From the NCBI GenBank assembly GCA_964524515.1, contig CAZGEA010000001.1, positions 297,522 to 361,521 of the forward strand: 64,000 nt of DNA. The letters are read 5' to 3'. This DNA comes from an uncultured Gammaproteobacteria bacterium. Its GTDB lineage: Bacteria > Patescibacteriota > Microgenomatia > UBA8517. The notes under the pieces were generated by a model, which worked only from the letters and a program-made list of their open reading frames with translations, did not search any database and had not been told where the DNA came from. The translations under genes and the position numbers were made by a program. Shown here in pieces: positions 1-64,000 of the stretch (its first letter is position 1; each line of letters starts with the position of its first letter).

Positions 1-833
1 AATCTAAAACAAATCTCAAAAAAATAACTGACCAAATAGGCTATAACTGGATTTATTTTAACTAAATTAACTTTATTACCTATAGATTTAACAATAATTT
101 TATAAATTTTATTCAACGAATTAACTTTAAAATTACCAATTATATATTCTCCACTTAATTTTGAATTCATGGCAATAAATGCAGCTCTTGCAACATCTTT
201 TACATATATATAATCAAGTTTATTCTCACCATCACCAATAACAAAAAACATACCTTTTTTAATTACTCGAACCAAATCCAGTAATGCCTTCTTATCTCTT
301 GGACCATAGACAGTCGTAGGTCTCAAAATTGAATATTTAAATTTTTTTAATTTTGCAAAATCTTTTATCAAACTTTCACCCAAAAATTTACTTTTTCCAT
401 ATGGCTCATCAGTATAAATATTTCTATCCTCATTCCAATCTTCTATATCACCAAATTCCGAAGGCAAACCATAAATCCCTACACTTGAAAAAAAGACAAT
501 TTTTTCAAACATTTTATCTATTGAATTCAAAATATTCTTAGTCCCAACAACATTTGTTCGATAATAATCTTCACTACTATGCTTAGGGTCCATAACTAGG
601 GCAGCCAAGTGGTAAATATAAGAAACATCTTTACAAGCCAACACACAATCTTTAACTTTTCTAATATCACCGACACAAATCTCAATATTTCCAGAACGAA
701 TATTAGATAAATTTTCCCATGGTGGAACCAAAATTCTAATTAAACAATCGTTGTTTAAATTTTTTTCAAGATAATCCAGCAAATGACTACCAATAAACCC
801 ACTTGCGCCAGTAATAAGTATTATTTTTCTCAT
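1..833 (-). CDS. NAD-dependent epimerase/dehydratase family protein (partial; C-terminus lies beyond the window start)
   Basis: Reverse-strand ATG at 831-833 gives MRKIILITGASGFIGSHL, a GxxGxxG Rossmann motif. Downstream there is NVVGT and a YGKSK (YxxxK) catalytic motif. I translated the frame manually and it stays open to position 1. Confidence 0.8.
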   Translation of the reverse strand, partial: MRKIILITGASGFIGSHLLDYLEKNLNNDCLIRILVPPWENLSNIRSGNIEICVGDIRKVKDCVLACKDVSYIYHLAALVMDPKHSSEDYYRTNVVGTKNILNSIDKMFEKIVFFSSVGIYGLPSEFGDIEDWNEDRNIYTDEPYGKSKFLGESLIKDFAKLKKFKYSILRPTTVYGPRDKKALLDLVRVIKKGMFFVIGDGENKLDYIYVKDVARAAFIAMNSKLSGEYIIGNFKVNSLNKIYKIIVKSIGNKVNLVKINPVIAYLVSYFFEICFR

Positions 834-843
834 ATTTTTAAAA

Positions 844-3465
844 TTATTCTTTTAAACCAGATGATCTGAAATGAACAGATTTTACTTCAAAATTAAATGG
901 CTTATACATAGGCGATATTTTAATTTTTTCTATTTTTAATCCATCAACAGGTAAAATTACCTCGTAATTTCTAAAAATATCATCTGGAGTAATTGAAATA
1001 TTACCAGCTTCTTTCCAACTATTACTTTTGTCACTAAAGTATAAAAGATCTACATTTAAATTTTCATTAAAATTATTCATAACTTCACTAAATGTCTCAA
1101 TATTTTCAATATAACCATAAGGATTATTTAAAAACTCTTCAGTATCATTCAAATTCAATTCTTTAAACTCATCGTCAATTGGCCAAATTTCAGAAATACC
1201 CGGAGAATCATCAGATAAACTAGAGCGAAACAAAACTTTTACATATTTAGCGTTTACAGGACTAAAAAAATTAATAGTCTGAATACCCTCCTCAATTCTT
1301 TTAACTTCTTTAATCTCTGATACTTTTACCCAATTTTTATTATCTATTGATGTTTCTACAATATAATCAGTAGGTGAATTATTAGGGTATGCATTTATCC
1401 ATGCAATTCGACCAATGTTAATTGGTTTATCCAGTTCTAAAATTAAACCTTGCTTTGCATCATGCCATAAAATTCGATCAGGGCGCCAGGATGTTTTTAT
1501 ATTATCATCAATTAAATTTAAACCAATATCTTCTCTCCATTCACTTGTTGTCAAAACTTTCATATTTTTATACAAGTTTGTTTTATAAATATAATATTTA
1601 AATGCCATATCTCTCATTTTTTTATTCACTAAAACATTATTAAATTCCATTTTCTTATTATTAACAATTGGATATAAAATACTTTCAAATTCACCATAGT
1701 CTACTTTTATTCGTAATTTAATTTTATTTGGAGTCACACTTACAATTGGGTTTAAAAAAATAATTTCATCATTATCATATTTAAAATTTATCATTTTATA
1801 ATTACTAGCATTCTCCAATCGTTTTCTTAAAATTTCAGATGTATCAATTAATTTATTATCAGTGTAATAAAATGAATAAACTTTTCTCAAATCAAAATTG
1901 CTAATTTCTGAGATATTTTTTTCCAATTCAGAATAGTCAACTATCCTTTTAAAGTCATACCTATCCATCCCATACCTCCACGCAATTGCAGTCTCTTCAG
2001 GCATTGATGCTACTGAAAATGCATTGGAAAAATTTATCCTCATGTCATCAGCTACATCAAAATAAACCAAATCACCTTTATTCAAAACTGGCATTTTAGT
2101 TTTCAACTCAGCATAAAATCTATCTACAGGTTTACTTCTAAAATTAACAATTTTATTCTGATAATTAAATCCATATACTAAATTTCCCAATACTATAAAA
2201 ATAATAAATCCAAAAAGCACTCCTATTTTTTTCTTAGGTTTTTTAAATGCATAAATACCAATAAAGGAAAATAACAATGTCAGTGGAAAAAAAGAATGAG
2301 CCAAGTATCTATAATAAGTTTCATAAACTACAGTTGGACTATATGCACTGTATGCAGCCAAATTTAAAATTACCCAAAGCAAAAAAAATAAATAAATATT
2401 TCTTTTATATCCTTTAAAAAGTAATGAGAAAAGAAACAAAATAAACAATACAATTCCACCCAAAAAAACAGTTACAAATGAGTGTTCATTTAAAACCAAA
2501 AATTGAGTATTGTAAATTTTTTTAGATATAAAAAACCATCCAACAAAAAAAGTAACAAGTAAAGAAGTCATCATCCATCTTCTTTTTTCAAAATATCCAG
2601 AAAACTTCCTAGTAAAAATTAAAAATGAAATGAAAATTAAAAAAAATATTTCTCTACTACTTAATAATGAATATAGAAAAGAAGTAATCCAATCTGGAAT
2701 TACCAAGTTAGCAAATGAAGATAAAAACCCATAAGATAAATAGTAATTTCCACTTATTATCCCTGATATTAAATCTTTAACTTGTCCACTTCTCCCATCT
2801 GGATTTTGAAGAAAATATTTATAAAAAAAATAGATAAACGGAATAAGTCGTAATACACTTTTTAAAATAGACCTAGGTAAACTTTTAAACGTAAAAAACA
2901 GTAACTCAAAAAGAATAACTACTGATATTAAATAATGTGTCCTCGTCTGCACAAATTCAATACTAAAAATATATGACAAAAGAGCCAACATGTACCATTT
3001 ATTTTTTTCAGTCTTAAAATACTTAAAATAAGAAAAGGTCAGTATCGTCACCAGTATCACACTAAAACTCGTAACTACAGAATTAAAAAGTCTTATATAA
3101 GAATCAGATGCAATATAACCACAAGCATAAATAAATGCAGAAAGTAATGCTATTTTTTGAGAAAAAACTTTTGAAACTAAAAAATAAATCACAAATACAC
3201 TTAATAAATAAAACAAAAAAGTAGTCAAAAAATAAAATACTATATTGAGACCAAAAAAATAATAAACAGGAACGAAAGGAGTAATAATATATTTATAAGT
3301 TCCCTCACCAAATGGTCCATAACCAAAGTAACCAGCTTTCTCATTAATATGTTGAAGTTTAAAAAAAAGTGACTGATCATCTTGCCATGGAGTCATTAAT
3401 AAAAGCTGACCGTATGAAATTATTGTAGTTAAAAATAAAAAAAGATAAATCTTAACTTGTTTCAT
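844..3465 (-). CDS. large multi-pass membrane protein, putative GT-C-type glycosyltransferase with C-terminal discoidin (F5/8 type C)-like ectodomain
   Basis: 873-aa ORF. The N-terminal ~450 aa are highly hydrophobic with many predicted TM helices. The C-terminal soluble region has SIDNKNW...AKYVKV-type discoidin signatures. There is a 4-nt overlap with the downstream methyltransferase. Confidence 0.5.
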   Translation of the reverse strand: MKQVKIYLFLFLTTIISYGQLLLMTPWQDDQSLFFKLQHINEKAGYFGYGPFGEGTYKYIITPFVPVYYFFGLNIVFYFLTTFLFYLLSVFVIYFLVSKVFSQKIALLSAFIYACGYIASDSYIRLFNSVVTSFSVILVTILTFSYFKYFKTEKNKWYMLALLSYIFSIEFVQTRTHYLISVVILFELLFFTFKSLPRSILKSVLRLIPFIYFFYKYFLQNPDGRSGQVKDLISGIISGNYYLSYGFLSSFANLVIPDWITSFLYSLLSSREIFFLIFISFLIFTRKFSGYFEKRRWMMTSLLVTFFVGWFFISKKIYNTQFLVLNEHSFVTVFLGGIVLFILFLFSLLFKGYKRNIYLFFLLWVILNLAAYSAYSPTVVYETYYRYLAHSFFPLTLLFSFIGIYAFKKPKKKIGVLFGFIIFIVLGNLVYGFNYQNKIVNFRSKPVDRFYAELKTKMPVLNKGDLVYFDVADDMRINFSNAFSVASMPEETAIAWRYGMDRYDFKRIVDYSELEKNISEISNFDLRKVYSFYYTDNKLIDTSEILRKRLENASNYKMINFKYDNDEIIFLNPIVSVTPNKIKLRIKVDYGEFESILYPIVNNKKMEFNNVLVNKKMRDMAFKYYIYKTNLYKNMKVLTTSEWREDIGLNLIDDNIKTSWRPDRILWHDAKQGLILELDKPINIGRIAWINAYPNNSPTDYIVETSIDNKNWVKVSEIKEVKRIEEGIQTINFFSPVNAKYVKVLFRSSLSDDSPGISEIWPIDDEFKELNLNDTEEFLNNPYGYIENIETFSEVMNNFNENLNVDLLYFSDKSNSWKEAGNISITPDDIFRNYEVILPVDGLKIEKIKISPMYKPFNFEVKSVHFRSSGLKE

Positions 3466-4295
3466 TTCTTTCTAGCTACAAAAAACATATTTATGTTCGA
3501 ATCTGTATCTTGTTTTAACAAACCACCAAACAAAAAAGGTAAAATTTTAGATCTAAAATCAACCAACATAACTAATCTTTTTCCAACAAATGTCTTTCCA
3601 ATTTGAGATGGCAATGCAGTAACCAAAAAAGCTTCATGTAATCGTAAATGTGTTGGTGATAATGTTCCTTCTTTTTTTACAATTTCAAACCCAGCTTTTT
3701 TTAATTTATCTTCCCACCAAGTATGAGTTTGTAAATTAACGTGTTTAAATATGTTTTTATGAAATTTCCAGTAAGATTCAGCACTATCTTTTAAACCAAT
3801 ACTTTTCAAAAATGAATAAACAAGCAAATACTCTTTCATTTCTGGAGTTGGAACTGAAAAAACGAACTTCCCACCTTTCTTTAAAACCCTATGAACTTCC
3901 TTGATTACTTTTTCACAACTCTCAATATGTTCCATAACACTAACTGAAACTACAGTTTTATAACTATTATCTTTAAACGGTAAATTTCTTGCATCTGCAT
4001 AAAGTAACTTTTTGTATCTTTTACCATCCAATGCTTTTTTTAAATCATCTTCATTAACGTCAATACCAACTTCGATTTGATTAAAAACCACTCCAGCAAA
4101 CTCACCAAAACCACAACCTAGATCTAAAACTGGTGATTCCATTTCAACTTTCTCAAAACTCAGTGCTTCAATAGTTCTCCACAAAGCATGAGAAAAAGGA
4201 GATATTCTCAAAAAATCTTTTAAATATTCCTTCGAATCTTTATTTTTTTTAGTATTTCTTTTTTTTGAAACTATTTCTTTTTTATAAGTTGCCAT
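3462..4295 (-). CDS. class I SAM-dependent methyltransferase
   Basis: Motif I LDLGCGFGEF and a post-I acidic residue are present, followed by a VMEHI...GGKFVFSVP motif. Confidence 0.8.
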   Translation of the reverse strand: MATYKKEIVSKKRNTKKNKDSKEYLKDFLRISPFSHALWRTIEALSFEKVEMESPVLDLGCGFGEFAGVVFNQIEVGIDVNEDDLKKALDGKRYKKLLYADARNLPFKDNSYKTVVSVSVMEHIESCEKVIKEVHRVLKKGGKFVFSVPTPEMKEYLLVYSFLKSIGLKDSAESYWKFHKNIFKHVNLQTHTWWEDKLKKAGFEIVKKEGTLSPTHLRLHEAFLVTALPSQIGKTFVGKRLVMLVDFRSKILPFLFGGLLKQDTDSNINMFFVARKK

Positions 4296-6492
4296 GTGAA
4301 TTTGTATAAAATAAATCTAAATCAATTTTCTGCTTATTGTAAGGCGAAGATGAAGTTATGTCATCAACATCTTTTTTTGATTCACTTAAGATTACATCAT
4401 CTAACCACATTTTAGAAGTTAAATTATCTGCCATCTGAAATGATATTGTTAAGTACTTTGAATTTTCTGGCGCCCTCTCGTATACAGATTTTAAATTCCA
4501 TTTAATAGTTCCAAACAAACGTGATGAAATTGCTGAATAAATCGGCATTTTAGTTAAATCATCATCGCTCCAATAATCAATTCTCAAAAAACCATTTCTT
4601 TGTTTTGCTGAAAATTCGTTGTCAGACCTAATAAAACCATCAACCTTATACAAATATCCCGGCTTAACTGATATTAAATTTGATCTAATTCTAACAATCG
4701 AATAAGGACTTCCAGATGACAAAAACAAAATTGATCCTTTATTTTTATTACCGCTTGCACTATCCCAAACAAAATCACTATCATAATTTTCTTTATCAAC
4801 AACTGTCCATCCACTCAATCCTTCACTAAATTCAAATTTTTCTTTTATACCAAAATCAACTTTCCCCCAATCTGGAAATTTAGAAAAAACTAAAGCTTCA
4901 TCAGGCGCTTGCCAAGGTTTAAAAGTAGAAAACACCTGATATCTCATCAACTCTTCAATTGATAATCCATAAAAAGTATTTCTCAAAATATACATTGGTT
5001 TATTCCAATATTTCGCTAAATCCTTATATCCATAACTCATCCAGAAAAAAAACAGGTTAGCTGCCCAATCTGAATTCAAAATTGAATATTTTGCACCATC
5101 ATCCCTATGCTCTGACATTGAATAACTTCCGGATAATTCAAATTCTGTCTTAATCATTACTGGAGCTCCAGTTGGTGGATCAAATGGGTTAGCTGCAACA
5201 ACAGAATTAGGGTCTAAATTTTTATTTAACCAATCTGACAAAACATAATAACCCCACTCTTTTGTATAATAATAAGTATTCAATAAACTGTTTCTAAATG
5301 GAACAAAAACAGTTAATCCAATTAAAAATACTAATACAATTTTTGAAAAAAAATCATTAAATCTAATTCTCAACAGTTCATAAAAATGATAAATAAATAT
5401 TGAAGCAAAAATAAGTAAAAATGGAGTTATAGTTACAAAATTTCGAACATAAAAACCTCCAGCTGAAAAATATGTAAACACGAAGAAAAAGGGTAAGATT
5501 ATAGTCAACAAGAACAAAAATCTTTTAGGGTACTTAATAATACTCACAATCATTCCAAGTACAACTAAAACAAATTCAATCGGTCCATAATCATAATGAT
5601 ACAAATACGAAAAAGGGAAAAAATTAAGTTTATTAACCCCCATTGCATAACGAGCAGATACAGCACTAGTCCACATTTTTGCAGATTCAAAATGTATAAA
5701 AAAATAAGGATTTAATAAAACGAAAACAATTAGTACTGAAAAACCCAATATAAATACTTTTCTAGAAATCAACTGACCCAATTTTATATTCTTATTTACT
5801 ATTAATAAATCAAGATGTGCAAAAATAATTGGCAAAAAAGAAAATATTTGATATTTCATCGAAAAACTTGCACCAGCACAAAGCCCAGCATACAAATAAT
5901 TAACAGTTGTAGGTTTCTTCCACATTCTATAAGTAAAATACAATGACAAAATTAAGAAAAACGCATTATATGGATCGGGCAAATTCATATGAGCGGCCAT
6001 AACTTGTCTAAAATTTACAGTCAATAAAAATGCAGACAATAAACCTATGAAATTGTTAAATACCTTTCGACTAAATATATAAATCAATACAACACTGCCA
6101 ATACTAAACAATGAAACAATATATCTACCCCAAAATAAAGGGTAAAAAACTTTAGTCCCTATTATCTCAAGTCTCAAAATCCTCTCCCACTCAATAGAAC
6201 TTTTAGGCAATTGAACCAATCCATCAACTAAATTTAGTATATTTACTGCAAAATATTTTAAATAACTCAAGGGTATAAACAAAAATTTAAAAAAAACGAA
6301 ATTAATAAATATCGTTCCAGCTGGATAATCAAATCTATTAGGATCAATATTTCCCCGAGTAACCATATCAATTGCAGTCCCATACAAAATAGGCTCATCA
6401 GCATGATATTTGTTATATCCTGGATTTGTTCCTATTACCCTAAGAAGAGATGCTAATAATATTATTCCAAAAAATATATAATTTTTTCTCAT
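4282..6492 (-). CDS. multi-pass membrane glycosyltransferase (GT-C-like, DE motif in first loop) with C-terminal CBM4/9-like carbohydrate-binding domain
   Basis: ORF track gives 4282..6549; the likely true start is the internal Met of MRKNYIFFGIILL at 6492, which abuts the upstream stop. HADEPILYG follows the first TM, as in PMT/ArnT-type enzymes. The C-terminal ~150 aa resemble a CBM fold and end in WLDDVIL. Confidence 0.5.
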   Translation of the reverse strand: MRKNYIFFGIILLASLLRVIGTNPGYNKYHADEPILYGTAIDMVTRGNIDPNRFDYPAGTIFINFVFFKFLFIPLSYLKYFAVNILNLVDGLVQLPKSSIEWERILRLEIIGTKVFYPLFWGRYIVSLFSIGSVVLIYIFSRKVFNNFIGLLSAFLLTVNFRQVMAAHMNLPDPYNAFFLILSLYFTYRMWKKPTTVNYLYAGLCAGASFSMKYQIFSFLPIIFAHLDLLIVNKNIKLGQLISRKVFILGFSVLIVFVLLNPYFFIHFESAKMWTSAVSARYAMGVNKLNFFPFSYLYHYDYGPIEFVLVVLGMIVSIIKYPKRFLFLLTIILPFFFVFTYFSAGGFYVRNFVTITPFLLIFASIFIYHFYELLRIRFNDFFSKIVLVFLIGLTVFVPFRNSLLNTYYYTKEWGYYVLSDWLNKNLDPNSVVAANPFDPPTGAPVMIKTEFELSGSYSMSEHRDDGAKYSILNSDWAANLFFFWMSYGYKDLAKYWNKPMYILRNTFYGLSIEELMRYQVFSTFKPWQAPDEALVFSKFPDWGKVDFGIKEKFEFSEGLSGWTVVDKENYDSDFVWDSASGNKNKGSILFLSSGSPYSIVRIRSNLISVKPGYLYKVDGFIRSDNEFSAKQRNGFLRIDYWSDDDLTKMPIYSAISSRLFGTIKWNLKSVYERAPENSKYLTISFQMADNLTSKMWLDDVILSESKKDVDDITSSSPYNKQKIDLDLFYTNSHGNL

Positions 6493-7127
6493 TTCACTGC
6501 TGTAAAAATTATATGAGAAAAAGGCATTTTTTCTTCTGCAGAAAAACATTTAACTTTAAAGTTATTTTTCTTTAATAAAACCAACCAATCACTTTTTTTT
6601 CTAAAATAAACTTCAGAATAAATCTTTCTCTCAAAAACCATTGGAACGATAAAATGATCAAACGTCCATGCAATAAAATATTTCAACGAAAATTTAATAT
6701 CAATTTCCACAATTACCAATTTTCCGCCTTTCACTAATGATTTATAACAATTTGCAATAAGTTTTTCCTGATCATTAAAATTTCGAAGGTGATGAAGTAG
6801 ATGAAAAAGAACTATTATTTTACTTTTTGGTATCTTCAATCGCGTTACATCAGATTTAATAAACTTTACATTATCAACACCTCGAGTTGCCTCTCTTATT
6901 CTCTCATTACTTATTTCATAGGCTTTTATTTTTCTTTTCTTAGAACTTATACCAAGATAATTACTAAATATTCCCTCACCACAACCCAATTCAACGATAC
7001 TTCCAGATTTAGGAATATATTTTTCAACAATTTCATATGGAGCAACCATAAATCTCCAAGCCGAAAAAAATTTCTTCCATCCAACCTTCTGATAAAGATT
7101 TATTGTCTGATCTATGCTTGTATTCAT
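6489..7127 (-). CDS. class I SAM-dependent methyltransferase
   Basis: Motif I VELGCGEGIFSNY is followed by the KLVIVEID region. Confidence 0.8.
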   Translation of the reverse strand: MNTSIDQTINLYQKVGWKKFFSAWRFMVAPYEIVEKYIPKSGSIVELGCGEGIFSNYLGISSKKRKIKAYEISNERIREATRGVDNVKFIKSDVTRLKIPKSKIIVLFHLLHHLRNFNDQEKLIANCYKSLVKGGKLVIVEIDIKFSLKYFIAWTFDHFIVPMVFERKIYSEVYFRKKSDWLVLLKKNNFKVKCFSAEEKMPFSHIIFTAVK

Positions 7128-8677
7128 TATTAGCTATTATGGTACCATTCAAAATAAAAATGAGAAACAGGACATTTAAATTTTCAGCAATCGTATTTTT
7201 AATTACTTTTATTGTTTGGAGTGGTACTTTAAGCCAAACTTTTTTAGGTGAAGGTTATTTCTATTTTGAAAGTTGGAGAGGAATCATATCACCAACAATA
7301 GGTTACAAAGCTTTACTTTCATATGACAACTTTGCAAGAATTATGTTTACGATTGCACCTTTAATATTTAAAGATAATCTATTTCTATATCAACTTTTCC
7401 AACTTCTAACATTTAGTTCCCTCACATCAATTTTTTTCTTCATAATATACAAAATTACAAAAGATTTATCATCATCATTTCTTGCATCAATATTTTTTTT
7501 AAGTAGTGTAACTGGGACTTTTGAAATGATTGCTGAAGGAAATTATGATAGATTTGTACAAAGAATTCCAAATTTTATTCCTGCATTAATAGCATTTTAT
7601 TTTTTATATCTATTCATAAAATCAAACAAAAAGACACATTTACTAATTTCAATATTATTATTTTGTATTGCCATGTTCATGGCTCACTTCACTTTTATAA
7701 TGACCCCACTTTTTATAATTTACCCTCTGGTACAAATTTTAATTAAAAAAACAACAACAAAAGAAATTATTAAAAAAATATTAATCTCCATAACTTTCTT
7801 AACAATGGGAATTCTTTTCGTCTATCCTGATCCATACCATCAAAGTAAAAGCATATTAAAATTTTTAAATAGTGATCCAAAATTACTAGAAAAAATTATT
7901 TATCAAATACCAACTGTTGCTTTTCCGTATGAACTAATACCAAAAACATCGATACTACTTAAAAATTTGTTTGATATTAAATCAATAAAACCACCATATA
8001 TATCATCACTTCAAATTCTCACATTCATTCTTGTTTACATGTTTACAAGATCACTCTATTACTATTACAAAAACGATAAAGATAAATTCAGTATATTTTT
8101 AACTTTTTTTGGAGCCCTTGTTTCAGGTTTTGTTTTATATTTTTATACCGACGATAAATTAAATCCATTTATTGAATTTGGAAGTGGAAGACAATACTTT
8201 ATATTCATTATTTACATATCAGTATTAATTGCACTATCTTTGAAATACTTTATTAAAAATAATAGTAATTTTAAAAAAGTAACTATAGTTTTAAGTCTAT
8301 TTATCCTATTATGGAATTTAAACTATATAAACAAAAAAATATACTCTTTAGAATACTTAGTGAAGGCAAACAGAGTATACACAACATACATCAAAAAAAT
8401 TTCTCCAAATTTCACAGACAGCACTGTCATTTTTGCTCGTTCAAGAATTCACTGGCCAAATGACTTAATCTTCAAATTTTATACACCAAAAGGAGCCAGA
8501 CAAGTTACAACACTTTCAGATTTAAAAGAATTAAACCTAAAAAATTATGATGATGTATATGTATTTGATTATGACTTTCAAACTGATCCATCAGAAGAGC
8601 CTAATCCACAAAAAGGTATATTTCTTGATTTAACAAATCAATTTAGAAACAAATCTGTTGATTTATCATCATGGTAG
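7103..8677 (+). CDS. polytopic membrane protein of unknown function (candidate glycan polymerase/GT-C-like)
   Basis: 524-aa ORF with at least 10 hydrophobic segments. I see no recognisable catalytic motif. It sits in a glycosylation context. Confidence 0.45.
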   Translation: MSDLCLYSLLAIMVPFKIKMRNRTFKFSAIVFLITFIVWSGTLSQTFLGEGYFYFESWRGIISPTIGYKALLSYDNFARIMFTIAPLIFKDNLFLYQLFQLLTFSSLTSIFFFIIYKITKDLSSSFLASIFFLSSVTGTFEMIAEGNYDRFVQRIPNFIPALIAFYFLYLFIKSNKKTHLLISILLFCIAMFMAHFTFIMTPLFIIYPLVQILIKKTTTKEIIKKILISITFLTMGILFVYPDPYHQSKSILKFLNSDPKLLEKIIYQIPTVAFPYELIPKTSILLKNLFDIKSIKPPYISSLQILTFILVYMFTRSLYYYYKNDKDKFSIFLTFFGALVSGFVLYFYTDDKLNPFIEFGSGRQYFIFIIYISVLIALSLKYFIKNNSNFKKVTIVLSLFILLWNLNYINKKIYSLEYLVKANRVYTTYIKKISPNFTDSTVIFARSRIHWPNDLIFKFYTPKGARQVTTLSDLKELNLKNYDDVYVFDYDFQTDPSEEPNPQKGIFLDLTNQFRNKSVDLSSW

Positions 8678-8693
8678 TAGTATATAAACAATA

Positions 8694-9404
8694 GTGAAAA
8701 ATAAATTTTACCCACCAATCTCAATTGTAATCCCTGCATACAATGAAGAAGAAAATATTAAAGAGATACTTTTAAATACAACTAAAAATCTCCCAAAATA
8801 TTTTAAAGATTTTGAAATAATAATTGTCAACGACGGCTCAAATGATAAAACTGGTGAAATTGTTAATAAATTTGCAAAAAATAAAAAATATATAAAAATC
8901 ATCGATCAAAAAAATTCAGGTTATAGTAAAGCAATGCTTGCCGGAATTAAAATTGCATCAAAAGAATTTGTTGCTTATATGCCTGCTGATGGTCAATTTT
9001 TAATTAATGACATGAGGCATTGTTTTGAAGTTATGAAAGAAAACGATTTAATATTAGGATACAGAGGTGGTAGACAAGATTATACAACAAGAAGAGTTAT
9101 ATTCTCATATGGCTACTTATTACTTCTTTTATTAATGTTTGATATTAAATATATGGATGTAGGATGGGTAAACATATGGAAAACCAAAAAAGTACAAAGA
9201 ACTAAACTAACTGCAGTCGGAGGTATTTTTATTCTCACTGAAATACTTGTTCGCTTTAAACAAAAAAAATATAAAATAACTGAAGCCCCTTCATATTATC
9301 ATCCAAGAATTGGCGGTGTTGCTAAAAATGCCAGTTATAAAGTAGTACTAAATACTTTTCTAAATGCAATCAAACTATGGATAAGCTTAAAATTGACAGT
9401 TTAA
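8694..9404 (+). CDS. GT2 polyprenol-phosphate glycosyltransferase (DPM1/GtrB-like)
   Basis: GTG start. The sequence SIVIPAYNEEENI...IIIVNDGSNDKT has the DxD region. There is a C-terminal hydrophobic helix. Confidence 0.75.
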   Translation: MKNKFYPPISIVIPAYNEEENIKEILLNTTKNLPKYFKDFEIIIVNDGSNDKTGEIVNKFAKNKKYIKIIDQKNSGYSKAMLAGIKIASKEFVAYMPADGQFLINDMRHCFEVMKENDLILGYRGGRQDYTTRRVIFSYGYLLLLLLMFDIKYMDVGWVNIWKTKKVQRTKLTAVGGIFILTEILVRFKQKKYKITEAPSYYHPRIGGVAKNASYKVVLNTFLNAIKLWISLKLTV

Positions 9405-9432
9405 TTGTTAATGAATAAGATAAGATTTACAT

Positions 9433-11088
9433 ATGACTCCTGAAATAAAATTTAATGAAATAATAAATTCTCCCCAAGAAAGAATTCTGGACCTTTCAAG
9501 ACAAAAGGATAAAGTCAGAAACATCCCAGTTTGCCTTATTATTCCCCCATCAAGTTTCTTAGCTGACGAGAGAGTCTTTCCATTCTTGGGTATTTTAAAA
9601 GTTGCAGCACAATTGCGTGACAATGGAAACGAAGTTGATGTTATCGATTGTTCTGGATATGGAAACCCGGATGAAATAGTCAAAAAATACATTGACGAAC
9701 ACCCAAGTGTTAAAACATTTGGACTTACTGCAACAACTCCACAAATTGTTTCTTGTGGGAAAATCCTTCAACAAATAAGGGATAGCTCTCATGATTCAAA
9801 AGTAATACTCGGTGGAACACATGCAACACTTACACATGCAGGTTATTTACAAGAATTAAAAACTGGAACTGAGCGCGGTCGAGCAACTGTAGCCTTAAGC
9901 CAACTTAATGAATTATTCGACACAATAGTGGCAGGTGATGGCGAAATGTCGATTTTTTATGCAATCGATAATGAAAATAATCAAAAATTAATCGATGCTG
10001 GCAATTTAAGTTCCCCACTATTTATAAAACGTGGTGAATTAGACCAATACACTCCAGCCGCTAGAGAACTAATTGATCACGAAAGTTACAAATACTACAT
10101 TGATGGCAAAAGAGCAGCAAGTCTAATAGCTCAACTTGGCTGTCCCTTTGAATGTGGTTTTTGTGGTGGGCGAGATTCTCAATTTTTAAGAATGATAAGA
10201 ACCAGAACGATTCCAAATATAATCGATGAAATGGGTCAAATAATAGATTCATCGAAAAATTGGGAGGAACCAATTCGAGCTATTATGTTTTATGATGACG
10301 AACTCAATGTTTCACCTCAAAATCTTGAAAATCTTTGTAAAGCATTGATTGATTACCAAGCTGAGTCTGGTTTAGAACTTCGCTTTAGAGGTTTTGTAAA
10401 AGCTGAATTATTCACCCAAGAACAAGCAAACTTAATGTATAAAGCTGGTTTTAGAGAAGTTTTAAGTGGTGTTGAATCAGGATCAGATCTAATGCTTAAA
10501 GCTATGAGAAAACACACAAGTAGAGACATCAACTCAAGATGTGTTAAATATGCCCATAATGCTGGATTGAATTTTAAAGCATTAATGTCCTTAGGTCACC
10601 CTGGCGAATCATATGAAACAATACAAGAATCAATTGATTGGGTAAAAGATAATTTAAGAGTTGGAGATCAAGTTGATTGGACTGTTATCACAGTTTTCTT
10701 TGGCACTCCCTATTCTGATAGGGCAACATATATAAAAGAAGATGATGTTTGGGTTTATGAAACAAAAGTTTTAGACGATAAAACAAAAACTACAAAAATT
10801 CTTAAACTTTACAGTAAAAGAACCGATCAATTCCTTGACGCCCAATTTTACAAAGGTATTCCAGATGGCTACAAAGCATATGTTTGGACAGATTTCATTA
10901 CTCAAGATGAATTAGTCACTCAAAGAGGAAGAGCTGAAAATGAAACTCGCGCACACTTAAATCTACCCCACATTCAATCAGTTACAGAAATGCAATACGA
11001 ACACACAATGGGTATGCCTGGCAATAGCAATGAAGCGCTTCCATCAAAGATACTTCGATCCTCAAAAACCATCTACTCAGCAAATTAA
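9433..11088 (+). CDS. B12-binding domain radical SAM enzyme (class B radical SAM, putative sugar C-methyltransferase/modifier)
   Basis: The N-terminal region has a B12-binding-like Rossmann fold (IPVCLIIPP...VDVIDCSGYG). The CPFECGFC segment gives a CxxxCxxC radical SAM cluster motif. Total length is ~550 aa. Confidence 0.8.
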   Translation: MTPEIKFNEIINSPQERILDLSRQKDKVRNIPVCLIIPPSSFLADERVFPFLGILKVAAQLRDNGNEVDVIDCSGYGNPDEIVKKYIDEHPSVKTFGLTATTPQIVSCGKILQQIRDSSHDSKVILGGTHATLTHAGYLQELKTGTERGRATVALSQLNELFDTIVAGDGEMSIFYAIDNENNQKLIDAGNLSSPLFIKRGELDQYTPAARELIDHESYKYYIDGKRAASLIAQLGCPFECGFCGGRDSQFLRMIRTRTIPNIIDEMGQIIDSSKNWEEPIRAIMFYDDELNVSPQNLENLCKALIDYQAESGLELRFRGFVKAELFTQEQANLMYKAGFREVLSGVESGSDLMLKAMRKHTSRDINSRCVKYAHNAGLNFKALMSLGHPGESYETIQESIDWVKDNLRVGDQVDWTVITVFFGTPYSDRATYIKEDDVWVYETKVLDDKTKTTKILKLYSKRTDQFLDAQFYKGIPDGYKAYVWTDFITQDELVTQRGRAENETRAHLNLPHIQSVTEMQYEHTMGMPGNSNEALPSKILRSSKTIYSAN

Positions 11089-11089
11089 C

Positions 11090-12103
11090 TTAATTCATAA
11101 AATCTTTATTCAATCTAGTTAAAGAATCAAGATAAGAACCAACATTAATTCTCTCCATACAATATTTAAATATTTGATCATCATCCACTTTCCTAAATTT
11201 TTGAACAATACTTCTTTTTTTCAATATCTCACCAATATTTAGTATATTCCACCCGATTGATTTATAAATCACTACTATTTCTTTTAATTTAAATTTAAAT
11301 AAATAATAGACAACCAAAAAATTAAGTACCAATAAATGCATAAATAAAATTATTAACAAATTTAAAAAACTTAAATTCTTAATTAATGAAGAAATTCTAT
11401 TTTTAAATGAATGATAATTAACAGAAAAAGGATTCATTCGTTTTGCAGAATAAGCCAATTTATGATAAATAAAAGTATTAGGAAAATACAAAACTTTATT
11501 TCCCAATAACCAAACCTTCCAACAATAATCTGTCTCCTCAAAATATGATCCAAAAGTATCATCAAACAAACCAACTTTATCTATTATTGACTTACGAGTC
11601 ATCATACAAGCCCCCTTCGCAGAAAATATAATTTTCTCTTTACTAAATTCCACACTATCTTTCTTAAAAAACCCCCAATGCTGCAAAAAACCAATTCTTG
11701 TTAAGAAAGAACCACAATTATCAAGTTTCTTATTTGTGTCCATTAAATATATTTTGGGTTGGATTACACCAATATTTAAATCCGATTCCATTTTATTAAC
11801 TAAGATATTAAGTAAATCACTTTTTACAGTTGTGTCATTATTAAGTAGCAACACATATTTTCCCTTTGCTCTTTTGTAACCAATATTATTAGCTGGTGCA
11901 AATCCCAAATTACCATTATTTACAATTAACATTTCACCTCTAGATTGATCTACATATTTGTAACTTCCATCAGTTGATGCATTATCAACTACAATTAATT
12001 CATAATTTTGATATTTCAATTTTCTAATTGACTGCAAACACTTCTTAAAAACATCTCCACCATTCCAATTCACAATTATTATTGATACCTTTGCGATTTT
12101 CAT
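11090..12103 (-). CDS. GT2 glycosyltransferase
   Basis: VSIIIVNWNGGD...ELIVVDNASTDGS has the DxD region. Overall it resembles the rhamnosyltransferase/WcaA type. Confidence 0.8.
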   Translation of the reverse strand: MKIAKVSIIIVNWNGGDVFKKCLQSIRKLKYQNYELIVVDNASTDGSYKYVDQSRGEMLIVNNGNLGFAPANNIGYKRAKGKYVLLLNNDTTVKSDLLNILVNKMESDLNIGVIQPKIYLMDTNKKLDNCGSFLTRIGFLQHWGFFKKDSVEFSKEKIIFSAKGACMMTRKSIIDKVGLFDDTFGSYFEETDYCWKVWLLGNKVLYFPNTFIYHKLAYSAKRMNPFSVNYHSFKNRISSLIKNLSFLNLLIILFMHLLVLNFLVVYYLFKFKLKEIVVIYKSIGWNILNIGEILKKRSIVQKFRKVDDDQIFKYCMERINVGSYLDSLTRLNKDFMN

Positions 12104-12107
12104 ATAT

Positions 12108-13079
12108 TTGGATTACTATACACTAAACATGAAACAAAAAGCGACAAATCTTTCTTTTATAATACCAGCAAAAAATGAAGACGGCTCAATAAAAATTTTG
12201 ATCAACGAAATTTTAAAGGTTACAAAAACTCTTAAAAAAAGTTACGAAATAATCGTAATTGATGATGGCTCAACGGACAAAACATACGAAGAAGTACTTA
12301 AAATACACAAGAAAAATAAAAAAATAAAAATAATTAAACTAAGAGGAAATTGGGGAAAATCAACTGCATTGCAAATTGGTTTTGGTTATGCAAAAGGTGA
12401 AATCGTATTTACAATGGATGCAGATCTTCAGGACAATCCGAAGGAAATTCCAAATTTTATTAAAAAAATAAACGAAGGCTATGATTTAGTTAGCGGATGG
12501 AAAAAAAATCGACACGATCCAATATCTAAAGTTATACCATCTAGAATTTTAAATAATATTCTAATACCATTTGCGACCGGTGTTAAATTGCACGATAACA
12601 ATTGTGGTTTTAAAGCATATAAAGCAGAAGTAATTAATAATTTAAACTTATATGGTGAACTTTATAGATTTATTCCAATCCTAGCATCAAAACAAAATTT
12701 TAAGATTACAGAAATTGTAGTAGATCATAGACAAAGAAAATACGGAAAAAGTAAATTTGGATGGGAAAGAAACCTAAAAGGATTTCTTGACTTAATAACA
12801 ATCGTTTTCTTGACAGGATATTCAAAAAGACCAGCACATTTTTTTGGAACAATTGGTGTGCTATCATTTCTGCCAGGATTTTTTATTGGAACATATTTAA
12901 CATATCTAAGAATTACGACAGGTGGAATAGAGTTTCACTTACCACTATTAATTTTAGGTCTACTACTTATGATGATCGGTGTTCAACTAATTACAACTGG
13001 TTTAGTTGCAGAGATGATTACAAATTACAGTCTTGCTTCAAAAGATTTAAATAAAATTATAAAAATAAAAAATATTTAA
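12108..13079 (+). CDS. polyprenol-phosphate sugar synthase (GtrB/ArnC/DPM1-type GT2 with C-terminal TM helices)
   Basis: LSFIIPAKNEDGSI...IIVIDDGSTDKT...DADLQDNP...SGWKKNRHD is the canonical GtrB/ArnC signature. Two C-terminal TM helices follow. The ORF opens with TTG at 12108; an ATG at 12129 (MKQKATN) is the more likely start. Confidence 0.85.
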   Translation: MDYYTLNMKQKATNLSFIIPAKNEDGSIKILINEILKVTKTLKKSYEIIVIDDGSTDKTYEEVLKIHKKNKKIKIIKLRGNWGKSTALQIGFGYAKGEIVFTMDADLQDNPKEIPNFIKKINEGYDLVSGWKKNRHDPISKVIPSRILNNILIPFATGVKLHDNNCGFKAYKAEVINNLNLYGELYRFIPILASKQNFKITEIVVDHRQRKYGKSKFGWERNLKGFLDLITIVFLTGYSKRPAHFFGTIGVLSFLPGFFIGTYLTYLRITTGGIEFHLPLLILGLLLMMIGVQLITTGLVAEMITNYSLASKDLNKIIKIKNI

Positions 13080-14101
13080 TTAATATTTCCCTTTATTATT
13101 TTTTTAATCAAATTTCGCCCATTTGCTTGAGACAAAAACAAATAAATAATGTAATCTGTTAGTAATAAATTAGTTGGCAATTCATAAAATCCAGCAAAAT
13201 CTTGATATTTAATTGTTTTATACAAACCAACAAAAAAACTTGGGAATAACAAATTCACATAAATTACCCAAAAAACTAACTTTAAAATATCAAATGGATT
13301 CTTGAAATCTATATAATTAAATTTTCTCTTTCCTACAACAGGTAAATAAGTAACTGAAACATCTCTTTTTTGTCTTTTAAGTTCATGTAAAAGATCACTT
13401 CTTTTATGAAAAAACCCTGCGTCTTCAACATATGCGAATCTATTAAACCCAATCTCAGACATTTGTATAGGAATTGCAATATCAACATAATTAAAAGTAT
13501 CAGGATTTTTAATTACCTTTTTCAATAAATTCATTCTATATACACACATACCTACAGGTGGACATTTCTTAGAATTAATTAAAAAAACTTTATAATCTTT
13601 ATTTTCTTCAACTGCTAAACTTTCAATTGTAGGTAACAAAAATGATAACATTGACCACAATTGCAATGAATTCCATGATAAATACCTATTAAAAGCTGAT
13701 TGCCTATCGCTCGGCATGTATCTTGTTGTTGATCCCGCAATTGTCTCATCACTTAAAAGTGGTTTTATAACGTTCTTAATCCAATTTTTAGATACTAATT
13801 CTGCATCAGAATCTAAATATAAAAAATATTCACCAGTAGCTTTTTTAAAACCAAAAGTTTTCGCAGGTTCTGCAAGTTTTTTAATATTTTTTACATAACG
13901 CACTGGATACTTACCGACAACTTGCTTAGTATTATCATCTGTTGCAATTGAATCGACAACAATAACTTCTATCTTATTTTTAGGATAATTTTGTTTATAA
14001 ATTGATTTTAAACAATCCTCAATGTAACTTGCAGAATTATAAGTCGGCACAACAATGCTAACTTTGGGGAATTTATTTACTTTCTTTCTCATATCTCTCA
14101 T
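13076..14101 (-). CDS. GT2 glycosyltransferase
   Basis: VSIVVPTYNSASYIEDCL...IEVIVVDSIATDDNT is followed by a DSDAEL segment carrying the DxD motif. Confidence 0.75.
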   Translation of the reverse strand: MRDMRKKVNKFPKVSIVVPTYNSASYIEDCLKSIYKQNYPKNKIEVIVVDSIATDDNTKQVVGKYPVRYVKNIKKLAEPAKTFGFKKATGEYFLYLDSDAELVSKNWIKNVIKPLLSDETIAGSTTRYMPSDRQSAFNRYLSWNSLQLWSMLSFLLPTIESLAVEENKDYKVFLINSKKCPPVGMCVYRMNLLKKVIKNPDTFNYVDIAIPIQMSEIGFNRFAYVEDAGFFHKRSDLLHELKRQKRDVSVTYLPVVGKRKFNYIDFKNPFDILKLVFWVIYVNLLFPSFFVGLYKTIKYQDFAGFYELPTNLLLTDYIIYLFLSQANGRNLIKKIIKGNIN

Positions 14102-14170
14102 TTTCCTTAATAATAAATTTAGTCAATCCTATATCTTATGTATACCTACTCACTTTCGATACACTTTAGC

Positions 14171-14192
14171 AATTTCGGCTAATCCCGAAATT
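14171..14192. promoter_or_regulatory. perfect 8-bp inverted repeat (aatttcgg-N6-ccgaaatt) in the only sizeable intergenic gap
   Basis: Seen directly in the sequence. A T-rich tract follows on the plus strand. The gap lies between two minus-strand genes. Confidence 0.3.
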
Positions 14193-14221
14193 CCTACATT
14201 TTCTTTTTTATTTATCATAAA

Positions 14222-16318
14222 TTACAAAATATAAAATACCTTAAAATGTTTAATGTATTTCAAACATGTGTCAATAGGATTTAAGAATAAATTAATGTAT
14301 CTTGCCTCTTGCCCTACAAAAGGTTCAACAAAATTCCCATTTTTCGGCTGTTCACCAAGATATGAAATTCTCCAATCCTCTGGTAGTGCTGACTTAATTC
14401 TTGTCCAATTCTTATCATCAATAGAAGTCTCATCATATCCTACCAATAAAGGTTTACACTTGACCTTTGTATCGTAATTAATTTCAAGACGCCATAATTT
14501 ATAAATATCGCCTAAATCAAATTTAATTCCATAGTCAGTAAATTTATAATTCGGATCAGAAACCACGCGCTCAACAATACCTTTTTTCAAATATTTTTTA
14601 TCATTTTTCCAAACATTCAATACTGAAACATTATCAACTTTTTCTGAATATACCGGATTAACATATTTATCTAAATATGTATCGTAATATGATCTTTGAT
14701 CCGTGCCATCATAAACTAAAGTGATTGCATACTCACCATTATTTAAATAACCACTTCGATTGGCATTATGAAAATTAATATCAGGCCTAACCCACAATCT
14801 TGGAATATTTGGAATAAGTTCATAAACTAATGACAAATTTGCCCCATATTCAGCATTTTTATTTATCCAAGAAATTCCATATCTATATGGAGCTCCAAGT
14901 GTAAAACCCCAATAAGGAAATTGATTCTCCTTTGCTCCAGACAATCCACCGATTAATTCATTAAAATATTGATTCTCATTTGGATGAATTTGAATCATTT
15001 TTCCAATAAACATATATAATCCAAAACTTAACACTACTAAAAATATAATTTTAGTAACATGTGATCTCATCAAATGAAAAATGAAAGCAGCTCCAATACC
15101 GGCCAAAATTGCAATTGGCGGTATAAATTCCATAATCTGTCTAATACCTCCATATATTGAAGCTCCCTTCCAAACAACTCTAATAATCGGAACTAAAAAC
15201 CATATCAATATTAAAAAGGTTGTAAAATTTTTATCCTTCTTAAAATTCAATAAAAAATATATAAAACCAAAAACTAAAAAAACTAAAATTACTAATGGTG
15301 TTGTGTATAATATCCACTGAATAGGATAAGTTGTAGTTCCAAACGGGCCAAGAAATCTACTCTCAACAATTCCTCCTGTACCAATTGTTTTATAGAAACC
15401 AAAAACTCTTTGAATTTTAGATATTGGATCTGCCCACAAATATGGCCAACTTCCAACAAAAATAAAAATACCAACTAGAAAAGCAAAAACAGAAGAAAAA
15501 ATATACTTAAGAGATTTAAAATACGAAAAATATTCACTTCTATTCACTATTATAAAAATAAGAAACCAAGGCAAAATAACAAATGGAATAAATAAAATAT
15601 TAAATTTAGTTCCCAACGCTAAACCAAAAAACAATCCAGATAAAATAATCCATTTTAAATTTTTATAAACAGTTCCTTTCCAAACAGAAAATATCATAAA
15701 CGCCCAAAATACTGTCTCAGGTATATCTTTCTCGGTATTAAAATGTGATTCTGACCAAAACAAAGGATAACTAGCAAGAAATAAAGCAGCCATTAAACCT
15801 GCAAATCTACCATAAACCTTAGATATCCAATAATAAATCAATCCAACTAAACAAGAAGATAAAAAAACTCCATACAAACGATATGAATCAATATCATTAA
15901 CAATTCTAAGCTTTGCAAAAAATATTCTATTAAATACAGAAGATAAAATATCAGATAATGGAGGATGTCCATCACCATCGATTCTTAAAAAAAAGTCCAA
16001 ATTTTGATCAGTTATTTGATAAACACTCCGAGTAGGAACTTTTTCTTTTGGAATATTTGCATCAATTGCCAAACTATCAGGATTTTGCCAATACCATTCA
16101 TTTTTATTTTCATGATTTTCAAAATACTTTGGAAGATCCAGGTAATCTCTTCTACCTGTTAAAAAATAATGTAGATACGATTGTCCACGAGGAAGATGAT
16201 TAATTGTATCCCAATTAATTCCATAATGAGTTAATGTAAAAGTAAGACCTAAAAAGTATAAAAATCCTAAAAGAAAAGATACAACTAAATCCTTATTTAC
16301 TTTATTATAAAATTGCAT
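14222..16318 (-). CDS. multi-pass membrane protein, putative GT-C-type glycosyltransferase with C-terminal discoidin-like domain
   Basis: 698 aa. The N-terminal ~480 aa form a polytopic membrane region. The C-terminus carries YDETSIDDKNW...EARYINLF, a discoidin-type signature. Confidence 0.5.
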   Translation of the reverse strand: MQFYNKVNKDLVVSFLLGFLYFLGLTFTLTHYGINWDTINHLPRGQSYLHYFLTGRRDYLDLPKYFENHENKNEWYWQNPDSLAIDANIPKEKVPTRSVYQITDQNLDFFLRIDGDGHPPLSDILSSVFNRIFFAKLRIVNDIDSYRLYGVFLSSCLVGLIYYWISKVYGRFAGLMAALFLASYPLFWSESHFNTEKDIPETVFWAFMIFSVWKGTVYKNLKWIILSGLFFGLALGTKFNILFIPFVILPWFLIFIIVNRSEYFSYFKSLKYIFSSVFAFLVGIFIFVGSWPYLWADPISKIQRVFGFYKTIGTGGIVESRFLGPFGTTTYPIQWILYTTPLVILVFLVFGFIYFLLNFKKDKNFTTFLILIWFLVPIIRVVWKGASIYGGIRQIMEFIPPIAILAGIGAAFIFHLMRSHVTKIIFLVVLSFGLYMFIGKMIQIHPNENQYFNELIGGLSGAKENQFPYWGFTLGAPYRYGISWINKNAEYGANLSLVYELIPNIPRLWVRPDINFHNANRSGYLNNGEYAITLVYDGTDQRSYYDTYLDKYVNPVYSEKVDNVSVLNVWKNDKKYLKKGIVERVVSDPNYKFTDYGIKFDLGDIYKLWRLEINYDTKVKCKPLLVGYDETSIDDKNWTRIKSALPEDWRISYLGEQPKNGNFVEPFVGQEARYINLFLNPIDTCLKYIKHFKVFYIL

Positions 16319-16346
16319 GCGCTCTATTCTCTCACTCTATTTATCA

Positions 16347-17771
16347 TCAATCAATATTTTTTAATTTAAAAGTCTTAATAAGTTTAGATAAAATCTTAAA
16401 TATTCCTTTTCTGTTAACATTAACAACATGAATTTTCAAATTTTCAAGTTCTTTTATTACCAAATTTTCATCAACTCCATTACTTTGAGTTATAAAAATT
16501 TTCTTATCCCTTGTCTTTGACATTAATGCTTTTTCCTTTTTATTAAACAGTATTTCTCTCAGTTTTTCTCCTTTTCTTATTCCCGTATATTTTATTTCTA
16601 TATCTTTTCCTGGAATTAAACCTGAAAGTCTAATAATATTCTCTGCTAAATCAACAATCTTAACTGGCTCTCCCATATCTAAAACAAAAAGCTCACCACC
16701 TTCACCCATCGCACCCGCCTTTAGAATAAGTTGAGCTGCTTCAGGTATTGTCATAAAATATCTAACCATTCGTGGATCAGTAATAGTCAGTGGACCACCC
16801 ATATCAATCTGCTTTCTGAAAGTTGGCACAACACTTCCATAACTATCCAGAACATTACCAAATCTAACTGTAACAAATTTTGTTTTTCTCTTTTTATTAA
16901 AGTGTCTTGCGATCGCCTCAGTCAAAAGTTTTGTTGCACCCATCACACTCTTTGGATTTGCTGCCTTATCTGTCGAAATTAGAACAAACTTCTTAACTTT
17001 ATATTTAAATGCTGTTTTTACAACATTGTATGTTCCAAAAACATTATTTCTAACTGCCTCTTCTGGAAACTCCTCCATCAATGGGACATGTTTATAAGCT
17101 GCAGCGTGATAAACAAAGTCAGGCTTATATTTTTGAAACAAATCACTTAATTTTTTCTCATCATGAATATTACCAATAACACAATTAATCGTATTTTTTG
17201 GAAAATTATGTCTTAATTCAGAATCCAATTCAAACACTCCATTTTCCCACCAATCAAAAAGAATTAAACTTTTAGGATTATATGCAGCAATCTGTCTTGA
17301 TAATTCAGAACCAATTGACCCAGCCGCTCCAGTAACAAAAACCTTTTTATCTTTAAAAAATTCCTTTAACTCTTCAACATCACTTTTAACAACTGGCCTT
17401 CCTAACAAATCTTCAACTTGAACTTTTCTAATTGTTCTAATATGCGCCTTTCCTTCAATTATTTCCCTTACACGAGGTACAATACGAACATCAACACGTG
17501 CCAAATTGCATACTTTTAAATACTCTGAAATTCTTTCACCTTCAGCTGATGGAATAGCAATTATTACTTCATCAATCTTCCATTTATTAATTATGTCAAT
17601 CAATTGATTTTGTGTTCCCAAGACTTTAACACCTAATATATAATTTCCAATTTTATCCTTATCGTCGTCAACAAAACCGACGACCTTAAAATCCAATGAT
17701 TTATCCTTATTAATCTCATTCAAAACATCGCATCCTGCTACTCCAGCACCAATAATAATTATATTTTTCAT
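16347..17771 (-). CDS. CapD/PglF/WbpM-family nucleotide-sugar 4,6-dehydratase (soluble form)
   Basis: The N-terminal Rossmann motif IIIIGAGVAGCDV is followed by a second one, VFVTGAAGSIGSEL. The domain order is typical of Polysacc_synt_2 proteins. The N-terminal TM region is absent. Confidence 0.8.
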   Translation of the reverse strand: MKNIIIIGAGVAGCDVLNEINKDKSLDFKVVGFVDDDKDKIGNYILGVKVLGTQNQLIDIINKWKIDEVIIAIPSAEGERISEYLKVCNLARVDVRIVPRVREIIEGKAHIRTIRKVQVEDLLGRPVVKSDVEELKEFFKDKKVFVTGAAGSIGSELSRQIAAYNPKSLILFDWWENGVFELDSELRHNFPKNTINCVIGNIHDEKKLSDLFQKYKPDFVYHAAAYKHVPLMEEFPEEAVRNNVFGTYNVVKTAFKYKVKKFVLISTDKAANPKSVMGATKLLTEAIARHFNKKRKTKFVTVRFGNVLDSYGSVVPTFRKQIDMGGPLTITDPRMVRYFMTIPEAAQLILKAGAMGEGGELFVLDMGEPVKIVDLAENIIRLSGLIPGKDIEIKYTGIRKGEKLREILFNKKEKALMSKTRDKKIFITQSNGVDENLVIKELENLKIHVVNVNRKGIFKILSKLIKTFKLKNID

Positions 17772-18886
17772 ATTGTTTTTAAATATATCTCAATAGCTCT
17801 CTTTTGATCAAAGTCAGAAGAAAATTTTTTAAAATTTCCAAATTTATACTTATTTAATATCACATTATTCATAATTTTAGAAAGAGCAAAAATATTTCCT
17901 CTCTCAAATGAAAATCCAACATTATATTTGTCAATAATTCGCTTACAATCTCCAACATCGCTTGCAATTATTGGTAATTTAAATCTTGATGCCTCAATCA
18001 TAACTAATGGTAAACTTTCATTTCTTGATGGAATTATCAAATAATCACAAATACTCATGTATTTACTAATTTCCTTTTCATTCAACCTTCCCAACATTTC
18101 AACACTATTTTGCAAGCCATTTTTTAATATAAATTTTTTCAAATCACTCTCCATATTTCCATCACCACCAATAAATAATTTATACTTTTTTTGATTAAGT
18201 AAAACACAAGCATTAAGCAAAATATCAACACCTTTTACTTTTTCTAATCTCCCCAAAAATAAAAATTTTACTTTTCCACTCTTTTTATTTGATTTAATAT
18301 TTTTTGAATCTAGATTTGTTATTGCTGGTAAAAAAATAGCGTTACGACCAACAAATTTTTTAACTTTATCATCCAATGAATAACTATTTACAAATACATT
18401 TTGTGCATTCATTAAGGAAAGATACATTAATTGTCTAATAATCGGATATCTGACGTACTTATTTAAATCCGACCCAAGACACCATATTGAATATTTATGC
18501 CCTGTAAAAATAAAAGAAATATAAGCAAATATACCAGAAGGCACTGCCCATGCTGCAAGGATGACATCAGGCTTTAATAACTTAACATGATTAATCGAAT
18601 AAACACTACCTTGATATAACAAAACAAAAAATCTAATAATCGAAAATGGAGAAGTTATTTTCCAATCACCAAGTTTTTTTCCATCACCACTCCACGGGAA
18701 CCAATTGACAGAAAAATTTTTATATTTTTCTTTGTTTCCAGGAAAAAATGGCGTTACAATCTCGATATTAGCTTTTCTTGAAAGAGAAATACAAAAATCA
18801 TAAAGAAAGGTTCCAGCATCCTTTCTTTCAAACGAGGTTGATGGGAAATTATGTGTAAATAATAATATTTTATTTTTCTTCTTCAA
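17768..18886 (-). CDS. GT4 (group 1) glycosyltransferase
   Basis: The C-terminal IIPSRNESLPLVMIEASRFKLPIIASDVG is an EX7E-type motif. Confidence 0.7.
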   Translation of the reverse strand: MKKKNKILLFTHNFPSTSFERKDAGTFLYDFCISLSRKANIEIVTPFFPGNKEKYKNFSVNWFPWSGDGKKLGDWKITSPFSIIRFFVLLYQGSVYSINHVKLLKPDVILAAWAVPSGIFAYISFIFTGHKYSIWCLGSDLNKYVRYPIIRQLMYLSLMNAQNVFVNSYSLDDKVKKFVGRNAIFLPAITNLDSKNIKSNKKSGKVKFLFLGRLEKVKGVDILLNACVLLNQKKYKLFIGGDGNMESDLKKFILKNGLQNSVEMLGRLNEKEISKYMSICDYLIIPSRNESLPLVMIEASRFKLPIIASDVGDCKRIIDKYNVGFSFERGNIFALSKIMNNVILNKYKFGNFKKFSSDFDQKRAIEIYLKTI

Positions 18887-19728
18887 ATTAATTTTCTAAT
18901 TCCAGAATCAATATTTATCTTCGGTTTCCATTTTAATTTCCGAAAAACAAATTCTGGATCACCGATCCAACAACTTTTATCAATGGGTCCAACATATTTT
19001 ATATTTGGATCAATTTTTAAACTAACAAATACTTTTTTTGCAATATAATTAAGACTAACCCCGCTACCTGTACAAATATTTTCCATAAAAAATTTGTTCT
19101 TTTTAGCATACCGTTCAATCACTAAATAAATTGCGTTACAAAGATCATCAATATACAAAAAATCACGCATCTGATTACCATCTCCTGTTAACAATACATC
19201 CCCCTTATTTTTAACCATATTAACAATCGAATTAACAACTGAATTTGAATTAGAATCAACTCCATTACCATAAACATTTGATATTCTCAAAATGGCAAGT
19301 CCACAAGTTTTCATTTTATTCGCTGAAATTAATAGATCTTCACACCATTTCTTTGTCCAACCATAAAAATTTCTTGGATCAATATTCGTACTTGTTTTAA
19401 TAATCTTCTTTTGTGATTCATAAACAGCAAACGAAGATGCAAAAACTATATATGGACAATTTATTTTACTAATACTCTTAAGAATTTTCTCTGTCAACAA
19501 AACATTGTTTAATAAATCAGCATCAGTACCTTTTGATACCCCAGCTAAGTGCACAATAACATCAAACTTAGAAAAAAATTTAGTATCATCTTTTTCAAAA
19601 TTCAAATTATCACGACCAATTTTTACAATTTTATATTTATTTTTTTGTTCTAAAAAGAAAACTAAACTACTACCAATAAATCCAGTTGAACCACTAATTC
19701 CAATCACCAATCGCCTTTTTATTGCCAT
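18883..19728 (-). CDS. NAD(P)-dependent epimerase/reductase (short form; putative 4-keto-sugar reductase)
   Basis: ISGSTGFIGSSL is a Rossmann motif and YGWTK a YxxxK motif. The gene lies adjacent to the CapD-like dehydratase. Confidence 0.7.
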   Translation of the reverse strand: MAIKRRLVIGISGSTGFIGSSLVFFLEQKNKYKIVKIGRDNLNFEKDDTKFFSKFDVIVHLAGVSKGTDADLLNNVLLTEKILKSISKINCPYIVFASSFAVYESQKKIIKTSTNIDPRNFYGWTKKWCEDLLISANKMKTCGLAILRISNVYGNGVDSNSNSVVNSIVNMVKNKGDVLLTGDGNQMRDFLYIDDLCNAIYLVIERYAKKNKFFMENICTGSGVSLNYIAKKVFVSLKIDPNIKYVGPIDKSCWIGDPEFVFRKLKWKPKINIDSGIRKLI

Positions 19729-19755
19729 TCTCTATCGATTATAATACTATATCTT

Positions 19756-20514
19756 ATGAATCGCAGATACAAAATTATGAACCGAAGATATCAAAAAAAT
19801 TACGCTTCAACTAGACCTCAAATGTATGATGAAATATCTAGAATAAAAAAGGCAAAAGCAATAATTTATGTCCTAAATGACTATTTTGGCACAAATAAAG
19901 TAAAAAAATTAAAAATACTAGATGTCGGTGCATCAAGTGGAATTATGGATAACGAAATATCAAAACATGTTAGTAATGTTATCGGAATAGATATTGACTC
20001 CCAAGCAATAAAATTTGCACAAAAAAATTTCAAAAGGAAAAATTTAAAATTTAAAGTTGACGACGCGATGAATTTAAAAGAGAAGCCTAATACTTACGAT
20101 GTCGTTATCTGTGCACATGTTTACGAACATGTGCCAGATTCTGCAAAACTATTTAAAGAAATTTACAAAGTCCTAAAACCAAATGGCGTTTGCTATCTTG
20201 CCGCAATAAATTCATTATGGCCAATGGAGCCACACTATAATTTATTATTTTTGTCCTGGCTTCCAAGAAATTTAGCAAATATTTATGTAAAACTTACGGG
20301 AAAAGCAAATGAATATTACGAGCATCCACTTTCTTACTGGGAAATTAAAAAAATGACAACTTATTTTGCAGAAATTGATTACACTTCAAAAATAGTTATT
20401 AATCCTAAAAAATTTGGTTATGGGAATTTTCAAATTGAAAACCCAATTACGAATTTTATTGCAAAATTTGCAAAATACTTTACTCCAACAATGTTTCTAC
20501 TTCTAAAGAAATGA
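19756..20514 (+). CDS. class I SAM-dependent methyltransferase (Methyltransf_11-like)
   Basis: The sequence ILDVGASSGIM...IGIDID...YDVVICAHVYEHV...VLKPNGVCYL is a class-I methyltransferase pattern. The N-terminus has a tandem MNRRYK/IMNRRYQ duplication. Confidence 0.8.
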   Translation: MNRRYKIMNRRYQKNYASTRPQMYDEISRIKKAKAIIYVLNDYFGTNKVKKLKILDVGASSGIMDNEISKHVSNVIGIDIDSQAIKFAQKNFKRKNLKFKVDDAMNLKEKPNTYDVVICAHVYEHVPDSAKLFKEIYKVLKPNGVCYLAAINSLWPMEPHYNLLFLSWLPRNLANIYVKLTGKANEYYEHPLSYWEIKKMTTYFAEIDYTSKIVINPKKFGYGNFQIENPITNFIAKFAKYFTPTMFLLLKK

Positions 20515-21314
20515 CATCAGGTATCTTCTGCATATCAATTGACACAGAACTTCTATGGGGAAGAAAAGACTTAAACTATTCAAAATTTATCGAAAAAACA
20601 AAAAAAGAGAGAGAAATAATAAAAAAAATTTTAAAATTATTTAAAAAATACCAAATTGGTGCCACATGGGCAATTGTTGGCAAATTATACGAAAAAGATA
20701 ATGAACTTTGGTCAGGTATTGATATTATAAATATGATCAAAAAAGATAAAAATCAAGAAATTGCATCCCATTCATATTCTCATGAAGACTTTTATAAAAT
20801 AAATAAAAAAAAAGCAATATCAGAACTCAATAAAAACGTTTCTTACAGTTTTATCTACCCCAGAAACCATATTAAATACCTTAATTTACTCAAAAAAATC
20901 GGATACTCAGCATATAGAGGAATTGACGAAACATCAATATCAAATAGTATCATACTTATTGCAAAACTATTTCTATCAATCACTCCAAAAACTAATAAAC
21001 CTAGTCAAATTAACGGATTAATAAACATACCAGGATCAATGTACTTCCTCTCGGCTAGAGGTATGAGAAAATTCATTCCACTCGGTCTAAAATACAAAAG
21101 AGCAGTTAAAGGTATCGATAAAGCAATTAAAAACAATGAAATATTTCATTTATGGTTTCATCCAATCGATTTTGCAGATAATCAAAATGAACAATTTTCA
21201 GAATTTGAAAAAATATTAGTGTATGCTAACAAAAAAAAGCGAAGTGGGGTTTTAAAAATTGAACCAATGATTAAAATTGCAAAAGAATTTAAACTTAAAA
21301 ATATTAATTCTTAA
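20511..21314 (+). CDS. polysaccharide deacetylase (CE4)-like protein
   Basis: CISIDTE is an Asp-rich motif 1 candidate. ASHSYSHEDF is an HxxxH metal-binding motif 2 candidate. This is a motif-level match only. Confidence 0.45.
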   Translation: MTSGIFCISIDTELLWGRKDLNYSKFIEKTKKEREIIKKILKLFKKYQIGATWAIVGKLYEKDNELWSGIDIINMIKKDKNQEIASHSYSHEDFYKINKKKAISELNKNVSYSFIYPRNHIKYLNLLKKIGYSAYRGIDETSISNSIILIAKLFLSITPKTNKPSQINGLINIPGSMYFLSARGMRKFIPLGLKYKRAVKGIDKAIKNNEIFHLWFHPIDFADNQNEQFSEFEKILVYANKKKRSGVLKIEPMIKIAKEFKLKNINS

Positions 21315-21879
21315 CTTCAGTTAACATTTCATCAACAGTTTTCTTCACTGCGTTTAATTCACCTATTTGTGGGAATTTTGATGATTGATAATTTAACAAT
21401 TCTGACATCTTTGTCAGTCTGTTCTGACTTTCATTTGATCCATTTATTGATGATTCAAGTTTTACAATAGACAATGCTTCAACTAATTGTTTATTTGCTC
21501 TTCCAAGAGTTTTTTTAGCCTCATCAACTTTATTGTCATTCAGTAATTTTTCTGATTCCAAAACTCTCTTTGTTGCTAAAAGAACTTTGTAATCAAACTT
21601 CTCAGCATTTCCAAAAATCATCTTACCTCTAATTTTTTCTTTCAATAATTTAAATAAATATAGTTTGTCACCTTCAACTCTTCCAGAAGATAAGGGCCAA
21701 AAAACTTCAAACGAATTCATACTTGGTATTGGAGTAACAGATGGTTTTGGGCTAGGGGTAGCTACTTTCTTTATAACTACTGTCTGTTTTTTCTGAGCAT
21801 AAGTATATGTGCTAGAAAATGCACTTGGCATTAAACCAATAAACAAGAATACTACAATAAATATTTTTAAAAATTTCAT
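21304..21879 (-). CDS. secreted hypothetical protein (signal peptide + coiled-coil)
   Basis: The N-terminus MKFLKIFIVVFLFIGLMPSAFS looks like a signal peptide. A Pro/Ser/Thr linker and a K/E-rich helical region follow. Confidence 0.5.
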   Translation of the reverse strand: MKFLKIFIVVFLFIGLMPSAFSSTYTYAQKKQTVVIKKVATPSPKPSVTPIPSMNSFEVFWPLSSGRVEGDKLYLFKLLKEKIRGKMIFGNAEKFDYKVLLATKRVLESEKLLNDNKVDEAKKTLGRANKQLVEALSIVKLESSINGSNESQNRLTKMSELLNYQSSKFPQIGELNAVKKTVDEMLTEVKN

Positions 21880-21903
21880 ATTTACAACTTAACTATATAC
21901 TAC

Positions 21904-23052
21904 CTATTTCAATTTCGCAACATATTTAATCAATAACAAACTTTTTCTTTTTGATACAGGCCATGTAAAATTTGCAGCCCATTTGACACATGTCTGTGTC
22001 ATTGCTTTATATTTATTTTTATTTTTTAATAACTTATCTATTTCCTTTGCTAATAATTTAGACTTATTTTTGTTAACTAAAACACCACTAAATTGATCTT
22101 TAACTGAATCAACCAACCCACCCACTTTATAACCTACAACAGGAGTACCCACAGAATTTGCTTCAATATTGACTAACCCAAATCCTTCATGAATTGAAGG
22201 ATTAATAAGAACATGACTTCTTGAAAGTAAGTTATATTTTTTACTTTTTTCAACATATCCCCAAATTTTTATTCTATTAGTCAATCCATATTCATCAATT
22301 AATGCAAAAAGTTCTTGATCAAAACCTATTCCAATTTTTCCTATCAACCAAAAATAATAATTTCCAATTTTTGATAATTCACGAAAAACATTAAGAGCAT
22401 CAATTATCCCCTTGTCACGAGTTACAGCACCCAAAAAAGTGATTGTTTTATTTTTTTCTTTTGAAGATTTCTCAAATTTACCTTGTTTTTCAATCCCATG
22501 ATTTACAACTTCAATATAATTTCTATCAATCCCAATCTTTATCAAATCTTTTTTTGCAGACTCCGAACCTGTCATAAAATTAACATTTCTACTTCCTGGA
22601 AATATATTCTTTTTATAAAGATAATATAAAAATGGTTCTCCAAAATATCCAATATGTCCAATTACAAAATTAAATGGCTTGGGAAGTTGATTATTCAACC
22701 AAACTTCCTTTGCAACCTCCTGCACAACAGCAACAATTGGAACTCGTACATATAGTGGTGTAAAAAAAGGTAATCCATGAAATTGATCGATAATCAGATC
22801 AAACTTAATATTTCTTTTAAAGATATACCAAAAAAACGCACTTATTTGAACACCTACAAGTTGCAATCCCATTCGCTCAATGATTACTCCATCTAAAACT
22901 TCCTTTTTCTTACATCCTTTATAAAACGAACTTATTAATATAACTTTATGACCATTTTCAACCCAACCTTTCATATGCTCATGCATAACCTGCTCTGCTC
23001 CACCAGATTGTGGATGTTTAGGGTCGCGCCATGATAAAACTAGTATATTCAT
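21904..23052 (-). CDS. GT4 (group 1) glycosyltransferase
   Basis: The C-terminal INPSIHEGFGLVNIEANSVGTPVVG is an EX7E motif. Confidence 0.75.
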   Translation of the reverse strand: MNILVLSWRDPKHPQSGGAEQVMHEHMKGWVENGHKVILISSFYKGCKKKEVLDGVIIERMGLQLVGVQISAFFWYIFKRNIKFDLIIDQFHGLPFFTPLYVRVPIVAVVQEVAKEVWLNNQLPKPFNFVIGHIGYFGEPFLYYLYKKNIFPGSRNVNFMTGSESAKKDLIKIGIDRNYIEVVNHGIEKQGKFEKSSKEKNKTITFLGAVTRDKGIIDALNVFRELSKIGNYYFWLIGKIGIGFDQELFALIDEYGLTNRIKIWGYVEKSKKYNLLSRSHVLINPSIHEGFGLVNIEANSVGTPVVGYKVGGLVDSVKDQFSGVLVNKNKSKLLAKEIDKLLKNKNKYKAMTQTCVKWAANFTWPVSKRKSLLLIKYVAKLK

Positions 23053-23056
23053 AAAC

Positions 23057-23812
23057 TCATGAAGATTTTAATCTAGAATCATACTTTTTAGCTAGCTTTA
23101 GTCGATAAAACACCACTAAAGTATCCCAAAGCATTCTAGATATATTTTTAAATGTGGAAGCATGTGTCAAATCATCAAATCTATAAGTTATCTTAATCGG
23201 AGCTTCATATATTCTTTTAAAACCCAAGTAATGTGAAACTGCTAACATTTCAATATCCATTGCATATCTTTCAACCTGAAGTTTAGGTAATATTTTCTCA
23301 AGTACTTTTCTTTTAAATATTTTTATTCCACTTTGTGTATCACGAACATTAATATTAAACAATATTCTTGTGGCCATATGATATCCAAAACTAAAAATCT
23401 TTCTGCCTAATGGATATTCAACTTGGGAAGCAGGATGCCTTTTTGATCCAATAATAATATCAGCATCGTACCATTTCATATGATCCATTAGCATCATAAT
23501 CCCAGATGGCCAAATTTCTCGCCCTGCATCCAAAAATGAAATAATATCTCCTCTACTTCTAAGCATTCCAAATCTAACTGCAAATCCCTTTCCTTTATTC
23601 AAATCATATTTATATACTTTTATTTTTTTACTTTTAACTTTCTTAGCTTTCTCATATGTCTTATCAACTACTCCATCCACAACACAAATTATTTCATAAT
23701 TAAAATTGCTAGGAATTCCTTGATGGAGTACTTTATCAATTGTTCTCAAATCCTTTTCAATCGTCTTTTCCTGCTTATAGGCAGGTATAACAACTGAAAG
23801 TAAATTTTTCAT
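23057..23812 (-). CDS. GT2 glycosyltransferase
   Basis: LSVVIPAYKQEKTI...IICVVDGVVDKT is followed by a FLDAG segment carrying the DxD-type motif. Confidence 0.75.
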   Translation of the reverse strand: MKNLLSVVIPAYKQEKTIEKDLRTIDKVLHQGIPSNFNYEIICVVDGVVDKTYEKAKKVKSKKIKVYKYDLNKGKGFAVRFGMLRSRGDIISFLDAGREIWPSGIMMLMDHMKWYDADIIIGSKRHPASQVEYPLGRKIFSFGYHMATRILFNINVRDTQSGIKIFKRKVLEKILPKLQVERYAMDIEMLAVSHYLGFKRIYEAPIKITYRFDDLTHASTFKNISRMLWDTLVVFYRLKLAKKYDSRLKSS

Positions 23813-25047
23813 TATTCAAATGATAATATCGTATAAACGGTAAGAAGCAATAGTAAAAAAAGACAAGAAAAAATTGAAGCCACGATCATATTCATTACAC
23901 TCATGTGAAATAAAAATATACTTAATATATAGACAACTGAACCAAATAACGCAATATATGAAACAAAAGTTTTTCCAAGAGCCAGATTATAAAAAATCAA
24001 TATTCCAACAAATGAATAAACCACCATATATAAACCAAAAAATGGTAATAAATTATCAAAACCAAAATACTGAGATCCATAAGAAAACTGAAATATTTGT
24101 CTATGAAAAAATGTAAAAGTAAAAAGTGCAAAAAAACTAATTATCATTACAAAAAAAATTGACAAGAAAAAATATTTATATGTTGGCTTATTTTGTGCAT
24201 GGCTCTTTACTATATTTGGAAACATAACTGAAAAAACAGGTGTTGTTGCAAAATAAACAATCTTCCCAAGAGTAGACAATGCAGCATACAAACCCGCATC
24301 AAATGATAAAAAATAATGTCTTGCCAAAATAACATCTAAACTAACAAAGGCCGTTAGTGCAAGTGCCTGAACAATAACTGGAATCGAATACTTTATAAAT
24401 TTACTATAATCAAATGAAATATTTTCAATCTTTATAAACTTTTTAGTGGACCACCTCTCCAAATACAAAACAGCGATTAAAACAGCGATTAATATTCCAA
24501 ATAGAGCACCATCAACAGCAAAACCTAAAACAACCAACAACAAGCCGATCAAAAGCTTTCCCGCCCCTGATATAAAATTAGGAATTACTGCTGATAAAAA
24601 ATCAAGTTTTCCTTGTGCAACTGCCTGATTATAAGTAGCATGAAGTGATAAGTAAAAAATTGGAGCCAAATATATAACCTTATAAATACTATCCAAATGT
24701 AAATAAGTCATAATAAATGGACTAACTAAAAATATAAATAAAGCAATAAAAATTCCAAATTTAACTACAAATCTTTTCAACGCCCAATATGTTTTACTTT
24801 GATCTTCAATATCAAATGAGGATGAAATAAATTTTACGATAGAAACGTTAGCCGACTGCGGAACAATACTAATTATATATAATACTGAAAAAACTGAAGC
24901 TAAAACGCCATATTGAACAGGACCCAAAAACCTACCCATCAATATGTGATAAACAAAATTAATAACATTAACAAACATTGAACCGATAACCATAATGCTA
25001 CTACCTAAAATAAAAGGGTGTGTAATAAAATTTTTTATTCTTTTCAT
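23812..25047 (-). CDS. Wzx/MOP-superfamily oligosaccharide flippase
   Basis: About 12 predicted TM helices with the length and hydropathy pattern of polysaccharide biosynthesis flippases. ORF track gives ..25083; the Met of MKRIKNF at 25047 avoids overlapping the upstream stop. Confidence 0.55.
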   Translation of the reverse strand: MKRIKNFITHPFILGSSIMVIGSMFVNVINFVYHILMGRFLGPVQYGVLASVFSVLYIISIVPQSANVSIVKFISSSFDIEDQSKTYWALKRFVVKFGIFIALFIFLVSPFIMTYLHLDSIYKVIYLAPIFYLSLHATYNQAVAQGKLDFLSAVIPNFISGAGKLLIGLLLVVLGFAVDGALFGILIAVLIAVLYLERWSTKKFIKIENISFDYSKFIKYSIPVIVQALALTAFVSLDVILARHYFLSFDAGLYAALSTLGKIVYFATTPVFSVMFPNIVKSHAQNKPTYKYFFLSIFFVMIISFFALFTFTFFHRQIFQFSYGSQYFGFDNLLPFFGLYMVVYSFVGILIFYNLALGKTFVSYIALFGSVVYILSIFLFHMSVMNMIVASIFSCLFLLLLLTVYTILSFE

Positions 25048-25048
25048 A

Positions 25049-26230
25049 TCATGATAACCAATAACCATTAGAAAACAGTCCAAAAGAAATGTAGTTCAAA
25101 ACAACCATAAATAGAAGAATAACACAAAAAAATAAAAATCTTTTATAACCTAAAGAAAGATATTTTGCAAACATTATATAAACAACAAAACAAGGCAGTA
25201 AATATCTCGGCATCGATGAAAAACTTCCTGATAATGTAGGTATTAAATATATAAATAATGAAAACATAAAATACGAAAATCTAACTTTTCTAAACGAAAT
25301 TAAAATGATAAACAAAAACAATATACTTAATATAAACTCCAAATACCCTGAATACAAATTAGGAAAAAAATGATAATTAAGATTTGGAAGTATCTTAAAT
25401 ATATATCTATACAAAACTTGAGGTAATAGTACAAAATGAGATGATCTTTGTGAGCCAAACGTCTGCTCTAAATTATTATAAAAAGCGAAAAAATTACCTG
25501 TTTTTAATTTCAAAAAAGCCAAATATACGATTAACCCAAAAGTAGAAAAAGTTATTTTAAAAAAATTTAAAATAGTATAGTTACTTATCCGCAACTTCCA
25601 ATTATTTTGACTAAAATATTCAATTAATATAGAAATAAACATAGCGATTCCAACAACACGGGTTGCAGATGCAAACATAGCCAATAATGCTGCAGGAAAC
25701 CACTTACCTTTTCTGGCAAAATAAAAACTCCATATACAAAGTACTAAAAAAAAGGATTCTGTATAAACTGACACCAAATAAAATGATGTTGGAAATAATA
25801 TCAACATAACAATCGACATTAAAGTAATCTTTTTAGAAAAATCAATTCTAAGTAACTTCCAAAAACCAAATATTAAGAATAAAAAACAAAAAAATGAAAC
25901 AAACATTCCACTATATAAATATGAGTAAATTCCAGCTCCCCATAAAAAAGAAATTTTACTCAAAACCAATGAATATAATGGAAAATAATAATATTCTGAA
26001 TTGGTATATCCATTTCTCGCTAGGTGTATATATCTTTCGCCATCAAAATTTGCAAAAGACCAAGTCGTAGGGCTTCGTAAATACTCTTTCTTTGAACCAC
26101 CAAGATAATCATTTTGTAAGGGGAAAAAATTTGACGAAGTATTAATTGTAAAAATTAAAAAAAATCTCCAAAAAATAATTATAAAAATTATTAATAATAA
26201 TTCTCTATTCTTTTTCAAAAAAGTAGACAT
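25049..26230 (-). CDS. PIG-V/Gpi18-like mannosyltransferase family membrane protein (GT76-like)
   Basis: FDGERYIHLARNGY...YYFPLYS matches the WDAxHYxxIAxxGY...FFPLYP signature of Mannosyl_trans2 proteins. ORF track start is 26293; the Met of MSTFLKK at 26230 abuts the upstream gene. Confidence 0.5.
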   Translation of the reverse strand: MSTFLKKNRELLLIIFIIIFWRFFLIFTINTSSNFFPLQNDYLGGSKKEYLRSPTTWSFANFDGERYIHLARNGYTNSEYYYFPLYSLVLSKISFLWGAGIYSYLYSGMFVSFFCFLFLIFGFWKLLRIDFSKKITLMSIVMLILFPTSFYLVSVYTESFFLVLCIWSFYFARKGKWFPAALLAMFASATRVVGIAMFISILIEYFSQNNWKLRISNYTILNFFKITFSTFGLIVYLAFLKLKTGNFFAFYNNLEQTFGSQRSSHFVLLPQVLYRYIFKILPNLNYHFFPNLYSGYLEFILSILFLFIILISFRKVRFSYFMFSLFIYLIPTLSGSFSSMPRYLLPCFVVYIMFAKYLSLGYKRFLFFCVILLFMVVLNYISFGLFSNGYWLS

Positions 26231-26232
26231 GT

Positions 26233-27288
26233 TTATTTCATCCCAGCTACTCGCTGATACACCTGCAATGTCTCGTTTGCAGTCTTTTTCCAAGAAAAAT
26301 TAGAGTTACATTCAAATCCTTTTGATATTAACTTTTTTTGCAATAATTTATTCACTAATACTTTATTTAGTGAATCAACTAAAGAATCAACACTGTATGG
26401 ATCAAAAGGTAAAAAAGCACCGTCAGCTATTTCAGTAAAAACTTGCGTTCGAGAAGCAACAACTGGGCAGCCAGAAGCGAATGCCTCAAGAATTGGTAAA
26501 CCAAACCCCTCATAAAACGAGGGCTGACAATATACTGTTGCCAAATTATAAATCAATGATAAATCATCATTTGAGACAAAACCCAACCTTTTAATAAATT
26601 TATTATCGCCATATTTATTCAAAAACTCCCTAAAAGGTTTATTTTCAATATTTGAAAAATCAACATTATCATCGGCTGCCTGTTTTCCAACAATTACTAA
26701 ATACTTTTTAAGTCTCACGGCTGCCTCGCATAAAGTAATTAAATTCTTATTATAATTAACGTCACCTGTATATAAAATAAATTCACTTGGAAGATCATAT
26801 TTATTTTTAATAATACTTAATAATTTTCTATCATTAATTATTCTATACGACTCACCAGCAGCCAAATAAATAACACTTATTTTCTCGTCAGGGATATTCA
26901 AAAATCTAATTATATCTTTCTTCGATGTCTCAGATATTGTAATAATTTGGTCAACTCTACTAATTAAAATCCAATTTATTAAAAAATAAATTTTACCTTT
27001 AATACCAGATGGATATTTACTAGGATAAATTAATCTAATTAAATCATGAATTGTTAAAACTATTTTTGTATTTTTAAAAAAAGGCAGTGACAAAAAATTT
27101 GGATGAAAAGATGGAAAATGAACCACATTATACTTTTTTGAAATATTTTGATCCCAACAATCAACTTCCTCTATTAAAATTTCCTTATTCTTTTTCAATT
27201 CATCAACCAACAAACGCATGTGCATTCCAATTCCCCGTATTGAATCACCTTTAACATTTGGTCCTTTATCGATTGCAATTTTAATCAT
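26233..27288 (-). CDS. GT4 (group 1) glycosyltransferase
   Basis: The C-terminal QPSFYEGFGLPILEAFASGCPVVAS is an EX7E-type motif. Confidence 0.75.
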   Translation of the reverse strand: MIKIAIDKGPNVKGDSIRGIGMHMRLLVDELKKNKEILIEEVDCWDQNISKKYNVVHFPSFHPNFLSLPFFKNTKIVLTIHDLIRLIYPSKYPSGIKGKIYFLINWILISRVDQIITISETSKKDIIRFLNIPDEKISVIYLAAGESYRIINDRKLLSIIKNKYDLPSEFILYTGDVNYNKNLITLCEAAVRLKKYLVIVGKQAADDNVDFSNIENKPFREFLNKYGDNKFIKRLGFVSNDDLSLIYNLATVYCQPSFYEGFGLPILEAFASGCPVVASRTQVFTEIADGAFLPFDPYSVDSLVDSLNKVLVNKLLQKKLISKGFECNSNFSWKKTANETLQVYQRVAGMK

Positions 27289-28160
27289 TTCAATTCAACA
27301 ATTAATTTATAATAAGACAACGGAATTTGAATTGATGAATAGGCACTCCACAAAAAACCTCTTATTCCATCCATATAACCTTTATGCCGAATGTATAAAC
27401 GAAAAAAATAAAAGGAAGGCTCAAACAAGCTGTATTTAACAAAAGTAAAAAAACTATATTTAATTCCAGAATCTTTCATCTGATTTGCTCTAAAACTTGT
27501 ATATCTGTTTAATCTAAAAATATACCTTTCAAGAGTAGGTGAATCATAATGTTCCATATCATTAAATAACCATGCAACCCCACCATCTATTTCCATAATT
27601 TCATGAACTGATTTACCAGGAAGTCTTGCTTTGCCTTTCTTGATTAATCTTATTGCTGGATCAGGATAGACACCACCATGAATTAATGGTGCACCTATAA
27701 AAATATTTTTTCTAGGAATAAAAAAAGCAACAATTTCATTGCTAGTTCTTTTATCAATCAATCCATCTCTTTGCTCAATAATCTTTTGATGTTTTTCAAA
27801 AAGCATATTTTTTACACTATTCGGATTAATTCTTTTTTTAATTTGACTATCACTCATTAAAATAACTTCCTTAATCTCTTTTGCAAGTAATGGAGTAATA
27901 ACTTCGTCAGCATCAAGCTGAAGGATCCATTTTCCATGGGCAATATCTATTGCCTTTTGCTTTGTAATATGAAAATTATCCTGATGTTCAACTTGATAAA
28001 CTTTAGCACCATATTTTTTTGCAATCTCAACAGTCTTATCTGTTGAATACTCATCAAATATAATTATCTCATCAGCTATTTCAGATATTGAATCGAGACA
28101 TCTTCCAATGTTTTTTTCTTCATTTCTTGTTGCCAGCACTACTGATAAATTTTTGCTCAT
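27285..28160 (-). CDS. GT2 glycosyltransferase
   Basis: LSVVLATRNEEKNI...IIIFDEYSTDKT is followed by a QLDADEV segment carrying the DxD motif. Confidence 0.75.
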   Translation of the reverse strand: MSKNLSVVLATRNEEKNIGRCLDSISEIADEIIIFDEYSTDKTVEIAKKYGAKVYQVEHQDNFHITKQKAIDIAHGKWILQLDADEVITPLLAKEIKEVILMSDSQIKKRINPNSVKNMLFEKHQKIIEQRDGLIDKRTSNEIVAFFIPRKNIFIGAPLIHGGVYPDPAIRLIKKGKARLPGKSVHEIMEIDGGVAWLFNDMEHYDSPTLERYIFRLNRYTSFRANQMKDSGIKYSFFTFVKYSLFEPSFYFFRLYIRHKGYMDGIRGFLWSAYSSIQIPLSYYKLIVELK

Positions 28161-28161
28161 A

Positions 28162-29832
28162 TTAAATTTCTATGATCCTAAAATAAGTGTAAGAATTAAC
28201 GCCTTTTATTTCTTTTGCATTTGGATATGCACTTTGGGTAATTTCCTCACTTGTTCCTACAACTATAGCATTAATCTTTTGTTTTTTTATATCATCCAAA
28301 TTTATTTTCCCAAATCTGAATTTATCAAAATAACTAACAGTTGAAAAACCAAATGCATCAGGAACAGAAAGTACACCTTCGCTTTGAAATTTTACTGGTG
28401 AATAATTTAAATAGAAAAGAAACAATATGTATGGCTGATCATATCGATCAGTAACAAAAATAAGTCTATCGTCATTCTTATATGTACTATTCAAATAATC
28501 TACCAATTCAAAAACCCCATATTGCGATGAAAAAGGTAATTCTTGTGACATTCTTTTATAGTAATTATTTAAATACAAGAAAAAAAATATTAACAAAGTT
28601 GAAAATGTTACTACTTTTGCAATAAAAATATATTTTCTATTTAATATATTATAAAAACGAACAACTCCATAAGAAAAAATTATAGTCAAAGGAATAATCA
28701 TAAAAGCCGATCGAAGTGCATGTGGTGCCTGAAAAGTTAATGAAGCAGGTATTGGTGCTAAAAGCAACATTAACAATAGTATTAAGCCTCGTTTATTTAA
28801 TCTATCTTTAAATAAATAAAATAAACCTAAAAACAAAAACGGCAGTACATATAAATATAGTTGACCAAATCCTGGAACTTTATTTCTCTGTATTTCATCC
28901 CCATTTACAAAAAGATAATTAAATGAGAAATGAGAAAAATAATTTGTAAATATTCTTGATCCATATCCTGTAAATCTATTAAATACTAACCTAGTAATAA
29001 TTGAATTAGGATTTGGCTGTTGTCCCCGCAGTTCGTTAATCCTATTTAACGGTCCTAGATCTGAAAATATACCCACTCCTTGCGCTCTTGATAGAACTTT
29101 ACCATTCAACAAATCTCCACCTAGTGGAATTAAAAATACCAACGATATCAATAATGTCAAAAAAATTTTATAAAACCTTTTAAATAAATTTTTATAAAAA
29201 ATAAAGTGCAATGATATAAAAATTAATGTTCCGATTACTCGTCCTGAATGATATGTATAAAGAACCAATATATAAAATATTAAACTGCATATATAATTCC
29301 TAAATTTATCAGTACGTTGATATTTTAAATAAAAATAAACTAAGAACATCAAAAATGTAGTACAAACATTCACTTCCCAAGCTCCTCTTGAAAAATGAAT
29401 GTGCCACGGTGAAATGGCTAACATTAAGGCAGACACTAAAGCAATCACTTTTTTATTTTTACTTTCTCTAAATATTTCAAATGACAAATAATAGATACCA
29501 AGAATTCCAATCAAACCAAAAATTAATCCCGGCAACCTAACAGACATTACATTTAAACCAAAAAATTTAACAAATGGAATTGCTAAATAAAAATACAATC
29601 CTGGCTTATAATCATTAAAAGATTGAAAATTTACAGGCCAAATATTTCCGTGTTCATCCTTACCAGTTAAAATTAAAGAAAAAACATTGTAACCAATTGC
29701 CGCTTCGTCAGCATTAAGTGCAGGTAATGTATTTAAATTATATATTCTCAAAACAAAGCTAATGAATAGCACAATTAACAATAAATAATTTTTATTAAAT
29801 ATTTTCATAAATATAAAAAGCAATCTTTCCAT
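28162..29832 (-). CDS. PMT-like GT39 family membrane glycosyltransferase (paralog A)
   Basis: The first loop reads NADEAAIGYN, a DE motif like yeast PMT DEvhfG. It is followed by GNIWPVNFQ...KPGLYFYL. There are at least 10 TM helices. Confidence 0.8.
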   Translation of the reverse strand: MERLLFIFMKIFNKNYLLLIVLFISFVLRIYNLNTLPALNADEAAIGYNVFSLILTGKDEHGNIWPVNFQSFNDYKPGLYFYLAIPFVKFFGLNVMSVRLPGLIFGLIGILGIYYLSFEIFRESKNKKVIALVSALMLAISPWHIHFSRGAWEVNVCTTFLMFLVYFYLKYQRTDKFRNYICSLIFYILVLYTYHSGRVIGTLIFISLHFIFYKNLFKRFYKIFLTLLISLVFLIPLGGDLLNGKVLSRAQGVGIFSDLGPLNRINELRGQQPNPNSIITRLVFNRFTGYGSRIFTNYFSHFSFNYLFVNGDEIQRNKVPGFGQLYLYVLPFLFLGLFYLFKDRLNKRGLILLLMLLLAPIPASLTFQAPHALRSAFMIIPLTIIFSYGVVRFYNILNRKYIFIAKVVTFSTLLIFFFLYLNNYYKRMSQELPFSSQYGVFELVDYLNSTYKNDDRLIFVTDRYDQPYILFLFYLNYSPVKFQSEGVLSVPDAFGFSTVSYFDKFRFGKINLDDIKKQKINAIVVGTSEEITQSAYPNAKEIKGVNSYTYFRIIEI

Positions 29833-31498
29833 CTAAAAACCTTATTTCAGTTATTAATTTCCATTTTAAATCATTAATTGTTTGCGACGTTGCAATCAGA
29901 CATTTAATGTTTGCACAATCATATTCAAATCCCTTTTCAGTTTTAAAGACTGATCCTTCCTTTGGAATTTGCCAATCATTCAAAAAAACATATTTATCAA
30001 AACTATCTACCCAAAACCAATCACTTTGCCCATATCGAACTAAATTTTGATCATTATTTAAAAAAGTTGGAGCCAATCTTTCATAAAAATAAAAGAACTC
30101 ATGTGGTTCGCCATACTTTTTCGTAACAAAAATTTTGTCATATTCATTTTTATTATCCAAAGAATATTCAACCAATTCTTTATATCCATATTGCCAAGAC
30201 TGGGAGTATTTCATTTTGTAATCACCAAAATACAAACTTAAATATCTAATAAAAAAACCAAACAGTATTATTAGAAAAATATAAAAAAATACTTTCTTAA
30301 ACTTTAACAGATACACAATTCCGATTGCACTTAAAAACATAGGAAGTGGTACTAAAACAAAAGATCTCAACGCATGAGGTGCATCCTTAGTAAGTGATGC
30401 CGGTATAAAAGCTATTAAAAACCAATAAAATAAAAATTTAACTACTCTATTTTTAAAATTCTTTATTAATATAGTAATAGAAATCAATACTGTCACCAAT
30501 TCAGGAAAATATAGCTGTCCAAAATTAGGTATATTAAACTGGTATTGAGTACCACCATTAATAAATAAATAATTTGGATTTAAATAAATTAAATAATTTT
30601 TAACAAATTCTAATCCAAAAAAAACTGGTCGATTAAAAACCAGTCTTTCAACTATATTTGGCAAATTACTTTTTAATCTAAAATCAATTATCTGTGACAC
30701 AACACCAACATCAACTAGTTGCAAAGTTCTATATCTACTTTGCCCCTCCAAAGAAAACAACTCATGACCTAAAAATAAAAAACTAATCAAAATTAAACTT
30801 AACAAAATATATAAACGATATTTAGAATTAGTAAAAATAATTTTTAGATTTGAATAAAAAATAAAAAATAAACCAAAAAACATTAAAGGAACAAAAACTC
30901 TTGCTGAATTATATGCCCACATCGAACTAATCATAAAAAAGACTCCCAAAAATAAAAATTTATTTAATTTAGTGTTAATTGATCGAAATATAAAATATAA
31001 ACCTAAAATAATTAAAAAATTAGATAGATTTGCCTCTAACGCAACTCTTGATAAGAAAAAAGTCCATGGCTCAATTGCAACCAAAAAAGCAGAAACCAAA
31101 ATGATACTTTTTTTATTTTTAACTAAGAAAGTAATCTTAGAAAACTCAATCAATTCATTACACAATAAATAAGTAAACAAGACTATTCCCAACCCAGAAA
31201 ATAATGATACCACTCGTACTGTAAATACACTCAGTCCAAAAAACTTCACAATTGCTGATGTCAAATAAATATACAATGGTAATTTATAATCACCATATGC
31301 CCTAAATAAAACTGGAAATTTATTTCCCCATTCATCAATTCCTGATTTTGCAATCGAAAAAGCATTGTATCCGAGTGACACTTCATCCCAATTCATAGAA
31401 ACAGGCATTGAATCTATTCGATAAATTCGAATTATAAACGCAAATATTAATATCAAAATCAAACAAACTAAAGTAATATTCTTTTTTATTAAATTCAT
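29795..31498 (-). CDS. PMT-like GT39 family membrane glycosyltransferase (paralog B)
   Basis: NWDEVSLGYN...GNKFPVLF...KLPLYIYL is colinear with paralog A. Confidence 0.8.
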   Translation of the reverse strand: MNLIKKNITLVCLILILIFAFIIRIYRIDSMPVSMNWDEVSLGYNAFSIAKSGIDEWGNKFPVLFRAYGDYKLPLYIYLTSAIVKFFGLSVFTVRVVSLFSGLGIVLFTYLLCNELIEFSKITFLVKNKKSIILVSAFLVAIEPWTFFLSRVALEANLSNFLIILGLYFIFRSINTKLNKFLFLGVFFMISSMWAYNSARVFVPLMFFGLFFIFYSNLKIIFTNSKYRLYILLSLILISFLFLGHELFSLEGQSRYRTLQLVDVGVVSQIIDFRLKSNLPNIVERLVFNRPVFFGLEFVKNYLIYLNPNYLFINGGTQYQFNIPNFGQLYFPELVTVLISITILIKNFKNRVVKFLFYWFLIAFIPASLTKDAPHALRSFVLVPLPMFLSAIGIVYLLKFKKVFFYIFLIILFGFFIRYLSLYFGDYKMKYSQSWQYGYKELVEYSLDNKNEYDKIFVTKKYGEPHEFFYFYERLAPTFLNNDQNLVRYGQSDWFWVDSFDKYVFLNDWQIPKEGSVFKTEKGFEYDCANIKCLIATSQTINDLKWKLITEIRFLDGKIAFYIYENI

Positions 31499-31500
31499 AT

Positions 31501-33150
31501 CTATATCTTCACTATATAATATGCAGAATTTCCGTTTTGGTAATTAACAACTTCATTTGGAACAATATCTTTAGGAAAATCTTCGGGAAAACCCACATAA
31601 ACAGTGTTCTCTTCAGGTTTTTCATTCTTTAAATCAAACGATTTAAAAGCGTAATTTCCAATTGAATAATCTGAAAGCTGATCTACCCACCCTGAAGTTT
31701 CGGTTCTATATTTAAACCAACTTGTATTTGCAGCAGACTGTGCAAATAATGGATCAATTTTTCTATAAAACAAATAATAAATATGTGGTTCTGAAATTTT
31801 TCTCGAAACAATTATATTCATTCCATCATATTTTGATATTTTCTCAAAAAGACTATCCATCCCATAAATCATGGAACTTTGATATCTAATCGGTTGTATA
31901 AACACATAACTTTCAAAAAAATTAAGGAATTGAAAACTGAAAACTGAAATTATTATCACAAAAAAAATATTTCTAATATATTTTAATTTATAAATATTAT
32001 CAAAAATATAAATAAATCCAATTGAAGAAAAAATAACTAAAAAAATATCCATCAAAACTACTCTATTTGCAGCATGACCAGGTCCCACTGTTAACGCTCC
32101 AGGAATAGGCGAAAGAAGTAATGACAAAATTAAAATTGAATATTTAATATTAAATTTACCTTTTACAAAATCTTTAATCAATTTAAAAACAAAGCCAATC
32201 AAAAAAATAATTTCAACAATCCAAAGCAATCCAATTCCAGGCACCATCCCATATGTTGCCTCGTTGGGTCCTTGTGTAAACAAGAATTCAAAGGAAAAAT
32301 AACTTAAATATTGTTTTGCAAATCTCGAAACAAATGCCAAAACTGGGTTTTGAAACACTTTTAATAATAAAGTTGGTGTACCCCCAACCAACAAGTCAAA
32401 TCTACGCTGAGGTTCATCAAGTGCCCAGGATAAATAACTTGATGAATTTAATCTCGAAGAGGTTCCAAAATATCCTGCAAAGGCAATAACTGTCATTGTC
32501 AACAAAATAAATATAAAAACTAAAAAATACTTATCCATAAATATTTTTCTTTTTTTAATAATTATTTTCCAAGCAACAAAAAGCAAAACAATCAGTGGAG
32601 TTAATATTCTTGCACTATGATAAGAATATATTGATAATATAAACAAAAATAAACTTAATAAATAATACTTTTTTGAATTATTTTCAGCATATATAAACGA
32701 AAGTATTGTGGCAGGAATAAAAAAGGTAATTAAATTAGCCTCAAATGCACCTCTTGAGAGCATAATATGCCAAGGTGAAATTGCAAGAAACAAAGATGCA
32801 ACAATAGCAGTTTTTCGACTACCAGTTAACTCTTTTGTTAAAAAATACAAAATTACCACTGCAAATGATCCAAATATTGCACCAGCTAGTCTAGTTGAAA
32901 ACTCAGTTAAACCAAAAATAAAAACAAATGGAATCGATAAATATGAATAAAGTGGTAACTTAAAATCTCCAAACGATTCTAAACTAAGAGGCATAAACCT
33001 TCCCCATTGGTCCTTTCCAGTTTTCAAAATACTATACGAATCATAACCAAAAGATGCCTCATCAGGTGTAAATCCAGATGGATATGAAGACAAACTTACA
33101 ATTCTAAGCAAAAAACCCAATAAAAATATTATTAAAATATATTTCCACAT
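31501..33150 (-). CDS. PMT-like GT39 family membrane glycosyltransferase (paralog C)
   Basis: TPDEASFGYD...GRFMPLSL...KLPLYSYL is colinear with A and B. Confidence 0.8.
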   Translation of the reverse strand: MWKYILIIFLLGFLLRIVSLSSYPSGFTPDEASFGYDSYSILKTGKDQWGRFMPLSLESFGDFKLPLYSYLSIPFVFIFGLTEFSTRLAGAIFGSFAVVILYFLTKELTGSRKTAIVASLFLAISPWHIMLSRGAFEANLITFFIPATILSFIYAENNSKKYYLLSLFLFILSIYSYHSARILTPLIVLLFVAWKIIIKKRKIFMDKYFLVFIFILLTMTVIAFAGYFGTSSRLNSSSYLSWALDEPQRRFDLLVGGTPTLLLKVFQNPVLAFVSRFAKQYLSYFSFEFLFTQGPNEATYGMVPGIGLLWIVEIIFLIGFVFKLIKDFVKGKFNIKYSILILSLLLSPIPGALTVGPGHAANRVVLMDIFLVIFSSIGFIYIFDNIYKLKYIRNIFFVIIISVFSFQFLNFFESYVFIQPIRYQSSMIYGMDSLFEKISKYDGMNIIVSRKISEPHIYYLFYRKIDPLFAQSAANTSWFKYRTETSGWVDQLSDYSIGNYAFKSFDLKNEKPEENTVYVGFPEDFPKDIVPNEVVNYQNGNSAYYIVKI

Positions 33151-33156
33151 CCAGTA

Positions 33157-34452
33157 TTAATTATACCTAAATTTTTTTCTTAAAGTATGAACAGATGTAA
33201 AAATAATTACAAAAATTAATAACATTAAATTAACAAAACTAGATATATATTGAAATTCAAAATTTATCTGTAAAAATTTTTCAACTCCTGGTAGACTTGG
33301 AACCCAAAATAAATGGTACAAATTAAAAACATAGGTAATATTTAATAAAATTAAAACAAATATCATAATATTTCTAACAACTATTTTCTGTTCAAGACCT
33401 AGATAAACTATAAATAGTGGAAAAAATGGATAAAGATATCTCTCATGCATTTTTGTTAAAAACATAAATGATGAAAATGAAATTAAAGCCAAGGACAAAA
33501 AAACACTACTTTCTGTCTTATTTCTAATAAAATTAAACAATGAAAATATATATAAACCAAAAAATATAAGATAACCAAATGTACTATATGAAAATATATA
33601 AAAAATACTTGAATCCAAAATTTTTCCTGGGTTAATTAACCACCAAAAATTAAATGCGTTTGCAGTTAAATATCCAATCTCACCTGCAAACAATCTAGTT
33701 TTATATAAATCAAAAATCCAAACAAAAAAATCAGTACTTAAATGAAAAGGTAAAAAAAGAATCACAAATACAGCTACTGAAGCCAAAATCCCCTTTAATA
33801 AAATCTTATAATCGACGTTATTTTTAAAAAGATAATAAACTATAAATGGCAAATATATAGATAACGATAATTTATAAAGGCAACAAAGAGTAAACAAGAA
33901 TATCGAAAGGAAAATTCTCTTCCTTACTAGAAAAATCACACTTAAAATACCCAAAAAATTTAGAATTGAATCAGTTTGCCCCCAAACTGCAGAGTTATAC
34001 CAAGAAACGGGCATAAAAAGCCAGACAACAGAAACAATCGCCGCCAACTTTGGCTTCTTTACACTAAAGAAAAATTTAAACAAAATAAAACCAATTCCCA
34101 AATCAAACAATATTCCAGGTACTTTTAAAACAAAATATTTACCATATATTTCCCAATACCAAACTAATTGTGAAGGAAAAAAAGAAACCAAATCATTTAT
34201 CTTATAAATATATTTATTGATAGTTTGATAAACATAAGCATCCGCTGCAAAAACATAAATATAAAGCGCTGGCTGGTTTGGTTTAGAATATTCCCATTCA
34301 CTCCTATCATAAAACCCATTTGTTCCATATTTTAATAAAGTTTCACCCCAAGAATAATTGTTTCTCAAATCGCCATGATATGAAGAAGGAATCAAAAAAA
34401 GTCTAAATACAAATGCGAGAATAAATATAAAAATAATATACTTCTTGTACAT
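33157..34452 (-). CDS. polytopic membrane protein, unknown (candidate GT-C-like glycosyltransferase)
   Basis: 431 aa with 10 or more hydrophobic helices. It sits between GT39 paralogs. I see no clear motif. Confidence 0.4.
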   Translation of the reverse strand: MYKKYIIFIFILAFVFRLFLIPSSYHGDLRNNYSWGETLLKYGTNGFYDRSEWEYSKPNQPALYIYVFAADAYVYQTINKYIYKINDLVSFFPSQLVWYWEIYGKYFVLKVPGILFDLGIGFILFKFFFSVKKPKLAAIVSVVWLFMPVSWYNSAVWGQTDSILNFLGILSVIFLVRKRIFLSIFLFTLCCLYKLSLSIYLPFIVYYLFKNNVDYKILLKGILASVAVFVILFLPFHLSTDFFVWIFDLYKTRLFAGEIGYLTANAFNFWWLINPGKILDSSIFYIFSYSTFGYLIFFGLYIFSLFNFIRNKTESSVFLSLALISFSSFMFLTKMHERYLYPFFPLFIVYLGLEQKIVVRNIMIFVLILLNITYVFNLYHLFWVPSLPGVEKFLQINFEFQYISSFVNLMLLIFVIIFTSVHTLRKKFRYN

Positions 34453-34457
34453 ATACC

Positions 34458-34997
34458 CTAAAGCACTCTACCAAAAATACCAATAACACCCAAACCAATT
34501 AACCAAAACCTAATTAACCTACCAATAAAAGTTGCAAGAAAAAAATTCTTGTATTCAAACTTCAAATATCCAGCAATTAAACCAATAAAATCGTACGGTG
34601 TTGGCAAAAGCGCTAAAAAGAAAAGCCCATAAACTCCATATTTATGCAAAAATTCGATTGTATCCTTCGTTTTCTTACTATCAGTCTGAATTGGAATCAT
34701 ACTATGTGCATATTTACCCACCCACCATGACAACAAATCATTAATTGCCATACCCAAGGATGACACTAAAGCTACTGGAAATGCACCAAAATATCTTGAA
34801 ACAATTGGTATTAAAAGCATTCCTGGTCCACCTATCAAGTTAAACAAAAATACTCCAAAATTTCCCAATCTCAAAAATGGTCCTGGCTCAACAAATATAA
34901 AAAAAGTTAAAAATATATATAAAATTCCCAAAACAAAAACAGTCTTTCTGAAGTTTTTTGAAGCAGCTAATTTATTTATTAATTTCATTTTTTCCAC
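34458..34997 (-). CDS. DedA/SNARE-associated (VTT domain) family membrane protein
   Basis: 179 aa. The core LIGGPGMLLIPIVSRYFGAFPVALVSSLGMAINDLLSWWVGKY resembles the DedA re-entrant helix region. Confidence 0.6.
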   Translation of the reverse strand: MEKMKLINKLAASKNFRKTVFVLGILYIFLTFFIFVEPGPFLRLGNFGVFLFNLIGGPGMLLIPIVSRYFGAFPVALVSSLGMAINDLLSWWVGKYAHSMIPIQTDSKKTKDTIEFLHKYGVYGLFFLALLPTPYDFIGLIAGYLKFEYKNFFLATFIGRLIRFWLIGLGVIGIFGRVL

Positions 34998-36684
34998 TAA
35001 AAATATAATATGCAGGCAATCCAGACGGGAACTTTATGTAATAAACAAGTTTTAAATCCTTAGGTGTTCTATCTGGCTCCTCTATAAGATTAACATTAAC
35101 TTCCTTTGCAGATGCTAAATAAAGCATATCAGATCCAAGCACTTTACCCCAGTCATAAATCCCAAGTCCATTTGGACTACCAAAATAATATTTATCAATA
35201 TATGAAACTTCACCAAAACCACCAACTATCTGTTTCTTAAAAGGATATCCCAATTGCCATTTCTCAGGTGGATACTGCATACCTGCTGCAAAAAATATCC
35301 AAGGTGGCTCATCATATGTTGTTACAAACACCTTACTATATTTACTTTGTATCTTTTCAATCTCAGAAAATGATTGCGAAAAACCATAATGCCACCACTT
35401 TTCTGAATCAATTGGATAGTGAAACCAATATTGGTGTTGATAAAATAAAAAATCAAAAACAAAAAGGATTAAATAGCAAATCAAAAACAAATATTTTAAA
35501 TTTCTTTTTTCTTTAAAGACAGACCAGAGTCCATAACTCATTACAAAAACAATTGGTGGCAAAATTAATATCAATCTTGTCGCATGATTTGCGCCATCTC
35601 TTGTTAAACTCGATGGCAATATGCCAATTAAAATCATAATAAAAAGTATATATCCAAACTTTCTATGTTTTTCTGATTTTGATAAATAATAAATACCAAG
35701 AAACAATAAAACTATCTCAACATGATAAAAAACACCCATTTGAGGAACGGTATGTCTCAAATTCGGATCACCTTTATCAAACAAAAAATTAAAAGACAAT
35801 GAAGTTAAAAAATTATTTTCAATTTTTGAAAATATAATTTGATATTTATTATGAAAATATTTAGAAAGTACGGCAGAACCTTGATCACTATCAATATCTC
35901 TCACAGGACCTAATTGATATTCTATTGATGGATCACTAAATACACTTAAATAATTAAATCTCTGAGCGCCTTGTCCAAACAAAGTTGAATAAACAGTTAA
36001 AGAACCAATAATCAATAAAACAACAACACCTATAAATAATTCACTCTTTTTTAAATTAAATATCTTTTTACGATAAAACAAAAACAAAACTATCAAAATA
36101 ATTGGTGTATATATTTTAGCTGTACTATATATTAACGGTGTCAATGCAAAACAAGCGGCGCTAATCCACAGATATTTACCCTTTTGTGTATTAATTGCTC
36201 TAAAAAATGTCCAAAAAGCAAACATAATAAAAAACAACAACATTGTTACCTCAAAACCAGATCTACTATATTGAATATGCCATGGCGAAAAACACAAAAT
36301 TAGACTTGACATTAACGCCAAAGAATTACTTTTAGTAATTTCTTTTATTAAATAAAATGCAATCAAAACTCCAAATATTCCAAATATTGCAGCTGGAAGT
36401 CTCACTCCCCATGCAGTTATTCCAAAAATTTTTACTGTAGGAACTGATGCATATAAATATAATGGCGTTCTCCACTCAGCCAATGAATGAAATTCAAGCG
36501 GCATAAAATTTCCAGAATAATCACGACCCGTATTAATAATTGATAGTGCGTGATAGCCAACATCAAGTTCATCTCCAAAAAGAGACGGTGGATTTTTATC
36601 TAATTTCCATAACCTCAAAAATGAGGCTGCAATCAAAATTAGAAAAATTAGTATTAATATTTTTTTATTTTTTGACTTATCCAT
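34972..36684 (-). CDS. PMT-like GT39 family membrane glycosyltransferase (paralog D)
   Basis: FGDELDVGYH...GNFMPLEF...RTPLYLYA is colinear with paralogs A-C. Confidence 0.8.
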   Translation of the reverse strand: MDKSKNKKILILIFLILIAASFLRLWKLDKNPPSLFGDELDVGYHALSIINTGRDYSGNFMPLEFHSLAEWRTPLYLYASVPTVKIFGITAWGVRLPAAIFGIFGVLIAFYLIKEITKSNSLALMSSLILCFSPWHIQYSRSGFEVTMLLFFIMFAFWTFFRAINTQKGKYLWISAACFALTPLIYSTAKIYTPIILIVLFLFYRKKIFNLKKSELFIGVVVLLIIGSLTVYSTLFGQGAQRFNYLSVFSDPSIEYQLGPVRDIDSDQGSAVLSKYFHNKYQIIFSKIENNFLTSLSFNFLFDKGDPNLRHTVPQMGVFYHVEIVLLFLGIYYLSKSEKHRKFGYILFIMILIGILPSSLTRDGANHATRLILILPPIVFVMSYGLWSVFKEKRNLKYLFLICYLILFVFDFLFYQHQYWFHYPIDSEKWWHYGFSQSFSEIEKIQSKYSKVFVTTYDEPPWIFFAAGMQYPPEKWQLGYPFKKQIVGGFGEVSYIDKYYFGSPNGLGIYDWGKVLGSDMLYLASAKEVNVNLIEEPDRTPKDLKLVYYIKFPSGLPAYYIFSGKNEINK

Positions 36685-37454
36685 ATTATTGAACTAAACA
36701 AGTAATGACCAACATATCCATAATAAATTTTACTAGAAGGAATTAAACGTTTCCATTGATCTTTTGCTTTCACTATATTTTTACCACTTTCCCCATGTAA
36801 ATGAATAAAATGACTTGTGGCCAAATAATATATTTTTAAATTCAATTGTTTAACTTTTCTACAATAATCAAAATCCTCAAAATACATAAAATAACGTTCA
36901 TCCATAAATCCAACCTTTTTATATCCAATTGGCGTAATTAAAAATACAGCAGCAACAGCACACTCAACTTGCTCAAAACTATCTGTATCTGGAGTGTATT
37001 TATCAAGAATTGGTCCCTTATTTAACAAATATTGTCTAACAACTCTATTAAAATTCGGTAATCTATAAACCGAGGGTTGAACTGTTTTATCTTTATTTAA
37101 AAGTCTCGGTACAACAACAGCAGCATCCAAATGCTCTCCAGCAAAATTAATTAATTTTTCAATCTGACCTTTTGCAACCAACGTATCAGAATTAAGAAGT
37201 AACTTATATTCACCTTTTGATTCTTTCAATCCAAGATTATTCGCTTTTGAAAAACCCAAATTTGTATCATTTAACACTAGCTTAAAATTACTTTTTTTTA
37301 TTTTTCTAAATGCTTCTTCACTTCCATCGACTGAATTATTATCAATCAAAATAATTTCATAATCCATATTAATCTTTGCAGAATAAATTGATTCAATACA
37401 ATCAAGCGTTACCTTTTTTGTATTAAAACTAACAATAATTATCGATAATTTCAT
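36654..37454 (-). CDS. GT2 glycosyltransferase
   Basis: LSIIIVSFNTKKVTLDCIESI...IILIDNNSVDGS has the DxD region. Confidence 0.75.
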   Translation of the reverse strand: MKLSIIIVSFNTKKVTLDCIESIYSAKINMDYEIILIDNNSVDGSEEAFRKIKKSNFKLVLNDTNLGFSKANNLGLKESKGEYKLLLNSDTLVAKGQIEKLINFAGEHLDAAVVVPRLLNKDKTVQPSVYRLPNFNRVVRQYLLNKGPILDKYTPDTDSFEQVECAVAAVFLITPIGYKKVGFMDERYFMYFEDFDYCRKVKQLNLKIYYLATSHFIHLHGESGKNIVKAKDQWKRLIPSSKIYYGYVGHYLFSSIIWISQKIKKY

Positions 37455-38350
37455 TCTTTAATATAATTAGAAAAAATATCTTCATCAGAAACAATTGCCT
37501 CAACTTTTTCTCTCTTCCTAGAATCCATCACAGCAAAAATTTTTATCATTGCAAAAAAAACAACTTTAATATAACCAGGGTGAATGACTGTTCTTCTTAA
37601 TAAATTAAATATATGATTTTTTAGCATTTCATTACTTGTTAAATTTTTCCAATGAAACAATAAATAATTTCTCTCCTTTATTGTATTCAAATAACTTAAT
37701 TTAAAATTTGAACTGTTAATAACTGACTCATGTTCGTGTTTTACATTTGCACTCCTATCCCATTTCACAATCAAACCTCTTTTTTGTGCTCTATATGAAA
37801 TATCAACATCTTCCCAATAAAAAGGTGATAAGACTTTCTCATCAAATCCATGAAGAATAGTCCAATGACTTTTTCTAAAAATTGCTGACCCTCCACTTGC
37901 CCAAAAACTAACTTCACTATTTGTTTTATCACCTAAATTTGAATGAATTAAAAAACCGCTATCAAATTTAGCAGTTGCCGGTCCGTAACCTTTCTCATGA
38001 AAAGAAACAGCAAAAACTCTTTCATCATCAAATATTTTGTAAACATTTTTTAAAAAATTACTTTCAACCGACACGTCAGTATTTAGCAATACAACCAAAT
38101 CACCTTTTGCATTTGACACTCCTTTATTACAAGCTTTAGAAAAACCTAAATTTTTAAAATTACGAATCATCTTTACATTTTTAAAATTATTTTCAATATA
38201 TTCAACTGAATTATCAGTAGATCCGTCATCAACAATAATAATCTCAACAATTTTATTAACCTTATTTTCAAATGACTTTAAAACAGAAGGCAAATGTTTT
38301 TCTAATAATTTCTTTCCATTCCAGTTTGGAATAATAATTGATGTATTCAT
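37451..38350 (-). CDS. GT2 glycosyltransferase
   Basis: TSIIIPNWNGKKLL...EIIIVDDGSTDNS has the DxD region. Confidence 0.75.
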   Translation of the reverse strand: MNTSIIIPNWNGKKLLEKHLPSVLKSFENKVNKIVEIIIVDDGSTDNSVEYIENNFKNVKMIRNFKNLGFSKACNKGVSNAKGDLVVLLNTDVSVESNFLKNVYKIFDDERVFAVSFHEKGYGPATAKFDSGFLIHSNLGDKTNSEVSFWASGGSAIFRKSHWTILHGFDEKVLSPFYWEDVDISYRAQKRGLIVKWDRSANVKHEHESVINSSNFKLSYLNTIKERNYLLFHWKNLTSNEMLKNHIFNLLRRTVIHPGYIKVVFFAMIKIFAVMDSRKREKVEAIVSDEDIFSNYIKE

Positions 38351-39006
38351 TTTTTTAATTTCTTCACCTTAACTGAAACTAACATTCCTAATAAAAATCT
38401 ATCTTCATTCACAATATCAAAACCTGCATCAGTACACATCTTAACTAATAAATTCGATCTATACGACTGCAAATGACAATCATCCCAAATCTTACCTTTA
38501 AAAAACTTAGTCCAAAAAAACCATATAAACCTAAACAATAAAGTATCAGTTGGAACCAAAAATATCCCTTCTCCACCAATCTTTAAAACTCTCTTAATTT
38601 CAAGCAAGGCATCATTAGGCTTTAAAACATGTTCCAAAACTTCCAATGCAAAAACAAAATCAAAACTTTCATTTTTATATTTTAATCGATGAATATCAGC
38701 AACCTCAAACTTAAATCTTTTATCACTTTTAAAATGTTTTTTTGCCCACTTGATAGACGTCTCAAGTGCATCAATTCCAATAATCTCCTTGGCACCAGTC
38801 GAATTTGCAATTACTTCAGTAAACATTCCGTCAGCACATCCTATATCTAAAACTTTACAATTCTTCCTATACTTTATTAAATTCTTAATATGTTCAATTC
38901 TAGTTCTATGCCAAAAATTTTGACAAAAATTAGTTCTCATTGAAGAAAAATACCAATCAGGTGGAACATTTTTATGAATCTCTGCAGCTTTTTTTAAATC
39001 ATTCAT
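38347..39006 (-). CDS. class I SAM-dependent methyltransferase
   Basis: VLDIGCADGMF...IGIDAL...FDFVFALEVLEHV...VLKIGGEGIF is a class-I methyltransferase pattern. Confidence 0.8.
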   Translation of the reverse strand: MNDLKKAAEIHKNVPPDWYFSSMRTNFCQNFWHRTRIEHIKNLIKYRKNCKVLDIGCADGMFTEVIANSTGAKEIIGIDALETSIKWAKKHFKSDKRFKFEVADIHRLKYKNESFDFVFALEVLEHVLKPNDALLEIKRVLKIGGEGIFLVPTDTLLFRFIWFFWTKFFKGKIWDDCHLQSYRSNLLVKMCTDAGFDIVNEDRFLLGMLVSVKVKKLKK

Positions 39007-40523
39007 TTAATCCTTCTATATTGAATATTAATTTGTCCAAAATTTATTTGATCAATTAATTTTGATTTATAATTCTCCTCACCAACTGTTTCATCTAAAT
39101 ATCTAAGAGGAATTCCATCAAGTGGTTCAATTATTAAAAATCTAATTTTAGAATTATCAGAACTTTGATTTAGCGCAACAACTTGCCCAATTTGATCTCG
39201 TCCAACATAATTTGGAGTATATCCATAATGACTTTGCCCGTACCAATTATATAAATAAGCCCAGACTATATTTATCCAAAGAGGTGATGTTAAGCTATTT
39301 ATATCAAATTTTTCTCCATTCGAAGTTAAATAAGTATAATCAATTGCTTTTATTTGTTTTGATAAAAGCATATCTTTTTGTATTGAAAATATAGTCGAAC
39401 CTTTTTGATTCTCACGAATTATCATACTTAAACTGCCAAATAATACAAAAACAATTAGTAAAAAAGAAAATAAATAATTTTTAGATTTAATAAGTGATCC
39501 AATAAAAGATCCCAGAATTATCGATACAGCAGAACCGATTCCTACTAACAAAAATGGGGTACTAACCCCCCCAAGTGAAACAACACTTAAACTGCTAAAT
39601 AACCATGTTGACAAAAAAAGTGGCCAATAATTTGTTTTCTTTTCATTTTTATACTTAATAAGGTAAAACAAACTGCCTATTACCAAAAAAGTTCCGTAGC
39701 CTATATTTGATGCATATGAATTGTAAGATAAAACTCGTCCAATTTGATTTAAATATAAAGTTACAATATCTCCAAAACCCTTAGATGACGTAACAGCATC
39801 ACTAGTTTGAACAACTGACATTAATCCACCCAATCCTCTAAATCCAAATTTAACTTCAGATATAAGCATTGTTGAAATTCCCATCAAAAATGATATTAAA
39901 AACCAAACAATATATCTCTTTTCAATATTTTTTCTATAATATAAATACCAAATAAATCCAGGAACTATGTGGTAAAGTAAAAACACCTCAGCCTGTACCG
40001 AAAACCCTAAAGATAAACCAGCAACAATTGCACCAAATCGCAAATTCTTCTTTGAAATCACCAACCATAATCCAAAATAATATAATGCGACAGTCAATAC
40101 TCCAATTGTAGGATTTGAAAGCCAAGTTGCGTATTGTGTTGATTCAAACGAAAAAGCAAAAAACAGAGATGATAAAATTGCAGAAATTGGATCTTTTGTA
40201 AGTAAAAATGTAATTAAAAATACTATAAAAATTACAATTGAATTAATAAATGCAATTCCAATTGCAGCAACAATTGGACTACCATTTCCAAAAAAATAAA
40301 ACGGAGCAAGAACATAATAATACAAAACACCATGAAACAATCCAGGTGCAGATGATGGCGGCCCTAATATTTTTAAATGTCCCTTTGCAATTTCCGTTGC
40401 ATGAGTTGCATCCCTTGCCTGATCATACCCAAATGTTAATGCTCCATCCTTTAAAAAAAATATTCTAACAACAAAAGCTAAAATAAATAATACAAAAAGT
40501 ACAAAATAGTATTTCTTTCTCAT
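39003..40523 (-). CDS. ArnT-like (GT83-type) GT-C membrane glycosyltransferase (paralog 1)
   Basis: FGYDQARDATH occupies the first loop, the position of the DExRYAEI motif in ArnT. It is followed by GP..S..G...G..YYY. The protein is polytopic. Confidence 0.6.
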   Translation of the reverse strand: MRKKYYFVLFVLFILAFVVRIFFLKDGALTFGYDQARDATHATEIAKGHLKILGPPSSAPGLFHGVLYYYVLAPFYFFGNGSPIVAAIGIAFINSIVIFIVFLITFLLTKDPISAILSSLFFAFSFESTQYATWLSNPTIGVLTVALYYFGLWLVISKKNLRFGAIVAGLSLGFSVQAEVFLLYHIVPGFIWYLYYRKNIEKRYIVWFLISFLMGISTMLISEVKFGFRGLGGLMSVVQTSDAVTSSKGFGDIVTLYLNQIGRVLSYNSYASNIGYGTFLVIGSLFYLIKYKNEKKTNYWPLFLSTWLFSSLSVVSLGGVSTPFLLVGIGSAVSIILGSFIGSLIKSKNYLFSFLLIVFVLFGSLSMIIRENQKGSTIFSIQKDMLLSKQIKAIDYTYLTSNGEKFDINSLTSPLWINIVWAYLYNWYGQSHYGYTPNYVGRDQIGQVVALNQSSDNSKIRFLIIEPLDGIPLRYLDETVGEENYKSKLIDQINFGQINIQYRRIK

Positions 40524-41548
40524 ACTATTATTTTAGTGAATTCTTGATTAAAAGCACTAACTGAAAATCTATTTACATCATTTGAAGCTTTCTGGGAAAA
40601 TACTTTCCATAAATTATCATCCTCAATTAAATATTTTGATGCTTTAACCAGGCCCTCTATAGTCTCCCATAAATAGCCATTTTCTCCAGTTTGAATTATT
40701 TCTTTGTGACCACCTGAATTAAATAATAAAGGAACACATCCAGCTGACATTGCTTCAACTGGTGTTATTCCAAAATGTTCAACTCTCTCAGGTTGAGATT
40801 TCTCATCAATTCCAAAACCACTTGCAGACCAAAATAACTTTGCATGACCATATAAATCCTGCAACTGACTAAAACTTGGGCTTTCAAGTATTTCAATTGG
40901 ATAACCTTTTGCCATTTCGTTTAATGAATCAATAAAATCTTCACTACCAATTTCAGCTCCACCTGCAATCACCAATTTCCATCCCCGAACACCATTTCTA
41001 AACAACTCAATTGCTGACTGAATTAATATATCCTGACCTTTCCTTTGCATTAATTTAGAAAATCTTCCAACATATAAAATAGTATTTTCCTTCTTTTTCG
41101 CCTTAAATTTACTGATATCAACTGGAGGATATACCACCTTGGAATTAACATTATATTCGTGATCTATATAACTTTTTGTAAAATTTGAATTACAAACCAC
41201 CTCTTTTATTCTAAACATTTTCATTCGATTAATTAAGCTACTACCACCTACTTTTATAAATGGAACCTGAAAATGAAGAACATTAACTCTAGCTCGAAGT
41301 GTAGGTACACTACCATCTGAAACCCAAAAGCACAGATCATATCCATCACCTCTTGATGATTGATTAATAAATCTTATATTTTTAAGTGAAATTGAAAATC
41401 TTTCTTCAAGTTTACTTTTGACTTTTGGATCAATGAATTCAACATCAACTTTATAACCCAAATCGCGAGCCAGCATAGCAAAAAACATACTATACCTCTC
41501 TCCACCACCCAAACTATCTAAATATGGATTAACTATTACTGCTTTCAT
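40520..41548 (-). CDS. GT4 (group 1) glycosyltransferase
   Basis: The C-terminal FGITPVEAMSAGCVPLLFNSGGHKE is an EX7E-type motif. Confidence 0.7.
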   Translation of the reverse strand: MKAVIVNPYLDSLGGGERYSMFFAMLARDLGYKVDVEFIDPKVKSKLEERFSISLKNIRFINQSSRGDGYDLCFWVSDGSVPTLRARVNVLHFQVPFIKVGGSSLINRMKMFRIKEVVCNSNFTKSYIDHEYNVNSKVVYPPVDISKFKAKKKENTILYVGRFSKLMQRKGQDILIQSAIELFRNGVRGWKLVIAGGAEIGSEDFIDSLNEMAKGYPIEILESPSFSQLQDLYGHAKLFWSASGFGIDEKSQPERVEHFGITPVEAMSAGCVPLLFNSGGHKEIIQTGENGYLWETIEGLVKASKYLIEDDNLWKVFSQKASNDVNRFSVSAFNQEFTKIIV

Positions 41549-42320
41549 TTTTATTATTTTCTATTTGTAGTTCCCAAAGTTTAGAATAACTAACAAATCT
41601 ACTAAACATTTGAAAAACTATTTCAATAATCCCAATTGGTCCATCCAAAAAACCTAACTTCAGAATTGCCCTATACCAAAATTCACGAAATACACCAGTA
41701 AAAAATCTCATAATATTCATTTTGGGATGATTTGCATCAAACATTAATCGCGCTTCATATTCACTCCATTTATTTGTTTTTTCAATCATTGAAGTCAATG
41801 ATCTATGAGTAATATGATAAAAATAACTTTTAAGTTTTCCAGTCTTTCCCTTTATTTGTGGTTGTTCATGAAGTTCACCAGTATATTTAACAAATCTATC
41901 AACCTTAATTAATCTCATTACATAATCTGGCCACCAACCTCCCCATTTCATATCATGACCCAATAAATTATTAAGTCTGGCAATTGCATATCCAGATTTT
42001 GAATCATCGCTAAAAATAACTTTTAAAATTTCCTTTTTCAAATCTAGTGTAACTCTCTCATCTGCATCAACAAATAAAACCCAAGGAGATTTAGCTTTTG
42101 ATATTGCATAGTTTCTATAATCTGAAAAGTTTTTCCCATCAGTATACTCTATTACAGTTGATCCCTCTTTCTTTGCCAATTCACGAGTTTTATCACTTGA
42201 TCCTGTATCAACAACCAAAATTTGATCCACCCAATCAACACTCTTCAAACAAGAAGTTATCATTTTCTCTTCATTTTTTGTAATTATTATGGCTGTTATC
42301 TTATTAATTTTATGCTTCAT
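41529..42320 (-). CDS. GT2 glycosyltransferase
   Basis: ITAIIITKNEEKMI...ILVVDTGSSDKT is followed by a FVDADER segment carrying the DxD motif. ORF track start is 42380; the Met of MKHKINK at 42320 is the likely true start. Confidence 0.75.
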   Translation of the reverse strand: MKHKINKITAIIITKNEEKMITSCLKSVDWVDQILVVDTGSSDKTRELAKKEGSTVIEYTDGKNFSDYRNYAISKAKSPWVLFVDADERVTLDLKKEILKVIFSDDSKSGYAIARLNNLLGHDMKWGGWWPDYVMRLIKVDRFVKYTGELHEQPQIKGKTGKLKSYFYHITHRSLTSMIEKTNKWSEYEARLMFDANHPKMNIMRFFTGVFREFWYRAILKLGFLDGPIGIIEIVFQMFSRFVSYSKLWELQIENNKNESSNS

Positions 42321-43237
42321 ATCCAAGATCCTCTTCCGTTCTTTCCAAAAAAATAATCCATTACACCAATTCTTTGCCACTTTCGTCCAATAAAAATCAA
42401 TTTTAAAGCTTCTCTAAAAATTGCAAATTTTGCTCTAAAATTAGCATATTTCATTGCAAAAATTATTCTATTACGCGTTAAAAAATAATCGTTTAACCCA
42501 GAACCTATTCCAGAACTTTGTGCAACTTTATGCCAAATAATTGATTTAGGACAAAACATTATTTTCCAACCATTTTTTTTAAACCTAACACTTAAGTCTG
42601 TATCTTCAAAATACATAAAATAATTTTCATCAAAAAAACCAGTATTCAAAATTGCCTTAGTACTATATAAAACACATGCTCCTGTTGCAAATTCAGTTTC
42701 TCGATTTTCATCATTCTGATAAGTATCAACCTTATCAACATCAACATTGTTTGCATAGACATTCTTCCAATCGATTTCACCACCAGCGTACCAAATTACT
42801 TTTGAAAGTTCTGATTCTTTATATTTTTTATGATATTCAAAACCTTTTGCAAAATAAATTTTAGGTGAAACAGCAGCTACGTTTTGGTTATTTTTAAAAA
42901 CAGACTCTAACTTCTCTAAAAAATCAGATTTAACATATGTATCATTATTAATTAACAAAACATACTGACTATTCTTATCAATAGCAGCTTTTATTCCAAT
43001 ATTATTTCCGGCTGCAAAACCATAATTTTTTACATTTTCAATAAATAAATTATTTATCTTAAATTTAGACTTAGTAAAATATTTTTTAATTTTATCCTTA
43101 TCGCTACTATCTGAATTGTTATCAACCAAAATAATTTGAATACTCTTTAATGGATAACTTATTTTCTCAAGTGATTTCAAACACTCAATGGTATCCTCTG
43201 ACCTATTCCAATTAACAATAACAATAGATATTTTCAT
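42317..43237 (-). CDS. GT2 glycosyltransferase
   Basis: ISIVIVNWNRSEDTIECL...IILVDNNSDSSD has the DxD region. Confidence 0.75.
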   Translation of the reverse strand: MKISIVIVNWNRSEDTIECLKSLEKISYPLKSIQIILVDNNSDSSDKDKIKKYFTKSKFKINNLFIENVKNYGFAAGNNIGIKAAIDKNSQYVLLINNDTYVKSDFLEKLESVFKNNQNVAAVSPKIYFAKGFEYHKKYKESELSKVIWYAGGEIDWKNVYANNVDVDKVDTYQNDENRETEFATGACVLYSTKAILNTGFFDENYFMYFEDTDLSVRFKKNGWKIMFCPKSIIWHKVAQSSGIGSGLNDYFLTRNRIIFAMKYANFRAKFAIFREALKLIFIGRKWQRIGVMDYFFGKNGRGSWI

Positions 43238-43241
43238 AAAT

Positions 43242-44141
43242 TTAGAGGATTTTAAGTTTTCGCTTTATTCTAGATATAAAGTTAGCTTTTTGCGCAATTT
43301 CAACATTCGCAATCCAATATGCAATTTCTGAAATTGATTTTTTAAAAGTAGAAGAAAAATCATCAAATGGTATTTGCTTATTTTCAAATTTAGAATTTTG
43401 CCAAAGTTTACAATACAAAACCACCTCTGAAAAAGCCTGTAATAATGACAAAGCAAGACCATGTATTCCGTCTTTGTATCCTTCCTCAGAAAAATACCTT
43501 CTACAAAATTCCTGAGTTGGTTTAATAATTAAATCACGCCACAAAAAATGCTTACCACTATATGTTAAATTTTTTGCCTGTATTGTTGTATATCTATTTA
43601 ATCGATCAATAAACTGTTCAACTGTTTGGTACTCATGATGAATAATTGAAAAATCCTCAGTAGTCTGAAGATCAGTCCCTACACCCGAAGTGATTGGAAT
43701 ACCATGAATTGCATCATCCCAAACAACATGATTTTTTCTAAAAAATCTAATGTTGTAATCAGGCCACCAAAATGAATGTTTAATCCATTTATTAAAAATA
43801 ATATTTTTCCTTGCAATCCTTACATAGTCAACATCATTTTGATTAGATATTTCTTTTAATTTATTACTAAGTTCGATACCAATCTCCTCATCTGCGTCCA
43901 AAACTAGAACCCAATCACTTTTAGCCTTAGCGATCGCAAAATTACGTGCTGGCTCAACATAACCAACCCTCTTATGTTTATAAATTTTTGCACCCATTTT
44001 TGAAGCTAATTCTGAAGTTTTATCATCAGAATTCATATCACAGACTATAATTTCATCTGCAAAATCAGAGATTGAGCTAATAGCTCTCTCAATATTTTTC
44101 TCTTCGTTTAATGTATTAATAACTACAGATATTGATCCCAC
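43242..44141 (-). CDS. GT2 glycosyltransferase
   Basis: ISVVINTLNEEKNI...IIVCDMNSDDKT is followed by a VLDADEE segment carrying the DxD motif. Confidence 0.75.
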   Translation of the reverse strand: MGSISVVINTLNEEKNIERAISSISDFADEIIVCDMNSDDKTSELASKMGAKIYKHKRVGYVEPARNFAIAKAKSDWVLVLDADEEIGIELSNKLKEISNQNDVDYVRIARKNIIFNKWIKHSFWWPDYNIRFFRKNHVVWDDAIHGIPITSGVGTDLQTTEDFSIIHHEYQTVEQFIDRLNRYTTIQAKNLTYSGKHFLWRDLIIKPTQEFCRRYFSEEGYKDGIHGLALSLLQAFSEVVLYCKLWQNSKFENKQIPFDDFSSTFKKSISEIAYWIANVEIAQKANFISRIKRKLKIL

Positions 44142-44150
44142 AGTTATATT

Positions 44151-45893
44151 TTACATTTTTTCGAACCTATACAAAAGAACCTCTTCGTTTTCATATATTT
44201 TAATCAACTTTAGCTTTGCTAAATCAACATTCACATCTTGTCCTTTTATTAAATAGAGATACTCAATATTATTATTAACCAAAAACATGCTTGCTTCATT
44301 TATATTATTGCTGTTAAAAAAATCTTGCATTGCAATTTTCCTGTTTTGCCAATCAAAACCCAAAATTTCCAAATTAACCTCATCTTCCATAAAAACTTTT
44401 TTAGAAGAAAACGCAGAAACATAAGCAGTCGACTCATAAAGATACAGTGGTCTTGGAGGATTACTAATCGCCTCATCAGCCTTATATTTATCAAAAGGAT
44501 AAGTCAACACGATTCCATCAGGTAATTGCCTTAAAAACTTCAACGCACTAATCTCATTATTTGATAATTTAGCCGGCGATCTATTTGGTATATACACAGA
44601 AAATAAGGTTGAAATAGTAGTTGGAATAGTAACAATTATCATTAAAAATGATACAAAACAAATAAACACTTTAGACTTATTTTTAATTAATTGTGCAAAA
44701 TTAACTCCTGCTAATATTCCAGAAAACACAAGAGAGTAATATAAAAACTGAATTGTATTCCAAGGTGTTCCTTTTTGCACAAACAATGTTGGCAATAATA
44801 TTCCAAAAAATATTAAAATATAAAAAAATGAATTTATATATGAAAAATTTGGTTTACGGGTAAATATAAATAATCTTGTTCCAAAATTTCCAATTACAAA
44901 AATAATAAATGCTAACAAGTAACCTAAAAATAACTTTAAATAAATCCCTGATTCTTTATATGTATTGATTGCAGAAAAAAGTTTTGGCCAATAAAATCTA
45001 TCCACCGAACCCAACATATTTTCCAAAAACCAAAATGGTTTAAATATCAATATCTTTGAATCAAACCCGCTAACAGGAATAAATATCAAAATTGAAATTA
45101 AAAATGAAACAAACCACAATGCAAGTAATGATTTTTTCCTTTCTTTAACAAACTGAATTAAACCAATTAAAAAAAGTCCAATCAAAACCAAAACACCAGC
45201 ATATGATTTTATTTCAATTAACAATCCAAATAAAATTGCTGATGACCAAAAATAAATAATTTTATTTTTTTCTATATATCGATTCAAGCAAAATAGTCCA
45301 ATAAAAATAACCATTAACGAAAACGCATAAGGTGGATTAATCAAGGTTGAAACAGACTGTTGTGCCCAAAACATCGACTCGCCTCCAAGTTGCTCTCCTC
45401 TAAATAAATTAACTATCCAGCCAAAACTCCCTCCAAAATATAAAAAAAACGCAGCCCAAAAAAATTCAAACTTTGAATTCCTCCATTCCACAATAAATAA
45501 ATAGAAAAACAAAGCAATTAATACAGAAAACAAGATAGGGAAAAACTGAAAATACAAATTACTCACAGAAATTCCAGTTAGTCTATTAAGTATCGCTAAA
45601 ATCAAATCATAACCAATATGATAATTTTTAATTTTTGCGCCAGAAAAAATCTGATTATCTAAATTTAAATTCGATAAACCATTTGAAATTGCGATATGCC
45701 ATACACCATCATGTCCATTTGCACCCCAAAATCCTATTCCATAGGAGTACTCCAATCCACTTTTAACCATCGTCACACACCATGAAGCTATAGCAATTCC
45801 CAAAAAAACTAAAATAAACCAATTTAATAATTTATTTTTTGCCAAGTATTGTTTTAAAACTTTTTTTCGCATCTTCAACCAAGGACATTCCAA
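44151..45893 (-). CDS. large polytopic membrane protein, unknown (candidate glycan polymerase/GT-C)
   Basis: 580 aa with 12 or more hydrophobic helices. I see no diagnostic motif. It sits in a glycosylation context. Confidence 0.4.
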   Translation of the reverse strand: MECPWLKMRKKVLKQYLAKNKLLNWFILVFLGIAIASWCVTMVKSGLEYSYGIGFWGANGHDGVWHIAISNGLSNLNLDNQIFSGAKIKNYHIGYDLILAILNRLTGISVSNLYFQFFPILFSVLIALFFYLFIVEWRNSKFEFFWAAFFLYFGGSFGWIVNLFRGEQLGGESMFWAQQSVSTLINPPYAFSLMVIFIGLFCLNRYIEKNKIIYFWSSAILFGLLIEIKSYAGVLVLIGLFLIGLIQFVKERKKSLLALWFVSFLISILIFIPVSGFDSKILIFKPFWFLENMLGSVDRFYWPKLFSAINTYKESGIYLKLFLGYLLAFIIFVIGNFGTRLFIFTRKPNFSYINSFFYILIFFGILLPTLFVQKGTPWNTIQFLYYSLVFSGILAGVNFAQLIKNKSKVFICFVSFLMIIVTIPTTISTLFSVYIPNRSPAKLSNNEISALKFLRQLPDGIVLTYPFDKYKADEAISNPPRPLYLYESTAYVSAFSSKKVFMEDEVNLEILGFDWQNRKIAMQDFFNSNNINEASMFLVNNNIEYLYLIKGQDVNVDLAKLKLIKIYENEEVLLYRFEKM

Positions 45894-47328
45894 CTATCAC
45901 AACCATAATTACAAAATAAACAATCAAACCAACCAAACTCAATATAAATATTGTATATGCATTAACAGGAAGAAAATTTCTTAAAATAACCAATACAATT
46001 GTCATCGCCAAAGTGCCTACTAGTGGTCTTCCTATCGAATCATACAATGAAAACTTCACATAACTATGTGCAATTAATATAGCGATAAGAGAAGAGGATC
46101 CGACAATTGCATATCCTACAGATGCACCATTTACTCCAAAATAAGTTGCCAATAATGGAATCAATGCCCAAGTCAACGCAGTCCACATTATCATAAGCAA
46201 AAATGTAATTTTTATTTTCCCAATCGCGTTTAATAAATTAGTTAATTGAGTTGTCGCAGCTGCAAACATAAAATTAACGGATACAAATGTTAAAGCAAAC
46301 AAAGCAGGTTTCCACTGATAATATCTAGGAACTACTTCAACTATTAATGGAGCAACAATTACCAACCCCGATAAAGCAGGAAAAACCAAAAAACAAATAA
46401 AAAATATTGATCTTGTAACACTTCGTGCTAAATGATCTTTTGAATCCTGAAGTCTTGAAAAAGCCGGAAAAGTAACACGAGTTACCGTATCCATAAAAAA
46501 TGTTAATGGATATCTTGCAAACTTTTGAGCAGTGGCCAAATAACCAATTCCCACAGGACCCAAAATCCCTCCCAAAACCAATGTCATTCCATCATCTTTA
46601 ATCGCTGCCATTAATGTATTAATTTGATATGGAATTCCAAACTTAAATAAACCAGTTAAAGTTTTTCTAGAAAATGAAAATCCAGGTTTCCAGGGTTGAA
46701 ATGTATAAATTGCAAAAAGTCCTACGATATCTCGAACAATAACTGCAATAGTAAAACTCTTAATCCCAAATCCACGCATTGCAAAAAAGACTAAGATTAA
46801 ATAATAAATAATTTGCTCAAGTATTTGAGGAAATGCTAATTTTACAAATTCTAATTTTCTCTCCAATAAAACAGATGGAATACTTTTAAGCGATGATAAG
46901 AAAAATGACAAAGCCAATGCATATAAAAGCATAACACCATCACTATTTAGTGAATAATGTTTTGTAAAAAATGGAGTCAAAAATACAACAATCAATATAA
47001 TTGTTACTACAAGAATTTCCTGAACAAAAAATGTAGTTCTCAAATCTGTTTCAGATGGATGTTCCTTTTTCTGAACCAATGAAGCTGCTAATCCAATATC
47101 AGAAAAATAATTAAGAAAATTAATTACAGCATTTAAAATAAAAAATATACCAATTTCAGAAGGTCCCAAATATGCCCACATTAAACCTGAAGCAACTACA
47201 GCAATTATTTGTAAAAAAAATGTTCTACCAGTCAAAATCACAATTCCACGAACTGAACGCTCCTTTACAGATTCTAAAGAAATTTCCGAAGTCGGGTCTA
47301 AATGCTCATCTTGATGAAATTCTGCCAC
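45832..47328 (-). CDS. MOP-superfamily (Wzx/MurJ-like) flippase
   Basis: 498 aa with about 14 TM helices. The N-terminal cytoplasmic extension and periodic hydrophobic pattern are typical of polysaccharide biosynthesis flippases. Confidence 0.6.
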   Translation of the reverse strand: MAEFHQDEHLDPTSEISLESVKERSVRGIVILTGRTFFLQIIAVVASGLMWAYLGPSEIGIFFILNAVINFLNYFSDIGLAASLVQKKEHPSETDLRTTFFVQEILVVTIILIVVFLTPFFTKHYSLNSDGVMLLYALALSFFLSSLKSIPSVLLERKLEFVKLAFPQILEQIIYYLILVFFAMRGFGIKSFTIAVIVRDIVGLFAIYTFQPWKPGFSFSRKTLTGLFKFGIPYQINTLMAAIKDDGMTLVLGGILGPVGIGYLATAQKFARYPLTFFMDTVTRVTFPAFSRLQDSKDHLARSVTRSIFFICFLVFPALSGLVIVAPLIVEVVPRYYQWKPALFALTFVSVNFMFAAATTQLTNLLNAIGKIKITFLLMIMWTALTWALIPLLATYFGVNGASVGYAIVGSSSLIAILIAHSYVKFSLYDSIGRPLVGTLAMTIVLVILRNFLPVNAYTIFILSLVGLIVYFVIMVVIVGMSLVEDAKKSFKTILGKK

Positions 47329-47331
47329 AAA

Positions 47332-49056
47332 TTATTTTACCATGGAAGCATTAACTCTTAGATACTTAAAATAAAACATTAAAACCAAAATTAAAGTGAC
47401 TAAAGAAATAATATTACTAATCGTTCTAATTGTCGTATCATAAAATTTCACATATACACTATGCTCTCCAGGTTTTACATCTAAATACATTCTTCCCCAC
47501 TTTTCACTATCTGGAATTCTCACTTGGACTTCAACTCCATCAACAAAAACTTTCCAATTTGGAAATTGAAAAATATTAATTCTAATTTCTGAATTTTCTT
47601 TTATAACATTAACATCAAATTTTGCCCAGTTGGTTCCCTCAATTTGATTATTAATTTCCACATTTCCACTAACTTTTTCAGCCAATTGTTTTTTACCATC
47701 TCTTGGATTCTCCTTTGCAGTCTTTGGTAAATAATCCAAAATTCCAGCAGTCTTTTGCATTTCCCAGGCAACACCTGATAATTTTTCACTATCAGTAATT
47801 GGTCCCATCTTTCCAGTTTCAGGTTCAAAATATGGAAAATAAAATATCATAGACACAGCGATCAAAAATATACCAATATAAAAAATAATATTCTTTGAAA
47901 AATAATTAACAATTCCCCCAACAGAAAAAGATAACCCTAAAATCGTCAAAGTTAAAAATCTCCATGGAAATTGCACATAAGAAAGTGGTGAAAATGATTG
48001 CCAAATTGGCGTTGATTTTGAATGAGTCATAAATGCAGCAAAAACAGCACTCGAACCCATAATTAAAATTGCCAAAACTTGTGAATCAATCTTTCTGGTC
48101 TTTACTAGTCTATGAAAAACAAACAACATTAAAACTATAAAAATTAATATGTGACCAATTCCAATTTGAAGCGAAAACCCATCTAACGGTTCCCAAATAG
48201 AAGGTCCATAACCCCAATATCTATTAACAATAAGCTGCTTCAATGACAAAAAATGTGTAGAAAATTCATAATACCCTTGAATTAAAGTATCAGCATGAAC
48301 TAATTTTTGTTCAAAAACTACAGGGAGCGTAAAAAATGCTGCCAAACCAAATGCCATAAGTCCAGATATTAATAAATACAAAATGCTATCAAACGACTTA
48401 TTTTTCAATATAAAAACACCACACCACACTGCAAAAATTGGTGTAAATATCAAAACCATTAAATTATGAGAAGTTAATAACCCCACCCAAGCAAAAGCCA
48501 ATATTAAAATATTAAAATATCTTCTTTCCTTTAATTTAATAATCTTATACGAAGACCACAATATTAATGGAAAAAAAACTAAAGCCCAAGATTCGTTCAT
48601 CGCACCACGAACATAAACATCAACACTATGATAAGGTGCAAAAACATAAAAAGCCGCCGAAACCAAACCGCCAATTTTTCCAAAAAACTGCCTAGACAAT
48701 AAGTACATAAACAAACTTGAAAAAACAAAAGACAAAATAAACACCAACTTCACAGTATCAAGATATCCAAGTGGAGTAATTAATCGAACAACTAAACCAA
48801 CAACATATGGTAATTGAGGATAAAAATTATAAAGTGGGAATCCATAACCATAACCCATATCGGGCACCCATCTACAAGGAATTTGTAAATCAAAAAAACA
48901 TTTCTCAATTGAAACTTGTCTCATGACTTGTAGATCGTCATGCATATTAAAATAACCTGGTCCAATCAATTTAAATCCAGCAATAACACCAAAAAGTATT
49001 GCGATAGCCAATTGAAGATAATTCTTCTTTATAAATTGCGAAAAAATTTCAATCAC
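47332..49056 (-). CDS. polytopic membrane protein with C-terminal ectodomain and terminal TM anchor, unknown (YfhO/GT-C-like candidate)
   Basis: 574 aa. A multi-TM N-terminal half is followed by a soluble ~130-aa segment and a final hydrophobic helix. Confidence 0.4.
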   Translation of the reverse strand: MIEIFSQFIKKNYLQLAIAILFGVIAGFKLIGPGYFNMHDDLQVMRQVSIEKCFFDLQIPCRWVPDMGYGYGFPLYNFYPQLPYVVGLVVRLITPLGYLDTVKLVFILSFVFSSLFMYLLSRQFFGKIGGLVSAAFYVFAPYHSVDVYVRGAMNESWALVFFPLILWSSYKIIKLKERRYFNILILAFAWVGLLTSHNLMVLIFTPIFAVWCGVFILKNKSFDSILYLLISGLMAFGLAAFFTLPVVFEQKLVHADTLIQGYYEFSTHFLSLKQLIVNRYWGYGPSIWEPLDGFSLQIGIGHILIFIVLMLFVFHRLVKTRKIDSQVLAILIMGSSAVFAAFMTHSKSTPIWQSFSPLSYVQFPWRFLTLTILGLSFSVGGIVNYFSKNIIFYIGIFLIAVSMIFYFPYFEPETGKMGPITDSEKLSGVAWEMQKTAGILDYLPKTAKENPRDGKKQLAEKVSGNVEINNQIEGTNWAKFDVNVIKENSEIRINIFQFPNWKVFVDGVEVQVRIPDSEKWGRMYLDVKPGEHSVYVKFYDTTIRTISNIISLVTLILVLMFYFKYLRVNASMVK

Positions 49057-49082
49057 AGTGATATTATTATGCCATAAAAAAT

Positions 49083-50630
49083 TTATTTCAGTACTTCAAA
49101 AAACAAAAGATGTTCGTTTGATCCATGTTGAACATATTCACGAACAAAAGGTGGTCTTGTAGCTTTTTTATATGATGCAATTAAATTAAGTCCCAATTCT
49201 GATGGATCACCTGTATATGTAAATCTTGAATCATTAATCACCAAAAAAGTTAAATTCCCGGCATCTCTTGATTCAGCCAAGGGCTTTGGAACTTCATGAA
49301 TGTTTAATCCGATTCCAACAACAATTACTGAATTCAATTGATCTAAATACATTTGTAATCCATCAGGCAAAGTACCAAAATAACCTTCAGTTCCCACAAC
49401 TATTTGTTTATCAGGATTTTTAACATGTAGATCCTTTATATATTCTGAAATTTGTTTTATTCCATTTCCGGCAGTCCACTCTTCAAGATATCCAGACCTC
49501 TCACTTCGCGGTATTGCAGCCCTTTCAAGATCAGTCCAAAAATTAAAAATTGTTACAAAGCTTGATATCAGTAGAACCAAAACCGATATATAAAAAATAT
49601 ATTTAAAATATCTAAGATTTATTAAAATTGAATTCCCTGCCAGTATAATTAAATAAGGTATTGTAAAAAGAATATATCTTGCAGTAAAAACTTTAGCAAT
49701 CGCACTTTCCATAACAATTGGTGTAATAAAAAGAATAAACAAAAAAACATTTTCTGATATATTTCTTTTTTGTTTCAAAAATACCACCAAGGAAAAAATA
49801 GCCAATATTAATACTGGCGCAGGACCCCAAATTCTAATCCATTCAAAACTTCTATCTATTTGCGATACAAATGGATCAAGTGGAGAACTAAATAAATGCG
49901 AAATTGGATAAACGTAATCTAAATTTCTAGAATTTATTAAATTAAAATTAGGACCTAAACGTAAAATATTATACATCGCAAAAGCGATTATCGATGAAAT
50001 TAAATTTAAAACAAAAAATTGAAATCCAAATTTATAAATATTTTTTCGATCAAACGAAATAATAAAACTAAGTGGTGATAATAAAATTAAAAATATAGCT
50101 GGTGATTTTGTAAGCCAAGCAAAACCCAAACAAAATCCAGTAAAAAGTGCAGCATCAATCCTTTTTGTTTTTGCAGTAATTATAGAAAAGAAAATTGCCC
50201 ACGTTCCCCAAAAAGTAAGCATCGAATCAACCAATGCCATTCTGTCAAAAAAGACAAGAAACGGGCAAATCGATGTAATTAAAGCTGAAAAAATTGCTGC
50301 TTTTTTAGATTTAAATAACAAATAAGAAATACTAAAAACCCCCAAAATAGTACCAGTTCCAGTCATTACTGATAAAAATCTTCCAGCAAACAAAGGATCA
50401 GAAAACCTAGAAACCGCAAACATTAAAATCCACATAAAAAATGGCTGTTTTCCATCAGACAATGGCAAAAAACGAAGAGTAGGTTCATGACCCATTACTT
50501 GAGACCATCTAACATAAATAGCTTCATCAGCAAAAACAGGCAGGTAAGTTAAATTAATCGATCTAACTATAAAACCAGATACCAATAAACCAATTAAAAT
50601 AATTAATGTATAAATATAATTTTTTTTCAC
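49083..50630 (-). CDS. ArnT/PMT-like GT-C membrane glycosyltransferase (GT83/GT39-type)
   Basis: FADEAIYVRW is a first-loop DE motif. The protein is polytopic and ~515 aa. Confidence 0.7.
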   Translation of the reverse strand: MKKNYIYTLIILIGLLVSGFIVRSINLTYLPVFADEAIYVRWSQVMGHEPTLRFLPLSDGKQPFFMWILMFAVSRFSDPLFAGRFLSVMTGTGTILGVFSISYLLFKSKKAAIFSALITSICPFLVFFDRMALVDSMLTFWGTWAIFFSIITAKTKRIDAALFTGFCLGFAWLTKSPAIFLILLSPLSFIISFDRKNIYKFGFQFFVLNLISSIIAFAMYNILRLGPNFNLINSRNLDYVYPISHLFSSPLDPFVSQIDRSFEWIRIWGPAPVLILAIFSLVVFLKQKRNISENVFLFILFITPIVMESAIAKVFTARYILFTIPYLIILAGNSILINLRYFKYIFYISVLVLLISSFVTIFNFWTDLERAAIPRSERSGYLEEWTAGNGIKQISEYIKDLHVKNPDKQIVVGTEGYFGTLPDGLQMYLDQLNSVIVVGIGLNIHEVPKPLAESRDAGNLTFLVINDSRFTYTGDPSELGLNLIASYKKATRPPFVREYVQHGSNEHLLFFEVLK

Positions 50631-51379
50631 TTATATCTTCCTAATATGGCATTAATTCTAACTTGTATCAATCCACGAAGCCCAATCCAAGAATCCTTTA
50701 TTGGATTCACACGTCCCTTTACACCCTTTTCTTCCCAAAATACATCAACCTCACTTACACGAAACCCCATCTTACGCGCCAAATAAAGAACTTCTAAATC
50801 AAATCCTGCGGTAACAGTATAACCGTCAATCGATTCCATTTTATGAAGTTCCTTCATCTTGCTAAAAATTTTATTACTTGCAGTTTTTTTGAAAATTTTA
50901 AAACCACATTGTGTATCTTTATATGGCATTCTTAAAATAACAGTTCGCAAAACAACAAAACCCATTGCCATTATTTTTCTAATCAGAGGAGCCCCTTTTC
51001 TTCCAGTCCTTGAACCAATTGCAATATCACTACCCGCATCAATCATCTGTGTTAATTTTTCAATTTGATCAATTGGAGTTGCCTGATCTGTATCAGTAAA
51101 CAAAACCAAATCGCCCTTTGCCTTTAACATCCCTTCAATTACAGTACCAGCCTTACCTCTATGAGGCTCCAAAATTGGATAAAAATATTTATGTTTTTTG
51201 GCAAATTTCTGTAAAAAGTTAAACGTCTCATCAGTTGAGCCATCATCAACCAACAAAACCTCCCAATTATATTTTTGTTTCGATAAATATTGATAAACTT
51301 CATCCAATACACCTCTCTTTAAATTAGACATTTCATTATATGAAGGGACGACAACAGATAAATATATATTTTTATTCAT
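50627..51379 (-). CDS. GT2 polyprenol-phosphate glycosyltransferase (DPM1-like, soluble)
   Basis: LSVVVPSYNEMSNL...VLLVDDGSTDET has the DxD region. It is followed by the TDTDQ region. Confidence 0.8.
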   Translation of the reverse strand: MNKNIYLSVVVPSYNEMSNLKRGVLDEVYQYLSKQKYNWEVLLVDDGSTDETFNFLQKFAKKHKYFYPILEPHRGKAGTVIEGMLKAKGDLVLFTDTDQATPIDQIEKLTQMIDAGSDIAIGSRTGRKGAPLIRKIMAMGFVVLRTVILRMPYKDTQCGFKIFKKTASNKIFSKMKELHKMESIDGYTVTAGFDLEVLYLARKMGFRVSEVDVFWEEKGVKGRVNPIKDSWIGLRGLIQVRINAILGRYK

Positions 51380-51381
51380 TA

Positions 51382-52845
51382 TTAATTTGTATATCCAAAT
51401 AATGGCTCGGTCAAATTTTGATTCTCACCGCTACAACTTTGATCAATTTTTTTATTCTCATACTTTTTATAGTCAGGCAAAATCAACCCTAATGCACCAA
51501 AACTCTTATCAATTTTATCTACCATACTATGTGGAAATACAATTGTATAAACAGGACTATTACTCGCAGGCAAATTAACATGCATATTCTTAATATAAAA
51601 CAAATACCTATAACCTAAATTATATCCAGGTTGAGTAATATAAGAAATCGAAATACAAGGATATCCATGAATTTTCGAATCTTCATTTATGTAATTTACA
51701 ATCTGTTTCCTTTGAATGTAACCACTTGCATTAATAGGATGGCTTATAAATCTGAAAACACTTACAAAAGATAGAAATAAAACCAAAAATACACCTACTA
51801 ATGATAACTTTTTTCTTCCAAATAAATACAAAATAAACATAACAATAACAAGCATCCACACAAAATTTAAACTATTTAAATAATATTCCGATAAAATTTT
51901 TGAGTAATTAGCAAAAAAAGTAATCACCATTAAAATCCACCCAACCAAAACACTCGCAATATTTTTATTCAAAACTCTTTTGTAAATCAAAAAACCAAAA
52001 AATAATAAAATAATTAATGACGGTAGCCAAAAACTTACATTAAAACTTTGGCCAATAAATAAATTTGTAATATTTTTATATGCTAAATACAAAGTTCTTT
52101 CTAATTTTGTAGCATTATAAACAGTATCGCTTTGCGAAGTTGTAACTGATAAAAATAAATATCTAGATTGTAAAAAATTATTTCTCAACTCAAAAAGAAT
52201 CAATGGTAAAAGACCAAAAAGACTTGAAACAGTAAAATATAGTATAGATTTTTTAGATGGTATCTTTTTAGACAATAAAATAGAAATAAAAACCAAAGGA
52301 ATCAAAAGGATTAACCCCATATTCACATGCCAAATCAAACCAACCAATAATCCAATTAACAAATAACCAAAATTATTATTTTTAAAAATCAAATAAATAC
52401 CATAAAAAAACCAGATACAAAATAATAAAAACAATGGCTGAGTCGGTACTACTTCTCTTTCATTTATTGAAAGAAAATAACTCGTTGAATGAAAAAATGC
52501 AGCCAAATAACCAGCATCTATCGAAAAAATCTTTTTAAAGACAATATAAAAACTAAAAGTTGTTAATGCACCAAGAATTGATACTGCAAAAACTCCACCT
52601 ATTGGATCCATTCCAAACAATAAATAAAATGGGACTAAAAAATAATAAAAATAAGGTCCAATATAAATTCCAGAAGTTGATGTTTCCTGTCCTATTAATC
52701 TAAAATTCCCATGAACAATATCTTTAACAAACCAGCCAATTAAATCTTGGTCATGAGAATATAAAAAAAGATCAGGTGCACGATAAAGTCTAAAGAAAAA
52801 ACTAATTAAAACAAATATTAATATTGGTGTTATAAATTTCTTCAC
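51382..52845 (-). CDS. ArnT-like GT-C membrane glycosyltransferase (paralog 2, divergent first-loop motif HDQDLIG)
   Basis: SHDQDLIGWF...GIYIGPYFYYFLVPFYLL is colinear with 39003, 52842 and 55301. Confidence 0.55.
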   Translation of the reverse strand: MKKFITPILIFVLISFFFRLYRAPDLFLYSHDQDLIGWFVKDIVHGNFRLIGQETSTSGIYIGPYFYYFLVPFYLLFGMDPIGGVFAVSILGALTTFSFYIVFKKIFSIDAGYLAAFFHSTSYFLSINEREVVPTQPLFLLFCIWFFYGIYLIFKNNNFGYLLIGLLVGLIWHVNMGLILLIPLVFISILLSKKIPSKKSILYFTVSSLFGLLPLILFELRNNFLQSRYLFLSVTTSQSDTVYNATKLERTLYLAYKNITNLFIGQSFNVSFWLPSLIILLFFGFLIYKRVLNKNIASVLVGWILMVITFFANYSKILSEYYLNSLNFVWMLVIVMFILYLFGRKKLSLVGVFLVLFLSFVSVFRFISHPINASGYIQRKQIVNYINEDSKIHGYPCISISYITQPGYNLGYRYLFYIKNMHVNLPASNSPVYTIVFPHSMVDKIDKSFGALGLILPDYKKYENKKIDQSCSGENQNLTEPLFGYTN

Positions 52846-54332
52846 AAGCGTATTCTTCTTTGAACAATAATTCCACCAAAACGTGCTTCCTTTTCAACTT
52901 TTCCAATTCCCTCTTGTCGATTAAGCCATGTATTCAGTCTCTCAGGATGTGGCGGATCAACTTCATACAAAGTATATAAAGGACTAATAATTTCAGTTGA
53001 CGGCTCATATCCTTTCACTCTTCCTCCATACCATCTAAACAAATAATCATAAGAATGAGGAATTACTGGGGGAACATAAACATCAACAGAAAACTGCCTA
53101 AAATTTGCATCAGAATAAATCCAATCCATAGCCTTTTTTTGATTACCCAATGCAATTGTCGATTCACCGTCAAGTTTGTCTGAATATCTATTAATTGAAA
53201 GAGCAATATTGTTTCTAAAAAATGCAAAGAAAAATACTAAAACAAAAATTTTACCAAGTCTATATTTCCATATTTGACTAAGCACAATTCCAAACATAAG
53301 AATAAAAATTAAATAATATCCAGTAACATAATAATCATAAAAATTCCCTTCATTTCCTTGAAAAAATAGTATTCCCACATACAAAGTAGTTAAAAATATA
53401 ATTAAAATTCTAGATAATTTATTTTTAAGAAATTTAGGTATATTTATTAGGAAAAATAACAAAACAACAATCAACAATATGTTTTCAAGTTGCCCTCTTG
53501 ATTCAAAAATTTTATTAACAAAAACATCAATATAAAAATTAGTTCTTAATTGAATTATTTTCCAAAAATCAATTTTAAAACTTTGATCTCCAACAAAAAA
53601 TTTAAGAATATTATTTCTAAGTATTCCATCATGCCTTAAATCAAAAACTAAAAGTGGCAAAAACGTTACAAAAAAAGAAACAAAACTTAATAATAAAACT
53701 TTAATTGATGGCCTATTTTTCCAATTAAAAATTAAAAATATAAATATTGCTGGAAAATAGAAAAATTCACCAGATGAACCGAAGTGAAACAATGATGATC
53801 CTGCAATAAATCCTAAAAATATCCAATAGAAGTTGTAGCCCTTCGCAATTTTATATAGACAATAAACAAGTAAAACAGACAACAAAAACATCGGAGTTGG
53901 GTTTGAAAGCCAACGCGAAGAAAGAACAATATTAAATGAAAAAGCACCAACAGCAAGTGCAATAATTCCTGCAGCATTTCCAAACTCACGTTTTCCCAGT
54001 ATATAAACAAAAAATAAACCTAAAACTGTTAGTATTGATAAAAATACTGAGACAAAAACTGGATTACCATTACCCAAGAAATAAGCTGGAGTTATCAAAT
54101 AATAATAAAAAGGGCCCCTAAATATTCCAGCAATTCCAGTTGTCGGTCCAATTAAAAATATTTTTTTGTATTCAATTAAGTCAAAAACTACATTTGCATC
54201 TCTTCCTTGATCAAAATAAAATCCCAACACTTGATCAATTCTATATACACGAAACCACAAAGCAAAAACCAAAATGGTAATCAAAAAAAATGGAATTAAT
54301 AATTTTTTATATTCTATTTTAAATTTCTGCAT
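52842..54332 (-). CDS. ArnT-like GT-C membrane glycosyltransferase (paralog 3)
   Basis: YFDQGRDANVV...GIFRGPFYYYLITPAYFL is colinear with the other paralogs. Confidence 0.6.
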   Translation of the reverse strand: MQKFKIEYKKLLIPFFLITILVFALWFRVYRIDQVLGFYFDQGRDANVVFDLIEYKKIFLIGPTTGIAGIFRGPFYYYLITPAYFLGNGNPVFVSVFLSILTVLGLFFVYILGKREFGNAAGIIALAVGAFSFNIVLSSRWLSNPTPMFLLSVLLVYCLYKIAKGYNFYWIFLGFIAGSSLFHFGSSGEFFYFPAIFIFLIFNWKNRPSIKVLLLSFVSFFVTFLPLLVFDLRHDGILRNNILKFFVGDQSFKIDFWKIIQLRTNFYIDVFVNKIFESRGQLENILLIVVLLFFLINIPKFLKNKLSRILIIFLTTLYVGILFFQGNEGNFYDYYVTGYYLIFILMFGIVLSQIWKYRLGKIFVLVFFFAFFRNNIALSINRYSDKLDGESTIALGNQKKAMDWIYSDANFRQFSVDVYVPPVIPHSYDYLFRWYGGRVKGYEPSTEIISPLYTLYEVDPPHPERLNTWLNRQEGIGKVEKEARFGGIIVQRRIRL

Positions 54333-55291
54333 ACATTCAATATCTTATCAATTCCTTGGGAAAAATTCATATCGTAAAGTCTAGCAGCCGATGCCCACTT
54401 GTGGCCTCCGCCTCCAAGTTCAATTGCAATCTTTGAAACATCAACGCCAGTTCTCGATCTAAAACTGACAGATATAAAATTTGGTGACTCTTCAATTGCA
54501 ATAAATCCAAAATCAGTATTTTCAATACTTTGAATTAAAATATCAGCCAACTCACTTTTAGCCCCGTCAATATGACCCAATTTTTGATATTCTTCATAAT
54601 TTAATGCAGACCAAACAATCTTTTTATCTTGATCAATCTGAATTTTTTCCATTATTTTTCCCCAAAGTTTTACATGATCAAGTGAATATGATTGATATAA
54701 ACTTCTTATTATTTTATTCTTATCTGCAAACTTCATCAATTCAGCAACTACATCAAAAGTAATTTCATTTGCTTCAGGAAATCTCAAAGCTCCTGTATCC
54801 CCAATTATTCCCGTTAACAAATCTTGAGCAATTGAATTATTAATTTCAATCTTCATGTCATTAATAATAAAATAAACCAATTCGCAATTAGCAGCGATAT
54901 TAAACTTTACTAAATTAATATCTCCATACATTTCATTTGTCTCATGATGATCAATAACAATAATTGGAATATCAAAAATTGGAATATCACGCCTCCCAGT
55001 CACCCTATTCCAACCAGCAGAATCAAGAGTAATAAATAAATCAAAAGACGAATAATCAAAATTTGAATAATCTATTGTTTTCACTTTATCTGAATTTGCC
55101 AAAAATTCTAAATTACCAGGTAAATTATGTGGACAAACAATTGAAACATTTTTATTCATTTGAGTTAATAATTCATAAAATGCCAATGCAGATCCCACAG
55201 AATCAGCATCAGGACTTGCATGACAATTAACCAAAATGTTTGAAGAGTTTTTTATCTTTTCTAAAATAAGAGATGACTCGGGATAATTCAT
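54314..55291 (-). CDS. nrnA: DHH-family phosphoesterase, NrnA-type (bifunctional oligoribonuclease / pAp phosphatase)
   Basis: CHASPDADSVGSA is the DHH motif I region, and DHHETN is present. GGGGHKWA resembles a DHHA1 GGGH motif. Confidence 0.75.
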   Translation of the reverse strand: MNYPESSLILEKIKNSSNILVNCHASPDADSVGSALAFYELLTQMNKNVSIVCPHNLPGNLEFLANSDKVKTIDYSNFDYSSFDLFITLDSAGWNRVTGRRDIPIFDIPIIVIDHHETNEMYGDINLVKFNIAANCELVYFIINDMKIEINNSIAQDLLTGIIGDTGALRFPEANEITFDVVAELMKFADKNKIIRSLYQSYSLDHVKLWGKIMEKIQIDQDKKIVWSALNYEEYQKLGHIDGAKSELADILIQSIENTDFGFIAIEESPNFISVSFRSRTGVDVSKIAIELGGGGHKWASAARLYDMNFSQGIDKILNVCRNLK

Positions 55292-55300
55292 TTTATTTAG

Positions 55301-56890
55301 TTACTTTTTTGAATGAACTAATTTATAAATTGTTACCCCATACAAATCCCATTCATTTTCAATTTTGCTCCAACCAAAATTAGCAACTTCAGCTTTTGAA
55401 TTATGAGTTGGATCGCATTTAGATTTATCAAGTTCACATACAACAAATAATTGATTTGCAATTGTCTCATCTGCTTTTTGAGGATCAATTTGAACCAAAT
55501 ATGATCCATTTTTTTCCATAAAATACTGATATGCACCTTCATAATTACGCTCTGCAATAACTGCAAAATTAAAATTTTGACCGTTTGATTCTTCAATAAT
55601 TTTATTAGCTACATCAGCAGATCTTTGAAGTTGTCTATTTGGTGAATATTTAATTGGATTTTCATTCAAATTAACAATAATTAAAAAGATCAAAATGGTT
55701 AATAAAAAAATATTTCCCAACAATTTTACCTTTTTAACATGACCCAAAATTCCACCCAACAATATAAAAAGAGCAGGAGCTAAAAATCCATAATAATGGT
55801 CATATATTTCTTGCTTATAAAGGGACAATCCAACAACTCCAATTCCCAACCATATAAATAAAAATATAAATGCCTGTTTCTCCTTTGAAGTTAATTTTTG
55901 CCTATATAATCCAAATATCCATGCTAGGGCTGCTAAATATCCTACCACCAACCAACCACCAACGTATTCATTTTTTGCAGAAACCAATCTACTTGTTATT
56001 TTATCAAGCTGCGGTATAACTTTTGCAAAACCACTCCATGGTTTAATAGAAACAGTCGTTTGTCGATCAGTAAAGAATTTCTCAATTGCAGAAAAATTTC
56101 GCCAATCATGCCTTGCATCAAATATAACAAGTGGTGACATCAAAAATCCAAATATAAATATTCCCAATAAACTAAATTTCAAAATCCTAAATATTTCTTT
56201 ACTATTTTTCCTATTTTGAATTTCTTTATAAAAGACCAAAAACCAAAAAATCAAAACAACAGGTAGGATCAATAATCCTAAATAATGTGATTGCATTACA
56301 AATGCAAAACTCAAACCAACAATAGGAAGCCAAAAAACCTCTCTATTTTGCCAAAATCTCCATATTCCATAGACAGTCAAAAGTGCAAAAAATGGCATGA
56401 TATTTGGATTCCACGAAGATTTTGTATAAATAATAATAGTAGGAGCTATAGCATATAAAATTGATGCAGCAAAAGCAGCAACTCTACCAAACATATCTCG
56501 TGTGGCATACCACACCAAGAAAATTGTCAAAACTCCAAAAAAAGCAACTAATATAGAAGGGCCAATTGGAGAAAAATTAAACAATAATAAAGCAGGGGCA
56601 ATAAAATAATAATAAAGTGGCCCCAAATACATATTTCCAATTGAAGTTCCAGGGCCCACCAATATGATATCAGCATTTACCAATAATCTTCTAACAACCA
56701 AAGCATCACGACCTTCATCTCCCAAAAAAGTCATATACTCACCAATTCGATAAAATCTAAAAAAGGAACCTATTAAAATTATTCCAACTAAAAACAAAAA
56801 TTCAGTTTTATTATTTTTAATAAACGTCGTACTATTTTTAATGAAACTTTTTATTTTTTGCATTGCTAAATTTACTTTAATTTTACCCAT
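55301..56890 (-). CDS. ArnT-like GT-C membrane glycosyltransferase (paralog 4)
   Basis: LGDEGRDALVV compares with ArnT DETRYAEI. It is followed by GNMYLGPLYYYFIAPALLL. Confidence 0.65.
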   Translation of the reverse strand: MGKIKVNLAMQKIKSFIKNSTTFIKNNKTEFLFLVGIILIGSFFRFYRIGEYMTFLGDEGRDALVVRRLLVNADIILVGPGTSIGNMYLGPLYYYFIAPALLLFNFSPIGPSILVAFFGVLTIFLVWYATRDMFGRVAAFAASILYAIAPTIIIYTKSSWNPNIMPFFALLTVYGIWRFWQNREVFWLPIVGLSFAFVMQSHYLGLLILPVVLIFWFLVFYKEIQNRKNSKEIFRILKFSLLGIFIFGFLMSPLVIFDARHDWRNFSAIEKFFTDRQTTVSIKPWSGFAKVIPQLDKITSRLVSAKNEYVGGWLVVGYLAALAWIFGLYRQKLTSKEKQAFIFLFIWLGIGVVGLSLYKQEIYDHYYGFLAPALFILLGGILGHVKKVKLLGNIFLLTILIFLIIVNLNENPIKYSPNRQLQRSADVANKIIEESNGQNFNFAVIAERNYEGAYQYFMEKNGSYLVQIDPQKADETIANQLFVVCELDKSKCDPTHNSKAEVANFGWSKIENEWDLYGVTIYKLVHSKK

Positions 56891-57576
56891 AATCTAAACA
56901 AATCAATAAAACTTTGAATAATCACATCAAGTGATGCACCAGTTCCATGCCCTTCAACTCTTGGATAATGAGTTGTCGGAATCTCAACAATTGAAAAATT
57001 ATGTTTTCTAGATTTTATTAATAATTCACTACTAATAAATGCACCTCTCTCACTTTCCAATGGTTCAATTGTGTCAATTACTTTCTTAGAAATCAATTTA
57101 AACCCACAATCAATATCTCGAACTTTCAAACCAAATAAAATAAATACAGACATTTGCCAAATAAAAGTATTAATTTTTCTATAAAAAGGAACTTTTCTAT
57201 TTCTATAATATCCAATCACCAAATCAGCATTTGTTTCATTTTGCTTATCTATAAAATTAACAACTTCAGAAAAATCAAATTGACCGTCAGAATCAGTAAA
57301 AGTTATCCATTTATATTTTGAAGTATAAAGTCCGCTTTTAAGTGCTGCTCCATATCCACGATTTGGATCATGGTTAATTATTTTAATATTTTTATTTTTA
57401 TCGACGTATTTTTGAACTACATCTTTAGTTTTATCTTTTGATCCATCGTTTATGATTATTAATTCCCATTTCTCGCTTATTTCAGGCAATATCAAAACTG
57501 CCTTTTCAATTGTTTTTCCAATATTTTTCTCTTCATTGTAAGCTGGAAAAAACACAGACAACTCTTTTATTTTCAT
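56872..57576 (-). CDS. GT2 polyprenol-phosphate glycosyltransferase (DPM1-like, soluble)
   Basis: LSVFFPAYNEEKNI...LIIINDGSKDKT has the DxD region. It is followed by the FTDSDGQ region. Confidence 0.8.
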   Translation of the reverse strand: MKIKELSVFFPAYNEEKNIGKTIEKAVLILPEISEKWELIIINDGSKDKTKDVVQKYVDKNKNIKIINHDPNRGYGAALKSGLYTSKYKWITFTDSDGQFDFSEVVNFIDKQNETNADLVIGYYRNRKVPFYRKINTFIWQMSVFILFGLKVRDIDCGFKLISKKVIDTIEPLESERGAFISSELLIKSRKHNFSIVEIPTTHYPRVEGHGTGASLDVIIQSFIDLFRLWVKLK

Positions 57577-57601
57577 AATTTGTTACAGTTTATCATGCCA
57601 A

Positions 57602-58777
57602 TTGAATCCATGTATAATTAAAACAATGCAAAAATCATTAAAGGTTTTCTTAATAATAATTTTTCTTGCAATTGCTCCAATACTTGTTGTTTGGCTTCCA
57701 TTTCTACTTGAAATAAAATCATTTATGGGTATTCCTATTGCTCAAGGTGGATTAAGTGCGATAGTTTCAAATTACGATGGACCACTATATATTGTCATTG
57801 CTAAAACTTTTTATAATTTTGATTTAATCAAAAACTTCCCATTTAGCCTTCCAGTTGAATACTACGCAGCTCACTTTCCACTTTTTCCAATTATAATTCG
57901 CGCTTTTGGGCAATTTACGGGTTATATTTACGGTGGCTTAATTGCAAGCATCTTAGGTTCAATCTTTGCATTAAGTTATTTTTATTTACTTGCAAAAATG
58001 TATTTAAAACCACAAAACGCATTATGGCTTACTGCAATTTTTTCAATTTTCCCTGTTAGATTCTTAATAGTCAGATCAGTTGTCTCCCCTGAAGCATTAT
58101 TTTTAGGTGCTATTATTGCTTCCATTTTTTACTTCCAAAAGAAAAATTATTTTCTAGCAGGAATTTTTGGAGCTATTGCACAAATGACCAAATCTCCAGC
58201 AATTATTTTATTTATCTCATACTTTATTACGATAACTTTTCCATACATTTCCAAAATGGTTATGGGAAAACTTAAAAAAATAGAGCTTTATTCACTCAGT
58301 TCGATCTTTATATTTTTAATTCCCTTATCCTTAGTTTTAGTTTTTGGAATTTATTATTTTCAAATGGGCAATTTCTTTGCTTATTTTAATTCTGGAGATA
58401 ATATTCACTTATTTTTTCCACCATTCCAAATATTTAATTATTCTCAATCTTGGGTCGGTAGCCATTGGCTAGAAGATATAATTTTTATATATTTACTCTC
58501 TCTAACTGGAATCGCCAGCTTATATAAATTAAAAGATAAAGCCATGTTTTATTTTTGTTCTATATTTTTCATTGCAATAATATTTGTTTCCCACAGAGAT
58601 ATTTCAAGATATATTTTGCCAATTACTCCATTTTTATTAATTGGATTATCAAAATTTTTAATCAAAAAACAATTTAAAATAATATTATTAATTCTTTTAC
58701 TTCCAATGCTACTTTACTCCATTGCGTTTATTTCGAACAATATTATGCCAATAGGAAATTGGACACCTCTGCTATAA
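57602..58777 (+). CDS. PIG-V-like mannosyltransferase family membrane protein (GT76-like)
   Basis: NYDGPLYIVIAKTFY...YYAAHFPLFP parallels the WDAxHY...FFPLYP signature also seen in 25049-26230. The ORF opens with TTG at 57602; an ATG at 57626 (MQKSLKV) is the more probable start, with a TATAAT hexamer at ~57612. Confidence 0.45.
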   Translation: MNPCIIKTMQKSLKVFLIIIFLAIAPILVVWLPFLLEIKSFMGIPIAQGGLSAIVSNYDGPLYIVIAKTFYNFDLIKNFPFSLPVEYYAAHFPLFPIIIRAFGQFTGYIYGGLIASILGSIFALSYFYLLAKMYLKPQNALWLTAIFSIFPVRFLIVRSVVSPEALFLGAIIASIFYFQKKNYFLAGIFGAIAQMTKSPAIILFISYFITITFPYISKMVMGKLKKIELYSLSSIFIFLIPLSLVLVFGIYYFQMGNFFAYFNSGDNIHLFFPPFQIFNYSQSWVGSHWLEDIIFIYLLSLTGIASLYKLKDKAMFYFCSIFFIAIIFVSHRDISRYILPITPFLLIGLSKFLIKKQFKIILLILLLPMLLYSIAFISNNIMPIGNWTPLL

Positions 58778-58801
58778 TCTTAAATATAATTTATTCTTAA
58801 T

Positions 58802-58972
58802 ATGACACAGGAAAGATTAAATCTCACAGCTTGGCGTGGAAAAGAATTTCTTCTTAAACTATCAGGAAAAGAGGCAACCAGAAGGATAAAAAGATTTCAA
58901 GAAGATCAAAATCCAAAAATTAAATACGATATTGATAAAATTACTTCTTCTGTTTTGAACCCTTCCAAATAA
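58802..58972 (+). CDS. small lysine-rich hypothetical protein (56 aa), speculative
   Basis: An ATG-initiated ORF, MTQERLNLTAWRGKEFLLKLSGKEATRRIKRFQEDQNPKIKYDIDKITSSVLNPSK, lies in the 164-bp gap and overlaps the 3' end of the downstream minus-strand gene by ~30 nt. Confidence 0.2.
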   Translation: MTQERLNLTAWRGKEFLLKLSGKEATRRIKRFQEDQNPKIKYDIDKITSSVLNPSK

Positions 58973-60095
58973 CCAAGTTATACATCATGTAGTTATATGG
59001 TAGTACTAAAAATGCTACAACAAACAACAAAACCAAAAAATCATATCTAGCTCCAACAATCTTAACTCCAATTGGTCCAACAGTAGATTGAATAATTAAT
59101 GCTCCAACTGAAGTCAAATTAAATTGCAAAAATTTCGATATTATTTTATTAATTCCAGAAATTTTATTATCTTTAAATGTCCAGAAATTGTTAAATGTAA
59201 AATTTGAAACTATTGCAATCTCAGTTGATAAAAGCCATGAAGCAATCTCAGAAAAATTAAGCCCTCTAAATACTCTTAAAAAGATAAAGTTAACCAAAAA
59301 TCCCACAAACCCAACTGTAGCAAATTTTATAAATTTCATTTTATCTTTAATTCCCAAAATAATTGCAACTTTAAAAGTTGAGGTCATTTCATTTGGATTA
59401 AATTTCGACTTTTCTCTTTTTCGCGCCGCAAATTCCAATGGAACTTCAACTACCTTTTTACTATTTTTAATAGATTGATACAGCAAATCAACCTTGTAGG
59501 CAAAACGCTTTAGTTCCATTAAATTATCAAGATCAATTTTATCCAAAACACCATTTACTCTTGTTAATCTAAAGCCAGTAGTTAAATCGTGAATTGAAGG
59601 TTTAAGTAAAACCATTCTTATAAACAAATTCCCAAAAAAACTAATTGCTTTTCGGCTAATTGCCCAGTCAGCAGGAACAGAGCCACCTTTAATATATCTT
59701 GAACCAATCACATAATCTGCTCCATTTAAATATGCTTGAACCATTGGTGGAACAAATCGTGGTGGATGTTGAAAATCAGCATCCATTTCCATAACTGCAT
59801 CTGCATGTATTTCACCAATTGCATATTTCATTCCACGAACATATGCCATCCCCAGTCCTGCTTTTTCTCCTTGTAATAAATAAATCTTTTTTTGCTTAGA
59901 ATTAAACTTTTTCATATATTTTTTAACAATATCTCCGGTTCCATCAGGTGAGTTATCATCAACTACAAGAAGCTTCATGTCAGCATTAATTTTTGGAAAC
60001 TCTTCCAAAACTAATTTTTCTATCATTAAAGAAATGTTTTCTTTTTCGTTGTATGTGGGAATTATTACAACGACTCTATCTTTTGAAGTATTCAT
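58941..60095 (-). CDS. polyprenol-phosphate sugar synthase (DPM1/GtrB-type GT2) fused to C-terminal GtrA-like membrane domain
   Basis: VVVIIPTYNEKENI...LLVVDDNSPDGT has the DxD region. It is followed by the MEMDADFQHPP region. The C-terminal ~120 aa have 4 TM helices with a GtrA-like FATVGFVGFLVNF...FTFNNFWTF pattern. Confidence 0.8.
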   Translation of the reverse strand: MNTSKDRVVVIIPTYNEKENISLMIEKLVLEEFPKINADMKLLVVDDNSPDGTGDIVKKYMKKFNSKQKKIYLLQGEKAGLGMAYVRGMKYAIGEIHADAVMEMDADFQHPPRFVPPMVQAYLNGADYVIGSRYIKGGSVPADWAISRKAISFFGNLFIRMVLLKPSIHDLTTGFRLTRVNGVLDKIDLDNLMELKRFAYKVDLLYQSIKNSKKVVEVPLEFAARKREKSKFNPNEMTSTFKVAIILGIKDKMKFIKFATVGFVGFLVNFIFLRVFRGLNFSEIASWLLSTEIAIVSNFTFNNFWTFKDNKISGINKIISKFLQFNLTSVGALIIQSTVGPIGVKIVGARYDFLVLLFVVAFLVLPYNYMMYNLVIWKGSKQKK

Positions 60096-60099
60096 ATTT

Positions 60100-60663
60100 T
60101 TAATTTAATTTCATTTCACCCAAAGCAGGAAGATAAAACAAATAAGCTGCCACACCTATAAAAACCAATGTTAAAATAAGTCTTGGTAAAAATACAACAA
60201 GAAGTGCTTTTTTACGATTAAATCCGTGCAACACTTCAGTTCCACGAATAAATATAACCAATTCATAAATCCATCCAATAAAAGAAATTGCAGGAAAAAA
60301 CCCAAGCAATAAAGTTGGAGTTTGTGAATAAACAATCAATTGATATGTATTTTTAAAATCCCCTTTACCTTTAAATAACTTTATCCAAAAGTGAGTAATC
60401 CTTGCAATTACAAAACTAAATATAATTCCAAAAATATAAGTAACTACATAAAAAGCTCCATTCTGTAAATTCAGCGATGCCACAGCATTTGTCTTTGGAA
60501 ACAAATAAGTAATAAGTACATAAATAATAAGATTAATTAAAGATAAAACTGCATAAAAACTAACTGCAAGTTTTATATTTTTTTCTTTCTTTAAATCAGC
60601 AAATGCTTTGCCAGGAGTTAAAACAATAAACTTAATTTTATTAATTAATTCATTAATTGTCAT
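60100..60663 (-). CDS. small polytopic membrane protein (Yip1/DUF1282-like), unknown
   Basis: 187 aa with about 5 TM helices. I see no catalytic motif. Confidence 0.4.
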   Translation of the reverse strand: MTINELINKIKFIVLTPGKAFADLKKEKNIKLAVSFYAVLSLINLIIYVLITYLFPKTNAVASLNLQNGAFYVVTYIFGIIFSFVIARITHFWIKLFKGKGDFKNTYQLIVYSQTPTLLLGFFPAISFIGWIYELVIFIRGTEVLHGFNRKKALLVVFLPRLILTLVFIGVAAYLFYLPALGEMKLN

Positions 60664-60690
60664 AAAATATTATATAATCTTAAAGCTATA

Positions 60691-61392
60691 ATGAAAATAG
60701 ACATAATTACACTCTTTCCCCATATGTTTGAAGGAATCTTTAATCATTCAATTATTGGTCGCGCAAAAGAGAAAAACTTAGTTAATATTGAAATTCACGA
60801 TCTTCGACAATTCGGCATTGATGAGAGAAAAACAGTTGATGACAGGCCATATGGTGGTGGAGTAGGTATGATTTTAATGATTGAACCGATTGATAAAATT
60901 CTTAAATCACTTGATTTAAAACCAAATACACCAAATCAAAAAATAATATTAACTTCCGCTTCAGGCAAAATTTACAAACAACAAACTGCAAAAGAATATT
61001 CATCTCTTGAGAGGCTAACAATAATTTGCGGCAGATATGAAGGAGTTGATGAAAGAGTTACAAATTTAATTGATGATCAAATCTGCATTGGTGATTTTGT
61101 ATTAACTGGTGGCGAAATTGCATCAATGGCAATAACAGATTCGGTTACAAGATTAATTCCAGGTGTTTTAGAAAAAGAAGGTGCCACTGAATTGGAATCA
61201 TTTACCAATCCTCAACTATTAGAAGAACCAAAATACACTCGTCCAGAAAACTATAATGGTCTCTTGGTTCCAGAAATTCTTTTATCAGGAAACCATGCAA
61301 AAATCGAAGAATGGAAAAAAGAAGAATCTCTTAAAATAACTAAAAAAAACAGACCAGACTTATCCGTTGCAAATAAAAAAATTTTACAATAA
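60691..61392 (+). CDS. trmD: tRNA (guanine37-N1)-methyltransferase
   Basis: MKIDIITLFPHMFEG...RPYGGGVGMILMIEP...ICGRYEGVDERV...GDFVLTGGE carries hallmark TrmD blocks across its full length. Confidence 0.9.
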   Translation: MKIDIITLFPHMFEGIFNHSIIGRAKEKNLVNIEIHDLRQFGIDERKTVDDRPYGGGVGMILMIEPIDKILKSLDLKPNTPNQKIILTSASGKIYKQQTAKEYSSLERLTIICGRYEGVDERVTNLIDDQICIGDFVLTGGEIASMAITDSVTRLIPGVLEKEGATELESFTNPQLLEEPKYTRPENYNGLLVPEILLSGNHAKIEEWKKEESLKITKKNRPDLSVANKKILQ

Positions 61393-61401
61393 AGTTAATA
61401 A

Positions 61402-61734
61402 ATGGAGCAAAATTCAGAAATACCAAAAACTATCATCAATCAGCCAACAGAACCAATTCAGCCTCCAACAACACCATCCCCAGTAGAAACGCTATCCTCA
61501 GCTCCAAAACTAACAGATGTACAAACAAATCCTGGAATGGAAGGCACAACACAAACAATCGACACGGTTAAAAATGAATCAGTAATGCCAAGTGTAATTA
61601 GTAAAGATGTCAATGTAATTAATCCGGCAGATGCAGCTGAAATCCGCAAACAAGCCCAAGCGTTAATTGATGCACAAAACGCAAAAAAACCAAATTTAAT
61701 AGACAAATTTAAGAACTTTTTAAATATAAAATAA
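61402..61734 (+). CDS. hypothetical Pro/Thr-rich low-complexity protein
   Basis: 110 aa, acidic, with PTEPIQPPTTPSPVET repeats and no signal peptide. It starts 10 nt after the trmD stop. Confidence 0.4.
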   Translation: MEQNSEIPKTIINQPTEPIQPPTTPSPVETLSSAPKLTDVQTNPGMEGTTQTIDTVKNESVMPSVISKDVNVINPADAAEIRKQAQALIDAQNAKKPNLIDKFKNFLNIK

Positions 61735-61767
61735 TCAAGATTAAATAAACAAAAAGAAGTCTCCAGT

Positions 61768-62031
61768 TTAAGCTCGCATTATCATAAAAGATAATATTAC
61801 AAATCCAATAATTGATATACAAAAATACTCCAAAAACACTGACCAGCTAAAATCTTTATGAATCATATGGTGTACCACTCCCCAAACTACATATGAAACA
61901 GATGTTGCAGCAGCAATTGCAAATTGAAACTCACGATTATAAGAAAAAAACCAAAAACCTAAAGTTGAAAACAATAGTATTCCCAGAAGTGGAATGAAAT
62001 GAACAATATTTTTTGAAAAATCTTTTATCAT
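61768..62031 (-). CDS. small membrane protein (2-3 TM), unknown
   Basis: 87-aa ORF with a hydrophobic profile. It is convergent with the preceding gene. Confidence 0.4.
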   Translation of the reverse strand: MIKDFSKNIVHFIPLLGILLFSTLGFWFFSYNREFQFAIAAATSVSYVVWGVVHHMIHKDFSWSVFLEYFCISIIGFVILSFMIMRA

Positions 62032-62047
62032 TTTGAAAAATCTCTTA

Positions 62048-62962
62048 TCATATAATATTACCTGCTTTCATGATAACAATAATAGTAACTATCATTCCAA
62101 AAAAAGATAAATGTGCAAAAGCACGTCCTGATATTCTTGGAATCTTTTGCTTCCAAACTATAAATGCATCAATAAATATAATTGACCCTAAAACCACAGT
62201 TAACAAAAGTGATCCATATTTAGTTGCATCAAAACTGCTAACTTGTTGTGATTTTCCATCAAACGCCAATGCTGCACCTGAAACAACAGGAGCTGGACTT
62301 ACTGCTAATTGATTTTCAACAACTTGCTTTCCTGGTGCAACATCAGATGCTGAAACTGTAGTTATAGATTTTGAAGTATCAGAAAGTTTAGTTCCAAAAA
62401 GCTGCACTACAATAGTAGTATCGTGCCCTAACAAATCTCCTTCAATTACAGCGATTCCAATTTCTTTATAACGAGTAGATAACAAATTTTCCCTATGAGA
62501 TGATGAGCTCATCCAAGCATCAACTGTAGATTTTGGATCACGAAAATCACGCGCCAAATTCTCGCCCGCATATTTATATTTATAGCCTTGATCTGCAAAA
62601 AACTTCCAAGGCTGTGTACCATCCGGTGCCACATGAGACCAATAATCACGATTAATCATATCTGTTGCCTTTGCCTGTGCTGCTTTTGTTAATTGTTCAC
62701 TATACGAAAGCTGAGTTAATCCAGCTTCTTTTCTTTTTTGATTTGTTAAATTTATTACATCACTTGGAGAAATATTTGCAGCATACCCCAAAACAGACAC
62801 AGGATGAGTGGATAATGTCGATACAAAAATCTGATAAACAAAAATACCAATCAATAAAACCAATAAAGATTTACTATGAAGTATCTTTGCTTTATGGTTA
62901 TTTGATTCTCGTGGAATAAATAAATGCAAAATTTGATTTAGGGCAAGTTCCATAACTATCAA
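62048..62962 (-). CDS. CAP/SCP/PR-1 domain protein (YkwD-like) with N- and C-terminal TM anchors
   Basis: The central region NQKRKEAGL...AQAKATDM...WSHVAPDG...YAGENLAR...VDAWMSSSSHRENLL...IGIAV fits the CAP domain signature. Confidence 0.6.
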   Translation of the reverse strand: MIVMELALNQILHLFIPRESNNHKAKILHSKSLLVLLIGIFVYQIFVSTLSTHPVSVLGYAANISPSDVINLTNQKRKEAGLTQLSYSEQLTKAAQAKATDMINRDYWSHVAPDGTQPWKFFADQGYKYKYAGENLARDFRDPKSTVDAWMSSSSHRENLLSTRYKEIGIAVIEGDLLGHDTTIVVQLFGTKLSDTSKSITTVSASDVAPGKQVVENQLAVSPAPVVSGAALAFDGKSQQVSSFDATKYGSLLLTVVLGSIIFIDAFIVWKQKIPRISGRAFAHLSFFGMIVTIIVIMKAGNII

Positions 62963-62983
62963 TAATATTAACTATATGTTGAG

Positions 62984-64000
62984 CTATCGTCTAGTAGGAG
63001 AGACCCAAGGTCCAGAAATTTTCAAAAACATTGATTGATAGAATCCTTTAATAAGCGAGGCAATACTAACAAACTGTACAAACCACAAAAATGGCCCAAA
63101 GAATATTAAATAAAATTTCTTTATCCAAAAATTTTGAATTGCAGCAAATCCCCACAGAAGTAAAAAATCAATACTAATTAAATAAAAAACAATTTTTCTA
63201 TCAATCAAAAAACTTAAAAAATTAGAATGACTCCCAGGAAAAAGTGAATATAAAAACAAAGCCATCAAGAAAAATAAATATATGGAATGCACTAAATCAA
63301 TTGTAAAAAATAAAATAATTGCGATATCAAATGCCTGAAATTTAAATGGCACTTTATGCTTTTTAACAGTTTGGAAAAAACCTAATTGCCATCTCGTACA
63401 CTGCTTGAAATAATCAAAAAAATTATCTGGATCCTGAGTTACAACTTCAGCTTTCGGTTCATAAACTATTGAACCTAATTTCTTTCTATGAATTTGAAAT
63501 GTCATATCAAAATCTTCAATTATTATATCTTTATCAAATTCAATTTTTGCCAAAACCGATGATTTATAAATACTTGAAGTTCCAGGGGCGATCATCACTG
63601 CATTAACAGTAGAACTCAGTCTCTTGTATATATTCTGCCAAATAAAATACATCACAGATCTATATACAACAAAAATGTTTGCTTTTTCTTGACTCATCAC
63701 CTGACCACATACAACAGCTGTATTTTTATTCTTTTCAAATCTCGAAAGTATTAAATTAAAAAAATTAGCTTTAGGGTAAGTGTCAGCATCCAAAACTAAA
63801 ACATATTTATATTTAGTCAAAATCTTATAATGCTTTATTGCTTTTTTTAAACTATTTATTTTCCCAATGTTTCTTTTATTGCGAAGTAAATTTACACCAA
63901 ATTTTTTACAAATCTTATCTGTATTGTCCCCCGATGCATCAGAAACAATAAAAATATCCTTTCGATGAATATCATTTTTAAGTGATGCTAAAGTTTTAGA
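62984..64000 (-). CDS. processive-type GT2 glycosyltransferase (QxxRW motif; cellulose/chitin-synthase-like), partial - N-terminus beyond window end
   Basis: The ORF-track ORF starts at a TTG, but the frame stays open upstream to position 64000 (translated manually: ...DIFIVSDASGDNTDKI...LDADT). The downstream part has QCTRWQLG (QxxRW) and about 4 C-terminal TM helices. Confidence 0.75.
   Translation of the reverse strand, partial: SKTLASLKNDIHRKDIFIVSDASGDNTDKICKKFGVNLLRNKRNIGKINSLKKAIKHYKILTKYKYVLVLDADTYPKANFFNLILSRFEKNKNTAVVCGQVMSQEKANIFVVYRSVMYFIWQNIYKRLSSTVNAVMIAPGTSSIYKSSVLAKIEFDKDIIIEDFDMTFQIHRKKLGSIVYEPKAEVVTQDPDNFFDYFKQCTRWQLGFFQTVKKHKVPFKFQAFDIAIILFFTIDLVHSIYLFFLMALFLYSLFPGSHSNFLSFLIDRKIVFYLISIDFLLLWGFAAIQNFWIKKFYLIFFGPFLWFVQFVSIASLIKGFYQSMFLKISGPWVSPTRR

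Follow-up and report, generated by a model that had tools for sequence, protein, structure and literature searches.

Four GT-C-fold glycosyltransferase paralogs with distinct, conserved active-site loops in a glycosyltransferase-rich locus of a Woesebacteria-like bacterium

Introduction

Multi-component glycosylation systems are known in both Gram-negatives and Gram-positives, among them systems that combine a soluble GT-A enzyme, a Wzx flippase and a PMT_2-type GT-C enzyme; examples are GtrA/GtrB/Gtr*, CsbB/GtcA/YfhO, GacI/J/K/L, the Lactococcus Csd pairs and Bacillus YkcC/YkcB (PMC8035078, PMC11127046). A DxD motif is typical of GT-C enzymes (PMC8035078), and D55/E56 of ArnT and D77/E78 of Pmt1 have been described as the active site (PMC7801869). 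Soluble GT-A enzymes that need a membrane partner are known from such systems (GacI/GacJ), and the PpgS of the PpgS/Rv3779 pair is a small GT2 protein without transmembrane (TM) segments, as are two GT2 proteins of the present locus. This locus also bears a likeness to the mycobacterial Emb, Aft and PimE series, in which several GT-C enzymes work one after another on the outer side of the membrane and add to a single cell-envelope polymer from polyprenyl-phosphate sugars.

The cell envelope of the Candidate Phyla Radiation is almost unstudied, and these bacteria are not known to synthesise lipopolysaccharide. Here we analyse a 64-kb stretch of DNA (the window) from a tiny-celled, Woesebacteria-like groundwater bacterium. 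Such organisms commit strikingly much of their very small genomes to surface glycosylation; the window by itself encodes about a dozen GT-C-type enzymes. Four of these, A–D, allow us to define a large, uncharacterised PMT_2 subfamily with four stable active-site-loop variants. As in the multi-component systems, the gene of a putative GT2 polyprenyl-phosphate sugar synthase adjoins a PMT_2-type GT-C gene, a flippase of the Wzx or GtrA type is predicted and a DxD or modified DxD lies in an outside loop. In contrast to those systems, the present, predicted one has three to six GT-C genes and two GT2 synthases per operon rather than one pair, and certain genomes encode the GT2 synthase and the GT-C enzyme as a direct fusion.

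Results

Four paralogs of one subfamily

A first-pass annotation of the window had singled out four paralogous open reading frames with related loop motifs, and all four are found at the positions in Table 1 and are related by pairwise blastp (25–32% identity, E = 1e-11 to 2e-28), with A matching C at 3.5e-15, D at 1.3e-14 and B at 1.9e-11. The motifs lie about 20 residues upstream of a common G-x6-G-x3-G-x2-YYY block, which reads GPPSSAPGLFHGVLYYYVLAP in A, GQETSTSGIYIGPYFYYFLVP in B, GPTTGIAGIFRGPFYYYLITP in C and GPGTSIGNMYLGPLYYYFIAP in D. That the block is shared was correctly noted, but its original wording, G(P/Q).TS.G...GP.YYY, is too strict for A, B and C: in place of "TS", A has SS and C has TG; A also has GV for "GP", and B has FYY for "YYY". 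In a six-frame scan of the whole window, D[EQ].RDA occurs three times against 0.004 expected from composition, and G-x6-x-x3-G-x2-[FYW]3 occurs four times, always in A–D and at the same N-terminal position; neither pattern was found in the rest of the window. The sharing of motif and block among A–D is well above chance.

Table 1. Positions of the four paralogs, their loop motifs and neighbouring genes in the window
Feature	Position	Strand	Description
A	39003-40523	minus	GT-C glycosyltransferase, 506 aa, DQARDA type
A motif DQARDA	40407-40424	minus	aa 34-39
E	44151-45893	minus	multi-pass membrane protein, conserved at operon end by synteny
Wzx-type flippase	45832-47328	minus	Polysacc_synt_3, 176.7 bits; conserved in operon
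F	47332-49056	minus	multi-pass membrane protein, weakly PMT_2-like, conserved in operon
G	49083-50630	minus	classical PMT_2/PMT GT-C enzyme, D-E motif ADEAIY, same operon
GT2b	50627-51379	minus	short soluble GT2, 250 aa, between B and G, putative polyprenyl-phosphate sugar synthase
B	51382-52845	minus	GT-C glycosyltransferase, 487 aa, DxDL type (DQDLIG)
B motif DQDLIG	52735-52752	minus	aa 32-37; family consensus H-D-x-[DE]-L-x-[GSA]-W
C	52842-54332	minus	GT-C glycosyltransferase, 496 aa, DQGRDA type
C motif DQGRDA	54195-54212	minus	aa 41-46
DHH/DHHA1 phosphoesterase	54314-55291	minus	NrnA-like, between D and C
D	55301-56890	minus	GT-C glycosyltransferase, 529 aa, DEGRDA type
D motif DEGRDA	56702-56719	minus	aa 58-63, first outside loop
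GT2d	56872-57576	minus	short soluble GT2, 234 aa, putative polyprenyl-phosphate sugar synthase
GT2 + GtrA/DPMS TM domain fusion	58941-60095	minus	PF00535 97.8 bits, PF04138 53.5 bits

Family membership and fold

Against the Pfam PMT_2 profile (PF13231; gathering threshold 26.1 bits), B, C and D score 30.1, 37.4 and 44.4 bits, and D also weakly matches TIGR03663 (Agl23-like); A has no Pfam or NCBIfam match but is a blastp homolog of B–D. The other PMT_2 paralogs of the window, H, I, J and K (28162-36684), match one another at E = 1e-42 to 1e-69 and match D only at 1e-7 to 1e-8, and A–D are placed by these blastp comparisons in a family separate from them.

In A–D alike, the N-terminus is cytoplasmic and there are about 11 TM helices; the first extracytoplasmic loop consists of two short helices, and the C-terminal part forms a small alpha/beta domain outside the membrane. 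The AF2 model of B (pLDDT 94.4) has the same architecture as C, and its Foldseek matches are STT3, ALG12 and ArnT, the last being the top match of C. The multi-pass core, the two short loop helices and the similarity to solved GT-C structures mark A–D as members of the GT-C superfamily, as does an Asp just after TM1 that is invariant in all four orthogroups and aligned to ArnT D31/D55. The motif opens an amphipathic helix that follows TM1 in the first extracytoplasmic loop, and it lies outside any TM helix, the placement on which the first-pass annotation had made its proposal depend. Furthermore, the short inside loops are rich in K/R and free of D/E, acidic residues being confined to the outside loops, and the N-in orientation follows from the fusion, in Amesbacteria, of a nucleotide-sugar-using GT2 domain to the N-terminus of D.

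The nearest relatives of A–D are all Woesebacteria/Microgenomates, and when clustered at 50% identity the subfamily numbers at least 2,041 clusters that score E <= 1e-30. Each of A–D represents its own orthogroup, separated long ago from the other three, within a single GT-C-fold (PMT_2 clan) subfamily that extends across Microgenomates; although divergent, it is an ordinary offshoot of an enzyme class already known.

Comparison with ArnT

When the family profile A2 was compared by hhalign with a profile of E. coli ArnT and the window's classical PMT_2 paralogs, the match had 99.0% probability and E = 2.3e-18, and D41-Q-G-R44-D-A46 of C was paired with D31-E-T-R34-Y-A36 of E. coli ArnT, D31 being the position of D55 in C. 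metallidurans ArnT. This bears out the proposal that the motif occupies the position of the ArnT DExRYAEI loop. With residue roles in the DExRYA/YFEKP comparison taken from PMC7801869, the D, R and A of the loop-1 signature (D55, E56 and R58 in C. metallidurans ArnT) are kept; E is found in D only (at the E56 position A and C have Q, and B varies), and Y59 is replaced by D. The counterparts of YFEKP are L-F-H-G-V (A), I-Y-I-G-P (B), I-F-R-G-P (C) and M-Y-L-G-P (D). Among the ArnT residues involved in lipid-phosphate, metal or sugar binding, K85 corresponds to an invariant Gly, E84 to R/I/H/L and D158 to N-P-T or V-P-T, and the donor-binding chemistry cannot be carried over from ArnT. A–D further differ from ArnT in overall identity (about 10%, without a sequence-level match), in having about 11 rather than 13 TM helices and in lacking an arn operon.

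Conservation of the loop motifs

Motif conservation was assessed across ~40–120 orthologs per orthogroup. Y-D-Q-A-R-D-A is invariant in the A orthogroup (Q in 120/120), the C orthogroup (n = 120) has D in 120, Q in 119 and G, R and D in 120 each, and all D orthologs of the 39 syntenic genomes read DEGRD[AVM] with E invariant. B lacks the Arg and the second Asp that A, C and D hold invariant, yet its own motif, H-D-x-[DE]-L-x-x-W, is kept across Woesebacteria, Amesbacteria, Daviesbacteria and Blackburnbacteria (D32 and W38 in 120/120, D34 and L35 in 119/120), and its D-x-[DE] reads as the canonical GT-C DxD. Additionally, B retains other family-wide residues, namely R130, H222, Y321/Y322 and positions of the C-terminal domain.

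Median identity to orthologs is 54% for D, 48% for C and 45% for B, alongside 49, 48 and 47% for G, F and E. In the closest genome pair dN/dS is 0.14 for B, 0.20 for C and 0.22 for D; in the next pair, for which dS is ~2 and near saturation, it is 0.084, 0.091 and 0.13. B, C and D are under purifying selection, and B, for which a test of relaxed selection had been suggested, has values (0.08–0.14) no higher than those of C or D. The suggestions that the change of Glu to Gln marks lost catalysis and that loss of Arg-Asp makes B an inactive or regulatory paralog do not agree with the near-complete conservation of Q in A and C and of B's own motif. The tempting reading of motif divergence between paralogs as decay is corrected: the differing motifs of A–D reflect fixed specialisation.

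The operon and its surroundings

The gene order GT2d-D-(DHH)-C-B-GT2b-G-F-Wzx-E is kept in ~40 genomes of Woesebacteria and Amesbacteria. The start codon of B overlaps the stop codon of C (GTGA). GT2d, which has no TM segment, finds its best PDB sequence matches in GtrB (5ekp) and ArnC, and its top NCBIfam matches, all below cutoff, include ArnC, PgfS, haloarchaeal dolichyl-phosphate hexose transferase and PpgS. The best PDB sequence match of GT2b, whose position is conserved in the syntenic loci, is Pyrococcus dolichol-phosphate mannose synthase 5mlz (3e-17), followed by ArnC and GtrB, and its best NCBIfam match is PgfS. Both proteins fall far below every NCBIfam equivalog cutoff, so it is their best matches, their size and the fusion that point to a putative polyprenyl-phosphate specificity. 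Fusion proteins of GT2d and D occur in three Amesbacteria loci (L031, L034 and L040) and also in the representatives P0373, P0383, P0472 and P0495, and GT2d is the likely donor supplier for D.

G scores 43.5 bits with PMT_2 and 34.1 bits with PMT, and its D-E is invariant with ArnT (alignment A4); F reaches 24 bits with PMT_2, below cutoff, and E has no Pfam match. The DHH gene is missing from roughly half of the syntenic loci, and its product is probably outside the glycosylation pathway. Two candidate flippases are recognised by homology, the Wzx protein and the GtrA_DPMS_TM protein next to the operon; the latter, which has an ortholog in loci L001 and L002, may be a further polyprenyl-phosphate sugar synthase/flippase module. 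A is separated by 11 kb from the D-C-B block and has a GT1 gene and a methyltransferase (MT) gene as its neighbours; the order GT1-A-MT recurs in L028, GT1-A in L037 and A-MT in L069 and L070. The 60-kb cluster around A–D holds ~16 GT2 and 4 GT1/GT4 genes along with genes for sugar-modifying enzymes and two Wzx flippases. Among the genes of the window, none was recognised as an initiating phosphoglycosyltransferase.

Discussion

Judged from homology and gene context, A–D are probably GT-C enzymes of a multi-component surface glycosylation pathway that depends on polyprenyl-phosphate sugars. GT2d and GT2b would load the sugar of a nucleotide-sugar onto undecaprenyl or another polyprenyl phosphate at the cytoplasmic face, GT2d serving D and GT2b serving B and/or C and G. 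The lipid-linked sugar would then be flipped by the Wzx protein of the operon and/or the nearby GtrA-domain protein, and each GT-C enzyme would then attach it, on the outer side, at a particular site of an acceptor other than lipid A, which may be a cell-surface glycopolymer made by the surrounding GT2, GT1 and Wzx gene products or a surface glycoprotein. Such a pathway would be of the Gtr, CsbB-YfhO or GacI-L type with several GT-C steps in series. The invariant loop-1 Asp (A D34, B D32, C D41 and D D58) corresponds to D55 of ArnT and D77 of Pmt1 and is likely catalytic or acceptor-activating, and the residues after it (Q-A-R-D, x-[DE]-L, Q-G-R-D and E-G-R-D) most likely tune specificity for sugar, linkage or acceptor rather than abolish activity. 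Donor-enzyme pairings such as that of GT2d with D, which we propose from natural fusions, are testable.

Lipid A is not known from the host lineage. The first-pass suggestion of another acceptor is reasonable, since the closest relatives are Woesebacteria/Microgenomates and ArnT-specific features are missing; its description of the proteins as ArnT-like is sound at the level of fold and clan (PMT_2, hhalign) and does not extend to orthology, given the Gly in place of K85 and the lack of an ArnT-model match and an arn operon. We give almost no credence to the idea that A–D are true ArnT orthologs that transfer aminoarabinose onto lipid A or a lipid A-like molecule, even though C has ArnT as its top Foldseek match, the D-x-x-R-x-A core of DExRYA is kept and some sources label relatives as ArnT family. 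None of A–D matches the ArnT equivalog NF009784 (cutoff 567 bits), the family profiles retrieve no ArnT chain from the PDB even at E <= 10, YFEKP is absent with the equivalents of K85 an invariant Gly and of D158 non-acidic, no arnA, arnB or arnD homolog was recognised among the window's ORFs, and relatives occur only in Microgenomates-type genomes, whose lineages are not known to synthesise lipopolysaccharide. ArnT orthology is effectively refuted. It is also unlikely, although less remote, that A–D are PMT-like protein O-glycosyltransferases acting on secreted, S-layer or pilin proteins rather than on glycans. PF02366, MIR and PMT_4TMC domains were undetected in A–D at E <= 0.1, and where GT39 enzymes (yeast Pmt1-Pmt2, Pmt4 and mycobacterial PMT) have D-E in loop 1, three of these proteins have D-Q or D-x-D; furthermore, the content of the 60-kb cluster is typical of polysaccharide assembly, and structural similarity is equally high to the lipid- or glycan-directed ArnT and ALG12. 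The PMT-like interpretation and the surface glycosylation pathway that we favor differ on the acceptor only.

B might instead be a dead or regulatory/scaffolding paralog that has lost the active-loop Arg-Asp and perhaps serves C as a non-catalytic partner. Its missing R and second D, the translational coupling of B and C, the direct adjacency of a DxDL-type gene to a same-strand RD-type gene in 44 of 91 cases and the existence of GT-C heteromers such as Pmt1-Pmt2 (6p25) and EmbA-EmbB (7bvf) would fit this role. We nevertheless hold it to be very unlikely, because B conserves its motif in 119–120 of 120 orthologs and across the four lineages named above, keeps the first Asp universal to GT-C enzymes as part of a DxD (PMC8035078; PMC7801869), retains the other family-wide residues listed above and matches C and D in divergence and dN/dS. 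Moreover, for 23 of the 91 DxDL-type genes the nearest 5 kb hold no RD-type gene, which makes the role of an obligate partner unlikely. As a speculation that we rate as rather improbable, the conserved operon could be an extracytoplasmic assembly line in which up to six GT-C-type enzymes build a lineage-specific cell-envelope glycopolymer. By analogy with mycobacterial arabinan synthesis they would build the polymer and not merely decorate it; RD-type C and DxDL-type B would associate as a heteromer, each with its own kind of active-site loop, like Pmt1-Pmt2 or EmbA-EmbB, and GT2d would dock on D for direct hand-over of the lipid-linked sugar, as the natural fusions suggest.

Relatives of A–D are publicly named "glycosyltransferase family 39 protein" or "ArnT family glycosyltransferase". 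For proteins of the A–D type, the labels "GT39" and "ArnT family" hold at clan level only.

Four Paralogs with a Shared Loop Motif

The window is AT-rich (26–31% GC), and nearly all of its coding is on the minus strand. An ORF check, a six-frame scan of the whole window and blastp confirmed the four predicted membrane glycosyltransferases A to D together with the hexapeptides that the first-pass annotation had assigned to them (table). The hexapeptide lies approximately 30–60 residues from the N-terminus and is followed about 20 residues downstream by the block G-x6-(G/N)-x3-G-x2-(Y/F)YY-x3-P. This block had been proposed with a slightly too strict consensus; it is present in all four proteins, with SS (A) or TG (C) replacing TS, GV (A) replacing GP, and FYY (B) replacing YYY. 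D[EQ].RDA occurs three times in the six frames against 0.004 expected, always in A, C and D, and the downstream block occurs four times, each within A–D. The four proteins share 25–32% pairwise identity by blastp (E = 1e-11 to 2e-28) and are distinct from a second group of four paralogs, the classical PMT_2/PMT proteins at 28162-36684. These are approximately 30% identical to one another (E = 1e-42 to 1e-69) and carry the canonical D-E loop motif common to ArnT.

Features of the window, with the length or loop motif where available
Feature	Coordinates	Strand	Details
Weakly PMT_2-linked protein	844-3465		873 aa
B12-radical SAM enzyme	9433-11088	+	
PglF-like dehydratase	16347-17771		
Epimerase	18883-19728		
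Polysaccharide deacetylase	20511-21314	+	
Wzx flippase	23812-25083		
Classical PMT_2/PMT paralog	28162-29832		
Classical PMT_2/PMT paralog	29795-31498		
Classical PMT_2/PMT paralog	31501-33150		
Unannotated ORF	33157-34452		431 aa; among classical paralogs
DedA/VTT-domain protein	34458-34997		among classical paralogs
Classical PMT_2/PMT paralog	34972-36684		
A	39003-40523	-	506 aa; DQARDA
E, multi-pass membrane protein	44151-45893		
Wzx flippase	45832-47328		in operon
F, multi-pass membrane protein	47332-49056		
G, classical PMT_2 GT-C	49083-50630		
GT2b, soluble GT2	50627-51379		250 aa
B	51382-52845	-	487 aa; DQDLIG
C	52842-54332	-	496 aa; DQGRDA
DHH/DHHA1 (NrnA-like) phosphoesterase	54314-55291		between D and C
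D	55301-56890	-	529 aa; DEGRDA
GT2d, soluble GT2	56872-57576		234 aa
Unannotated ORF	57602-58777	+	391 aa
Yip1-domain membrane protein	60100-60663		near CAP-domain protein
TrmD	60691-61392	+	near CAP-domain protein
CAP (cysteine-rich secretory protein) domain protein	62048-62962		adjoins cluster

Fold and Relationship to ArnT

The similarity to PMT_2 that the first-pass annotation had proposed is borne out for B, C and D, which match the Pfam model above its gathering threshold (30.1, 37.4 and 44.4 bits, respectively); A has no match above that threshold. None of the four reaches the cutoff of an NCBIfam model, the ArnT equivalog gives no match at all, and D has a weak Agl23-like match. Searches of PDB sequences with two family profiles, A1 and A2, found no solved GT-C chain; their sole hits were insignificant matches of AGR2 to the C-terminal domain (E ≥ 0.13). 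AlphaFold2 models built from ortholog alignments are of high confidence for both C (pLDDT 93.5, pTM 0.92) and B (pLDDT 94.4, pTM 0.92), and share approximately 11 TM helices, two short helices in the first loop, a long, lower-confidence loop following TM7 and, at the C-terminus, an alpha/beta domain roughly 100 residues long. The best Foldseek match for C is ArnT (5f15, E = 8.9e-8), and those for B are STT3, ALG12 and ArnT. On this evidence A–D are GT-C-fold enzymes, and ArnT is one among several equally near structural relatives.

The sequence-level link to ArnT was obtained by profile–profile comparison and is decisive only when the classical PMT_2 paralogs of the window are added. In hhalign, A2 matched E. 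coli ArnT alone (from NC_000913.3) weakly, though in the expected register (probability 9.6%). Against ArnT aligned with the seven classical PMT_2 paralogs present in the window, the family profile reached a probability of 99.0% (E = 2.3e-18, 211 columns), with D41-Q42-G43-R44-D45-A46 of C placed on D31-E32-T33-R34-Y35-A36 of ArnT. The latter stretch corresponds to D55 onward in the C. metallidurans enzyme, whose D55 and E56 have been described as its active site (PMC7801869). In the models the motif begins the first loop helix right after TM1 (helix 40-55 in C, 31-44 in B). The motif loop is outside the cell, since the short inside loops are K/R-rich without acidic residues and since an Amesbacteria D ortholog carries at its N-terminus a GT2 domain that must be cytoplasmic. 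Placement in an exposed loop rather than within a TM helix, as originally suggested, is thus upheld.

The description of A–D as ArnT-like holds for the fold and the loop motif and fails for the residues that contact lipid phosphate, metal and sugar. The YFEKP of ArnT, whose E84/K85 make metal and phosphate contacts (PMC7801869), is aligned by hhalign to I-F-R-G-P (C), I-Y-I-G-P (B), L-F-H-G-V (A) and M-Y-L-G-P (D), so that the K85 equivalent is an invariant Gly. The ArnT L-D-P, which includes the sugar-contacting D158, is aligned to N-P-T or V-P-T, and the Arg that is invariant among classical paralogs (E. coli R84) is missing from A–D. Neither arnA, arnB nor arnD is found within the 64-kb window. 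The YFEKP and L-D-P mismatches and the arn genes missing from the window effectively rule out that A–D are ArnT itself. Pfam also finds none of the PMT (GT39) hallmarks PF02366, MIR domains and PMT_4TMC in A–D, and labels such as "GT39 protein" or "ArnT family glycosyltransferase" in public annotation hold at the clan level only.

Decay or Specialization of the Motif

The first-pass annotation had raised the possibility that Gln in place of Glu, or the loss of Arg-Asp in B, marks altered or lost catalysis or a regulatory paralog, and had proposed testing B for relaxed selection. The searches for homologs yielded over 1,400 relatives of C, 516 of B and 538 of A; all named relatives are Woesebacteria, Microgenomates or Patescibacteria. 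Among the best 120 hits per orthogroup, the C motif is kept at D 120, Q 119, G 120, R 120 and D 120, and every position of the A motif Y-D-Q-A-R-D-A at 119–120. Across 80 GTDB species loci, every D ortholog carries DEGRD[AVM] and every C ortholog DQGRDA. The choice of Q or E is thus fixed by orthogroup, Q in A and C and E in D, which lends no support to a loss of catalysis.

The divergent motif of B is no less conserved: its best 120 hits read H119, D120, (Q96/N13/H6/G4), D119, L119, x, (G/S/A), W120, and D-x-[DE]-L-x-x-W is kept across Woesebacteria, Amesbacteria, Daviesbacteria and Blackburnbacteria in the 80 loci. B thus has an alternative conserved motif, a DxD as known from GT-C enzymes (PMC8035078). 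It also retains the remaining positions conserved throughout the family, among them R130, H222 and Y321/Y322. Within residues 45-56 (loop HLRLIGQETS), R49 and Q53 are invariant and E54 is mostly kept in B-type proteins; the proteins with an Arg-Asp motif have F, P and T there. These three residues may represent a relocated basic/acidic pair that makes up for the missing Arg-Asp. Nothing points to relaxed selection on B. Median identity to the window protein across 41 syntenic genomes is 45% for B, against 48% for C, 54% for D, 49% for G, 48% for F and 47% for E. Nei-Gojobori dN/dS was informative for one close pair of genomes (0.14 for B, 0.20 for C and 0.22 for D) and one near-saturated pair (dS ~2; 0.084, 0.091 and 0.13, respectively), the remaining pairs being saturated. 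The ratios of B are no higher than those of C and D in either pair, and decay of B is considered unlikely.

Operon Context and Proposed Pathway

The gene order GT2d-D-(DHH)-C-B-GT2b-G-F-Wzx-E is kept in approximately 40 Woesebacteria and Amesbacteria genomes. The genes are closely spaced; the C stop codon overlaps the B start codon (GTGA), and in the window GT2d and D are separate genes with a 19-nt overlap (56872-56890). GT2d and GT2b, both putative polyprenyl-phosphate sugar synthases, lack TM segments and have polyprenyl-phosphate glycosyltransferases as their best matches. GT2d best matches GtrB (5ekp) and ArnC, and GT2b best matches Pyrococcus dolichol-phosphate mannose synthase, ArnC and GtrB; both have sub-threshold NCBIfam matches to PgfS, ArnC and PpgS, besides other GT2 families. 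Natural fusions of GT2d to D occur at three loci in Amesbacteria (L031:6292-8493, L034:1971-4202, L040:6276-8471) and, beyond these, in four or more cluster representatives (P0373, P0383, P0472, P0495); the fused proteins measure about 730 aa and keep DEGRDA/V. With a Wzx flippase inside the operon and a GT2-GtrA-domain protein adjoining it, the operon has the same architecture (GT2, flippase and GT-C) as multi-component transmembrane glycosylation systems (PMC8035078; PMC11127046). By this analogy, a GT2 would attach a sugar to polyprenyl phosphate, a flippase would export the polyprenyl-linked sugar, and a GT-C enzyme would transfer the sugar outside the membrane to a glycopolymer or glycoprotein, with several GT-C steps possibly running in series.

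A gene of the B type adjoins one with the Arg-Asp motif in 44 of 91 cases, a lower bound as the motif regex missed some genes of the latter type. The adjacency of B and C holds in Woesebacteria and Amesbacteria and fails in a B-type subgroup of other Microgenomates, which makes an obligate B–C heterodimer unlikely. A B–C heteromer with GT2d docked on D, within a lineage-specific extracytoplasmic polymer assembly line, has circumstantial backing in the adjacency and the fusions, and we consider it improbable.

The large membrane proteins E and F also keep their places in the operon. E matches no family, F matches PMT_2 below threshold, and the F ortholog in the syntenic locus L001 has a faint PTPS_related match; both may be further GT-C-like transferases or polymerases. 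The DHH/DHHA1 gene is probably a passenger, since it is missing from about half of the syntenic genomes. Divergent from the operon lies the 391-aa ORF, which has no Pfam or NCBIfam match; in L001, L002 and L003, an unannotated ORF of 380–382 aa lies upstream of GT2d at the corresponding place and in the same orientation.

Breadth of the Family and Surrounding Genes

A profile of the four paralogs searched against 1.84 billion cluster representatives matched 13,669 at E ≤ 1e-3, of which 2,041 reach E ≤ 1e-30, and the top 150 matches fall into DQGRD, DEGRD, DQARD and DxDL types. No paper on this family was found in the literature searched, which covered GT-C enzymes, ArnT and mannosyltransferases of CPR/Patescibacteria. 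The family is large, carries generic annotation and forms a divergent new group within a known kind of enzyme and pathway, notable yet no surprise to a specialist.

The whole window (1-64000) is a single glycan-biosynthesis super-cluster, with approximately 12 multi-pass membrane proteins of the PMT_2 type or related to it, some 16 GT2 genes, 4 GT1/GT4 genes and several SAM methyltransferases; no initiating phosphoglycosyltransferase was recognized within it. By blastp, the 873-aa protein is weakly linked to the classical PMT_2 paralogs; it carries an F5/8 type C (discoidin, galactose-binding-like) domain at its C-terminus and may be a GT-C enzyme with its own carbohydrate-binding module. The title "uncultured Gammaproteobacteria bacterium" also stands on L006, L012, L015, L017 and many other GTDB records with the Microgenomates-type operon, where it looks like a placeholder or mislabel.
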